From Acidithiobacillus sp. (GTDB lineage Bacteria > Pseudomonadota > Gammaproteobacteria > Acidithiobacillales > Acidithiobacillaceae): DNA of 55,186 bases. The notes beneath the pieces were generated by a model, which saw only the letters and a list, made by a program, of their open reading frames with translations, was not told the origin of the DNA and made no database searches. A program made the translations under genes and the position numbers. How positions within the stretch are numbered: the first letter of the stretch is position 1; the number at the start of each line of letters is the position of its first letter. Shown one piece after another: positions 1 to 55,186 of the stretch. The stretch spans positions 1-55,186 of the forward strand of contig JBBIUH010000001.1 of NCBI GenBank assembly GCA_037440305.1, given 5' to 3'.

Positions 1-54
1 ACTCCCAACGCACAGCAAAAGCTGCGGCAAAACACCTAAAAGCCAATCGAAAAT

Positions 55-888
55 TTATCCCGAGTGATTGGAGAGGCCGACAATCTTCATATTGAGAATT
101 GCTGCTTCACCATTGTTGTGGTACGTTATGTAACGAAGATGCCTCAAGTCGAATGGGATATCTTCGGCGAATTGTGTGATCAGAATCACCTCTCGACCAA
201 GCGCATGCGCAATGCCAATTTCGTAGAAAACATTTGGATTGCGAGTTGAGCAATCGCAGATGATGATTCTGGAACGATCGATGAGGGATACCACATCTTG
301 AATCACGGATGGATTCTCCCAAATGTCGTCGGCACGACGACACCGAAGGCCCACGGTTTGGGCTATCCGTTGTAGCGTTTCATAGACAGGCGTAAAATTT
401 GGATGAAAGGGCATCATGGCCGAAACAAGCGTTGGCTCAATGGCCTCAGGGTCAGCGATTTGAAAAACTGTAGGACGGCTGCGGCGTGGTTGTAGGTTCC
501 TAAGCAGCGCGTGGAACAAGTCAGCGCTTTTGACAGACCAATGGGTTCGCGAAAATTGGAAATCGTTTATCCCGAGATCTGCAGCAAACGACTGAAAATG
601 CCGGTTTGGAATAGGCTGAACGTCTGGATAGTAGATATACTCAAGTGCAACATCTCGACCAGACATGTTCGCGTGGAGAATCCTTCCGATTCTGGCGATT
701 TGGTCCTCTTGCCCAAATGTCTCCTGAACAAAGACAGTCGGAAGCGCTATTAGCGCAGCGAGGTCAAGCAGCCCGTTAGGTTTGAACCGGTCTACCAAAG
801 GCTGTTCTGTGTACTCAAAAACTCTTCCGCTAGGGAAGGTGTCGAGACCTTCTGCCCATCCACTGTCTTTAACTATTAAGTTGAACAA
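55..888 (-). CDS. Protein with C-terminal nucleoside 2-deoxyribosyltransferase-like / TIR-like domain (possible defence effector)
   Basis: C-terminal motifs 'AMMPF...CRRADDIW...IICDCSTRNPNVFYEIGIAHALGREVILI...IPFDL'; N-terminal domain not recognised. Confidence 0.6.
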   Translation of the reverse strand: MFNLIVKDSGWAEGLDTFPSGRVFEYTEQPLVDRFKPNGLLDLAALIALPTVFVQETFGQEDQIARIGRILHANMSGRDVALEYIYYPDVQPIPNRHFQSFAADLGINDFQFSRTHWSVKSADLFHALLRNLQPRRSRPTVFQIADPEAIEPTLVSAMMPFHPNFTPVYETLQRIAQTVGLRCRRADDIWENPSVIQDVVSLIDRSRIIICDCSTRNPNVFYEIGIAHALGREVILITQFAEDIPFDLRHLRYITYHNNGEAAILNMKIVGLSNHSG

Positions 889-1035
889 ACAAGTCTCCCT
901 ATGCTTTTTCTACTTTGACGATGCGCAGCAGCGCAATTCACGTGGTCGAACCCCCGCCACACCAAGCCGCGTTGATATGCCGCGAGATCTGACCGATGAG
1001 TCCCAATGACCGCAATCAGTCTTCTGCCGACGATC

Positions 1036-1206
1036 AAAGGTGGCCTGACAATAGTGTGGACAACTCCGTTTCAAGCGGCCAGCCGTGCGAACATAGTGTG
1101 GGCCAGGGAACCAATCCGCGAATGCAGGCGTTAGCGGTTGTAGAAAATCTCAATGCACTCCCTAATAGCAGATTCTGCCAGGGCACGGGTCCCGAAGCGA
1201 TAGTGG
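1036..1206 (-). pseudogene. IS3-family transposase C-terminal remnant with degenerate right inverted repeat
   Basis: Minus strand translates HYRFGTRALAESAIRECIEIFYNR*RLHSRIGSLA, the IS3 'YIExFYNRxRxHSxLG' end with an internal stop, followed by TGTCCACACTATTGTCAGGCCACCT resembling an IS3 IRR. Confidence 0.75.
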
Positions 1207-1539
1207 CTAGCTTCTCAGCTCGATGAGCGTCTCCCCCTGATTCAGTCTATCCAGCATTTGTGGCCATAGGCGGGCAAAGCCATCAAGCAGTATCTGCCTT
1301 CGGCAGTTGGGAGTGCGTAACCAGATAATAGTGGGGCCATCGGGATGTATCGTGCGGAGTGTAGCGAAATCTTCATCCTTGGTTATGATGATAGCGCCAT
1401 CCCGATATGCACGATCCCATATTTCCGGATCAAGAGCGCTGGCCATACCTATGTCGGCAACATGGCAGGCTGGATAACCTTGCGCACTGATCCATCGGGC
1501 CAGAGCGGGTGGTAGCTGCGCATCCACTAAAAACTGCAT
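1207..1539 (-). CDS. DUF5615 family PIN-like toxin (VapC45-like)
   Basis: MQFLVDAQLP...IIITKDEDF motifs; ATG at 1539 overlaps the DUF433 stop (TGATG). Confidence 0.85.
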   Translation of the reverse strand: MQFLVDAQLPPALARWISAQGYPACHVADIGMASALDPEIWDRAYRDGAIIITKDEDFATLRTIHPDGPTIIWLRTPNCRRQILLDGFARLWPQMLDRLNQGETLIELRS

Positions 1540-1760
1540 CAGGCCACATAAAGAATGGCGTGGTCCGCTTGCTGCGCAGCGTAATGAAGGCTGGCGGCGA
1601 TATCTTCGGGCTCCAGGTAGGGGTAATCTTCCAGAATCTCTGCGGTCGTCGCTCCTGCCGCCAAGAGTTCGAGAATGTCCTGTACCCGAATACGCAGCCC
1701 TCGAATACAAGGCCGTCCGCCACATTGCTGGGGATTGATAGTGATGCGCTCAAGGTGCAT
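1539..1760 (-). CDS. DUF433 family antitoxin (VapB45-like)
   Basis: RITINPQQCGGRPCIRGLRIRVQDILELL...EILEDYPYL signature; strong SD (GAGGAGGAG). Confidence 0.9.
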   Translation of the reverse strand: MHLERITINPQQCGGRPCIRGLRIRVQDILELLAAGATTAEILEDYPYLEPEDIAASLHYAAQQADHAILYVA

Positions 1761-1865
1761 GGTGGCTCCTCCTCATGGCTGCAGCGAAATAGTATAGGCA
1801 AATTGGGCAAGTATAACAGCTTCCAGAAACAACCTCATTCCAACTATCAGGGTAAGACCCACCTT

Positions 1866-2375
1866 TCAAATGGGCAACGTCAACCCAAAGGTATGCCCCA
1901 GGGCGATGGCCGTACCCACCACATTAGCCGCCAATGCGCCGCCGATGATGTGCACGAAGGCGGTATCCGAGCTCTCCCGCGTGGTGCCGTCGCCGACTCG
2001 CTTCAGAATCACCAGCCCGCGAAACACGGCCAGCCAGCCGACGAGCTGCACGAAGTTCTCGATCACCATCACCGCGAGGCCCACGTGCGCGCCGCCCGGA
2101 CCAGTGTAGGCCAGCGGCGATGGCTGTCCCTGGCTGAAAAAGGTGCCCACGTCATGGAGCACGAACACGGGCATGGCCATCAGCAACGCCCCCGTCGCGG
2201 CGGTGATCGGGATCCGGCTTTTGTGGATCCGCGGGTCGTTGCTGACACGGACCATCAAAAAGACGCTGTCCGCCACAAACCAGAGACCGACGACGAAGGA
2301 AAGACCCACGGTCAGCACGAACATGGGACCGAGACTCTGGCCCATGTTCCCGATCATCTGGATGGCGGTCAGCAT
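1866..2375 (-). CDS. IcmC/DotE (TraQ)-like inner-membrane type IVB secretion protein
   Basis: Several TM helices; 'FVQLVGWLAVFRGL' and 'HIIGGALAAN' resemble IcmC/TraQ; last gene of the dot/icm-like run. Confidence 0.7.
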   Translation of the reverse strand: MLTAIQMIGNMGQSLGPMFVLTVGLSFVVGLWFVADSVFLMVRVSNDPRIHKSRIPITAATGALLMAMPVFVLHDVGTFFSQGQPSPLAYTGPGGAHVGLAVMVIENFVQLVGWLAVFRGLVILKRVGDGTTRESSDTAFVHIIGGALAANVVGTAIALGHTFGLTLPI

Positions 2376-2390
2376 GCGTCTCTCCTCCCG

Positions 2391-3059
2391 TCAATAGCCG
2401 ATCGTGCCCCGGCTGGTAATGACCGCGTCCGGAGTGACCCGCAGGATCCGCAGGTCCTCCACTTGGCTCCCCGCCTCGACCACATGGGTCCGCCCGCCGG
2501 GTCCCTGGATCCATGCCTCGTTCGCGCCGATGGATTCCACGGACCAGCCGGGCACGCCGTGCCGCTGCGCCGCTGGGACCCTTGCGATTTCTCGTTGCGG
2601 TTCCCGATGCGTGCCGGGCGGGAACCTGGCTGCGGAACGCATTTCCTGATCGACTGCCGCCAGCCGTTCATTCGTGTGCCGTTGCGCGGTGGCCAGTGCG
2701 CGCAGGTCCGCACCGATCCTGGCCATGGCCTGCGCCAGATCCGGCGCGGCCGGAGAGGTGACGGATGCCGTCACCCCGGTGGCCAGGGTCGCGGAGATTG
2801 GTGCCACCGAAACTGCGGATGCGCTCACCGCCGCGGCAGGCGCGGAGGCTGCCGGCCATCCCTCCACCGGGGAGGCCGGGGCCGGCGTGCCGGAAGGCGC
2901 GGATCGCGCCGCCCGAACGGGGGCAGTAGAGGCGAACGGGTTTGTCGCCGGATGCGGGGTTTTCGGGGCGAAGTCGAACTCCCAGGTGGCAAACCCGATA
3001 CCCAGGATCACTACGGCCACGCCACCCACCGCCAGATAGAATTTCAGATTGTCATGCAT
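2391..3059 (-). CDS. IcmG/DotF (TraP)-like protein
   Basis: N-terminal TM, Ala/Pro linker, coiled coil, then C-terminal 'AWIQGPGGRTHVVEAGSQV...VITSRGTI' resembling the DotF C-terminal domain. Confidence 0.65.
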   Translation of the reverse strand: MHDNLKFYLAVGGVAVVILGIGFATWEFDFAPKTPHPATNPFASTAPVRAARSAPSGTPAPASPVEGWPAASAPAAAVSASAVSVAPISATLATGVTASVTSPAAPDLAQAMARIGADLRALATAQRHTNERLAAVDQEMRSAARFPPGTHREPQREIARVPAAQRHGVPGWSVESIGANEAWIQGPGGRTHVVEAGSQVEDLRILRVTPDAVITSRGTIGY

Positions 3060-3139
3060 CGAGGTCTCCTGTCATCGTCATAGGGGCACCGCCGTATAGC
3101 CGCCTGTCGGACGTGCCCCTCACGCTGCCGCCATTTCCA

Positions 3140-3697
3140 TCAACGAATCTTCCCCAGAATGCCGTGCACGGCGGTTTCCAGGCGCACCTCCATGCGCTGC
3201 CCGCGCCGCGCCGTCATGCCCAGCCGTTCCGCCGCGGCCGCAATGGTCAACTCTTCGCCATAGCGCAGATGCACCCATTCGGCGAGATCGTCCGGCAGAC
3301 CGCGCATGACCGCCCCGACCCGTTCCGGGCTCCAGTCCACCGCCACGTCCTCGGTCACCAGTGATGCATCGGGATCCCCCTGGTCCCAGTCCTCCAGCGG
3401 CACGGTATCCACCTCCTTGCGTCCCCGAAACACGGAAAGCTCTCCGCGCAGTTTCCAGTAACTCCAGGGCGCAAAATGACCCTGCGCGGGATCCCAACTG
3501 TGCAGCGCGATGGTGACCGCCAGGCCGATGAACTGCTCCGCATCCTCCCGCGGCACCCCCATGGCGCGCGCCTGGCGGGCGGCCCCCGCACAGTACCGCC
3601 GCATGATGCTCCACAGCTGATTGCCGGCCACCGGGTTCCCGGAGCGGGTCGCCATGGCCAACTGGTCGATGTGATTCAGGTTCTGAAGCGCTTCCAT
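3140..3697 (-). CDS. Compact sigma-70 family RNA polymerase sigma factor (regions 2 and 4)
   Basis: Region 2-like 'EDAEQ...ALHSWDPAQGHFAPWSYWKLRGEL'; region 4 HTH 'LPDDLAEWVHLRYGEELTIAAAAERLGMT'. Confidence 0.75.
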   Translation of the reverse strand: MEALQNLNHIDQLAMATRSGNPVAGNQLWSIMRRYCAGAARQARAMGVPREDAEQFIGLAVTIALHSWDPAQGHFAPWSYWKLRGELSVFRGRKEVDTVPLEDWDQGDPDASLVTEDVAVDWSPERVGAVMRGLPDDLAEWVHLRYGEELTIAAAAERLGMTARRGQRMEVRLETAVHGILGKIR

Positions 3698-3707
3698 GGT
3701 CCCTCCC

Positions 3708-4922
3708 CTACCCCAAGCCGGCCTTCACCGGCGCCATGAACAGAATCCCGATCCCGCTGCCCGCCTTGACCCGGACCGTGGGCGGAGTGTTGAAGCGCTG
3801 GGCCATGATCGGCGCGAGCGTCTGCCCCACGTTGCCCACCGCCGACAAGGCGATCTGTCCGTTGCTCAACTGATGCGTGACCACGCCCAGACCGGAGCCG
3901 GTCAGATAGGTGTTGGTGTTAGCGGAGTCCAGGGCGTTATTGAGGCCCTGCAGGAGGCTGGCGCCTATCAGCCAGCCATAGCGATAGAGCGTGTGCCGGT
4001 TGACCGAGGTCGCGAGCGCTGTGCGCGCCGTCGCCAGGGTGATGGCGTAGGCCCGGATGGATATCGTCTGGTGGTGCAGTGTCAGGGAGGAGAACTGGAC
4101 CAGGACCCGATCGTGCACGCGGGTGAAACCACCCAGCAGACGGGCGCCGGCGAAACGTCCGGTCTCGATGGTCGCCAGCACCGGTCCGGGCTCCGTGGAC
4201 TTGATGCTGGTATCCAGCACCGCGAAAGAGATATGCCCGGCATTCGCCAGGGTGGGAGCGGCCACGCTCCCCGTCGATGCCGCCGTAGCCGTGACCTTGC
4301 CGGCCTTGGTTCCCTGGAGCGTGCCGTTGGCCACGAGAACCGCGACGGGAGGCTGCTCCATCTTGAGGATCGCGGCCACCTCGGCGTTGATCTGATGCGC
4401 ATCGGGATTCGGGGCGTAGCGCACCGCCGTCATTCCCGACCGATCGACGGGCCGATGATGGATGACCGGGCCGATCGGCCGGGCCGCACCGGATTGGATC
4501 GTGGCTTTGCGGATCGCCCCGACGGTCGGCAGGGAGGAGAGCCCCGCCTGCAAGGCCTTTACCGCCTGTTTCTGGTTGTATTGGTTCAGGTCTGCATTGT
4601 AGACGGGCGTTCCCGGACCACCGGGTGTGTTCCGCATCTGGGCCACCTGGCCACCGGCCGAGATCGGTACCGCCGGGGCACGGGGCCAGAGCAGAATCGT
4701 CAGAAACCCGATCACACCGACACCCAGGGCGGCGCCACCGACAATCAGGGGTCGCCGGGCCGGGTCGCCCAAGGCGCTACGGACCCCATGCAAGATGCCT
4801 GGAGCTTTGGCGGTCGCGAACGGATCTTGTGCAGGAACTGGGGAACCTGCCGGGGCGGATGTTCCCGACGGACCCGGCGTACCGTTCATAGGCGTCTGTG
4901 GTATCTGCGTTTCATCCACCAT
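3708..4922 (-). CDS. DotG/IcmE (TraO; VirB10-like) core complex protein
   Basis: N-terminal TM; C-terminal TrbI-like domain 'AVLDTSIKSTEPGPVLATIETGRFAGARLLGGF...PPTVRVKAGSGIGILFM'. Confidence 0.85.
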   Translation of the reverse strand: MVDETQIPQTPMNGTPGPSGTSAPAGSPVPAQDPFATAKAPGILHGVRSALGDPARRPLIVGGAALGVGVIGFLTILLWPRAPAVPISAGGQVAQMRNTPGGPGTPVYNADLNQYNQKQAVKALQAGLSSLPTVGAIRKATIQSGAARPIGPVIHHRPVDRSGMTAVRYAPNPDAHQINAEVAAILKMEQPPVAVLVANGTLQGTKAGKVTATAASTGSVAAPTLANAGHISFAVLDTSIKSTEPGPVLATIETGRFAGARLLGGFTRVHDRVLVQFSSLTLHHQTISIRAYAITLATARTALATSVNRHTLYRYGWLIGASLLQGLNNALDSANTNTYLTGSGLGVVTHQLSNGQIALSAVGNVGQTLAPIMAQRFNTPPTVRVKAGSGIGILFMAPVKAGLG

Positions 4923-6012
4923 GGCGGGAGCCCTCCAGCAAGGGGTTCAAGGTCAAGGTGCGCGCATGGCCATTCTGGCTGACCGTGACCGCTGGCACGT
5001 CGGGCAGGACATAGGTGCGTATGCCGGCCGCGCCATCCATGCGCGCCACCCAGGCGGGAGCCAATACCGGCATGGGGGTGCGCAGGAGCAGGCGGCGCCC
5101 GTGGGATCCCGTCCATGACCAGGCCATCACCCGGGGAGGATTGCCGGCGACCTGCAAGGGCTGCGCGCCCGCCGGTGGCAGGTCCTGGACCAGCTTCAAC
5201 AGCACCTGGGTGTAATTCCCGTTGGGTACGCCGCTAGCCCCGACGGGCGGCGGCAAGCCCGGCTCGATGGCGTTCACCCGGACGCGCACGCTGTAATCGG
5301 CCACCATGCCGGAGGGCACCAGGGCCAGAAGTACCGGTTGCGATTCGCCCGCGAGCCAGACCGCGAGGTTACTTTGGGCGTAGGGCTCCAAGACAGACAG
5401 CATCAGGGAATCCCCGGCGAACTGCGCAGCGAAGGCGGCCTTGTCGCCGATGCCCACATGGACGATCGGCCAGGGCCGGCCATAGGCATCGGTGAAGTTC
5501 AGCGTCGTGGCGTAGCCACTGTGCATCGCGATGGCGGGCGGACTTCCCGCCCCCAGCCGCGCCGTCACGGCGGTGAGTTTGGGTATCACCGCGGCCAACG
5601 GCGCCTGCTCGGCCTGACGGTTCCGGTCGATGCGTTGCCGCAGGAAGCGGATATCCCCGCCGGACAGGGGCATATGCGCCTGCACCGCCTGGTGGAACGC
5701 CTGGCTATCGGGCAAGGGGGGCAGCGCCATGACCGTGCCGTTGGGTCCCTTGACGTATTGGATCGTCTGGCCCTGCGCCTGGGCCTGCTGGACTGCCTGC
5801 TCCTGGGCCGGATCGACCGTTTGCCAGTGCTCGGACGTGGGCGTTCCCGAAGCGCCGGACGCCGTGGAAGCCGTTGCCGCGGTCACCGGGCTACCCGCGG
5901 ACTGACCCAGCAGCGTGTCGGGATTCACCGGCTGGGCGAAAGCCGGAACCACCAGCGATGTACCGGCGAGCAGTACGATGGCGGAGCGGAGGGCATGACG
6001 TGTCTGGAACAT
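4912..6012 (-). CDS. DotH/IcmK (TraN of IncI) core complex protein
   Basis: Signal peptide; 'GYATTLNFTDAYGRPWPI', 'SNLAVWL', 'LLLRT...LAPAW' motifs. Confidence 0.85.
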   Translation of the reverse strand: MFQTRHALRSAIVLLAGTSLVVPAFAQPVNPDTLLGQSAGSPVTAATASTASGASGTPTSEHWQTVDPAQEQAVQQAQAQGQTIQYVKGPNGTVMALPPLPDSQAFHQAVQAHMPLSGGDIRFLRQRIDRNRQAEQAPLAAVIPKLTAVTARLGAGSPPAIAMHSGYATTLNFTDAYGRPWPIVHVGIGDKAAFAAQFAGDSLMLSVLEPYAQSNLAVWLAGESQPVLLALVPSGMVADYSVRVRVNAIEPGLPPPVGASGVPNGNYTQVLLKLVQDLPPAGAQPLQVAGNPPRVMAWSWTGSHGRRLLLRTPMPVLAPAWVARMDGAAGIRTYVLPDVPAVTVSQNGHARTLTLNPLLEGSRHGG

Positions 6013-6024
6013 GTGGATTCCCCT

Positions 6025-6648
6025 CTATGGGACCAGAAAATTGAAACTCTGGATGGCGACCCCGGCGGGATGGGCCAGATTGTTCACGCGCACCATGGTG
6101 ATGTTCGCCACGAAGTCCTTGCTGTTGATGCCGTTGGAATTCTGGTAGATCAGCCGGATGGGCATCTGGATCTGCCAGCCATAGTCGCCGTTGGCCAGCA
6201 CTTGTTGATGCATCACCGCCGGGGCGCCGGTGACCGCCAGCGTCATGTTGAGCCGCCGCTCGCGAACGGCCGCGATATCGCCCGTCTCGACCAGGGTCGC
6301 CTGGTAGCTCCGGTAACCGGCCGCCGTGAAGTATTTCACCGCCCGTTGTTCATCCTGGCGCCAGTTGACGTAGCTGATGTCGAAGGCGGAGGTCATTCCC
6401 TCCTGGGCGCGGGTCAGCACGGCGGAATCGTTCAACAGCGGTTCCCGCAGCGGGACCAGGCGGGTGATGACCCCATTGGGCGAGGTCGCGAAATACACCA
6501 CCCGCGCCGGACGGGTCGCCACGATGAACAGGGCGATGGCCAGGACGGCGGAGATGCCGGCGAGCACCAGGTTGGCGAGGAACGACAGCCGCCACAGCCG
6601 CCGCCAGGCCTCGATGCCGATGCCGATGTTTTCCAGGGGGGTGTTCAT
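6025..6648 (-). CDS. DotI/IcmL (TraM; VirB8-like) protein
   Basis: Single TM then 'YFATSPNG.ITRLVPL.EP', 'YFT..GY', 'W.IQMP', 'GVAIQSF'; ATG at 6648 overlaps the upstream stop. Confidence 0.85.
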   Translation of the reverse strand: MNTPLENIGIGIEAWRRLWRLSFLANLVLAGISAVLAIALFIVATRPARVVYFATSPNGVITRLVPLREPLLNDSAVLTRAQEGMTSAFDISYVNWRQDEQRAVKYFTAAGYRSYQATLVETGDIAAVRERRLNMTLAVTGAPAVMHQQVLANGDYGWQIQMPIRLIYQNSNGINSKDFVANITMVRVNNLAHPAGVAIQSFNFLVP

Positions 6649-7118
6649 GGGTGTCCTCCTCCAGAGGCCCGCTCCAGGGGCCGATAAAAATCCCGTTGCG
6701 CCAATTTCGCCACCCGCTGCCGGTACTGGTGGTTCCAATGGGGGATCGCACTGTTGTAATCGCCGACGTGCCGCCAGAAGGCGCGGGGATGGGCAAATGC
6801 TTGCGCCCGAGACGGATGACCCGCGAGTTTGCGGGCGAGGATCCAGGCGCCTACGGCGACGTTCTGGCAGCCGTTGTCGAGGACTTCCGGGCGGGTGATG
6901 CCATAGTGGGCGAGCACGGACAGCCACAGGGAATTGATCCCCATGGGCCCCATGTCGTAGCTGCCGTTGGCGTCGTGCACCGTCTGGCCGGCGCGGGTAT
7001 CTTCGGTGGCGAGGATGCCGTAGAGGAGACCGACCGGGACGTGGTAACGCTCCGCGGCCGCGGCGACGCAGTAGCGGTGAACCGGAGTCAGGGGCGGAGA
7101 AGGATCAGGCATCCACAT
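6645..7118 (-). CDS. Lytic transglycosylase (SLT domain, TrbN/PilT-like)
   Basis: 'CVAAAAERYHVP..LL.GI..TE', 'NGSYDMGPMGIN', 'VGDYNS' motifs. Confidence 0.9.
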   Translation of the reverse strand: MWMPDPSPPLTPVHRYCVAAAAERYHVPVGLLYGILATEDTRAGQTVHDANGSYDMGPMGINSLWLSVLAHYGITRPEVLDNGCQNVAVGAWILARKLAGHPSRAQAFAHPRAFWRHVGDYNSAIPHWNHQYRQRVAKLAQRDFYRPLERASGGGHP

Positions 7119-7121
7119 GGC

Positions 7122-7598
7122 TCAGCCCGCCATCACGTAGACCCGGTGTTGGGTCACGACGATGAGAATCCCGCGGTAGCGGGCGATGTGGTAGAGAGCG
7201 ACCGAAGCACTCCCCGCCGGCCAGGAAACCGTTGGCAGCATCAGACCGGGGTGGATACTGATCCGGTGTTCCGGCACCAGGCGCTCGATGGCTGTCCGCA
7301 GCGCGGCATGCCCGGCGGGCACCCAGCGGTTCGGATTCCAGCCGTGCAGGTTGTGGGCCAGCACGCCGCTCAGCAGGCCCCGGTCCTGCAACGTGGACAG
7401 ACGGGGGAAAGACGCGGAAGAGCCGGCGGGCGCGGTAACGGCGGGGACCCTGCCGAGGACCGGCGCCGTGGGCAGGGTCGGGTGCACCGAGCGGCTTGCC
7501 GGTGCCGGGCCGATATAGGTCCAGGCGGCCCAGGCCGGTGTGGCCGCGAGAGCGGTCAGCAATGCGGCCGTCCAGAGGGTGGATGCTTTGCGCTTCAT
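7122..7598 (-). CDS. Secreted/periplasmic hypothetical protein (possible TcpQ/N0-like domain)
   Basis: Sec signal peptide MKRKASTLWTAALLTALAATPAWA; ATGA overlap with the upstream gene; domain guess is tentative. Confidence 0.55.
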   Translation of the reverse strand: MKRKASTLWTAALLTALAATPAWAAWTYIGPAPASRSVHPTLPTAPVLGRVPAVTAPAGSSASFPRLSTLQDRGLLSGVLAHNLHGWNPNRWVPAGHAALRTAIERLVPEHRISIHPGLMLPTVSWPAGSASVALYHIARYRGILIVVTQHRVYVMAG

Positions 7599-8434
7599 GA
7601 TTCGGCGCCCTCCCCTTGCGTTCCCTTGCGCCGAAAACTGGGCCACTGACAGTGCAGCAGCGTGCCCTGATGGCAGATTCGATCGAAAGCGGCGGAGCCG
7701 AGATATTTTTCCAGCTCCGTCAGGGTCTCGTTGCTGAGCAGGATGGTCGGCCGCGCCCGGTAGCGGCTGTCGATGACCCTGAACAGGCTCAGTCGTTCAC
7801 TGTCCGAGCCGTGCTGTTTGCCTACTTCGTCCAGGATCAGGAGATCGACCGCCGCAAAGGCCCCGATGACGCCGCTCTCGGACGGGCCATCGCCGTTGCG
7901 CCAGGTCGCGCGGATCCGTGCGATGACCTCCCAGACCATGGCTTGCAGGACGGTCCGTCCCTGAGCCAGCAACGCATGCGCGATGGCCGCGGCGAGATGG
8001 TTCTTGCCGGTGCCGGGGGGACCCAGGAGGATCAGGGCGCGTCCGTCGGTGTTGGCCGCGAAATCGGCCGCATAGGCCCGGCAGGCCTCCACCACCCGGG
8101 CCTGCGCCGGGGTGGATATCCGGAAGCTGGCGAAGTCGCAATCGCGGTAACGCTCCGGGATGGCCGCGCGGTCCAGGAGTGCGGCCAGCTGCCGCTCGGC
8201 GCGGCAGCGCGGGCAACCGGCCGGGGTGATGAAGCGCACCGTCCCCTGTTCGTCCACCAGGGATTCGGGGTACCGGCCATGCCGCGCGCAGTGCCGGTAT
8301 TGCGGATGCCGGTCCGGCAGCAGGGCCACGTTGGAGGCCTGCGGCAGGCCATGGCGGCGCAGGATGTCCGTGGCCAAATCCCTCAAGGCAGGAGTCCGGC
8401 GAGGCGGTGGGGGCGATTTTGGCAGGGTGGACAT
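7595..8434 (-). CDS. DnaC/IstB-like AAA+ ATPase (helicase loader)
   Basis: Zn-binding CARHG...CPRC, 'IPERY', Walker A GPPGTGKN, Walker B LLILDEVG, 'VIDSRY', 'TILLSN'; SD GAGGAG. Confidence 0.9.
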   Translation of the reverse strand: MSTLPKSPPPPRRTPALRDLATDILRRHGLPQASNVALLPDRHPQYRHCARHGRYPESLVDEQGTVRFITPAGCPRCRAERQLAALLDRAAIPERYRDCDFASFRISTPAQARVVEACRAYAADFAANTDGRALILLGPPGTGKNHLAAAIAHALLAQGRTVLQAMVWEVIARIRATWRNGDGPSESGVIGAFAAVDLLILDEVGKQHGSDSERLSLFRVIDSRYRARPTILLSNETLTELEKYLGSAAFDRICHQGTLLHCQWPSFRRKGTQGEGAES

Positions 8435-8445
8435 GACGGCGCTCC

Positions 8446-9444
8446 TCACAGGGCGATGACCACGTCATCGGGATTCAGGGCGGCAGACGGACTCACACGC
8501 CGCTGTTCGGCCCGCTTCCACAAGGTCCGCAACTGCTCGCAGTGCTTGAGCAGCGCACCGACCGAGTGGCCTTCGCGGCGGTAGTACGGGTCTTCCAGGT
8601 CGAGGTAATACCGGGCCACCGCCGGGGCCTCACCGCCCAGGCGGCGCACCAGATGGGCCAACTGGCCGTTGATGGTGCCGTTGCGGACGGGATCCACGCC
8701 ATAGCGTTCACGGTAGGCCGCGCTGTAGGCCGTCCAGGCGGGGACCGTGGATACCCGTGGTTTGGCGACCTTGGCCTTCGGTTCCGGTGGTGGAGCGATG
8801 TTGCTCAGCGCCACTGGCGGCAGAAGCGGTGTCTGGCAGTGTGGCTCGGTAGGCGGTGGTCCCTGAGTTCGTGAGCCAACGGGTGACGGTGACACCGAAG
8901 CGTCAGCTTCGGTGTAAGGCTTTTTATCTTTTATTTTACCGGATACCGGATGTAGGGGGCTCATCCCTTCCAAGGTCTCGGGTGTTGATCGGGGGCTCAT
9001 CCGGGGGCTCATTTCGCTGGAGGCAACGGATTTATTAGGTTTCTGTTGGGTGTCCGTCCGGGTGCTCATGGTCGGGCGCTCATCGGGTACTGATCGGGGG
9101 CTCATCCGCGAGACAGACCTATCCTTGTGCGCGCACGGCAATCGAAAAACGAGTTGCTTGTCATAGGGTAACTGCTCTATGACCCCACACTTTTTCAGGA
9201 CCTCCAGCGCATGCCGTACCCCGTCCATCGTGATCGTGGCCTGCTCATCACAATGTCTTCCGCGCTGCTCAGGAACCTCCAGTTCTTCCCGGATGGAGCG
9301 TCGACTGATGCGGCGTTTCAGGCCGACAATCCTGGTGGTGTAGTCCATATAGGGGCGTATGGCCCGAAAATAGGCCAGCTGAGCAGACCATGGCTGCCCA
9401 TAGAGCATGTCCAGTTCGTCGTCAGTAATGAGATAGGACGTCAT
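8446..9444 (-). CDS. Phage-type replication initiator (lambda O-like architecture)
   Basis: N-terminal wHTH-like region, central repeat-rich linker, C-terminal 'AYRERYGVDPVRNG..NGQL..LVRRLG' domain; directly upstream of the DnaC-like gene. Confidence 0.75.
   Translation of the reverse strand: MTSYLITDDELDMLYGQPWSAQLAYFRAIRPYMDYTTRIVGLKRRISRRSIREELEVPEQRGRHCDEQATITMDGVRHALEVLKKCGVIEQLPYDKQLVFRLPCAHKDRSVSRMSPRSVPDERPTMSTRTDTQQKPNKSVASSEMSPRMSPRSTPETLEGMSPLHPVSGKIKDKKPYTEADASVSPSPVGSRTQGPPPTEPHCQTPLLPPVALSNIAPPPEPKAKVAKPRVSTVPAWTAYSAAYRERYGVDPVRNGTINGQLAHLVRRLGGEAPAVARYYLDLEDPYYRREGHSVGALLKHCEQLRTLWKRAEQRRVSPSAALNPDDVVIAL
8915..9108. repeat. Putative replication origin: six GGGNGCTCAT iterons plus an adjacent AT-rich tract
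   Basis: GGGGGCTCAT at 8955, 8991, 9003, 9096; GGGTGCTCAT at 9060; GGGCGCTCAT at 9074; 18-mer TGATCGGGGGCTCATCCG at 8986 and 9091; T-rich tract at ~8921-8938. Confidence 0.75.
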
Positions 9445-9446
9445 CT

Positions 9447-9668
9447 TCAATCCTCCAGAATCAACACACCGTTGCATGCGGGCACCGGGGCGAGGGGTAG
9501 GCGCAGATGCACCTCACCATTGGGCATCCGTGTCCGCTCGATCAGCCCGCACCGCTCCAGGTCGTCCAGAGCCTCGTCCACCATCTCTCGGGTGATGGCC
9601 TGCCGTAGGAAAGGCTGCGCCCCTCGTCGTTTCGCTTGTTCCCGCCGCTTGCGTTCAGCTTTCGTCAT
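9447..9668 (-). CDS. Small wHTH-like protein resembling a segment of the downstream initiator
   Basis: SD AGGAGG; AITREMVDEALDDLERCGLIE...LRLPLA versus initiator TITMDGVRHALEVLKKCGVIE...FRLPCA. Confidence 0.6.
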   Translation of the reverse strand: MTKAERKRREQAKRRGAQPFLRQAITREMVDEALDDLERCGLIERTRMPNGEVHLRLPLAPVPACNGVLILED

Positions 9669-9948
9669 CACGCGTCCTCCTGATCCAGTCCAATGAAGCG
9701 GGTTTCCAATACCCGCCGCCTTGCTCAAAGAAAAGTTCCAACCGGGACCGCGCTAGTAGCCAGTCGGCCATGTTCATGTCGCCGATCCGCGCCAAAACGG
9801 CATCGTCGTCTGGAACAAGACCGTGCTTCTGGGCGTAGAGCAGCAGCAGGAACAGGGCGGCGTGTTCTCCCGGCCGGAAATCGGACGTCTCCGCCATGTA
9901 CTCCGGGACGGAAATCGCCAGTCCCCGGGGCTTGCTTCCACAATCCAA
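9655..9948 (-). CDS. DUF1376/YdaU-like phage protein
   Basis: 'EYMAETSDF...EHAALFLLLLY...VPDDDAVLARI' matches the YdaU/DUF1376 N-terminal pattern; TTG start uncertain. Confidence 0.65.
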   Translation of the reverse strand: MDCGSKPRGLAISVPEYMAETSDFRPGEHAALFLLLLYAQKHGLVPDDDAVLARIGDMNMADWLLARSRLELFFEQGGGYWKPASLDWIRRTRDDES

Positions 9949-9952
9949 AACT

Positions 9953-11218
9953 TCACGCCCTCCTCCCGTCGATCACGCAACGCCCGGCCTCAATGCGCAG
10001 GTGGCGGCCGCCGCGGCTGACCAGTACCGTGCCAGGACTGCCGTGATGCACGGCGCAGACCTGCGTCACGGCGCCACGGGCGGACCGAATAGCATGCGCT
10101 CCCACCACCAGTTTCCCGTCCGGCCCCCAGACCGACACATCATCGGCATGGACGGCAATGGTGCGCAGGGCCACCGGCAGCAGCCATCCTCCCGGTCCAT
10201 AGACCCCATCGACGTTATAGGTGGAAGCCGCCCGGGAAAACGGAGCCGGTGACACGCCCGGCAGATCGCCTTCGCGCCAGAGCCAGGCCATCAGCGGCAG
10301 CGACAGCCCTACGGCCACCGCGATGGCCAGGCGCTTGTGGCGGCGCGCGGCCCTGATCCGCAGGAGTTTGGTGCCGGGGGGAAAGAGGTCAGGCACTTGA
10401 ATAGAATTTATGGATTCCATATAATTTGATTCATGGAGAAACGAAAAGCCCACTACTCCCTGCCAGAGATCAAGGCATCTGTTGCTCGCCTTGGGATCGG
10501 CGCTTTTACCGCTACCGCTTTGCAGGGACTGGGTCTGATGGGTCTTTCTCCGCCCGACGGCCTGGCCGTTGTGTTGGGCCTGCAACCGGAAATGCTGTTC
10601 AAAAGCATGACCACTTACGCGGATAGCCAGGTATGGCAGGATGTTTATCACGCCATCTGTCCCAACGGGAAAACGGCCTACATCAAAATCACGTTGCGCC
10701 CGGGGACCGTGGTGATTCAGTTCAAGGAGCTTTGACATGACAGAAAAACGCTTTTGCTTGCAGTGCGACGACGGCACGGAACTTGTGCATGAGCGCAAGG
10801 ACATGATCATTTCCGTGGATGGCTTGACCGTTACCGTACCGGCCATCGCCGGATGGCATTGTCCGGTCTGCGGAGAATGCGAATTTGATGCGGGTGAAGC
10901 GCAGCGGTATGCAAACGCGTTGAGCGCGTTGCGTAAGGATGCCGCCACCCACCAGGGGCAGGCGTTACGCGCAGCGCGTAAACGTCTGCACCTGAGCCAG
11001 AAAGATGCCGGACTGCTTTTCGGCGGTGGCGCATCCGCGTTTTCCGAATACGAGCGCGGCAAGACCCAACCCCATAAGTCTACGGTCCTCTTGCTAAAAC
11101 TGCTCGAAAAGCATCCGGAACTCATGAACGAGATCAGACGGGCGGGATAAGTTCCAAACCTGTCAGGAATAGGGACTCCAAGGTGACGGGTTTGCGGCTG
11201 CGCGCTGAAATGGCTCAT
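9953..11218 (-). CDS. Hypothetical membrane-anchored protein interrupted in-frame by an antisense mqsRA cassette (ancestral ~163 aa; frame still open over 421 codons)
   Basis: ATG at 11218 has SD GGAGG and an ATGA overlap with the upstream ORF; TM segment LAIAVAVGLSLPLMAWLW; GTCAGG direct repeat flanks a 774-bp insert. Confidence 0.5.
   Translation of the reverse strand: MSHFSAQPQTRHLGVPIPDRFGTYPARLISFMSSGCFSSSFSKRTVDLWGWVLPRSYSENADAPPPKSSPASFWLRCRRLRAARNACPWWVAASLRNALNAFAYRCASPASNSHSPQTGQCHPAMAGTVTVKPSTEMIMSLRSCTSSVPSSHCKQKRFSVMSKLLELNHHGPRAQRDFDVGRFPVGTDGVINILPYLAIRVSGHAFEQHFRLQAQHNGQAVGRRKTHQTQSLQSGSGKSADPKASNRCLDLWQGVVGFSFLHESNYMESINSIQVPDLFPPGTKLLRIRAARRHKRLAIAVAVGLSLPLMAWLWREGDLPGVSPAPFSRAASTYNVDGVYGPGGWLLPVALRTIAVHADDVSVWGPDGKLVVGAHAIRSARGAVTQVCAVHHGSPGTVLVSRGGRHLRIEAGRCVIDGRRA
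10397..10425 (+). promoter_or_regulatory. Sigma-70 promoter of mqsRA with a palindromic operator in the spacer
   Basis: TTGAAT(10397)-17 bp-TATAAT(10420); palindrome TATGGA-T-TCCATA at 10409-10421; ATG at 10433. Confidence 0.75.
10433..10735 (+). CDS. mqsR: MqsR family mRNA interferase toxin
   Basis: MEKRKAHYSL...FKSMTTYAD..WQDVYH...YIK...VIQFKE signature. Confidence 0.93.
   Translation: MEKRKAHYSLPEIKASVARLGIGAFTATALQGLGLMGLSPPDGLAVVLGLQPEMLFKSMTTYADSQVWQDVYHAICPNGKTAYIKITLRPGTVVIQFKEL
10737..11150 (+). CDS. mqsA: MqsA family antitoxin (Zn-finger + HTH)
   Basis: CLQC...CPVC Zn finger; HTH 'LSQKDAGLLFGGGASAFSEYERGKTQPH'. Confidence 0.93.
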   Translation: MTEKRFCLQCDDGTELVHERKDMIISVDGLTVTVPAIAGWHCPVCGECEFDAGEAQRYANALSALRKDAATHQGQALRAARKRLHLSQKDAGLLFGGGASAFSEYERGKTQPHKSTVLLLKLLEKHPELMNEIRRAG

Positions 11219-11307
11219 GGCTGACCCCCTCCCCATCCGCTGCGACGGCAGCCTCCATGGGAACCAGTGGGCAGACACGGGATGCGCCGGGCGCTTACGG
11301 TCCTCAT
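11215..11307 (-). CDS. 30-aa ORF translationally coupled at both ends
   Basis: MRTVSARRIPCLPTGSHGGCRRSGWGGGQP; ATGA overlaps with both neighbours. Confidence 0.4.
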   Translation of the reverse strand: MRTVSARRIPCLPTGSHGGCRRSGWGGGQP

Positions 11308-11510
11308 TCCTTCCCATCCTTCCGGGTTCGAGCCAGACGAATCAGGCGGCCGCGCACCGTTAATATGTGCGGTTCGGTGCCCGTAGACTGGCGAAGGCCC
11401 GCCGCGATCTCTGCGGCATCCGCTTCTGTGACCAAGCCATGGGTCCAGTCGGGCATCTGGAAGGCCCGACCGCAGTGAGTGCCATCAGGGTAGCCGCAGG
11501 TCCAAGTCAT
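11304..11510 (-). CDS. Hypothetical protein
   Basis: SD GAGG; ATGA overlap with the cro-like stop. Confidence 0.55.
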   Translation of the reverse strand: MTWTCGYPDGTHCGRAFQMPDWTHGLVTEADAAEIAAGLRQSTGTEPHILTVRGRLIRLARTRKDGKE

Positions 11511-11728
11511 CGTTTGTTTACCTCGCATAGATTGCGTCTTCCTAGGTATGGGCAGAGGTCGTCAATACTTACGCCAAAGTGCTTCGCAATAGCCCGTATC
11601 AGCGGTAGCGATGGCATAATGAGGCCGCGTTCAATACGGGAGATCGTCGATGGCGCAACTCCAACCTCCTTTGCGACATCCACCAAGGACTCCAGCCTAG
11701 CCTTTCGAAGTGAGCGGAGAGATTCCAT
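11507..11728 (-). CDS. Cro-like XRE HTH regulator
   Basis: LRSLRKARLESLVDVAKEVGVAPSTISRIERG; divergent from the repressor. Confidence 0.85.
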   Translation of the reverse strand: MESLRSLRKARLESLVDVAKEVGVAPSTISRIERGLIMPSLPLIRAIAKHFGVSIDDLCPYLGRRNLCEVNKR

Positions 11729-11818
11729 GCGGCCATTATTGCGCTATACGCAATTTTTTTACAACCATTATGCGTGGAGCGCTTTGCGCTATCAACAAGA
11801 ACGTTGCAGCCTACACGC
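11729..11818. promoter_or_regulatory. O_R-like divergent switch with TTGCG-N5-CGCAA operators
   Basis: ATTGCG-CTATA-CGCAAT at 11738-11754; degenerate copies at 11770 and 11784; minus-strand TTGTAA-18-AATAAT ending 6 nt before the cro ATG. Confidence 0.7.
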
Positions 11819-12247
11819 ATGAAGACCCTGGGTGAGGTGATACGAGAACTGCGGAAAGCGCGTGGCTGGACTCAGGAGGAGCTTGCTCACCGGGTGGGGT
11901 CAGATGCCGGGAACATCTCCAGACTGGAACGCGGTATCCAGGGTGCGTCCGAGAGTACATTGAGGGCGATAGCCAAGGCGTTCGATCTGCAATTGTCCGA
12001 CCTTTATGGCATAGCAGAAGAAGGGCATAGCATTGCCCTTGATCTGCAGATAGCCAGGGGTGCCGCTGGAGAAGAGACTATTTCGTCGCTACTTCAGATG
12101 CTTGCGAAGCGTTTCGATCGTGGCGATCCTGCCGTCCGTGAGGAGGTAGCGCGGCTGGTTCTGCGATACCTGGAAAATCCACAGGCGGGGGAGCGCATTG
12201 CCAAGGCAATCGAGACGCTCCTGGGTGGTGAGGATGGATCCAAGTGA
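11819..12247 (+). CDS. CI-like XRE repressor without an S24 peptidase domain
   Basis: MKTLGEVIRELRKARGWTQEELAHRVGSDAGNISRLERG; short helical C-terminus. Confidence 0.85.
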   Translation: MKTLGEVIRELRKARGWTQEELAHRVGSDAGNISRLERGIQGASESTLRAIAKAFDLQLSDLYGIAEEGHSIALDLQIARGAAGEETISSLLQMLAKRFDRGDPAVREEVARLVLRYLENPQAGERIAKAIETLLGGEDGSK

Positions 12248-12696
12248 TCCCCGAGTTCAACCGGCATGGACTTCTACCGCCGGGGATATGGGAATGCTCC
12301 AAGGAACAGGTAGCAGAAAGATTCTGCTGGAATCTTCTTAGATCGACACTATTTGAAAACCTCAACACATTTCTTTCTACCGAATGGAGGCAAACCAACA
12401 TCGAATGCCCAATACTCATAAATGGAAGCTTTGTGCGCAACATACCATCACCTTCCGATATCGATACGATACTTGACATGTCCCACACAAAATCCGACGA
12501 AACGCTAGCGCTTGCCCTTGCAGTACGATTGCGCCATGACGCCATCATGGCAGATCTTCGCGTTGATGTATGGGTGCATTATCCGAGATATTCAGATGAT
12601 TTTATAAAATATTTTCAACAGATTGGAACGAAAGCCGCAGCAGAGTTGCGATTGGGCAGCACATACCCGAAAGGTATCCTGAGGATATTGCCATGA
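12244..12696 (+). CDS. DUF6932-like minimal nucleotidyltransferase-fold protein
   Basis: MIPEFNRHGLLPPGI...INGSFV....PSDID (GS + DxD) and C-terminal KGIL; GTGA overlap with the cI stop. Confidence 0.7.
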   Translation: MIPEFNRHGLLPPGIWECSKEQVAERFCWNLLRSTLFENLNTFLSTEWRQTNIECPILINGSFVRNIPSPSDIDTILDMSHTKSDETLALALAVRLRHDAIMADLRVDVWVHYPRYSDDFIKYFQQIGTKAAAELRLGSTYPKGILRILP

Positions 12697-13649
12697 CTCA
12701 TAGAGAAAGTGCATATGATACGATGCGCGTTTTTCTCGAAAACATGGTCACCGAAGGACTGCTTGCAAAAGAAACAGGGGTTGATGCGACACCAAGACAG
12801 ATCGTAGACGCAACTTTCGAACAAATAATAAAAATTGCCGAAAAAAGTCTACCGCTAGCGCACTTGTTAGATAATTCCGATTTGGTCTTCCGCGCGGAAG
12901 GCCGTGGTGTAACGCAAATAATGCCATGGCTATCCTCACTGACCTGGCTCACCAGCACGGTGGAACAAAACTTGCGACGTCTGTCTGCCGCGGTCATTGA
13001 CTTGCTGGGTGCCAACGGTACCAAGCTTTCCAAGCAAATTGACTTGCGGGTTACCGGAATAGCTCCCGGAAGTTTGTGGTTTGGCACCAAGATACAGCCC
13101 CCATCGGCCGACTTGCTTCCAGAGGATGATCAACTCGTCATACGCCTTCTCAAGGCCATTGATCTTTTGCCCGTCCTTGCCAACGATATCGGAGATGATA
13201 GCGTGCTTCCTGGCGCGGCAGAGACCATGCCTGACCCGGCCTTACGCGATGTAGCGCTCCATACCCTCTTGAGCTTCTCGCCCACAGGCACTCGGGGTAT
13301 CGACACCTTGGAATTTTCCAGCCGAGGAAACGGTATTGCCAGATTGTCCCAGCATGATCGTGTCGTATTACGGTCGGCCTTGCGCTCACCCCTTGGAGAT
13401 CGGGCCCTTCATGGTGCATTCACAGGAGAAGTACGAGCGGCGGATTTAGATAAAACACGCTTCAACCTGCGTACGAAAGAAGGGGTTTTGCGGTGCATTG
13501 CGCCAGAACTCCACCCCGAGCAGGCACGGGCGATGCTCGGTCACCTTGCGTTGGTATCCGGGCGCTACGAAACCGACCGCGATGGACGTCCGCGATTGAT
13601 GATGGTGGAGAAGATAGAGACCGTACCCGAGACAAAGAAGCTGCTATGA
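12693..13649 (+). CDS. Hypothetical protein (possible C-terminal OB-fold), partner of the DUF6932 gene
   Basis: 318-aa ORF with ATGA overlap; C-terminal 'FTGEVRAADLDKTRFNL...LVSGRY' beta-rich pattern. Confidence 0.7.
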   Translation: MTHRESAYDTMRVFLENMVTEGLLAKETGVDATPRQIVDATFEQIIKIAEKSLPLAHLLDNSDLVFRAEGRGVTQIMPWLSSLTWLTSTVEQNLRRLSAAVIDLLGANGTKLSKQIDLRVTGIAPGSLWFGTKIQPPSADLLPEDDQLVIRLLKAIDLLPVLANDIGDDSVLPGAAETMPDPALRDVALHTLLSFSPTGTRGIDTLEFSSRGNGIARLSQHDRVVLRSALRSPLGDRALHGAFTGEVRAADLDKTRFNLRTKEGVLRCIAPELHPEQARAMLGHLALVSGRYETDRDGRPRLMMVEKIETVPETKKLL

Positions 13650-13680
13650 CGAGCTAGCGCCCGTCCGACGAGTGAGAATG

Positions 13681-13702
13681 CCCGCCCCTGAGGCGGGTTT
13701 TT
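13681..13702 (+). terminator. Rho-independent terminator of the cI-DUF6932-partner operon
   Basis: CCCGCC-CCTGA-GGCGGG followed by TTTTT. Confidence 0.75.
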
Positions 13703-13715
13703 CAACACTGATATT

Positions 13716-13753
13716 TTGCGGTTGACGCAATTTAATATTTGCGCATAATGCAT
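13716..13753 (+). promoter_or_regulatory. P_L/O_L-like promoter with two operators
   Basis: TTGACG(13722)-16-CATAAT(13744), overlapped by TTGCG-GTTGA-CGCAA (13716-13730) and TTGCG-CATAA-TGCAT (13739-13753). Confidence 0.75.
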
Positions 13754-13791
13754 TTATCGCTTGACCGTTACGTTGGCAAAGGAGAGCCGCC

Positions 13792-14019
13792 ATGATTCTC
13801 CCATTCACACACCAGTACGTCGTTCTGCAGGTGGCCGGCCCGTGCGGCTCGCCGGAGGGGATCGCTATAGATCTGCTCTCCACGGTAGTCCAGATCCGCC
13901 CCACCCTGCGACGGATCGGACTGGGCTTCAGCACCGGTGAATTGATCCGCATAGTAGATCTCACCCCGCCCACCTTGGGGCAAAATCTTGAGCTGGAGGT
14001 TCCCCATGTCCTCCACTAA
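13792..14019 (+). CDS. Hypothetical protein (first early gene)
   Basis: SD AGGAGAG; follows the P_L-like promoter. Confidence 0.5.
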   Translation: MILPFTHQYVVLQVAGPCGSPEGIAIDLLSTVVQIRPTLRRIGLGFSTGELIRIVDLTPPTLGQNLELEVPHVLH

Positions 14020-14239
14020 GCGCCGTCGCCCGCTGACCCTCCGCCAGATCCAACTCCTAAAACTGGCCCAAGCCGGATGCAAGACCAGCGTCATCGCCCG
14101 CGAACTCGGCATCCAGGAGGGCACCGTCTACGCCAAGCTGCGCGCCATCAACCAGGGCGCGCAGCGCGGTATTTATGAAATACCGCCCGAATTGGATATG
14201 CCCCTATTCCAGGAGGATGGCCACCATGGCTCGTATTGA
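14006..14239 (+). CDS. Stand-alone LuxR/GerE-type HTH protein
   Basis: LTLRQIQLLKLAQAGCKTSVIARELGIQEGTVYAKL; SD GGAGG. Confidence 0.75.
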   Translation: MSSTKRRRPLTLRQIQLLKLAQAGCKTSVIARELGIQEGTVYAKLRAINQGAQRGIYEIPPELDMPLFQEDGHHGSY

Positions 14240-14411
14240 TCTCAACAAGGACATCAAGGTAGCGGACATGCAGGCGGTGCTTTCCGCGATCCGGTCAGAA
14301 GCCGCCGCTCACGGGCTGCGCCTAGATCTCGCACGGGACGAAGACAATGTGTGGATCATTCGCCCTGCGCCGCCGAAGACCGAATCCACAAGCAAAGGAG
14401 CCCTGCAATGA
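14226..14411 (+). CDS. Hypothetical protein
   Basis: SD AGGAGG; overlaps both neighbours. Confidence 0.55.
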   Translation: MARIDLNKDIKVADMQAVLSAIRSEAAAHGLRLDLARDEDNVWIIRPAPPKTESTSKGALQ

Positions 14412-15904
14412 TGACCACTCAGGAAAGCCACGCTGGAACGATACCGGGAACGGAAGCGCACGCGGTCCAGGACCACCCCATCGCCATGGTACCCAACAAA
14501 GGCGTGGCTACCATCCAGGTGGCACGATGGGACCGCTTCGTCCCCATCCCGGAGTGCCGGGATATCATGCCGCTGCGCCTTGCGGATCGGCCTGAATACC
14601 TGCGCCTCTTTGATTTGATCAAGACCCATGGCGTCACGGACCCCATCAAGGTCACTCCGTTGGAGGACGGGCGTCTCGGTGTGCTGGACGGGTATCTGCG
14701 GGTCGTCGCCGCGGAACAGCTCGGCTTGGAGGTGCCCTATGTCATCATCCCCGTGGAAAACCTCTATGACGCCACGCTGAAAACCGCAGAATTCAACTTC
14801 TCCCATCGACAACTCACTGATTACGAAAAAGTCTGGGTGATCGGGAACCATTACCTCCTGGCCAAGAACCTTCGTAAGGGTGCCCCAGATGGCAACAAAA
14901 ATGCGGTAAAGGGCGATGACAAAAACAATGGGGTAAATTTACCCCATTGTTTTGACGATCCCCTGGATGGTGGTGCTGGCAGAACGCGCGAACGACTGGC
15001 GGCGATTTATGGTGTCAGCGAAAAGACCGTCCGCAACTACGCCGATGCAGTCACCCTGATGAACTCCATCGTCAGCGCCCTCACCCGGCATCTGAACCTG
15101 GTGGAGGAAACGATCCGGCTGCACTTCTTCAATACCAACGCCGATCCGGAGGCCAATGTCGAGCTCGCCACGATCTTCGCCATCCTGCGCTACCTCAAGG
15201 CCCAGGGGAAATTCCAGGAAATGGATCATTGGGTGAGCCTGGCCGTCCAGCGCTGGGCCAAGGCCGTCGCGCTCTCGCCGGACAGCCTGCCATCGGTCTC
15301 CCCCGCCAACTGGGTAGCGGCCACCTGGCATGTCTTGCCGGACGTGATCCCGATGGACGATCCGCAGACGGTGCATGACGTGGAGATCATCACCGGAAAC
15401 CGCAGTGATGGCAGGGGTTCTGCATCTTCCATGGGCAGTGGAAGGTCTCCTGGTTCCGGCAGGACCGGAGGGTCGGCCAGCTACGCGAATGTCACGATGG
15501 CCGAGGCCACCGTGATCAATACGGCCGCGCTGGATTACGAAGACGCCTACTGGACCAGGGTCGGCGAGAGGAGCCGGTACTTTTTGGAAAACCTGGCGGA
15601 GTTCCAGAAGGCTCTGGGGGAAGTCGTCGATCAGCATCTGCCCGCCCTGATGCGCATGACCCGGGAGATCTACGAGGAATTACAGGATGCCCCGGACCAT
15701 GCGGAATCCGTAAAGATCGATCTCCGCAGGCCGGCCTGGACATCCATTTCACGCTTCTACAAAGAACTGAACCGGATCAAGAGCGTGGCCATGACCGGCA
15801 GCGATCGCCACCGTGATAGCGCTGTGCAATGGCTCACCCTGTTCCACCAACTCGGGGAACGTTGCCAGGAAAAAATGCCCCGCACGACGAGGGACCTGTT
15901 TTGA
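14408..15904 (+). CDS. ParB/Srx N-terminal domain protein with HTH and long C-terminal extension
   Basis: 'IKTHGVTDPIKV...VLDGYLRVVAAEQLG', 'N..HRQLTDYEK', HTH 'RERLAAIYGVSEKTVRNY'. Confidence 0.75.
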   Translation: MMTTQESHAGTIPGTEAHAVQDHPIAMVPNKGVATIQVARWDRFVPIPECRDIMPLRLADRPEYLRLFDLIKTHGVTDPIKVTPLEDGRLGVLDGYLRVVAAEQLGLEVPYVIIPVENLYDATLKTAEFNFSHRQLTDYEKVWVIGNHYLLAKNLRKGAPDGNKNAVKGDDKNNGVNLPHCFDDPLDGGAGRTRERLAAIYGVSEKTVRNYADAVTLMNSIVSALTRHLNLVEETIRLHFFNTNADPEANVELATIFAILRYLKAQGKFQEMDHWVSLAVQRWAKAVALSPDSLPSVSPANWVAATWHVLPDVIPMDDPQTVHDVEIITGNRSDGRGSASSMGSGRSPGSGRTGGSASYANVTMAEATVINTAALDYEDAYWTRVGERSRYFLENLAEFQKALGEVVDQHLPALMRMTREIYEELQDAPDHAESVKIDLRRPAWTSISRFYKELNRIKSVAMTGSDRHRDSAVQWLTLFHQLGERCQEKMPRTTRDLF

Positions 15905-15957
15905 GGCAATGACACGTTTTTCCCTTAGAACCGCAGGAAAGCTGCAAGGAGATTCTC

Positions 15958-16227
15958 ATGCATCTGGACGAAAAAACCAAAAGCATTATCGAGGACATAC
16001 TGAACCGCAAGGCAAAGATCGCCCTGCAGAGGGAGGATATCCGCGAGGACATCAAGGTCGTTGCCGAACGGATGGGTGTCACGCCCGCCGCAGTGAACCG
16101 CATCATGACCCTCGTGGACAAGGAGCGCAGCAATGGCGATGTCCTCCATAGCGAACGGGAGGTCATCGATGCGGCGGAGATCCTGGCGGGCGTCAACAAC
16201 CCCGATGAGGACCCCTCCCATGCGTGA
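15958..16227 (+). CDS. Small helical protein, possibly GapR/DUF2312-like DNA-binding protein
   Basis: 'IIEDI...KIALQREDIREDIKVVAERMGVTPAAVNRIM' resembles the GapR fold; SD AGGAG. Confidence 0.5.
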   Translation: MHLDEKTKSIIEDILNRKAKIALQREDIREDIKVVAERMGVTPAAVNRIMTLVDKERSNGDVLHSEREVIDAAEILAGVNNPDEDPSHA

Positions 16228-16468
16228 ATCACCCGTCGGGATTTTGGAAGAGTGCGCGGACTGGCTGGAGAGCGAGGCCCAGGGGTACCGCAATCGCGCC
16301 CTGCATGCCCTCAAGATGGGCCAGAAAGGATCGACGGATGCGCTACTGGAGCAGGCGGACCGCTTCCAAAAATACTCTTTGGCCGTCCGCCAGCAGCATC
16401 ATGGCGCATTGCAAATCATCAGGGAAGAACTTTGCCATGCAAGGTCAAACCACATTCATCACGCCTGA
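16220..16468 (+). CDS. Hypothetical protein
   Basis: SD GAGG; overlaps neighbours in the early operon. Confidence 0.5.
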   Translation: MRESPVGILEECADWLESEAQGYRNRALHALKMGQKGSTDALLEQADRFQKYSLAVRQQHHGALQIIREELCHARSNHIHHA

Positions 16469-16664
16469 AGAAACCGAAGAGCTAACCGGATATGTCAGGC
16501 GCCCGGCACAGACCCGGTGGCTGGAACGGCATGGTTTCAGCTTCGCCCTAACACGCTCCGGCCGTCCGATTGTGCTTCGTGCCGAGATGGAGCGCCACCT
16601 TCTGGGCAACAGACAAGCCACCACATCAATGGAGGACTGTCCACATTGGGACAGAATCGCCTAA
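16437..16664 (+). CDS. DUF4224 family protein (putative excisionase)
   Basis: 'FITPEETEELTGY.RRPAQ.RWL...G......SGRPIVLR...P.W'; immediately upstream of the integrase. Confidence 0.8.
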   Translation: MQGQTTFITPEETEELTGYVRRPAQTRWLERHGFSFALTRSGRPIVLRAEMERHLLGNRQATTSMEDCPHWDRIA

Positions 16665-16667
16665 CAT

Positions 16668-17663
16668 ATGGGCATGGGACGCAAGCGCACAAAGGATAAG
16701 GGGCTGCCACCGCGGATGTACAAACGCGGTGAAGTCTACTATCACGCCTGCTGGATAGACCGCAAGCTGAAGTGGACACGACTATCCGCAAACAAGGCCG
16801 AGGCGCTGACCTTGTGGGCTGCCATAGAGGGCCAATCCACGGTCCCTGGTGAAAAAACCGGAACCATAGGAGCCGCGATTGCCCGGTATGAGGGGGAAAT
16901 CCTCCCTGCGCTCCGCCCACGGACCCAGGAGGACTATCACCGCATCCTCAAGGCACTCAGAGATGTGTTCGGGCACATGCGCATCGAATCCCTGCGTCGC
17001 CCTGACGTCGCCGGCTATCTCGATAGGCGTAGCGCCAAGGTGGCGGCAAACAGGGAAATCGCCGTATTATCCAGCGTCTTCGCATATAGTATCCGCTGGG
17101 GATGGGCTGAGGAGAACCCCTGCCTGGGTGTGCGCCGCAACAAGGAAAAGCCGCGCAAGAGGTATATTACCGATGCCGAGATGGAAAAGTTACGTCAATG
17201 CGCTGATGAACAATGGAAGTGCATCATCGATTTGGCTTATCTGACGTCCATGCGCCGTGGTGACATCATGAAATTACGACTAGACCAGTGCACAGAGGAG
17301 GGGCTTTTGGTCGCGCAGGAAAAAACGGGCGCTCGCGTCCTTTATACCTGGACACCGGCCTTGCGGGCAGTGGTTTCAAAGGCGCGAGGATTGCGGCGCA
17401 GGATAGGATCCCTCTCGTTGTTTGCATCCCAGGATGGGACACCCTATACCGTCAGCGGATGGAACAGCGCATGGCGCCGGTTGTTGGCAAAGTCGGAGGT
17501 GGATGACTGCCATTTTCATGATATACGCGCAAAGTCGCTGACGGATGCCTCCAAGATTGGAGGCCGCGACTACGCTCAAGCCCTGGCCGGCCACGCTGAT
17601 GGAAGCATGACTGAGGTTTATATTCGCGACCGAGAATTTACTCATGTACGGCCGCTTCACTGA
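16668..17663 (+). CDS. int: Tyrosine recombinase / phage integrase
   Basis: Catalytic R (MRRGDI), K (QEKTG), HxxR (FHDIR), AGH and Y (TEVY); adjacent to the tRNA. Confidence 0.95.
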   Translation: MGMGRKRTKDKGLPPRMYKRGEVYYHACWIDRKLKWTRLSANKAEALTLWAAIEGQSTVPGEKTGTIGAAIARYEGEILPALRPRTQEDYHRILKALRDVFGHMRIESLRRPDVAGYLDRRSAKVAANREIAVLSSVFAYSIRWGWAEENPCLGVRRNKEKPRKRYITDAEMEKLRQCADEQWKCIIDLAYLTSMRRGDIMKLRLDQCTEEGLLVAQEKTGARVLYTWTPALRAVVSKARGLRRRIGSLSLFASQDGTPYTVSGWNSAWRRLLAKSEVDDCHFHDIRAKSLTDASKIGGRDYAQALAGHADGSMTEVYIRDREFTHVRPLH

Positions 17664-17665
17664 AA

Positions 17666-17729
17666 ATATTAGCAGGCTTGCTAATATCACGATCAATGCC
17701 AAGCAGCGGGGTTTCATAACCATTTGATT
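17666..17729. promoter_or_regulatory. att-arm features: 9-bp inverted repeat and consensus IHF site
   Basis: ATATTAGCA-GGCT-TGCTAATAT at 17666-17687; AATCAAATGGTTA on the minus strand at 17717-17729 matches WATCAANNNNTTR. Confidence 0.6.
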
Positions 17730-17732
17730 TAA

Positions 17733-17810
<78 letters not shown>

Positions 17811-17847
17811 CGAGAATCCATAATGTACTGCCAAAACGCCGCCCAGG

Positions 17848-18300
17848 TCAATGCCTGTGACCGCACAAATCCAATAATGCCAACAACTCCCGGCGCAAGT
17901 ATTGCCAGCGTTTGCGGCCCTCGATAACGCCGACAGAGAGATCCGCCATCTCCAGATTCAGTTGCCCATGATTTTCTTCCCGGGACTCGCCACGGGGGGC
18001 GCGCATCAGTTCTTGCAACCGTTCACGCGCGCCGTGGATAGTATAGCCTTCGCCGTACAGCAGGGCGCGAATCTGTCTCGCCAACAGCAGATCACGGCGC
18101 TGATAATAACGCCGATTACCTTTTCTTTTCAGTGGACTAAGCTGTGGAAACTCCTGCTCCCAGTAGCGCAGCACATGCGCCTTCACCCCACAGAGCAGGG
18201 CCGCCTCGCTAATGGAGAAATACCGCTTTTCAGGTATCTCCGGGAGTGGCGCGAGGTCTTTGCCCGCCTTTCCCTTAGCCGTTGTCCGGTTCGCTACCAT
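17848..18300 (-). CDS. MerR family transcriptional regulator
   Basis: [29 protein letters not shown]; conserved position after ihfA. Confidence 0.9.
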
Positions 18301-18574
18301 TCACGTAGGCTTTGAGCTTTTGGCTCGGATGGAAAGTCACCACGCGCCGCGCCGTAATGGTAATCTCCACACCCGTCTTCGGGTTGCGCCCGGGACGTGG
18401 ATTTTTGTCGCGCAACGTGAAGTTACCAAAGCCCGAGAGCTTCACCTCTTCGCCCTGCGCCAGATTTTCACGAATGCCATCAAAAAGGGCCTCGACAATG
18501 CCCTTGGCTTCCCGCTTATTAAGACCCATAGTCTCGAACAGCATATCCACGATTTCTGCTTTGGTAACCGCCAT
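18275..18574 (-). CDS. ihfA: Integration host factor alpha subunit
   Basis: [22 protein letters not shown]; follows pheT. Confidence 0.96.
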
Positions 18575-18584
18575 ATTATTCTCC

Positions 18585-20984
18585 CTATGCCCTGAGTTCG
18601 ATGGAACCGAGTCGCCGCACGGCAACCAGCAACCGGTCCATTTCTGCTTGTACGTCTGTCTCGGTCAGCGTCCGCTCAGCATCCTGCAAGAGCAGCGCAA
18701 AAGCCAGACTGTACGTTCCCGCTGTCAGAGAAGGTCCCTGATAGCGATCAAAAATCGTGATCTGCTGCACAATACTCGATGCTGCTACCCGCATGGCGTT
18801 CAGCACCGTCCCCGCCAGAATGTCCTGCGGAATGACTAAGGCCATATCCCGCCGCAATGCTGGAAATGGCGACAAGGACGTGAACCTCGAGACATTCGTC
18901 AGGTTACTCAACCATTCCATATCCAAATAGAAGAAAAATGGTGATTTGTCCAGGTCATACTCCGCGGCCAGCGTCGGATGTAACGCACCCAACATGCCAA
19001 CCCGATGATCTTCCATACAGATTTCTGCGGCCTGCCCCGGATGCAAAGCCGGGTGATCGCCCAGCGGTCGGAAAGCAAACTCCGTATCCGGCCAAAGCGC
19101 GAGCAAAGCACTCACGTCGCCTTTCAGGTCATAGAAATCGGCCGCACGCTGCGGTTGCGCCCAATTTTCCCGATCCGCTGTCCCGACAATACACCCGCCC
19201 AGGACAAGACGTTGTCCATCGGCAGAAAACACCCTTCCCAGTTCAAAAATCCGTACCCGATCCTGCTGCCGCTTCATGTTGAACTGAAGCGCCTGCATCA
19301 AACCCGGCCAGAGACTGGCGCGCATGACGGCCAAATCCGCGGACAAGGGGTTGAGCAGAGCGGGGGCGTCGGCACCTGGGGTGAACAAATCTTGTGCCTG
19401 ACGGGAGACAAAACTATAGGTGATCACCTCATGATAATCACGTGCCTGCAAAACACCACGCAAAGCGGCTGGCTGCGGCCCCTGCGCCATGGGCAAGGGT
19501 TGCAATGTGCCCTCCGGACGATGAGCGGGCAATCGCTCATACCCGTATATTCTGCCCACTTCCTCAATCAGGTCTGCCTCAATGCGCAGATCAAAGCGGT
19601 GACTCGGAGAAAGCGCCTGCCAGCCATCGGGGGTCCTGTTGATACGCAACCCCAGACGGGTGAGGGTTGCCTCGACCACGGCATCTTCGTAATCCATGCC
19701 CAGGATGCGTGCCAGTCGGGCACGCCGCAAGGGGATCGGCACATGCTCCGGTAACTGTCCCAGCACGGTGCAAGATCGTTCTGTCCGCAAATGTGCCGTA
19801 CCTAGCGTCGCGAGACACTGCAGAGTGCTGCTGGCCACTACCGGCCCCAAGGCGAAATCCACGCCGCGTTCAAAGCGCATGGCAGCATCCGTCTGCAAGC
19901 CCAAGCGGCGTGCACGCCCCTGGATAGCCTTAGGCTGGAAGAAAGCGGACTCCAGGACAATACAACGCGTCCGTGCCGATACCGCGGTACGCCGCCCGCC
20001 GATAATACCTGCGAGAGCCACCGGACCGGCGTTGTCGGCAATCACCAGCATATCGGACTCCAGCGGCAGATCCCGGCCATCCAGGGCATCGAGCATCTCC
20101 CCGGCCTGCGCCCAGCGCACATTGAGTTCGCCTTGTAAGGTATCGGCGTCAAACGCATGCAGAGGTTGCCCCGTTTCGAGCATTTGCAGATTCAGTAAAT
20201 CCACTACCGGGTGGATACAACGCTGCCCCGCACGGCGCAGACGCTCACGTAAATGGTCCGGCAATCGTTCTGGAACGCCCTCTATCCACAGGGCGGTATA
20301 GGAAGGACAGGCGCTTTGCGCATCTGCGGCAATGTGCGGAGCGAAGCCTCCGTTACCGGGGGCCGCGTTGTCCGGACGCACGATCGTCCATGCCGGTGTC
20401 GGGTCATCATTTACGGGGCGGGACACGGCCTCTGCACCGAGGGCAAACAAATCCCTGGCCACTCCGGTTACGGACAATGCGTCGCCGCGATTTGGGGTAA
20501 TTCCCAGGGTCAGAATCTGGTCATCCAGACCGAGGTAGCACCGCAGATCGGCTCCGAGCGGCGCATCCGCATCCAGAATCAGCAAACCGCTGCTGCCATC
20601 ATCGAGCCCCAGCTCCGCGGCTGCACAAAGCATTCCCTCGGAAGAAATGCCACGCAGCGCAGAGACAGCAATAGAACGCCCTTCGGGCAACAGCGCACCG
20701 GGTAGAGCCAGAGGCACCCGCTGACCTACTGCCAGGTTATCCGCCCCGCAGACAACAGTGCGTAGCTGCCCGTTGCCCGCATCCACCTGCGCCACCCGCA
20801 GTTTATCGGCTTCTGGATGGGGTGCAATGGACTGAACGGCAGCAACGACCACTCCGTGAAAAAGCGGTGCGGCGTCCTCAACGGCCTCCACCTCAATACC
20901 ACCCATGGTCAGGCGTCGGGCAATTTCTTCCGTATCCCAGGAGATGTCTAATAATTCACGAAGCCATTGTATACTGACGCGCAT
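18585..20984 (-). CDS. pheT: Phenylalanine-tRNA ligase beta subunit
   Basis: 799 aa; [27 protein letters not shown] motifs. Confidence 0.97.
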
Positions 20985-20993
20985 AGTGAGCCC

Positions 20994-22396
<1,403 letters not shown>

Positions 22397-22414
22397 GGTA
22401 CTGTTCCTCTATCA

Positions 22415-22612
22415 TCAACCGTAGGGAAGCATGCGCCGCAATGCGGCCTGATCGCTACCCGAAGTAACCAAGGTATGGCGCAGGTGGCGCTTCCGCTTGG
22501 TCGTCTTACTCGTCAGAATGTGGTTCAAAAAAGCCTGACGATGTTTAAATTTACCGGAGCCGGTACGCTTAAAGCGCTTGGCCGCTCCACGATTGGTTTT
22601 CATTTTTGGCAC
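22415..22612 (-). CDS. rpmI: 50S ribosomal protein L35
   Basis: [15 protein letters not shown]. Confidence 0.98.
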
Positions 22613-22621
22613 GATGGTCTC

Positions 22622-23140
22622 CTATTTTTTCCGCGGCGCGACAATCATCACCATTTGTCGCCCTTCCATGCGTGGCCGTTGTTCAACCACACCCACTTCT
22701 GTTAAATCTTTTTCAACCCGGTTGAGCACTTCCATGCCCAATTCAGGATGCGACATTTCACGACCGCGAAAGCGCAACGTAATTTTCGCACGATCTCCAT
22801 CTTCAATAAAACGCAAAATATTGCGCAACTTGATCTGGTAGTCAGCATCATCCGTACGAGGGCGGAATTTAATTTCCTTCACCTGCGTCTGTTTCTGCCG
22901 ACGTTTAGCGTCATGCTGGCGCTTGCTTTCCTGAAAACGAAACTTTCCGTAGTCCATAATCCGGCATACGGGAGGATCAGCTTGCGGAGCGATCTCGACG
23001 AGATCCAGTTCGGCTTCCTCTGCAGCAGCGATGGCTTCCATAAAGGATAACACACCTAACTGTTCTCCCTCGACACCTATCAACCGGACCCGCGCTGCGG
23101 TAATTTCCCGATTGATATTCACTTCTTTCTCTGTCGCGAT
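22622..23140 (-). CDS. infC: Translation initiation factor IF-3 (probable ATC start)
   Basis: [20 protein letters not shown]; in-frame ATC at 23140 lies 8 nt after SD GAGGAGG. Confidence 0.95.
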
Positions 23141-23156
23141 CGCCTTATCCTCCTCG

Positions 23157-25091
23157 CTAGCCTTGCCACTCCAGGGTGTTCAACCGCTCCCGATCCATTT
23201 TCTGCAGAGCGGCACCCACAGCGTCTATGGTAAGGGCGCCGAGATCCTGGCCATTTCGATCCCGCACCGCCACCGTACCCGCTTCTTTTTCCCGTTCCCC
23301 GACTACCAGCAGATAGGGCACCCTACCCAAAGTATGGGCGCGTATCTTATAACCTATCTTCTCGTTTCTCAAGTCCGTTTCTGCCCGGATGCCGCGTTTC
23401 ACTAATACGTCACTTACCGACTCGGCGTATTCCGAGTAATGCTCACTGATGGGCAGCACCACGGCTTGCACCGGAGCGAGCCAGACCGGGAACTTACCCT
23501 CATAATGCTCAATGAGCACACCGAAGAAACGTTCGATGGAGCCGAAGATGGCGCGATGCACCATGATGGGCACCTTACGTGTGCCGTCTTCCGCCACATA
23601 TTCCATGGCGAAGCGCTCCGGCAGATTAAAATCGAGTTGTACGGTACTGCACTGCCACTTACGGCCGATGGCGTCCTGAATCTTCAGATCGATTTTAGGG
23701 CCATAGAAGGCACCGCCACCCGCGTCCACCTGATAGTCCAGGCCCGCGCGCTCCAAGGCATTGCGCAAAGCCTGGGTGGCAACGTCCCAAATCTCGTCAC
23801 TGCCCACCGAGTGCTCAGGGCGGGTGGACAGATTGATTTCATATTGGCTGAAGCCGAAGGTGCCAAGAATTTTTCGGACCAGCGCCAACACCGCACCAAT
23901 CTCCGCTTCTATCTGGTCTGGCCGACAAAAGACGTGGGCATCATCCTGGGTAAAGCCCCGCACCCGCATCAAGCCATGCAGGGCGCCCGACATTTCGTGG
24001 CGGTAGACCGTGCCCAATTCTGCCCAGCGAATCGGCAGATCCCGGTAGGAATGCAGCTTGTCCTTGTAAATCAGGATATGAAAAGGGCAGTTCATGGGTT
24101 TGAGCTGGTAAGGCTGCCCCTCATCCTGCATCGGATCAAACATGGATTCAGCGTAAAAGTCCTTGTGCCCGGAGGTATACCACAACTGCTCATGGGCAAT
24201 ATGCGGCGTATAGAGCAGATCGTAACCCGCATCGACATGGGCACTGCGCCAGAAATCCTCAATGATGCGACGGACTCGTGCGCCCATGGGATGCCAGAAC
24301 ACCAGCCCACCGCCGGCATCTTCCTGAATGGAGAACAGTTCCAGTTCTGTGCCGATACGTCGGTGATCCCGTTTTTCGGCCTCCGCCAGTTGCTGGAGAT
24401 AGGCGTCAAGATCTTTTTGCTGCGCCCAGGCAGTACCATAAATGCGCTGCAACATGGGGTTACGAGAGTCACCGCGCCAGTAGGCACCCGCTACCCGCTG
24501 CAACTTAAATGCCCCCAGGACGCCGGTCGATGGCACATGGGGACCGCGGCACAAGTCCACGAAATCCCCCTGCCGGTACAAGCTCAACGACTCGCCTTCC
24601 GGAATGGCGCGGATGATTTCAACCTTATAGTCCTCGCCCATTTTTTCAAAGAGGGCTATGGCATCTTCGCGGGAGAGCAGCTCGCGTTGCACCGAGAGAT
24701 TTTCTTTGACCAGCGCGCGCATCCGCTCTTCAATGGCTTCCAGATCTTCTGGCGTGAAACCACGCGGGAAGGCAAAGTCATAGTAGAAACCGTTATCAAT
24801 GACCGGTCCGATGGTGACCTGGGCTTCCGGATAGAGGGACTGCACCGCCTGTGCCAGCAGATGCGCGGTCGAATGGCGGATCACCTCCAGGCCATCTGCG
24901 CTGTCGCGGGTAACAATCGCCACTTCAGCGTCCTGATCCAGCACCGCCGAGAGGTCTTTGAGGGCGCCATTGACCCGCATGGCTACCGCGGCCTTGGCCA
25001 GCCCGCTGCCGATCGTACGCGCCAACGCCAGCCCGCTCACAGGCTCTGCGAACTGACGATGACTACCGTCCGGCAACTGGATATCTGGCAT
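23157..25091 (-). CDS. thrS: Threonine-tRNA ligase
   Basis: [27 protein letters not shown] motifs. Confidence 0.98.
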
Positions 25092-25100
25092 AGCCCCTCC

Positions 25101-25137
25101 AAAGAAAAAGCACCAGCGAGCATTGCCCCTCTGGTGC
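25101..25137 (-). terminator. Terminator-like hairpin between tRNA-Val and thrS
   Basis: GCACCAG...CTGGTGC stem followed by TTTTTCTTT on the minus strand. Confidence 0.55.
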
Positions 25138-25143
25138 GGGATT

Positions 25144-25218
25144 TGGTAGGCGCGGGCGGTTTCGAACCGCCGACCTCTACCGTGTCAAGGTAGCGCTCTC
25201 CCCCTGAGCTACGCGCCT
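25144..25218 (-). tRNA. tRNA-Val(GAC)
   Basis: AGGCGCGTAGCTCAG...CTACCTTGACACGGTAG...GGTTCGAAACC...CGCGCCTACCA. Confidence 0.97.
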
Positions 25219-25253
25219 GCAGCCCGCAAATGTACCGACTAGCGGGCTATACG

Positions 25254-25568
25254 TCAAGATCTGCGCAACATCGGCAATACATTAAAGCGCCAGATAAAGC
25301 CCGGGATGGCAAAAACGGCGAACATGCACAGGGCAACCACATAAAACTCCCAACCCTGAACGTGGATCTGACCATCCAGACTACGCTCCATACCCATACC
25401 GATGATGCCGACGATGAGATACATTACCAGCCACTCAAGCAGATACCACTGCAACGCTTTGTCACCGGCTGCGGCACGGAAAAAGAACAGGCGATTACTC
25501 AGCCACGGCAGATTAGCCGCGATAAAAGCCAGTGCGATATAGGCTAGCACCCAGTCTTGCATACTCAT
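25254..25568 (-). CDS. DUF2818 family membrane protein
   Basis: 'AANLPW', 'QGWEFY', 'PGFIWR'; usual position after nuoN. Confidence 0.85.
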   Translation of the reverse strand: MSMQDWVLAYIALAFIAANLPWLSNRLFFFRAAAGDKALQWYLLEWLVMYLIVGIIGMGMERSLDGQIHVQGWEFYVVALCMFAVFAIPGFIWRFNVLPMLRRS

Positions 25569-27013
25569 CAGATCACTCCCTGCATGGCGTAGAAGCAAAA
25601 GGCCATCAACGGCCCCGGCAGAATACCCAATACCAATAACGCCAGGCTGTTGATGCTGAGGGCGGTACTGGCCAAGTCATCACGCACGACAATCCCCGTC
25701 TCGGCATCTGCTTTGTCAAAGTACATCACTTTGACCACGCGCAGATAATAAAATGCCCCGATCACCGCCAGCAGTACGCCGATCACCGCGAGCCAGACAT
25801 ACCCTGCGGCAATCACGGCCTGAAACACAGCCAGCTTGGCATAAAAGCCCACCGTCGGCGGTACCCCGGCCATGGAAAACATGATGATCAACATCAGGAA
25901 GGCATACCAGGGCTTGCGCTGCGCCAGGCCCTTGAAGTCATCAATACGTTCCGCCTCAAAACCCGCCCGGCTGAGCAGCATAATCATGCCAAAACCGGCC
26001 AGGGACATCAGCACATAGACCACGGTATAGAAAAACGCACTGGCCAGTCCGGCCTCGGTGCCCGCGACAATGCCCAGCGACAGGAATCCGACGTGACCGA
26101 CGGTGGAATACGCCAGCATCCGCTTAATATTCTGCTGGGCAATGGCGATCACATTACCGACCACCAGAGACACCAGGCTCAGTGCGACAAAAATTTGCTG
26201 CCAGGATTCCAGCATTCCGTAGCCACCGTCTACCAGCAGACGGATGATCAGGGCGAAGGCGCCGATTTTTGGTGCCGAGGCGAGGAAGGTTGTCACCACC
26301 GTGGGCGCGCCCTGATAGACGTCGGGTAACCACATATGAAAAGGTGCCGCACCCAGTTTGAAGGCAATACCAGCGACAATAAACACAATGGCGAAGACCA
26401 GTACCAGGTTAGTCGCACTCACATTTACCAACGCGCCGGCAATATCCCGCACGTCCAGGGTCCCCGTCAGGCCATAGAGAAGCGACATACCGTAGAGCAG
26501 CATTCCGGAGGCCAGAGCGCCGAGGACGAAATACTTCAACCCGGCTTCCGTCGCCACCACACTGTCGCGATAGAAGGCGACCAGAGCGTACTGGCTCAGC
26601 GCCAGCAGTTCCAGCCCGAGATATATGCTGAGCAGGCTGCCGCCCGAGACCATCACCATGATGCCCAGTAAAGCAAAGAGCAGCAGCACGAACACTTCGC
26701 CCCGATAAATGCCACGATCCACGAGGTAGCGCCTGGAATAGAGCACCACCATCAGTACAGCGAGATAGCTGAACAACTCCGCGACGTTGGTGAAAGGGTC
26801 GAGAACGAAGAGACCGGCAAAGGCCGTACCGCTCTGCCCCATCTCAAAAATGGTCAGCACGGCGGCACCAATCAGGGTCAGCACCGTCAGCACCGCTGCA
26901 AGATCACGCAGACGATCGCCCCAGAACAAGTCCGTCAGCAAAACAACGCAGGCCATCGTCAGTACCCAGATTTCCGGTATGGCGAAAGTCCAGTGCATAA
27001 GGAATGAATTCAT
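25568..27013 (-). CDS. nuoN: NADH-quinone oxidoreductase subunit N
   Basis: EAGLKYF, FKLGAAPFHMWLPDVYQGAP. Confidence 0.97.
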   Translation of the reverse strand: MNSFLMHWTFAIPEIWVLTMACVVLLTDLFWGDRLRDLAAVLTVLTLIGAAVLTIFEMGQSGTAFAGLFVLDPFTNVAELFSYLAVLMVVLYSRRYLVDRGIYRGEVFVLLLFALLGIMVMVSGGSLLSIYLGLELLALSQYALVAFYRDSVVATEAGLKYFVLGALASGMLLYGMSLLYGLTGTLDVRDIAGALVNVSATNLVLVFAIVFIVAGIAFKLGAAPFHMWLPDVYQGAPTVVTTFLASAPKIGAFALIIRLLVDGGYGMLESWQQIFVALSLVSLVVGNVIAIAQQNIKRMLAYSTVGHVGFLSLGIVAGTEAGLASAFFYTVVYVLMSLAGFGMIMLLSRAGFEAERIDDFKGLAQRKPWYAFLMLIIMFSMAGVPPTVGFYAKLAVFQAVIAAGYVWLAVIGVLLAVIGAFYYLRVVKVMYFDKADAETGIVVRDDLASTALSINSLALLVLGILPGPLMAFCFYAMQGVI

Positions 27014-27025
27014 AGGCAAAGTCCT

Positions 27026-28510
27026 TTACGCCGGAATTTTGGAGAGAGACACCTGAGTCACCAGGTGCTGTACCGAGCTGTGCACGATATTAAGGAAGGG
27101 CGCTGGCCAGAGCCCCAGTAGCAGGGTAAAAGCCGCCAGGGTACCCAGTACAAGCATTTCCCGACCATCAAGGTCTTTCAGCCCGGCCACTTCGGGATGG
27201 GTAACGCCGCCAAAAATCGCCCGCTTGAAGAGCCAGAGGGTATAACTGGCGCCGGTAATCAGGCCGGTGGCCGCCAGAATCGCCGCCCAGGGGCTCACCT
27301 GATAGGTCCCGAGCACCACCATAAATTCGCCGACAAAACCGGAGGTGCCCGGCAGGCCGACATTACCCATGGCAAAAAGCATCATCAGCGCCGCAAAAAT
27401 CGGCATGACATTGGCCACACCACCATAGGCTTTGATATTGCGGGTATGCATCCGGTCATAGAGCACCCCAACGCAGAGGAACATGGCCGCACTGATAAAA
27501 CCATGAGACAACATCTGGATAATACTGCCATCAATCGCCACACTATCGAACACGAAAAAGCCCAGAGTCACGAAACCCATGTGGGCAATGGAGGAATAGG
27601 CAATCAGCTTCTTCATGTCTTCCTGCACAATGGCCACCAACGCGACATAAATGATCGCGATGAGGGACAAGAGAATCATCAGCCAGGCCAACTTATGACT
27701 GGCGTCGGGCACAATGGGCAGGCTCAGACGCAGGAAACCGTAAGCGCCCATTTTGAGCATGACTGCGGCCAGGATAACGGACCCCGCCGTCGGCGCCTCT
27801 ACATGGGCGTCGGGCAACCAGGTATGCATCGGCCACATGGGAATTTTCACCGCAAAGGCGAGGAAAAAAGCCAGGAAGATGAGGATCTGCGCGGTCATTC
27901 CCAGAGGGGTTTTCTGAAACACCAGCAAACTGAAGCTGCTGTTACTATGATAATATAGATAGAGTAGCGCCACCAGCATCAGCACCGATCCCAGGAAAGT
28001 ATACAGAAAGAACTTAATGGTCGCGTAGACCCGTCGCGGACCACCCCAGACCCCGATAATCAGGAACATGGGGATAAGCATGGCCTCCCAGAACACGTAA
28101 AACAGAATGGCATCCAGCGCGCAGAAGACACCAATCATCATGCCTTCCATGATCAGGAATGCTGCCATAAATTGTGCCACCCGCTCTTTCACATTCCGCC
28201 AGGAACTAATGACCACCAGCACCGTCAGGAAACTGGTGAGCAGAATAAACCACAGGGAAATCCCGTCGATGCCCAGGTGATAAAAGATGTTCAAGGAGGG
28301 AATCCAGGCAACCCGCTCGCTGAACTGCATCGCCGCCGTACGGGTATCAAACCCGGTGAAGAGTGGAATGGTCACGGCGAAGGCAGCGAGAGACACCAGC
28401 AGCGCCAGCCAGCGCGCGGCCTCGGCACGGCGATCGCCTACCGCGAGGACTAGCAGACCGCCAATGATTGGCACCCAGATGGCATAACTGAGGAGGGATG
28501 AATGCGCCAT
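27026..28510 (-). CDS. nuoM: NADH-quinone oxidoreductase subunit M
   Basis: HTWLPDAHVEAPT, LKMGAYG. Confidence 0.97.
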   Translation of the reverse strand: MAHSSLLSYAIWVPIIGGLLVLAVGDRRAEAARWLALLVSLAAFAVTIPLFTGFDTRTAAMQFSERVAWIPSLNIFYHLGIDGISLWFILLTSFLTVLVVISSWRNVKERVAQFMAAFLIMEGMMIGVFCALDAILFYVFWEAMLIPMFLIIGVWGGPRRVYATIKFFLYTFLGSVLMLVALLYLYYHSNSSFSLLVFQKTPLGMTAQILIFLAFFLAFAVKIPMWPMHTWLPDAHVEAPTAGSVILAAVMLKMGAYGFLRLSLPIVPDASHKLAWLMILLSLIAIIYVALVAIVQEDMKKLIAYSSIAHMGFVTLGFFVFDSVAIDGSIIQMLSHGFISAAMFLCVGVLYDRMHTRNIKAYGGVANVMPIFAALMMLFAMGNVGLPGTSGFVGEFMVVLGTYQVSPWAAILAATGLITGASYTLWLFKRAIFGGVTHPEVAGLKDLDGREMLVLGTLAAFTLLLGLWPAPFLNIVHSSVQHLVTQVSLSKIPA

Positions 28511-28513
28511 ACC

Positions 28514-30496
28514 TTACCCCCTCCAGACCACGAAATAAGTCATGAGTAGAATCAACCCGATAATCATCGCAAAAGCGTAGTGGTAGATATAGCCCGTTTG
28601 GACACGCCGCCACGACGATGCCGTCTTACCGATCTCACGGGCAGTACCGTTGACCATGATACCGTCGATGAGACGCTCATCGCCCACATGCCAGAACAAA
28701 CGACCAAGTTGTAGGACGCCACGCACCAGAACCGTCTGGTTGAAAGCATCAAAACCGTATTTGCTCTCCAGCACCCAAATAAAGGGGCTGAGGAATCGGG
28801 TCAGTGCCACTGGCAGACCCGGACGTAACCAGTAGAACCAGGTGGCAACGGCAATACCGGAAAGTGCCAGCCAAAACGGCCAAGCCAGTAAACCGTGCAG
28901 CAGGAACTCTCCGGTACCTTGCCAATGAGTGCTGATCTCCCCAACGGTATTTAGCTGCGGGGCAATCACCAGCGAAGAGTCGAGGAAGTGCCCGAAACCG
29001 ATAGGACCGATATAGGCCCAGCCTGCGTAAATCGCCGGAATCGCCAGCGCGATCAGGGGAATCGTAATCACCAAGGGTGACTCATGCAGATGTGAGCGGG
29101 TGTGCTCATCCATGCGCGGGGTGCCATGGAAGACGAGAAAAAACATCCGGAAAGTATAGAGCGCGGTGACGAAGGCACCCACCACCAGCATGAGCTCCGC
29201 CCAACCGGCTCCGGGCAGGGTAGAGAGCCCCACAGCCTCAATGATGAGATCCTTACTGAAGAAACCGGCGAAGGGCGGAATGCCCGATAACGCCAGACTG
29301 CCAATCAGGAAGGTGATATAGGTGATGGGCATAGCCTTGCGCAGTCCACCCATTTTGCGGATATCCTGCTCGTTAGCCATTGCATGAATCACCGAGCCCG
29401 CTGCCAGGAATAACAAGGCCTTAAAGAAGGCGTGGGTCATCAGGTGGAAAATTGCCGCAGAAAAAGCGGAAGCGCCCAGCGCCGCGGTCATGTAACCCAA
29501 CTGGGAAAGGGTCGAGTAAGCAATGATGCGCTTGATGTCGTTCTGCACCAGACCGATGAGTCCCATAAAGAGCGCGGTCACCGCGCCAATGATCAGCACC
29601 ACGGTAAGGGCCGTCGCTGACTGTTCATAAATCGGCGACATCCGCGCGACCATAAAAATACCCGCAGTGACCATGGTCGCCGCATGGATCAGGGCGGAAA
29701 TAGGGGTCGGACCCTCCATGGACTCCGGCAACCAGACATGCAAAGGCACCTGCGCCGATTTACCCATGGCGCCGATAAACAGGAGCAAAGCAATCCAAGT
29801 CAACACACTCCAGGGATGACCGGGGATAATTTCTAACGTCTGCCCCACCAAATGGGGTATGGCCGCGAATACCGTACGGTAATCCAGACTGCCGCAATAG
29901 TGGTATATAGCCGCAATCCCGATCAAAAAACCAAAATCGCCAACGCGGTTAACAATGAAAGCCTTGAGTGCCGCGACATTGGCACTTTCCCGCTGGAACC
30001 AGAAACCGATGAGCAGATACGAAACCAGACCCACAGCCTCCCAGCCAAAAAAGATCTGGAGAAAATTATTGCTCATCACCAGCATAATCATACTGAACGT
30101 GAACAAGGCTATGTAACTGAAGAAACGCGCGTAACCCGGATCACCGTGCATATAACCAATGGTATAAAGATGCACACACAGAGATACAAAGGTCACAATG
30201 ACCAGCATCAGTGCCGTCAGGCTGTCGATATCAAAACCAATAGATACCGGGAGATGTCCCAATATCGCCCAGGTATAGACATTCCCGTAAAAGGTGATGC
30301 CGTGACTGGCCTGCCAAAGCACCGCTAAAGACAGATAGAGGGCGATAATCACCCCAGTGATCGGCGCCCAATGCGCCTGTCCCCGGAGCTTCCAGCCCCA
30401 GAAACCGGCCATCAGGGAACCCGCCAGCGGCGCCAACGGAATGGCCAGATACACGGCGAGAGGGGGAAAGGCGTTTAACCAGTCAAAAGCCCACAT
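28514..30496 (-). CDS. nuoL: NADH-quinone oxidoreductase subunit L
   Basis: GKSAQVPLHVWLP..MEGPTPISALIHAATMV. Confidence 0.97.
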   Translation of the reverse strand: MWAFDWLNAFPPLAVYLAIPLAPLAGSLMAGFWGWKLRGQAHWAPITGVIIALYLSLAVLWQASHGITFYGNVYTWAILGHLPVSIGFDIDSLTALMLVIVTFVSLCVHLYTIGYMHGDPGYARFFSYIALFTFSMIMLVMSNNFLQIFFGWEAVGLVSYLLIGFWFQRESANVAALKAFIVNRVGDFGFLIGIAAIYHYCGSLDYRTVFAAIPHLVGQTLEIIPGHPWSVLTWIALLLFIGAMGKSAQVPLHVWLPESMEGPTPISALIHAATMVTAGIFMVARMSPIYEQSATALTVVLIIGAVTALFMGLIGLVQNDIKRIIAYSTLSQLGYMTAALGASAFSAAIFHLMTHAFFKALLFLAAGSVIHAMANEQDIRKMGGLRKAMPITYITFLIGSLALSGIPPFAGFFSKDLIIEAVGLSTLPGAGWAELMLVVGAFVTALYTFRMFFLVFHGTPRMDEHTRSHLHESPLVITIPLIALAIPAIYAGWAYIGPIGFGHFLDSSLVIAPQLNTVGEISTHWQGTGEFLLHGLLAWPFWLALSGIAVATWFYWLRPGLPVALTRFLSPFIWVLESKYGFDAFNQTVLVRGVLQLGRLFWHVGDERLIDGIMVNGTAREIGKTASSWRRVQTGYIYHYAFAMIIGLILLMTYFVVWRG

Positions 30497-30497
30497 A

Positions 30498-30815
30498 TCA
30501 ACCCCTCAACTCGTCGATATCATCTACATTAATGCTATGGCGATTACGGAAGTACACAACCAGTATCGCCAGGCCAATGGCCGCTTCGGCAGCCGCCACG
30601 GTGAGAATAAAAAACACAAACACCTGTCCGTCGAGATTGCCGAGATAATGGGAAAATGCGACCAGGTTGATATTCACCGCCAGCAGCAACAACTCAATAG
30701 CCATCAGCAGAATGATGACATTCTTGCGATTGAGGAAAATGCCAACCACGCCGATAGAAAAAAGAATCGCCCCGAGAATCAGATAGGCCGCCAGGGTCGG
30801 TTGTCCAGCACTCAT
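30498..30815 (-). CDS. nuoK: NADH-quinone oxidoreductase subunit K
   Basis: [12 protein letters not shown]. Confidence 0.97.
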
Positions 30816-31420
30816 GATTTAGGCTCCCGCAAATCCACCAGATGCACCCGATCTTTGGCGCGCACGGCTATCTGTGCACCAATATTCTGGGTTTTGGTAC
30901 CCGTCCGGCGCCGCAAGGTCAGAGCGATGGCAGCAACAATAGCCACAAGCAAAATAACTGCAGCTATTTCAAATGGATACAGATATTTTGTATAAAGAAG
31001 AACCCCCAGTGACCGCGTATTATCGGCATTGGCCGGTATGGCTGCGGGTGCAGGAATATGACCCAGCGGAGAAGTCCAGAAAACGACCGCCAATTCCAGC
31101 ACACCGAGGATAGCAATAGCCAGACCTAATGGCAGATAACCGAGAAAGCCTTCTTTGAGACGCGCCAGATTGATATCCAGCATCATCACCACAAAGAGGA
31201 AAAGCACCATCACCGCGCCCACATAGACCAGGATCAGGATCAACCCCAGGAATTCTGCTCCCAGCAGGATGAACAGGGCTGCCGCATTAAAAAATGCCAG
31301 CACCAGATACAAGGTCGCGTACACCGGGTTACGCGCCGTTACCACGAGGGTTGCGGAACCCAGCAGTATGGCGGAGAAAATATAAAACAGGATCGTGGTT
31401 ACTGGCAGCATGGCATCCAT
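30812..31420 (-). CDS. nuoJ: NADH-quinone oxidoreductase subunit J
   Basis: [17 protein letters not shown]. Confidence 0.97.
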
Positions 31421-31426
31421 TCTCCG

Positions 31427-31918
31427 TCAGCGATAAGCGCGATCAGCATCGCGATCGGCAGCCAGCTCCACTTCCAGGCGATCGCCATTAGCCAGCAGCA
31501 TATCTTTGGTATATATCAGGTCGCTGCGAGTTTCGCCATGATAAGACAGCACCCGGCTTTCGACGATGGAGTCCACCGGACAGGACTCTTCACAAAGTCC
31601 GCAAAAAATGCACTTGCTGAGATCAATATCATAGCGCGTCGTCCGCCGTGTGCCATCGCTGCGGACATCGCTTTCGATAGTAATGGCCAGCGCCGGACAC
31701 ACGGCCTCACAGAGCTTGCAGGCAATGCAGCGTTCCTCGCCGTTCTCATAGCGGCGCAAGGCGTGCAGGCCCCGGAAACGCGGCGATTGCGGCGTCTGCT
31801 CTTCGGGGTATTGCACAGTAATTTTTCGCGCAAAAAAATAACGACCAGTGAGTTGCATGCCGCGCAGCATCTCGGTCAGGAAAAAGGTGTTAAACCATTG
31901 CTTGGGGCGAAACTGCAT
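31427..31918 (-). CDS. nuoI: NADH-quinone oxidoreductase subunit I
   Basis: Two ferredoxin motifs, [12 protein letters not shown] and [12 protein letters not shown]. Confidence 0.97.
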
Positions 31919-31928
31919 ATTGTTCTCC

Positions 31929-32954
31929 TCAGCGCAAAATGGCACGCAAGGGCGTTTCCAGAGCAACGCCGACCACGACAATCCAGGCGATCGTCACCGG
32001 GATAAACACTTTCCAGCCCAAACGCATGATCTGGTCATAGCGATAACGGGGAAAAGTGGCGCGAATCCATAAAAACATGTAGAGCAAGAAAGCCGTTTTT
32101 AGCAACAACCAGACTATTCCGGGTATCCAGGTGAGTACCGGCGTATTGATCGGCGCATACCAGCCACCGAGAAAGAGCACCGTCGTGAGCAGGGAAACAA
32201 AAATCATATTGGCATATTCAGCTAGGAAGAACAGTGCGAAGGCCATCCCGGAATATTCCACATGGAAACCCGCCACAATTTCCGACTCCCCTTCCGCTAC
32301 GTCAAAAGGGGCGCGGTTGGTTTCCGCTATGCCGGAAATAAAATACACCAAAAAGAAAGGGAATAAGGGCAGCCAGTACCAGGACCAGAAACCGCCACCC
32401 GCCTGTGCTTCAACGATTTTAGTCAGATTCAGGGTCTGGGCCAGCATCAGCACCCCCACCAAGGCAAAACCCATGGCGATTTCATAAGCCACCAACTGGG
32501 CCGCCGCACGCATGGCCCCCAGAAAGGCATATTTGGAATTGGACGCCCAGCCCGCAACGATGATGCCGTATACACCCAGACCGGCAATAGCCGGCACGTA
32601 GAGCAGGCCAGCATTCATATTGGAGATAGCCACATCCGGACCAAAAGGAATGGCCGCCCAGACCAGCAGCGCCGGCACAAAAGCCAGCACGGGTGCCGCC
32701 AAAAACAAAAAGCGATTGGCGTTGGTAGGAATGATCACTTCCTTGAACATCAGTTTCATCGCATCCGCAATCGGCTGCAGCGAACCTTTGAAACCCACCC
32801 GATTGGGGCCCAGACGTACCTGTATATAACCGATCACCTTACGCTCCGCCAGGGTCAGATAGGCCACGCCCAATAGTAGCGGCACCACCACGATGATGAT
32901 CTTTATCAACGACCAAAGGATCGCCCACCACGCCGTATTCTGAAAATCATGCAT
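31929..32954 (-). CDS. nuoH: NADH-quinone oxidoreductase subunit H
   Basis: ERKV...[14 protein letters not shown]. Confidence 0.97.
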
Positions 32955-32965
32955 GGCTCTGCCTC

Positions 32966-35311
32966 CTAAGCACTGGCCACGGCGGCAGGCAGCGTCGCCA
33001 TGGTCACCGAGCAGGTCGCGTAAGTGGCACCTAGTGCTGCGGTTTCGTTATACCCCATAGGCACCCAGACGGTACCCATCGGAATCCGCACATCCAGCAC
33101 CAGAGGCAGGGAGATTTTGCCGCTGGGACTACTGATTTCGACGAAGTCCCCGCTTAGAGCCAGCACCGTGGCCTGATCCGGATGCATTTTCGCCACGGCG
33201 GGCTGGGTGAGAGGCGCGGCACGCCGCACCAGTGGATCGCCCTGATAGATGGACCAGTCGCCCAGACGGCATAACCCATCGGCATACATGGGCTCAGGGG
33301 TTGACCCCAAAGTGGGGAAGGCATGGAAAGGCGGCACATCCAGCGCATACTCGCCGATTGCGTGCCGCCAAGCGGCAGTTACTTCACTCAGCTCATTAAA
33401 CTGGAATCCAGACAGCTTAAGGCCATCACCGAGTACGCGCAGTATCTTCCAGGCCGGACGCGCCTCGTCCGGTGTTTTTACCGCTGCCCGAAAGGATTGC
33501 AGGCGCCCTTCATTATTAATGAACGATCCGGAACCCTCGGCAAAAGCCGCCATGGGCAAAATCACGTCAGCATACTGCTTCGCTTCGCTGGCAAACTGCG
33601 CGATGCTCAGCACGAACTCCGCTTTTTGCAGGGCGGCCAGCGCCGCAACACCGCGCATCGCGTCCATACCAGGCTCTGTCGCGAGGAGCACAAAGCCGCG
33701 TATATCCGAGTCCCAAAGGGCATCGGCAGGCAACCCCGACTCATGTGCGGTATGACCACCGGGCAAACGATGAGGTACACAACCACTCAGCCAGGCCCCT
33801 GCACTATTAGCCTCTTCCGCCAGCCAGCCGACCCGCCCGCCCGCCAGTTCAGCGAGCGTCTCAATCCGGGCAATCATCTCTGCCGCCTGTGGGTGATGCA
33901 GCAAGGCGCTGCCAATGAGAATGAGCGGGTTATCTGCAGCAAGCAATTCTCTTGCCACATGAGCGAGCAGATCGTCACTCACGGTTCCGGAAAGGTCTGA
34001 CAGACGGTTGCATAGGGCGTCATAAAGGGCAAGATCCGTACCTGCATCAGCTATCAACTGCGTCACGGGGTAGTTAAAATCCTGACGCAGGCTGTCCATG
34101 GCAATGACTTTACCCCCCTGCAATACGGATTTGCGCAACCGATGGTTAGTCAGCGGCTGTTGTTGCCGGGGGAAGGCATGGCAAAGCAGCACGACGGGCT
34201 CATGCTCCAGATCTTCCAGCGCCATATTCAAGGCCGGATAGACCGGCATCGCGGCATCCGCACGAAAATCCTGCTGACGCAAACGGTGGTCCACATGCGG
34301 ACTACCCAGACCACGCAACAGTGCCTGGAAAAGGAACAACTCTTCATTGCTGGATTGCGCCGAAATAAGTCCCGCCAGCCGCTCCGGGCCGTGCCGGGCG
34401 ATCACCTGCTCCAGACCAGACAAGGTCGCATCCAGAGCGTCCGCCCAAGAAACCTCGCGCCATTCGCCATCCACCCGCAACAAGGGCCGAGTCACCCGAT
34501 CTTCGGCCTGCAAACCCGTGTAGGCGTAACGCCCTTTGTCACAAATCCATTCTTCGTTGACCGCCTCATTCGCTCGCGGCAGCGCCCGCAACACCTCACG
34601 GCCCAGACTCTGCACGTCAGTATTACAGCCCGTCGAACAATGCGGGCAGAGTCCCGGTGTATGCTTCAACTCCCAGGAACGCGCCTTATAGCGGAAAGGC
34701 TTGCTGGTCAGCGCGCCCACCGGGCAGAGGTCAACCATGTTGCCGGATAATTCTGACTGCACCGCCTTGGCGACATAGGTACCAATGGCCATATGCTCGC
34801 CACGCCCCGTCGCCCCGAGCTCCATAATCCCGCCGATCTCCTGGCCGAAGCGCACGCAACGGGTGCACTGGATGCAGCGGGTCATTTCCGTGGCGATAAG
34901 TAGCCCGATGTTCTTGTCCTCCACGACCCGCTTCTCTTCCGTGTAGTGGCCGTGCGGATTGGCAAAGCCCATGGTGATGTCCTGCAAAGGACATTCACCA
35001 CCCTGATCACAGATAGGGCAGTCCAGGGGATGGTTGATGAGCAGAAACTCCAGCACGCCCTGCTGTGCCATCTTCGCCTTGCGCGAAGCGGTCGCAATCT
35101 TCATGCCGTCGGCGACGGGCGTCGCGCAGGCAGGCAATGGCTTGGGGGCTTTTTCTACATCCACCAGACACATGCGGCAATTGGCCGCCACCGACAATTT
35201 CGGGTGATAGCAAAAAAACGGAATATAAATCCCCAAAGACCCTGCGGCCTCCATAATGGTCGTCCCCGGCGCCACCTCAATGGCGTGCCCGTCAATTTCG
35301 ATGTGCGGCAT
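32966..35311 (-). CDS. nuoG: NADH-quinone oxidoreductase subunit G
   Basis: [30 protein letters not shown]. Confidence 0.97.
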
Positions 35312-36594
35312 CAGGCAGCTCCCATGCTGATCAGACAACGCTTGTGCTGAATGTGATATTCATATTCTTCGCGAAACAGGCGGATAGAGCTGACCACCGG
35401 AGCCACGCCACCATCGGCCAGAGCGCAGATGGTGCGGCCCTCGATGCGCGAGCCCACATCCAGCAGCAGTTGCAGGTCTTCTTCGCGGCCCTGACCATTT
35501 TCGAGGCGATGCATCACCCGCCACAGCCAACCCATCCCTTCCCGGCAGGGCGTACACTGGCCGCAGGATTCATGCATGTAAAAACGGGCGATGCGCTCCA
35601 CCGTTTTCACGATGCAGACGCTGTCATCTATGATAATCACCGAACCCGCGCCCAGAGCCGAGCCGGCTTTGGAGATGGCGTCATAGTCCATGGTCACATC
35701 CATCATGGCGGCACCCGCCACCATGGCCGTGCTGGTTCCGCCGGGAATGACCGCCTTTAGCTGGCGACCCGGTCGCAGCCCGCCTGCCATCTCCAGCAAG
35801 TCCTTAAAGGGCAAGCCCATGGGCACTTCATAATTACCCGGTTTCTGCACATGACCCGTCACCGAGAAAATTTTGGTGCCGCCGTTATTGGGCTTGCCCA
35901 AATTCAGGAACCAGTCACCGCCCTTGGTGATGATGTCCGGGACTGAGGCGAAGGTTTCCACATTATTGATGGTGGTAGGCCGTCCGTATAAGCCGTAACT
36001 GGCCGGGAAAGGCGGTTTGAAGCGTGGCTGCCCCTTCTTCCCCTCCAACGCCTCCATCAGCGCCGTTTCCTCACCGCAGATGTAGGCACCCGCGCCCCGA
36101 TACACATGCAGATCAAAGGAGAAATCGGTGTCGAGAATGTTCTGTCCGAGATAACCCTTCGCGTAAGCCTCTTCCAGCGCCCCTTCCACAATGTGGATCG
36201 GTTCCACAAATTCGCCGCGGATAAAAATGTATCCGGCACTGGCCCCCATGGCGTAGGCACCGATAATCATGCCCTCAATCAGACGATGGGGTTCATAGCG
36301 CATGACGTCCCGGTCCTTGCAGGTACCGGGCTCACCCTCGTCGGCATTGCAGAGCAGGTACTTGGTACCCGTCACCCCCTTGGGCATAAAACTCCACTTC
36401 AGCCCGGTGGGGAAACCGGCGCCACCCCGGCCACGCAGAGCAGATTTTTTTATCTCGCTGATGATCTGATCCGGCGCCATGGGGTCTAGCAACACCTTGC
36501 GCAGAGCGCCATAGCCCCCGGTCCCGGCATATACGGAGAGGCGGTGGGAATCGGGCAAACCACGATTCTGCAGCGTAACACCGTTAACGAACAT
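35311..36594 (-). CDS. nuoF: NADH-quinone oxidoreductase subunit F
   Basis: [22 protein letters not shown]. Confidence 0.97.
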
Positions 36595-37075
36595 CGTCGG
36601 ACCCCCCACGTAATTTCGCCAGCAAGGCATCCAGACTTTCCGGCGTCAGGTTCTCGTAGTATTGATCACCGACCTGCAGCATCGGTGCATCTTTACAGGC
36701 ACCCAGACACTCCACTTCCTGCAGGGTAAAGAGACCGTCTGCGGTCGTCTCCCCAGGATCCACACCCAGACGCTCACTGAGGTGCTGAAGTACCGCGTCG
36801 GAGCCGTTCAGAAAGCAGGATACGCTACCACAGACGCAGAGCTTGTGCCGACCCACCGGCTTGAGGTCGTACATGCTGTAAAAAGTGGCCACCTCATAGA
36901 CCTGAATCGCCGGGATGCCGAGCAGATCAGCAACATACTCCATCACCGCATCGCTCAGATAGCCCTGCTCCTCCTGTGCAATACGCAGCGCCGCCAATAA
37001 AGCAGAACGCGCCTGATTCGCCGGATATTTAGCCCGTTCACGAGCAATTTCTGCCAGAGACTTTTCCGATAACAT
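36584..37075 (-). CDS. nuoE: NADH-quinone oxidoreductase subunit E
   Basis: EVATFY, C...SC, ECLGAC. Confidence 0.97.
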
Positions 37076-37078
37076 GGC

Positions 37079-38332
37079 CTACCTGTCGATCTCGCCGAAA
37101 ACAATGTCCATGGTGGACAAAATAGCCACCACGTCCGCGATCATATGTCCCCGCGCCATCTCATCCATGGCGGCGAGATGCGGGAATCCAGGTGCCCGGA
37201 TTTTCATCCGGTAGGGCTTATTGGCACCATCGGAAATCATGTAAATACCGAATTCCCCCTTGGGGGCCTCCACCGCGGTATAGACTTCGCCCGCAGGGAC
37301 CGCCATACCCTCAGAAAAGAGTTTGAAGTGATGGATAAGCGCTTCCATGCTGGTTTTCATCTCTTCGCGGGGCGGCGTGGCCACTTTGAAATCATCGGTA
37401 ATCACCGGGCCGGGGTTCTTGCGCAACCAGTCCACACACTGGGCAATAATCTGGTTACTCTGCCGCATCTCGGCCACACGGACCAGGTAGCGATCATAGC
37501 AGTCCCCGGTTTTTCCCACTGGAATATCAAAATCCAGATCGGCATAGGCCGCGTAGGGTTGTGTACGCCGCAGATCCCAGGCCACCCCGGAGGCCCGCAG
37601 CATGGGCCCGGTGAAGCCCAGTTGAATAGCCCGCTCCGGTCCCACCACGCCGATACCCACGGTGCGCTGCTTCCAGATACGATTGTCCGTTAGCAGGGTC
37701 TCATACTCATCCACATAGGTGGGAAAACGGCGGGTGAAGTCTTCAATGAAATCAAGCATGCTGCCCTGGCGACTGGCATTGAGTTCCTCCAGGCGCTGGG
37801 CGTCCCGGTAGGGAGACGGTTGGTACTGGGGCATCTGTGCAGGCAGGTCACGGTAGACGCCACCCGGGCGATAGTAGGCGGCATGCATGCGCGCGCCAGA
37901 GACTGCCTCATAGACATCCATGAGGTCTTCCCGCTCGCGGAAGCAGTAGAGAAAGACACTCATAGCACCGACATCCAGCGCATAGGCGCCCAGCCAGAGC
38001 AGATGATTGAGAATGCGGGTAATCTCGTCGAACAGGGTACGGATATACTGGGCCCGCACCGGCACCTCAAGACCGATCAGCTTCTCGACCGCCTGACAGT
38101 ACGCGTGCTCGTTGCACATCATGGACACGTAATCCAGACGATCCATGTAAGGCAAGTTCTGCAGATAGGTCTTGTTTTCTGCAAGCTTTTCGGTGGCGCG
38201 ATGGAGCAGACCGATATGGGGATCGGCGCGCTCGATCACCTCACCATCCAGCTCCAGTACCAGACGCAGCACGCCATGGGCCGAAGGATGCTGCGGTCCG
38301 AAATTCATCGTGAAATTGTTAATTTCGGGCAT
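37079..38332 (-). CDS. nuoD: NADH-quinone oxidoreductase subunit D
   Basis: [20 protein letters not shown]. Confidence 0.97.
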
Positions 38333-38924
38333 TGTAGCGACCCTCTCCTTCCTCGCGGATGATACGCGGCACCACCACGCGCTCCTCAGTGCGCGTCGGC
38401 TCGTAGACCACCCGTCCCTGATCCGCGTCGTAACGCATTTCCACCGTACCGACCAAGGGAAAATCCTTACGGAAGGGATAACCTACAAAGCCGTAGTCCG
38501 TGAGGATGCGCCGCAAGTCGGGGTGACCGTCAAAGAGAATCCCGTAAAGATCAAAAGCCTCACGCTCAAACCAGTTTGCCGCCGCCCAGATATCCACTAC
38601 GGATGGCACAATCGCCAGATCATCATCGGCAAAAATACGCACCCGCAGACGCTGGCGATGTTTCAGGGAGAGCAGATGATAGACCACGGCAAAGCGCGGA
38701 CCCCCCCAGAGTCCATCGCCGTAGTCAACATAGTCCACGCCGCAGACGTCCACCAACAAATCAAAGGCGCAGTCCGCGTCATCCCGAAGCCGGAGACACG
38801 CCGCTAAAAAACCCTCACGGGACAACTCCACGGTCAACTCACCGCGATCCATCCGCGCGTTGCGCAGTGTCTCCCCCAGTGCCGCGCCCAGATACTGGCG
38901 CAAATTTTCGAGTGCGTCAGTCAT
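38319..38924 (-). CDS. nuoC: NADH-quinone oxidoreductase subunit C
   Basis: [25 protein letters not shown]. Confidence 0.97.
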
Positions 38925-38927
38925 AGC

Positions 38928-39404
38928 TCACCTGGCAATGGTATTGGTGCGACGGATTTTTTTCTGCAACTGAATCAGGCCGAAAAGCAAGGCCTCGGCA
39001 GTAGGTGGGCAACCCGGCACATAAATATCCACGGGCACAATGCGGTCACAGCCCCGCACGATGCTGTAGGAATAATGATAATAGCCGCCGCCGTTGGCGC
39101 AGGAACCCATGGACACTACCCAGCGAGGTTCCGGCATCTGGTCATAGACCTTGCGCAAGGCTGGCGCCATCTTGTTGACCAGCGTCCCCGCCACGATCAT
39201 CACGTCGGACTGGCGCGGACTGGGACGGAAGACAATGCCGAAGCGATCCAGATCGTAGCGCGCAGCGCCAGCGTGCATCATCTCTACCGCACAGCAGGCG
39301 AGACCGAAGGTCATGGGCCAGAGAGAACCGGTACGGCTCCAATTCACCACGGTATCAATACTCGTGGTGACGAAGCCTTTTTCGAGGATACCTTCTATTC
39401 CCAT
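38928..39404 (-). CDS. nuoB: NADH-quinone oxidoreductase subunit B
   Basis: [16 protein letters not shown]. Confidence 0.97.
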
Positions 39405-39751
39405 TCCAGCGCCCCCTTCTTCCACTCATAAATGAAGCCGACGACGAGAATGGCAAGGAAGATCATCATGGCGAGAAAACCCATCATCCCGATCTGATCG
39501 AAGACCACCGCCCAGGGAAAGAGAAAGGCAATCTCCAGATCAAAGAGAATGAAGAGGATGGCCACAAGATAGTAGCGCACGTCGAATTTCACGCGCGCGT
39601 CCTCAAAAGCCTCGAACCCGCATTCATAGGGTGAGAGCTTTTCACTGTCCGGCTTGCTTGGCCCCAGCGAAGCCCCCATCAACAGCGAGACCACGCCAAC
39701 CACCAATGCAACGAGCAGAAATACGAGCACTGGCAAATAGTGGTTCAACAT
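39395..39751 (-). CDS. nuoA: NADH-quinone oxidoreductase subunit A
   Basis: [20 protein letters not shown]. Confidence 0.97.
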
Positions 39752-39857
39752 CCCCAACCCCCTCCACCCAATCCGGGCCCCGGAAAACCTCATCCAAAAG
39801 CCACCTATAAATTATTTTTCTTATATATAAATCAGAGCCCTGTCGGAACCCAGAGAC

Positions 39858-39879
39858 AAAAAAACAGCCCTATAGGCTG
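39858..39879 (-). terminator. Terminator after tRNA-Leu
   Basis: CAGCC-TATAG-GGCTG followed by TTTTTTT on the minus strand. Confidence 0.6.
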
Positions 39880-39884
39880 CAATT

Positions 39885-39969
39885 TGGTGCCGAAGACCGG
39901 ACTCGAACCGGTACAGCTTGCGCCGCCGCCCCCTCAAGACGGTGTGTCTACCAATTTCACCACTTCGGC
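39885..39969 (-). tRNA. tRNA-Leu(GAG)
   Basis: GCCGAAGTGGTGAAATTGGTAGAC...TTGAGGG, long variable arm, ...CTTCGGCACCA. Confidence 0.97.
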
Positions 39970-40006
39970 TTAATACCTAAAACTCTCTCATGACACGCTA
40001 ACGACG

Positions 40007-40408
40007 TCAAGGCTTGACGGGGGGTTTTCCTGCAGAAGCAGAAGAAACCGCACCGGCCGCCGGACCCGCTGTTGTTGCTACCGACTGCGTCGGAGCAGCA
40101 ACGACGGGTGCTACAGATCCCGCTGGTGTCACCGGCACTTTGCCAGGCAAGGCGATACCAGAAACCATACTGCTGCTGGAATGGTCGGAAAGATAGGCCA
40201 ATCCGAGGCTGTTCAAAAAAAACACGGCGCCAATCACGGCAGTGGTGTGGCTCAGGAAATTGCCCGCACCGCGCGCACCGAAAAGGGTCTGCGAACCGCC
40301 GCCGCCGAAAACCGCGCCGATATCCGCACCCTGCCCCTTCTGAATCAGAATAAGCCCCACCAGGACGATACAAATAATGACCTGGAATACCAGCAACGCC
40401 GTGTACAT
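40007..40408 (-). CDS. secG: Preprotein translocase subunit SecG
   Basis: ILIQKGQGADIGAVFGGG; tpiA-secG-tRNA-Leu synteny. Confidence 0.95.
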   Translation of the reverse strand: MYTALLVFQVIICIVLVGLILIQKGQGADIGAVFGGGGSQTLFGARGAGNFLSHTTAVIGAVFFLNSLGLAYLSDHSSSSMVSGIALPGKVPVTPAGSVAPVVAAPTQSVATTAGPAAGAVSSASAGKPPVKP

Positions 40409-40412
40409 CGAC

Positions 40413-41186
40413 TCAGCCTCCTCGTCCTGCCGACTCGGCAGCACGACAAATTTGGATAAACTCACCCGCCTGCAAGGAAGCACCACCGATCAGGCCACCG
40501 TCAATGTCCACCTGGTCAAAAAGTGCGGCTGCATTGTTACCTTTAACGCTCCCGCCGTAAAGCATTAAGAGACGTTTGGCGAGTTGCGCCGAGTATGCAG
40601 CCACCAACCCACGGATGAAGGCATGCACCGCCTGTGCCTGTTCGGGGCTGGCACTCAGACCGGTGCCAATGGCCCAAACGGGTTCATAAGCAATGATCAT
40701 ATTGGGCTGGCTCGCTTCGAGATTTAACAGCGGCAGGATGGCTTCGACCTGACGGCGCAATACCGCCTCCGTGGCACCTTGCGCACGCTCCGCTTCAGTT
40801 TCACCCACACAAACCACGGGGACAAGACCTGACAGCAACGCCGCCTTAACCTTCTGGGTGACCTGCAGATCACTTTCCGCAAAGATTTGCCGTCGCTCTG
40901 AGTGCCCAATCAGCACATAGCGGCACCCCATATCACGCAGCATGGCCCCAGATATTTCTCCCGTATAGGCACCGCTGGCCTCCCAGAAGAGGTTTTGCCC
41001 GCCCCAGCGCAAGGCGCTGCTTTTGGCCTCCTGAGAGACTGCGTGGAGCAGGGTAAAAGGCGGGAATATCACCACCTCCGGACGCATCGGCTCCAGCCCG
41101 GCATGGAGGATGGCTTGGGTGAGGTGCACCGCATCCGCACCCAAGCCATTCATCTTCCAGTTTCCTGCTACCATTGTGGGACGCAC
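40413..41186 (-). CDS. tpiA: Triosephosphate isomerase
   Basis: AGNWKM, GHSERR, AYEPVWAIGTG. Confidence 0.98.
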   Translation of the reverse strand: MRPTMVAGNWKMNGLGADAVHLTQAILHAGLEPMRPEVVIFPPFTLLHAVSQEAKSSALRWGGQNLFWEASGAYTGEISGAMLRDMGCRYVLIGHSERRQIFAESDLQVTQKVKAALLSGLVPVVCVGETEAERAQGATEAVLRRQVEAILPLLNLEASQPNMIIAYEPVWAIGTGLSASPEQAQAVHAFIRGLVAAYSAQLAKRLLMLYGGSVKGNNAAALFDQVDIDGGLIGGASLQAGEFIQICRAAESAGRGG

Positions 41187-41301
41187 GGCAATTCTTCCTT
41201 ATGATCAATGTCTACGACGACCTCATCGCCCCTGGGGTTGCCGATGGCACGGTCATGATTATCTAATGTAGCGGTCAGTGTAAAGATTCAGCCTCGAATG
41301 G

Positions 41302-42666
41302 TCAATTTAGTGCTCCCGGGACCGCGTGGATAAGGGCCAGCTTGGCCAACTCTGCGGTCAGCATCGCCGCCACGTCGGCCGCCACGTCGGCAGATGCCGC
41401 CTCTACCATGATCCGCAATACGGGTTCCGTACCGGATGGCCGTACGAGTAAGCGTCCGGTTCCTCCCAGACGATCCTCCGCATCCGCAATAAGTTGATGC
41501 GCTAATGGCTGGTCGAGCAAACTGTGCGCACCCGCCATGCGCACGCTCTTCAACACCTGAGGAAAAGGACGGTAGCCTTCGCGCAACACTGCCAGCGCCT
41601 CACCAGCGCGGCGCAGGATAGCCAATATCCGCAGCGCGGCAAGGATGCCATCGCCGGTAGTGTTCGCGGGTGTAATGATGTGCCCCGATGACTCGCCACC
41701 CAACGGATAACCATGGCGACGCATGGCCTCCAGCACATAACGGTCACCTACGGGCGCGCGCAACATAGGCACACCGCAGCCAGCCAGCGCCTGTTCCAGA
41801 GCGAGATTAGTCATGACCGTACCGACCACACCAGAAAGCTCGCCGTGCTGGCACATATCCCGTGCCAGCAACCAGAGAATTTCATCACCGTCGAGTAATT
41901 CACCCTGATCGTCCACCAAGAGCAGACGATCACCGTCACCATCAAAGGCAATGCCCATGTCTGCGCCGGTGCGGAGCACTGCGGCACGCAGCGCTTCGGG
42001 ATGGGTGGAGCCCACCTGATCGTTGATATTGATGCCGTTGGGCTCTGCCCCCAACAATTCCAGGGTGGCCCCCAACTCCCCGAAAATCATCGGCGCCACT
42101 TTGTAATTGGCACCGTGCGCGCAGTCCAGGACCAGATGCATACCGCGCAGGTCGAGATCGGCGGGAAAGGTGGTTTTGCAAAACTCTACATAGCGGCCCG
42201 CCGCGTCATCGACCCGCCGCGCCTTACCCAGACGCTCTGATGCAGACAGGGTCATGGGCCGGTCCATCCATGCCTCGATGGCCTCCTCCTGGGCGTCCGG
42301 CAGCTTATAACCGTCTCCAGAGAAAAATTTGATGCCATTGTCCTGATAGGGATTGTGCGAGGCGCTAATGACAATACCGGCATCCGCGCGCAAGGTGCGG
42401 GTCAGATAGGCGATGGCCGGTGTCGGCAGGGGTCCAACCAGCAAAACATCAACGCCCGCCGCCGCCAGACCAGACTCCAGAGCGGACTCCAGCATGTATC
42501 CCGATAAACGGGTATCCTTGCCGATAACCACCCGGGGCCGACCCGGCGCGTCGGCCGTGAGCACATGTCCAGCGGCCCAGCCCAGGCGGAGAACCCATTC
42601 AGGATGAATAACGGAATCACCGACCTGACCGCGCACCCCGTCGGTCCCAAACCATTTTCTCGCCAT
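41302..42666 (-). CDS. glmM: Phosphoglucosamine mutase
   Basis: FGTDGVRG, ISASHNP, FDGDGDR. Confidence 0.97.
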   Translation of the reverse strand: MARKWFGTDGVRGQVGDSVIHPEWVLRLGWAAGHVLTADAPGRPRVVIGKDTRLSGYMLESALESGLAAAGVDVLLVGPLPTPAIAYLTRTLRADAGIVISASHNPYQDNGIKFFSGDGYKLPDAQEEAIEAWMDRPMTLSASERLGKARRVDDAAGRYVEFCKTTFPADLDLRGMHLVLDCAHGANYKVAPMIFGELGATLELLGAEPNGININDQVGSTHPEALRAAVLRTGADMGIAFDGDGDRLLLVDDQGELLDGDEILWLLARDMCQHGELSGVVGTVMTNLALEQALAGCGVPMLRAPVGDRYVLEAMRRHGYPLGGESSGHIITPANTTGDGILAALRILAILRRAGEALAVLREGYRPFPQVLKSVRMAGAHSLLDQPLAHQLIADAEDRLGGTGRLLVRPSGTEPVLRIMVEAASADVAADVAAMLTAELAKLALIHAVPGALN

Positions 42667-42752
42667 AGTTTCTTTGACTCCACGTATGGGCGGCCTGTCA
42701 GCGCCTGGAGCGCAACTCTGCCTGTAGTTATAAAAGGTGAATCTTCATTTCT

Positions 42753-43592
42753 TCAACTCAAAGCAATTCCGCGCCAGACCCGCAGTGCCTGCACCGTTTC
42801 CGCCACATCGTGGACGCGCACGACATGGGCGCCGCGCTCTACTGCCCAAAGTGCAGCGGCGATACTGCCCGCCACGCGCTCTACAGCCAGTTCCGCACCG
42901 GAAAGCGCGCCGATCATGCGCTTGCGGGAAAGGCCAACGAGCAGTGGCGCACCTATGGACGCAAAGGCATCCAGATGGCGCAGTAAACTGCAGTTGGCTT
43001 CCAGATCTTTGGCGAAACCAAAGCCGGGATCAATGAGCAGATGTTGTCGGGGAATGCCTGCCGCGACACAATGTTGTATGCGCTCAAGCAGGAAGCTCTT
43101 CACCTCCGCCACCACATCGCCGTAATGGGTTTCTGTTTGCATATTCTGCGGCGTACCCCGCATGTGCATCAGACAGACGGGAACACCCAACCCGGCGATG
43201 GTCTCCAGCGCCAGCGGATCAGCACGCAACGCCGTCACATCATTCATCAGCCCCGCGCCCAAGGACCAGGCGGCGCGCATAACGGCTGCTTTGCTGGTGT
43301 CAATGGAAATGGGCAGCGGCACCTCTGCCGCCACCGCCTCCAATACCGGCAGCAGGCGCCGCAACTCTTCCTCCAGCGCCACCGCTGGCGCCCCAGGACG
43401 GGTGGATTCCGCCCCGATATCGATGATATCGGCGCCCTCTTCCCACATCCGTTTGGCGCGCGCAAGAGCAGCATCCACAGACAGATAGCTGCCGCCGTCG
43501 GAAAAAGAATCCGGGGTGATATTGAGCACCCCCATAACACAAGGGCGCCCGAGAACCAGCGGGCGCCCATTGCAATCCAGCGTCAGGGTCAA
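42753..43592 (-). CDS. folP: Dihydropteroate synthase
   Basis: [29 protein letters not shown]. Confidence 0.97.
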
Positions 43593-45511
43593 ACGGGGTG
43601 TTCTCCCGGATTCAGGCCAGGCAACGGCTGCCCGCCCGATTTGTCGGCCGTCGTGACGTTACCACCGGGTGTGGAGGGATAGTTTCCCGTACCCTCTACC
43701 GGCGGCTGCGGGTCGCGGCCTGCCATAATGTCACTCACCTGCCCCGCGTCCAGCGTTTCATACTTCAGCAGGGCCCGGGCCATGGCCTCGACCTTGTCGC
43801 GATTTTCTTCAATCAGTTTACGGGCAATGCCGTAGCGCTCCTGGATAATATCGCGCACCTCCCCGTCCACGGTTCGCGCCGTCTGCTCGGAGATATTGCT
43901 GTGCTTGGTCATTTCCCGACCAATGAACACCTCTTCCTCTTTTTCACCAATGACCATCGGCCCGATGCCGGACATGCCCCACTGGGTCACCATGCGCCGC
44001 GCCAGGTCGGTGGCACGCTCAATGTCGTTACCCGCGCCCGTCGTCATCTGGTTGAGGAACACTTCTTCTGCAATGCGCCCACCCATGAGAATGGAGATGT
44101 TACAGAGAATTTCCTGACGCTCGTAATTGAAACGATCCTCCGTCGGCAACTGCATGGTGAGCCCCAGAGCCCGGCCGCGCGGAATGATGGTGACTTTATG
44201 CACAGGGTCCGTGCCCGGCAGCAACTTGGCTACCACCGCATGGCCCGACTCGTGATAGGCCGTGGTTTCCCGCTGTTTGTCGCTCATGACCACCGACCTG
44301 CGCTCGGCACCCATCATGACCTTGTCTTTGGCATCTTCAAAGTCATGCATATCCACCAGACGCTTACTCTTACGGGCTGCCATCAGCGCCGCTTCATTGA
44401 CCAGATTGGCCAAGTCCGCGCCGGAGAAACCAGGGGTGCCCCGGGCAATGACCTTGGGGTCTACATCCGGGGCAATCGGCACCTTGCGCATGTGCACCTG
44501 TAGAATCTGCTCGCGTCCGCGAATGTCCGGCAACGGTACCGTGACCTGCCGGTCGAAACGACCGGGCCGCAACAGCGCCGGATCCAGCACATCCGGACGG
44601 TTGGTGGCGGCAACAACGATGATGCCCTCAGTACCTTCGAACCCATCCATCTCCACCAACAACTGATTCAGGGTCTGCTCGCGCTCGTCGTTACCGCCAC
44701 CCAAGCCCGCACCGCGCTGACGACCCACCGCATCGATCTCGTCGATGAAGATAATGCAAGGGGCATGCTTTTTAGCCTGCTCGAACATATCGCGAACCCG
44801 CGATGCGCCGACACCAACAAACATTTCGACAAAATCGGAACCGGAGATAGAGAAGAAAGGTACCCGTGCTTCGCCCGCAATGGCACGCGCCAACAAAGTC
44901 TTACCAGAACCCGGCGAACCCATGAGCAATACGCCCTTGGGAATCCGTCCACCAAGGCGCTGGAACTTCTGCGGATCGCGCAGGAATTCAACGATCTCTG
45001 CAAGCTCATCCTTGGCTTCTTCAATACCCGCCACATCGGCAAAAGTGACCTTGTTGTTTTCTTCCGTCAGCATCCGCGCCTTGCTGCGACCGAAAGTCAT
45101 CGCTCCCCGACCGCCCGCGCCACCACCGCCCATCTGGCGCATGAAGAAAATCCACACACCGATCAGCAACAGCATCGGGAACCACGAGATGAGGATGGAA
45201 AGCAACAGTGATTGCCCTTCCGGCGGCTTGACCGAAATCTTCACCCCGGCAGCCAGCAGTTGGGGAACGATTTGCGTGTCGTTTGCCGGAGTGTAGACGC
45301 TGAATTGCTGCCCGGAGCTGAGGCTGCCATTCACATGATTGCCGTTGATGGTGACATCGGCGACCTGACCCTGCTTGACACTATTCACGAAGGTCGAGAA
45401 ATCCATAGCCTGGGCCGGCGTCGAACTACTCGTATTGAGGTTCTGAAACACCAGCATCAGAATGACGCCAATCGCCACCCACAACAGCACATTTTTTAAG
45501 ACATTATTCAT
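43589..45511 (-). CDS. ftsH: ATP-dependent zinc metalloprotease FtsH
   Basis: Two TMs, Walker [14 protein letters not shown]. Confidence 0.98.
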
Positions 45512-45607
45512 TCGCACACCCCCCAAACGGGAGAATTAGACCGATTATAAGACCAATATATCGTTCGATGTTAGTCTTCCCAAGACCACCTGACAAGAGC
45601 AGGGCTC

Positions 45608-47053
45608 TCAACCTTGTGTTCCACCCACGGTCAGATCACGGATTTTCAGCGTCGGCTGCCCAACACCTACGGGCACGCTCTGGCCATCCTTGCCACAGGT
45701 GCCCACTCCCGTATCTAGTTGGAGGTCGTTGCCGATCATTTCAACCCTGGTGAGCACATCCGGGCCGTTGCCAATCAGGGTGGCGCCTTTGACTGGCCGG
45801 ATTATCCTCCCATTTTCAATAAGATACGCTTCAGAGGCGGAAAAAACGAACTTGCCGTTAGTGATATCCACCTGGCCGCCCCCGAAGTTGACGGCATAGA
45901 GCCCACGTTTAACACTGGCGATGATTTCCTGGGGATCGCGATCCCCGGCCCGCATGTAGGTGTTGGTCATCCGCGGCATGGGCAAGTGCGCGTAGGATTC
46001 GCGACGCCCGTTACCCGTCGACCGCGTTCCGGTCAGGCGCGCATTGAGGGTATCCTGCAAGTAGCCTATGAGGATGCCATCTTCAATCAGCGTCGTGCAC
46101 TGGGTCGGGGTTCCTTCATCATCGACGTTCAGGCTGCCGCGGCGGCCATCCAGAGTACCATCATCGACAACCGTGACGCCCGGCGCAGCGACCCGCTGGC
46201 CGACCCGGCCACTGAAGGCGCTGGTACCCTTGCGGTTGAAGTCACCCTCCAGACCATGGCCGATAGCCTCATGCAGCAATATGCCCGGCCATCCCGGCCC
46301 GAGGACCACTTCCATGCAGCCGGCAGGGGCCGCCTCCGCCTCCAGATTGACGAGAGCCTGACGCACGGCCTCCCGGGCAAAGTCTTCAGCCATGTCGCCC
46401 TGAAGAAAGGTCTGATAATCGTAACGACCGCCGCCACCAGCACTGCCCTGCTCGCGCCGACCGCCCTGCTCGACAATGACGGAGACGTTGAGGCGCACCA
46501 GGGGGCGCACGTCGGCAGCCATGGTGCCATTGAGGCGCGCCACCAGCACCACCTCAAAACGGGCACTCAGGCTGGCCATCACCTGAACGATGCGCGGATC
46601 ACAGGCCCGGGCGGCCCATTCCACGCGCTCCAACAGGGCGATTTTCTCGTTATTGGGAAGAGAAGCCAGAGGATCGACAGGCGGATAGAGCGCCAGCCCC
46701 TGACGCTGCTGCCAGACCAGCCCTTTCTCCTGTCCCGGATGATGGACAATGGCACGCGCCGCATCTGCCGCCGTCAGCAACGCATCCACGGCGATTTCGT
46801 CAGAATAGGCCAGACCCTGACGTTCACCGCGCACCGCCCGCACACCCACGCCTTGTTCGATAGAGTGACTGCCCGACTTCACGACCCCTTCTTCCAGACT
46901 GAAGCCCTCGCTGCGGCTGTATTGAAAATACAGGTCAGCGTCGTCCAGGGCGCGATGGGAGAGGCGACCGAATACTTTTTCCAACTCCCCTTCGCTGATT
47001 CCGCCGGGAGCAAAAAGAGTAGCGCGGGCAATTTCCAAGGCTGAGGCAGTCAT
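45608..47053 (-). CDS. tldD: Metalloprotease TldD
   Basis: [29 protein letters not shown]. Confidence 0.96.
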
Positions 47054-47201
47054 GACGTTCCTTCCTGACAGATAATGTGACCAGTATGCGCCCAACCGGT
47101 GGTTTAGAACAAGTCCAAATCCATAAACCGACAGAGGTACCTTGCCGCCCGCCCACGGACAAGAGATAAAATTTCATTGTGAAATGATACTCCTGGCTAG
47201 G

Positions 47202-47285
47202 TTATCCACATCTTTTGCCAGACTTGTGCACGACATTACGCACAAGATATAGTTGACACCAGCAGAAACAGGTCTATATTTAGTG
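47202..47285 (+). promoter_or_regulatory. nrdAB promoter region with a DnaA box and tandem NrdR-box-like sites
   Basis: TTATCCACA at 47202; CACAAGATATAGTTG (47241) and GGTCTATATTTAGTG (47271) 30 bp apart; TTGACA at 47253. Confidence 0.7.
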
Positions 47286-47386
47286 CTTGGGCGCTCTGCG
47301 ATCCGTTTTTGCACGCCGCCCCGGCGTATCCCTTTACGCTGCCTCGCAGTTTGCGTCCACTATCGCCCCGATCATAGGAGTCGCCC

Positions 47387-50239
47387 ATGTCCAATCCTGC
47401 CGCCCAGGCCATCATCAGCAATCCTGCCTACGACCCTTCCGAAGCCAGTCATTACAAAGTCATTCGTCGCAACAACGCGATGGTCAGTTTTGACGCCGGC
47501 AAGATCCACATCGCCATGACGAAGGCCTTCCTGGCCGTGGAAGGCGGCAGCGGAGCGGCCAGCGCGCGCGTCCGTGACCTCGTCAGCCGTCTGACGGAAC
47601 AGGTGATTGAAGCACTGAAACGGCGCCAGCCGGGTGGCGGCACCTTTCACATTGAAGACATTCAGGATCAGGTGGAACTGGCGCTCATGCGCGCTGGCGA
47701 ACACGAAGTCGCCAGGGCCTATGTACTTTATCGCGAGGAGCGCGCGCGGGAACGCCGCCAGCAAGCTGTGGCGGGAACCCCAGCCGAGACCCCGGTTATC
47801 AAGGTCAGCCATCCGGATGGCAGCCAGCGGGCACTGGACATGGCACGACTGCGCGCCGTCATCGAAGAAGCCTGCAGTGGCCTGGGCACCGCCGTGTCGA
47901 TAGATGCCATCCTCGGCAACACCGTCAAGAATCTCTACGACGGTATCAGCGAGGATGAGCTGTTTCAGGCCCCCATTCTTGCCAGCCGGGTGCTGATCGA
48001 GCGCGATCCCGCCTACGCCTATGCCTCGGCGCGGCTGCTCCTCGACCGCGTGCGCTGGGAGGTGCTCGGTGAGCCGACGACTCAGGCGGAGATGACCGCA
48101 CGTTATCCCCAGTATTTCCGCGACTATCTGCAAACCGGCATCCAGAATGAGCTGATCGACCCGCGTCTGGGGCAATATGATCTGGAGCGTATCAGCGCCG
48201 CGCTCAGGCCGGAGCGGGACCTGAACTTCCAGTATCTGGGCATGCAAATTCTGTATGACCGCTACTTTTTGCATGTGCGGGAGCGTCGCATCGAATTGCC
48301 GCAGGCCTTCTGGATGCGGGTGGCCATGGGGCTGGCGCTCAATGAAATCGACCGCGAAACCCATGCCATTGCCTTTTATGAAGTGCTGTCCAGCTTCGAC
48401 TTCGTCAGCTCGACGCCGACCTTATTCAATGCCGGAACCTTGCGTCCGCAGTTATCCAGTTGCTTCCTGACCACGGTGGGTGACGACCTTGATGACATCT
48501 ACGAAGCCATCAAGGAAAACGCCATGCTCTCCAAGTTCAGTGGCGGCCTGGGGAACGACTGGACGCCGGTGCGCGCCCTGGGGTCCTTCATCAAAGGCAC
48601 CAATGGCAAGTCGCAGGGCGTCGTCCCCTTCCTCAAGGTGGTCAATGACACGGCGGTGGCGGTCAATCAGGGCGGCAAGCGCAAGGGCGCGGTCTGTGCC
48701 TACCTGGAAACCTGGCACATGGATATCGAGGAATTCCTCGAACTGCGCAAAAACACCGGCGACGACCGCCGCCGCACCCACGACATGAATACCGCCAACT
48801 GGATCCCTGACCTCTTCATGGAGCGCGTGGAAAGCAACGCCATGTGGACGCTGTTCAGCCCCAACGAAACGCCAGATTTGCACGACCTCACCGGGTCGGC
48901 CTTCCGGGAGCGCTATGAGCACTACGAGCGCATGGCGGATGCGGGCGGCATCGAGTTGTTCAAGCGCATGCCCGCCATTCATCTCTGGCGCAAGATGCTG
49001 ACCATGCTCTTCGAGACCGGCCATCCCTGGATCACCTTCAAGGACCCCTGCAACCTGCGCAGCCCGCAGCAGCACGTCGGGGTGGTGCACAGCTCCAATC
49101 TCTGCACCGAAATCACCCTCAACACCAATGCCAGGGAAATTGCCGTCTGCAACCTGGGGTCCGTCAACCTGGTGTCCCATTTGCGGGCAACGACGAGCAC
49201 CGACTCCGGCGCATTACGCGAGGACAGCAGCCCGGAAGAGTTGCTGGCGCTGATGGATGAGGAGAAGTTGAGCCGCACCATTCGGGTGGCCATGCGGATG
49301 CTGGATAATGTCATCGACATGAACTACTACGCCGTCGCCAAGGCGCGCAACAGCAATCTGCGGCACCGGCCGGTGGGCCTGGGGCTGATGGGCTTCTCCG
49401 ATGCCTTGTTGCAGATGCGGATTCCTTACGCTTCGGCCGCAGCCCTCGCCTTTGCCGATATCAGCCAGGAAGTCATTTCCTACCATGCCATTGATGCGTC
49501 GGCCGATCTAGCCCGTGAACGGGGCAGCTATCAGAGCTTCCCAGGGTCCCTATGGAGTCAGGGTATCCTGCCCATCGACAGCATCGAACGGCTCGCGGCC
49601 AGCCGCGAGCACGGCGTGGATGTGGACCGCAGCCAGCGCCTGAATTGGGCCGCGCTGCGCGACAAGGTCAAAGCGGGGATACGCAACAGCAATTGCCTGG
49701 CTATCGCGCCGACCGCCACCATCTCCAACATTGTCGGTGTCAGCCAGGGTATTGAGCCGATTTACCAGAACCTCTATGTCAAATCCAACCTGTCCGGCGA
49801 GTTTACGGTGGTGAACAGCTGTCTGGTCCACGATCTGAAACGCCTGGAACTCTGGGATGAGGTCATGGTCAATGACTTGAAATACTTCGATGGTTCGGTC
49901 ATGCCCGTGGATCGCATTCCGGCCAGCATCAAGCCCTTGTATGCCAATGCCTTTGAAACCGACCCGGAATGGCTGGTGGAAGCGGCCGCACGGCGGCAGA
50001 AATGGCTGGATCAGGCCCAGAGTCTCAACCTCTATTTCGGCCAGCCTTCCGGCAAGAAAATCGACGAGACCTACCGGCTGGCCTGGAAACGCGGCCTGAA
50101 AACCACCTACTACCTGCGCTCACTGGGCGCCACGGCAGCGGAAAAATCGACGGTGCAGACGGGCACCCTCAATGCGGTTGTATCAGGTCAACCCAAAGCC
50201 TGCGCGATTGATGATCCGACTTGTGAAGCCTGCCAGTGA
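47387..50239 (+). CDS. nrdA: Class Ia ribonucleotide reductase alpha subunit with two N-terminal ATP-cone-like domains
   Basis: STPTLFNAG..QLSSC, SNLCTEI, KTTYY, C-terminal CEAC. Confidence 0.97.
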   Translation: MSNPAAQAIISNPAYDPSEASHYKVIRRNNAMVSFDAGKIHIAMTKAFLAVEGGSGAASARVRDLVSRLTEQVIEALKRRQPGGGTFHIEDIQDQVELALMRAGEHEVARAYVLYREERARERRQQAVAGTPAETPVIKVSHPDGSQRALDMARLRAVIEEACSGLGTAVSIDAILGNTVKNLYDGISEDELFQAPILASRVLIERDPAYAYASARLLLDRVRWEVLGEPTTQAEMTARYPQYFRDYLQTGIQNELIDPRLGQYDLERISAALRPERDLNFQYLGMQILYDRYFLHVRERRIELPQAFWMRVAMGLALNEIDRETHAIAFYEVLSSFDFVSSTPTLFNAGTLRPQLSSCFLTTVGDDLDDIYEAIKENAMLSKFSGGLGNDWTPVRALGSFIKGTNGKSQGVVPFLKVVNDTAVAVNQGGKRKGAVCAYLETWHMDIEEFLELRKNTGDDRRRTHDMNTANWIPDLFMERVESNAMWTLFSPNETPDLHDLTGSAFRERYEHYERMADAGGIELFKRMPAIHLWRKMLTMLFETGHPWITFKDPCNLRSPQQHVGVVHSSNLCTEITLNTNAREIAVCNLGSVNLVSHLRATTSTDSGALREDSSPEELLALMDEEKLSRTIRVAMRMLDNVIDMNYYAVAKARNSNLRHRPVGLGLMGFSDALLQMRIPYASAAALAFADISQEVISYHAIDASADLARERGSYQSFPGSLWSQGILPIDSIERLAASREHGVDVDRSQRLNWAALRDKVKAGIRNSNCLAIAPTATISNIVGVSQGIEPIYQNLYVKSNLSGEFTVVNSCLVHDLKRLELWDEVMVNDLKYFDGSVMPVDRIPASIKPLYANAFETDPEWLVEAAARRQKWLDQAQSLNLYFGQPSGKKIDETYRLAWKRGLKTTYYLRSLGATAAEKSTVQTGTLNAVVSGQPKACAIDDPTCEACQ

Positions 50240-50269
50240 TACGGGAATGGTTTAAAAAAGGAAAACATC

Positions 50270-51394
50270 ATGTTAAGTTTTGAAGAAAATCTTCGTAAGG
50301 AACCCATTCTCAATGGACCGTTAGCGATGCGTCCGGAGCATGTTAGTGGCATCGAGGAGGCTGACATGACCGGTTTTGAACGGGTGCGCGCCGAAGACAA
50401 GCGCATCATTAACGGCCACGCCGATGTCAACCAACTGGTGCCCTTCAAATACCAGTGGGCCTGGGACAAATACCTCGCCGCCTGCGCCAACCACTGGATG
50501 CCGCAGGAAATTCAGATGTCCAGGGACATCGCCCTGTGGAAGGACCCCAAGGGATTGACCGAAGACGAGCGGCGTATCGTGAAGCGCAATCTGGGCTTTT
50601 TTGTGACGGCGGACAGTCTGGCGGCCAACAACATTGTGCTGGGCACATATCGTCACATCACCGCCCCGGAATGCCGCCAGTATATGCTGCGCCAGGCCTT
50701 TGAAGAGGCCATTCATACCCACGCCTATCAATACATTGTCGAATCCATAGGCCTTGATGAGGGCGAGATATTCAACATGTACCATGAGGTGCCATCGGTA
50801 CGGGATAAGGATCAGTTTCTGATGCCCTTTATCGACATTCTGGCGGACCCCCATTTCAAAACCGGCACCCTGGAAAATGATCAGAAGTTATTACGCTCGC
50901 TGATCGTGTTTGCGGCGATTATGGAAGGCACCTTTTTCTATGTGGGTTTCAGCCAGATTCTGGCGATGGGCCGGCAGAACAAAATGGTGGGCGCGGCGGA
51001 GCAGTATCAGTACATCCTGCGCGATGAATCCATGCACTGCAATTTCGGTATCGATATGGCCAACCAGATCAAGGTGGAAAATCCGCAACTCTGGACGGAG
51101 GCTTTCCAGCAGGAAATCATCGACTTGATCCGCCATGGCGTAGAGCTGGAATGTGCTTACGCCGACGATACCATGCCCCGCGGTGTGCTCGGCCTGAATG
51201 CCCCGGTCTTCAGGGAATACGTCAAATATATCGGCAATCGCCGCCTGGTGCAGCTCGGTTTGCCGCAGCAGTATCCGGGCGTACAGAATCCCTTCCCGTG
51301 GATGAGCGAAATGATGGATCTCAAGAAGGAAAAGAACTTTTTTGAGACGCGGGTCACCGAGTATCAGACCGGCGGGGCGCTGAGCTGGGAATAA
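50270..51394 (+). CDS. nrdB: Class I ribonucleotide reductase beta subunit
   Basis: EEAIHTHAY (radical Tyr present), RDESMH, NFFE..VTEY. Confidence 0.97.
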
Positions 51395-51623
51395 ACGGGC
51401 TGCCACTTCTTCCTACGCCTCGCGGTAGGCTTCTGTATGCCTAATGGGGGCTGTCTGAATGGGCGGTTACCGGCCAGGAACGGACGTTCAGGCGCGAGAG
51501 GCGGAATTGGCCGAGAGCCGTCTGATATGGAAGTTCGATGGCCCGCATGTGCGGTCCGTGTTTATGTCCCCCATCTGCCACCGCCGATGCCCATGCGTTT
51601 CATCCATTTGACCTGCGCCGTAA

Positions 51624-52228
51624 ATAGTTCTATATAGGACTATTCAACTGAAAACCTCAACGGGAGGATAGGGATGCGTGATGGAATAACGGGGGAAGGA
51701 ACGGCACTGCTTTCCGCTGTGGTGACATCGGGGGCTGCGGCCAAGGAACCGTTTCTTGCCGTCTTGCGGGAGCTTTCCCAGACCTACCATGCGTTTTCCG
51801 CCTATTCCGCCGCCCATGTCCGGCAGATGGGCCTCACTCCTGCGCAATTTGACGTTATCGCCACGCTGGGCAATACCCCAGGGATGCCTCTGAGCCAACT
51901 CGCCCAGAAGACCCTCATCACCAAGGGGACCCTGACGGGTATCATCGACCGCCTGGAGGCCAAGGGATTCGTGCGCCGGGAGGTGCCGACCGGGGACCGT
52001 CGCAGTTTTTGCGCCGTCCTGACCCCGGCTGGCGAGGCGCTGTTTTCTCAAGTCTTTCCCGCCCATATGGACCATCTCCAGCGGGCCTTCACCGATGCGG
52101 AGGCAGGTGAAATGGAGCAGCTTCGCCGCGCGCTGCGTCAGTTGCGGGACCGGTTCCAGGGTCCTCAGCCAATATAGTTTGCATAGAGACAATTCTTGTG
52201 CTATCCATATAGTACGCATTATGACCAT
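51624..52228. promoter_or_regulatory. Three copies of ATAGT-N9-GACNAT (putative MarR operators) at 51624, 52174 and 52209
   Basis: ATAGTTCTATATAGGACTAT, ATAGTTTGCATAGAGACAAT, ATAGTACGCATTATGACCAT; near-palindromic; upstream of marR and of the CDGSH gene. Confidence 0.6.
51674..52177 (+). CDS. MarR family transcriptional regulator
   Basis: GLTPAQFDVIATL...IIDRLEAKGFVRR...DRRS...LTPAG. Confidence 0.93.
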   Translation: MRDGITGEGTALLSAVVTSGAAAKEPFLAVLRELSQTYHAFSAYSAAHVRQMGLTPAQFDVIATLGNTPGMPLSQLAQKTLITKGTLTGIIDRLEAKGFVRREVPTGDRRSFCAVLTPAGEALFSQVFPAHMDHLQRAFTDAEAGEMEQLRRALRQLRDRFQGPQPI

Positions 52229-52265
52229 CATGATGCGAATAGATTAACCTTGAATCACGGAGGTC

Positions 52266-52496
52266 ATGATGAACCCGACACCTTACGTTATGAGCCTGGA
52301 AGCAGGCAGTTACCATTTCCGCGCCTGCGGGCGCTCCGCCAACCTGCCGTTCTGCGATGGTTCGCATCAGGACAGCGGGCTGGAGCCCTATGCCGTGGAC
52401 CTGGCTGAGCCACAAAGGGTGGCGATCTGCGCCTGCCGACAATCCGCCCACCGCCATTTTTGCGATGGCACGCATAAAAGCCTTGCGGTCGAGTAA
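52266..52496 (+). CDS. Tandem CDGSH iron-sulfur domain protein (MiNT-like)
   Basis: PFCDGSH and HFCDGTH motifs; the first site reads FRACG instead of WCxCG. Confidence 0.85.
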   Translation: MMNPTPYVMSLEAGSYHFRACGRSANLPFCDGSHQDSGLEPYAVDLAEPQRVAICACRQSAHRHFCDGTHKSLAVE

Positions 52497-52528
52497 CCGT
52501 TTCCCCTCACTTTCAAAGGAGTATTGCC

Positions 52529-53173
52529 ATGTTACAGAACAAGTTTTCCACCGCACTGGGGGCCACCATCCTCTCCATCGCTTTCTCCGCCGGGATAGCG
52601 CCGTCAGCCGATGCGGCCGTCTATCACACGCTGAACGATAGCCCAGCTGGAACCTATCGGATCGACCCTGACCATTCCCTCGCCTGGTTCACCATTGGTC
52701 ATGCCGGGGTAGCGGTGGTGGTGGGGCGCTTTGACAAGATGTCCGGCACCTATACCTTCAATCCAGCCGACCCCGCGGCGGACAAGGCGGATATCCGCAT
52801 TGCCGCGGCCAGCATCGATACCAACCTCGCCCTGCGCGACCACGATTTGCGGGGACCCGATTTTTTCAACGTCAAGGAGTTCCCCGATATCACTTTCTCC
52901 AGCACGCGCTATCAACCCACCGGCAAGGATGCCGGCCTGCTGTACGGGAAGCTGACCATCCATGGCGTGACCCGGCCGGTGATTTTTCATCTGCGGGAGG
53001 TTGGCGCCGGGCCGGTGCCTGCATTGCCCAAGCCCTGGGGCGGCTATCTCTCGGGATATGAAGCCACCACCACCATCCAGCGCAGCGCTTTCGGCATGGA
53101 TGCCTATGCGGGCATGATCGCCAACACGGTGCGCCTGCACGTGAATATCGAGGGTATCCGCACGGCTGACTAA
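52529..53173 (+). CDS. YceI family periplasmic protein
   Basis: Signal peptide; YRIDPDHS, SIDT...RDHDL...DFF, GKLTIHGVT. Confidence 0.92.
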   Translation: MLQNKFSTALGATILSIAFSAGIAPSADAAVYHTLNDSPAGTYRIDPDHSLAWFTIGHAGVAVVVGRFDKMSGTYTFNPADPAADKADIRIAAASIDTNLALRDHDLRGPDFFNVKEFPDITFSSTRYQPTGKDAGLLYGKLTIHGVTRPVIFHLREVGAGPVPALPKPWGGYLSGYEATTTIQRSAFGMDAYAGMIANTVRLHVNIEGIRTAD

Positions 53174-53232
53174 AGAGCCTTCCGGGCGCCAGCCGGCGAT
53201 GGCGGCGCCCCTTCCCGTCGGGGAGTATCGTT

Positions 53233-54111
53233 ATGTGGAATCTCTGGCAATCCGGATTCGTCCGGCACTTGATTGAGGATAGCGCCCTGTTGCCCGCTGC
53301 CGTCACCACGTTGCTCGGTGTGGCAATGTACCGGGGAACCCGAAACCATTTCCGCTGGCGGACCATCCTTTGGGGACCAGTCTTGCTGGCAGGATTTTTT
53401 GGCGGCTATGCGGTGATCTACCGCGACTTTTCCTTTCCGCCGCGCACGGTACTGTCGTGGTTGCCGTGGCTGGCGGTGGCGGGCGGGGCAACGGTGGCCC
53501 TTGCTGATCGCCTTGACCGGAACTATTGGGGCTACGGGGCGCGGGGAGTGGCCGCCGGGGTTTCCTCGTTCCTTCTGCTGTGGCCGATCTTGCGGCAGGA
53601 AAGCATGTCCTCCGCTTTCTACGTCTGGCTGACGGTGACGCTTCTGTGGTCCCTTCTGTGGTTCTCCCTGACCCCCCACCGCCAGGAGCAGAAACCTGCG
53701 GGAACCACGCTGCTCGTCGGGGCCGTCGGAGTGGCGCTCGTGGCGCCCTTGTCGGGCAGCATCCTGCTGGCTCAACTGGGCGCGGCGCTGGCCGTGGTGT
53801 TGGCTATCCTCCTCCTGTTTTCCATCCTCGTCGCCGGGTCGCGTTGGCATTCACCCAGCGCTGATGTGGGAATTCTGATCCTGGGCGCTTTGCTGGTGGA
53901 CCTCCGGTTTTATGCGGGCACCTCTGTGGCCGTGATGACCTGGTTGCTCGTGTCGCTTGCGGCGGGTTCCGGGATGGCCGGAATCATTCGGCACCGGGGC
54001 ACTGTCGCCCGATGGGCAGTGGTTGCTCCCGGACTGGTCAGCCTCCTGCCGATGGCCGTGGCGGCCTGGATGGCCCTGCAAGCCTATCGGGCACGCGGCG
54101 GCGGTTATTAA
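53233..54111 (+). CDS. Polytopic membrane hypothetical protein
   Basis: 292 aa with roughly 9-10 hydrophobic segments. Confidence 0.75.
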   Translation: MWNLWQSGFVRHLIEDSALLPAAVTTLLGVAMYRGTRNHFRWRTILWGPVLLAGFFGGYAVIYRDFSFPPRTVLSWLPWLAVAGGATVALADRLDRNYWGYGARGVAAGVSSFLLLWPILRQESMSSAFYVWLTVTLLWSLLWFSLTPHRQEQKPAGTTLLVGAVGVALVAPLSGSILLAQLGAALAVVLAILLLFSILVAGSRWHSPSADVGILILGALLVDLRFYAGTSVAVMTWLLVSLAAGSGMAGIIRHRGTVARWAVVAPGLVSLLPMAVAAWMALQAYRARGGGY

Positions 54112-54139
54112 CGGGTGGATTTGAAAAAAGGAGTAAACC

Positions 54140-54400
54140 ATGCTGCACGGCATCAACCACGTACTCCTCCCAGTCCGCAAACTGGCCATCTCCGATCGCT
54201 TTTACCGGGAAATCCTGGGGCTGAAGCCTGTCGGCGAGCGGCCCGGCATGAAATTCTACACGGCCGGGTTGCACCACCACGATTTGGCCTTGCTGGAAAC
54301 CGGCAACGGCCCGCTGCTCCCGGCATCCGGTTTTGCGCATTTCTGCCTGGATGTGGGGAATGAGCGAAGCATCGGCGCGGGAGCACTGAGCGAAGCATCG
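54140..54400 (+). pseudogene. VOC/glyoxalase family gene, apparently 3'-truncated
   Basis: INHVLLPVRKL..S.RFY..ILGL, HHDLAL, HFCL; similarity is lost at a 14-bp direct repeat (54361/54387) and the second-half 'DPDG..E' motif is absent. Confidence 0.65.
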
Positions 54401-54444
54401 CCGGGGTGCCCGCCCTTGCATTGTTGCCATTTCAGCGCTGTCCT

Positions 54445-54603
54445 GTGGCGGCGTTGCTGGTCGAAGGAGACGGCTCGGCCATCCGGGTCGTCCTGGGTGA
54501 CAGGCGAGCCTTTCTGCATCGGCCTCACCCTCAGAAGGAAGCCAAGGCGTATCAGGTGAAAGCGGTCAGGGAGCTATTGGAATCAGCGGGGATCAATCCA
54601 TGA
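54445..54603 (+). pseudogene. HicA-family toxin, C-terminal fragment only
   Basis: EGDGSAIRVVLGDRRAFLHRPHPQKEAKAYQVKAVRELLESAGI; no recognisable N-terminus; stop overlaps the hicB start. Confidence 0.7.
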
Positions 54604-54938
54604 AGAATAGATTGGAACACAAAGGATATTGGGGCAGCGTGGAATATGACGCAGAGGATGACATTCTCCACGGGCGAGTTCTCAACATCCGCGATATCGT
54701 GACCTATGAAGGAAAGGCCGTTAACGAACTCAAGCAGCACTTCACCGAAGCTGTAGAGGGATACCTGCGCATGTGTTCAGAACTAAACCAAGAGCCGGAA
54801 AAGCCTGCGTCTGGACGTTTTTTGGTGCGCATACCGCCGGAACTGCATCGTGACGCACAGACCAGGGCGTTGGAAGATCACAGCAGTCTGAACGAGATTG
54901 TAACCAAGGCCCTTGCCACTTTCCTACATAGTGCCTGA
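54600..54938 (+). CDS. hicB: HicB family antitoxin
   Basis: HKGY.GSVEYD..D.ILHG.V..IRD.VTYEG...F.EAV..YL...PEKPASG.F.VRIPPELH...SLN. Confidence 0.9.
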   Translation: MKNRLEHKGYWGSVEYDAEDDILHGRVLNIRDIVTYEGKAVNELKQHFTEAVEGYLRMCSELNQEPEKPASGRFLVRIPPELHRDAQTRALEDHSSLNEIVTKALATFLHSA

Positions 54939-55186
54939 CAGGAAAAGAGAATTTTTGAAATTCTGTCGCTAGCAAATCGAACGGGATGGCCATTTGATGG
55001 AATTATAATGCCAGTTTTTTGCAATGGCGGAAGATCGTGACGCTTTTTTTGACGAATACCGTAGATTTTTGACAGCCGTTCCCCTTGGAAGTTCTGCAAT
55101 GTTTCAAAAAATATGTGGGTTAAGCCGATTTTCGGTATATACATCGCTGCTCAGCCTCCTGGGTCATCAAAACAGCTCCCAAGCGA

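Follow-up and report, generated by a model that had tools for sequence, protein, structure and literature searches.

What kind of mobile element carries a lambda-type switch and replication module directly ahead of type IV secretion genes? The question is raised by a 55,186-nucleotide stretch of Acidithiobacillus sp. DNA (contig JBBIUH010000001.1; the window), in which HMM searches revealed the gene order integrase-xis, cI/cro, O-like initiator and DnaC-like loader, followed by slt-dotI-dotH-dotG-sigma-dotF-traQ/dotE. The window contains the attL side of an island at tRNA-Pro, where MPF-I transfer genes come after a lambdoid switch and an O-like initiator/DnaC-like loader. We consider it probable that this is a terminal part of an integrative conjugative element (ICE), and that complete copies of the element would leave the chromosome, replicate from an origin predicted to lie within the initiator gene and move by conjugation led by a relaxase. 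Seen directly are an att pair, an unoccupied site, the gene content, operators common to two promoters, iterons, a conserved gene order and purifying selection. On this reading the element is an MPF-I (IncI/Dot-like) ICE with a lambdoid head, unusual in composition but belonging to an established type and not to a class of its own, and its output is likely to be DNA conjugation.

Classification of the element

The features named by the first-pass annotation (int-xis, a P_L-like early operon, cI/cro with shared operators, an initiator with iterons, a DnaC-like loader, SLT and dot genes) are borne out by HMM and motif evidence, and its statement that capsid, terminase, tail and lysis genes are absent holds for the 30 window ORFs scanned by HMM, none of which matched a virion or lysis family. 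No head, tail, terminase or lysis gene was detected among the scanned or read ORFs of a related copy in genome G002, whose cargo ORFs were partly scanned, and TerL PF03354, one terminase family, was not found in any of three genomes searched. The locus has the cI/cro switch, int/xis, loader and O-type initiator with predicted internal origin of a lambdoid prophage, but no head, tail, terminase or lysis gene among the ORFs examined. A phage satellite (PICI/P4-like) is expected to be small and to carry packaging-interference genes; the length in G002 (63 kb) and the conjugation set argue against this assignment. Integrase, flanking att repeats and an empty site in relatives correspond to an MPF-I ICE. 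According to the part of PMC3158045 consulted, the MPF-I class requires at least four MPF-I-specific genes, a number reached here: DotI/TraM, DotH/TraN and DotC/TraI score above the Pfam cut-offs, TraP and TraQ below them, and IcmT/TraK above its cut-off in the G002 copy.

Integration site and cargo end

The tyrosine integrase gene (16668..17663, + strand; phrog_1, 3e-53) follows a DUF4224 excisionase gene (16437..16664, +; phrog_4764, 1e-14) and faces a tRNA-Pro GGG gene (17734-17810, -). The attL core, comprising the 3′ part of this tRNA gene (17723..17780, 58 bp), is 98% identical to an attR at 1400-1456 of contig C98 in the source draft (G000), so that the second att sought by the first-pass annotation was located; it is followed by dotD-dotC-dotB. 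Both att cores are present in G002, 62.8 kb apart, and an empty integration site is found in a further genome (G015). No attP join was detected in contigs from sequencing runs, and a loose end at 17723 in these contigs proved to be a tRNA-Pro(TGG) paralogue on contig C31 rather than attP.

At the opposite end, a DUF433 plus PIN toxin-antitoxin pair (1207..1760, -; HMM) starts a cargo hotspot, and a TIR-like gene (1..888, -) is interrupted around position 105 by a repeat, likely an IS end, at which the contig terminates.

Switch and early operon

A cro-like HTH gene (11507..11728, -) and a cI-like repressor gene (11819..12247, +), both detected by HMM, diverge from a promoter region at 11735..11798 that contains one perfect operator (11739-11753) and a second one at 11784-11798. 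The cI-like protein consists of the HTH only, and no peptidase S24 (self-cleavage) domain was found by HMM. Exact matches to the operator TTGCG-N5-CGCAA number two in the whole window, one at the cI/cro promoters (11739) and the other at 13716, where operator copies overlap a P_L-like promoter (TTGACG-16-CATAAT, 13716..13753, +). The chance mean is 0.17 and two occurrences were reached in one of 100 shuffles, a result to be read as a consistency check since the motif was derived from these same sites. A looser search allowing two mismatches gave chance level (43 vs 39), and promoter and terminator counts in the window were also near chance.

The P_L-like promoter precedes an early operon (13988..16468, +; HMM) encoding a LuxR-type HTH protein, a 78-aa ORF, a 517-aa ParB-like protein (14351-15904) and two small ORFs. 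The operon is conserved in G002, and the ParB-like protein also occurs in metagenome locus L035. Behind cI lies a low-GC two-gene accessory unit (12244..13649, +) consisting of a DUF6932 nucleotidyltransferase-like gene (PDC-M63A, 4e-9) and a 318-aa ORF, whose rexAB-like position makes it a candidate defence unit. In G002, cI/cro are non-homologous to those of the window and are paired with a different shared operator. Immunity and initiator modules are exchanged between copies, as in phages.

Replication module

The O-like initiator gene (8446..9447, -; phrog_391, 5e-9) encodes an N-terminal winged helix, a low-confidence linker and a helical C-terminal domain, and overlaps by GTGA the gene for the DnaC-like helicase loader (7595..8449, -; phrog_50, 3e-62). 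Six 11-bp iteron-like repeats at 8954..9105, compared with at most three in 40 codon shuffles, lie inside the initiator gene and adjoin an AT-rich stretch near 8915-8940, together forming the predicted origin. A DUF1376 ORF (9655..9948, -; HMM, below cut-off) is located upstream; in Trb-type sister elements, the DUF1376 domain forms the initiator N-terminus.

Pseudomonas phage D14P has a homologue of the initiator in the order cI, cro, cII-like gene, homologue and P. The initiator is also homologous to the gene at the lvrA position of one Legionella island, which itself has internal repeats and phage-initiator matches. No significant match was found in PDB, either by sequence or by Foldseek, and a fold search with VIA-align returned generic winged helices only (best Z 8.7), the DnaB primosome protein (Z 7.3) lying within the noise range. 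In a plasmid search, the initiator matched by its C-terminal part only, in three records. No relatives of DnaC, the ParB-like protein or DotH were found in viral contigs using single-protein patterns, which detect close relatives only.

An unlikely but not negligible explanation is that the element is an ICE in which the initiator and loader serve in-place amplification before excision, as in some prophages, or travel as passengers of the switch module, rather than replicating a circle. A distant MPF-I island family of the genus (G009 and G030) showed no rep-dnaC in the stretches fetched, indicating that MPF-I islands can exist without this module, and relaxases alone can replicate ICEs according to the consulted part of PMC5587801. 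On the other hand, initiator alleles are swapped between copies and each has different iterons, rep and dnaC show dN/dS values of 0.21 and 0.14, respectively, and the presence of ParM and a ParB-like gene suggests an episomal phase, all of which argue for a replicon of the excised circle.

Transfer genes and the central block

Downstream of the loader, the leftward run includes a 158-aa ORF of no known family with a signal-peptide-like start judged by eye (7122..7598, -; conserved in L035), a lytic transglycosylase gene (TrbN/VirB1-like; 6645..7118, -; HMM), dotI/traM (6025..6648, -; HMM, 4e-37), dotH/traN (4912..6012, -; HMM, 4e-44), dotG/traO (3708..4922, -; HMM), a sigma-70-like factor (3140..3697, -; HMM; dN/dS 0.05) predicted to activate distal transfer genes, a dotF/traP-like gene (2391..3059, -; 5e-6, below cut-off) and a traQ/dotE-like membrane protein gene (1866..2375, -; 2e-5, below cut-off), in whose cluster one member is named IcmC by JGI. 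The dotG product is of the short plasmid type (404 aa) and matches only positions 799-1007 of NF033900, whereas DotG of the Legionellales Dot/Icm system contains repeats and is much longer, at about 1000 aa. The sigma factor shows no BLASTP similarity to a 399-aa ORF that follows dnaC in Trb-type elements, and plasmid matches to DotH reach 33% identity or less.

Gaps from ORF o143 to dotF range from -15 to +80 bp. All five previously noted ATGA overlaps (11507/11510, 11304/11307, 11215/11218, 7595/7598 and 6645/6648) are present, of which 11215/11218 links only tiny or antisense frames. The description of the run as nearly gap-free does not hold, as it is broken by a convergent mqsR-mqsA toxin-antitoxin insertion (10433..11150, +) with its own promoter-like site at 10397-10425; the insertion is missing from the G002 copy. 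The 13 element genes tested all have dN/dS of 0.02-0.41, and dS of element genes is 0.08-0.22, compared with 0.55 for one host gene.

The first-pass annotation had proposed a candidate new class of integrative element with a secretion or transfer apparatus as its 'late' output. Some observations agree with a reading of this proposal as a class without relaxase, whose late Dot/Icm core would serve secretion or contact: searches for DotO, DotA, DotL and TrwC found none of them in the source draft (94% complete, 173 contigs), where the whole C98-C1 interval is missing, parM and primase included, or in G002 with its 63-kb copy read from att to att; the dot genes are nevertheless still open, with dN/dS below 0.45. 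The interval in the source copy is either unassembled or deleted, with neither favoured, and contigs C108, C34, C114 and C125, which have short regions in common with the element, gave no link to the missing middle. In the G002 copy, the central block has truly been lost to IS-flanked metabolic cargo, so that this copy, the only one followed over its full length, is a defective member unable to conjugate unaided.

Relatives appear to carry the missing genes. Two complete Acidithiobacillus genomes encode proteins 96-99% identical to those of the window, each in one accession run with DotO, DotM, DotA, MOBF relaxase, ParM and DotB, namely 'AMD consortium' (DotH QFG79264, DotO 79245, DotM 79241, DotL 79240, DotA 79231, MobF 79229, ParM 79201, DotB 79195) and A. 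ferrivorans SS3 (DotH Acife_0424, DotO 0437, DotM 0441, DotA 0514, MobF AEM46725, ParM AEM46739, DotB AEM46747). DotH and DotB of both are 96-98% identical to those of the window and C98, respectively; DotL is listed for 'AMD consortium' and absent among the matches listed for SS3. DNA evidence comes from genome G012, whose contig C217 carries MobF (NF041492, 1e-73), DotA, DotL and DotM and whose contigs C95 and C14, which overlap by 130 bp at 99%, together contain the head and the dot run; no close DotO was found in this genome (85% complete). The presumed link of the head to the full transfer set comes from the order of accessions in the two complete genomes and from separate G012 contigs (C217 being unjoined to C14), not from one DNA stretch. 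In metagenome locus L034, traQ, an ORF and dotO are directly contiguous. From accession order and the G012 contigs, we infer that intact copies continue with traQ, cargo, dotO-dotM-dotL, cargo, dotA, MOBF relaxase, primase, parM, icmT, dotB-dotC-dotD and attR.

The new-class reading is therefore largely refuted and we regard it as very improbable: dotD/C/B lie at the other att, and relaxase, DotL, DotO and DotA, which the first-pass annotation had itself named as evidence against its proposal, are listed for near-identical copies. The clusters of DotO (39 members), DotA (27), MobF (30), DotM (33) and DotL (45) are about the size of that of DotH (45), low dN/dS may be inherited from intact ancestors, and DotG has the plasmid form. 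A core that lacks the TraU/DotO ATPase would not be expected to function, as is established for MPF systems. What stands of the earlier proposal is the junction itself: a phage-type switch and replicon are indeed joined to MPF-I genes, in a conserved arrangement subject to purifying selection.

The idea of a chance fusion between a decayed prophage early region and a plasmid transfer fragment, to which the insertions (mqsRA, IS-like break), the DUF1376 remnant and the incomplete transfer set of the source assembly might point, is refuted by conserved synteny and hardly credible, as the ORFs are intact and coupled, the element occurs in four or more named species, and the order recurs at 94-96%, ~60% and ~50% DotH identity. 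Upstream of dotI-dotH, dnaC is present in four of seven metagenome loci and in G006 (DotH identity 50-60%); a single-protein scan of genome contigs gave two loci.

Comparison with known systems

The element shares with IncI (R64-type) MPF-I systems a traM/N/O/P/Q-like run, traH/I/J-like dotD/C/B, traK/icmT, TraU/DotO, TraY/DotA, TrbA/DotM, TrbC/DotL, primase, nuclease and ParM, but it is chromosomal, with a tRNA integrase and two flanking att sites, its relaxase-helicase is of the MOBF type, its switch and initiator are of phage type, and its operon includes a sigma-like gene. Chromosomal MPF-I systems are described as very rare in the consulted parts of PMC3158045 and PMC5587801, and a survey of 200 ICEs contained no MPF-I ICE. 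Legionellales Dot/Icm effector systems have homologous core components, whereas the element is mobile and relaxase-linked, with a short DotG, and nothing observed here points to an effector role.

Heads of the same kind also front Trb-type elements in Acidithiobacillus. A. caldus ICE.2, from the same bacterial group, has an integrase, an excisionase and a cI/cII/Cro switch before its conjugation system, but that system is Trb (MPF-T) with a VirD2 relaxase, and the main text of PMC3826726, as far as consulted, is silent on DnaC and Icm. A lambdoid prophage early region, such as that of Pseudomonas phage D14P, resembles the element in int-xis, P_L operon, shared cI/cro operators, O-position initiator with internal repeats, adjoining loader and module swapping; the element differs from a lambdoid prophage in having transfer genes after the loader, a cI without S24 and no virion or lysis match among the ORFs scanned. 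Tn6104 and streptococcal IMEs also combine a phage-type theta initiator (replisome organizer) and DnaC on an integrative, conjugation-moved element, but they belong to Firmicutes, have no pore of their own and depend on mobilisation in trans (PMC5704250, in part). Legionella lvrR-lvrA-lvrB-lvrC islands (Lvh, Trb-1, LGI) likewise have a divergent repressor and an initiator-homologous gene with internal repeats before a T4SS operon, but show no adjoining DnaC in the one locus read, a CsrA-like lvrC and MPF-G/T/F rather than MPF-I; the consulted part of PMC3864950 presents the lvr genes as a regulatory module specific to Legionella, carried by islands that have no replication modules.

Proposed mechanism

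In the integrated state, cI would repress P_R and P_L. Upon derepression, transcription from P_L would yield Xis/Int together with the ParB-like protein. The initiator, loader, core-complex genes and sigma factor would be expressed from P_R, and the sigma factor may turn on the distal transfer operons. Theta replication and ParM could maintain and amplify the excised circle, which MOBF, DotL and DotM would feed to the MPF-I pore. In the source copy, the orientation of mqsRA opposes the P_R transcript and interrupts the proposed single-promoter run.

Implications

In the literature consulted, no description of this MPF-I/MOBF family was found, nor was LvrA called an initiator, and supplementary CONJscan tables may list the SS3 system. 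The family thus appears to be undescribed and recently spreading in biomining and acid-drainage bacteria, for which the consulted literature describes only Tra- and Trb-type ICEs. It offers a concrete candidate for ICE replication after excision independent of relaxase, as well as phage-like module swapping in a conjugative element. More broadly, and tentatively, somewhat short of an even chance, lambda-O-type initiators with the origin in their own gene may be an overlooked and widespread replication module of proteobacterial ICEs, with a phage early region joined to conjugation systems of several classes (in Acidithiobacillus, MPF-I and MPF-T) and immunity and origin modules swapped as in phages; Legionella LvrA, filed as a regulator, may then be a stripped-down form of the same initiator that replicates islands as episomes. 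The link to the lvrA position would provide a testable answer to the episomal persistence of Legionella islands said to lack replication modules.

Gene content of the element

The window is an entire contig of a 2.24-Mb draft genome (173 contigs, 94% complete), and the named relatives of its proteins belong to Acidithiobacillus. The island boundary is a tRNA-Pro(GGG) gene (17734-17810), to the right of which translations revealed housekeeping genes (merR-like, ihfA, pheT and pheS). A comparison of 30 window ORFs with Pfam, NCBIfam and PHROGs agreed with the first-pass annotation on int-xis, cI-like and cro-like HTH proteins, an O-like initiator, a DnaC-like loader, a transglycosylase, DotI, DotH, a short DotG/TraO and a sigma-like protein. 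It also confirmed a ParB-like early protein, gave weak matches only for DUF1376, TraP and TraQ, and detected no peptidase domain in cI. The two-gene unit behind cI occupies a position like that of rexAB, and the dot gene names have equivalents in IncI tra/trb. The reported absence of virion genes held, with none of the 30 ORFs matching a virion or lysis family. All five proposed ATGA overlaps are present. The leftward run, described as nearly gap-free, is interrupted on the opposite strand by a previously missed mqsR-mqsA pair (10433-11150), a region where similarity between the window and genome G002 ends at 10362 and restarts at 11299.

The proposed cis sites were also recovered. Within the window, the palindrome TTGCG-N5-CGCAA is confined to two places, one between cI and cro and the other at the P_L-like promoter, consistent with shared operators, and six 11-bp iterons lie within the initiator gene, more than in any of 40 codon shuffles; dnaC and dotH had no repeat excess in the same test.

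Boundaries and the G002 copy

The second att site that had been sought, a repeat of the tRNA 3′ end, lies on draft contig C98 (1400-1456) and is followed by dotD, dotC and dotB. Beyond dotB (L029:4343-6243) are small lipoprotein-like ORFs, a TraR/DksA-like ORF (assigned by eye) and a PLD nuclease. In G015, a 95% identical locus has the empty site, with the C98 flank directly joined to the tRNA. In G002 the whole element lies on a single contig, its att cores separated by 62.8 kb, in the order att, dotD-dotC-dotB, lipoproteins, icmT, parM, primase, approximately 38 kb of cargo that includes IS3 copies, a toxin-antitoxin pair, the dot run, dnaC, initiator, switch, xis and int. This cargo (L020:1180 to L021:19700), which follows an AbiEii fragment and copies of IS3, includes urea carboxylase/allophanate hydrolase, sarcosine oxidase, and folate and amino-acid transport genes. 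Just outside the G002 attR (L019:11756-12161), a dotF fragment is fused to an integrase 3′ end, a relic of a previous family member that was deleted from the site; the joint (2570-17321) is also present in runs X2, X3 and X6.

Genome searches found no DotO, DotA, DotL or TrwC in G002 or the draft, the single DotL match in G002 (1.6e-4) being 400 kb from the element. Since parM and primase were not found in the draft either, the entire interval between C98 and the window is missing from it, through either loss or an assembly gap, the two being about equally likely. Contig C15 of the draft (L195:790-4703) also encodes TrbB together with a relaxase of MOBP type; these belong to a Trb-type element by which a defective copy might be mobilised.

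Relatives with an apparently full transfer set

A metagenome locus (62% DotH identity) has dotH-dotG-sigma-dotF-traQ-ORF-dotO in order. A search with its DotO reached a 61% cluster including Acife_0437 of A. ferrivorans SS3 and QFG79245 of Acidithiobacillus 'AMD consortium', whose DotH proteins (Acife_0424 and QFG79264) are 96% identical to that of the window. DotO comes 11 and 19 accessions after DotH in these two complete genomes, so cargo behind traQ is normal for the family. In G012, the head plus dot run (96%) is spread over two contigs that overlap, C95 and C14, and C217 encodes a 909-aa MOBF relaxase-helicase, DotA, DotL and DotM. Among the matches listed (15 per cluster), the 90% clusters of C217 proteins have members from both complete genomes, whose accessions form a single run in each that ends with ParM and DotB, DotL being listed for 'AMD consortium' only, not SS3; the window Cro and integrase clusters have members P0463 and P0345, with 98.6% and 99.4% identity. 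The first-pass annotation had proposed a candidate new class of integrative element with a Dot/Icm module instead of virion genes, a reading that a canonical ICE set would refute. Near-identical relatives are listed with DotO, DotA, DotL, a MOBF relaxase and DotB (contiguity in SS3 and 'AMD consortium' taken from accession numbers, not DNA), and by that standard the proposal is largely refuted. The element is real and coherent, and is probably an ICE rather than a new class.

Conservation and module exchange

DotH was matched in 14 of 61 genomes, at ≥94% only in the draft, G002 and G012; the G006 match has 52% identity. The loader gene lies upstream of dotI-dotH in G006 and in four of seven metagenome loci, with two near-duplicates and two further loci that have too little upstream sequence. 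When the window was compared with G002, all 13 element genes tested had dN/dS of 0.02-0.41 and dS of 0.08-0.22, below the dS of 0.55 for the one host gene examined, which fits recent horizontal spread. G002 combines the window's initiator with an unrelated cI/cro whose promoters both carry another operator motif (motif by eye; L022:9334-10182). G012 (L113, on C95) shares cI/cro with the window and differs in its initiator allele (56%) and iterons; L035 likewise has another allele and different iterons. Judging from these combinations, modules are swapped between copies, as in lambdoid phages.

Across the order, DnaC has homologues in 19 of 40 genomes, including several of approximately 53% identity (L070-L088; G007, G008, G020, G002, G009, G016, G028 and G032). 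Seven of 11 fetched dnaC neighbourhoods have a tRNA and integrase no more than 10 kb away (tRNA-Pro(GGG), as in the window, in three cases), four are followed by genes for MOBP relaxase, VirD4 or Trb proteins, and both loci scanned (L070 and L076) have a DUF1376-type initiator upstream. The head is not tied to Dot/Icm, the same kind also fronting MPF-T elements.

A second MPF-I island family (DotH 31-33%) lies at tRNA-Thr or tRNA-Pro in G009:C1 (1.03-1.17 Mb) and G030:C62 (L104-L106, L150, L151), with dotO, dotA and dotC/B, plus dotM and dotL in G030; no rep-dnaC was seen in the fetched loci of either genome and no TrwC in G030. G006 and G012 (L152, L154) each encode a 364-aa TrwC-domain relaxase directly 5′ of a dotD-dotC-dotB set that is more divergent (45-49% identity).

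The initiator and LvrA

A search of 1.84 billion representatives yielded 3148 relatives of the initiator (E ≤ 0.001), and 19 of 41 aligned members match the O-like family phrog_391. Three of the 41 homologues (alignment A2) match NF040582, the 'STY4528 family pathogenicity island replication protein' (best 1e-6), hinting at related initiators on other islands. The predicted structure comprises a winged helix, a low-confidence linker containing the iterons and a helical C-terminal domain. In phage D14P, the homologue is flanked by a YdaT-domain gene on one side and the gene for replication protein P on the other. A search with the D14P protein reached a Legionella adelaidensis gene (L201:6986-7894) that, in our reading of this one locus, occupies the lvrA position, in the order HTH, this gene, ORF, csrA and T4SS. 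It is 33% identical to the winged-helix domain of the window initiator (8446-9447; pairwise E 3e-15), contains five internal 11-mer repeats (at most three in 40 shuffles) and matches phrog_270 'replication initiation protein' (3e-13); on this sequence evidence, the two genes are homologous.

Proposed life cycle and significance

Given these genes and cis sites, we infer, for every dynamic step, that the ICE life cycle is most likely driven by a phage early circuit. Derepression would lead to excision from P_L; P_R would drive theta initiation at the internal origin, the core-complex genes and the sigma factor, which would turn on the remaining transfer operons, and MOBF with DotL/DotM would then deliver DNA.

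cI/cII/Cro switches are known in Trb-type ICEs of A. caldus (PMC3826726), resembling the phage-type switch here, and Firmicute IMEs carry a replisome organizer plus DnaC (PMC5704250), similar to the window's initiator and loader. A survey of 200 ICEs reported theta-replication proteins in 16 of them and found none of MPF-I type (PMC5587801); chromosomal MPF-I was essentially the dot/icm of Legionella and Coxiella (PMC3158045). MPF-I components are given here according to PMC4027160. The value of this element lies in the rarity of MPF-I ICEs, its phage-type replicon and the lead that it offers on LvrA.
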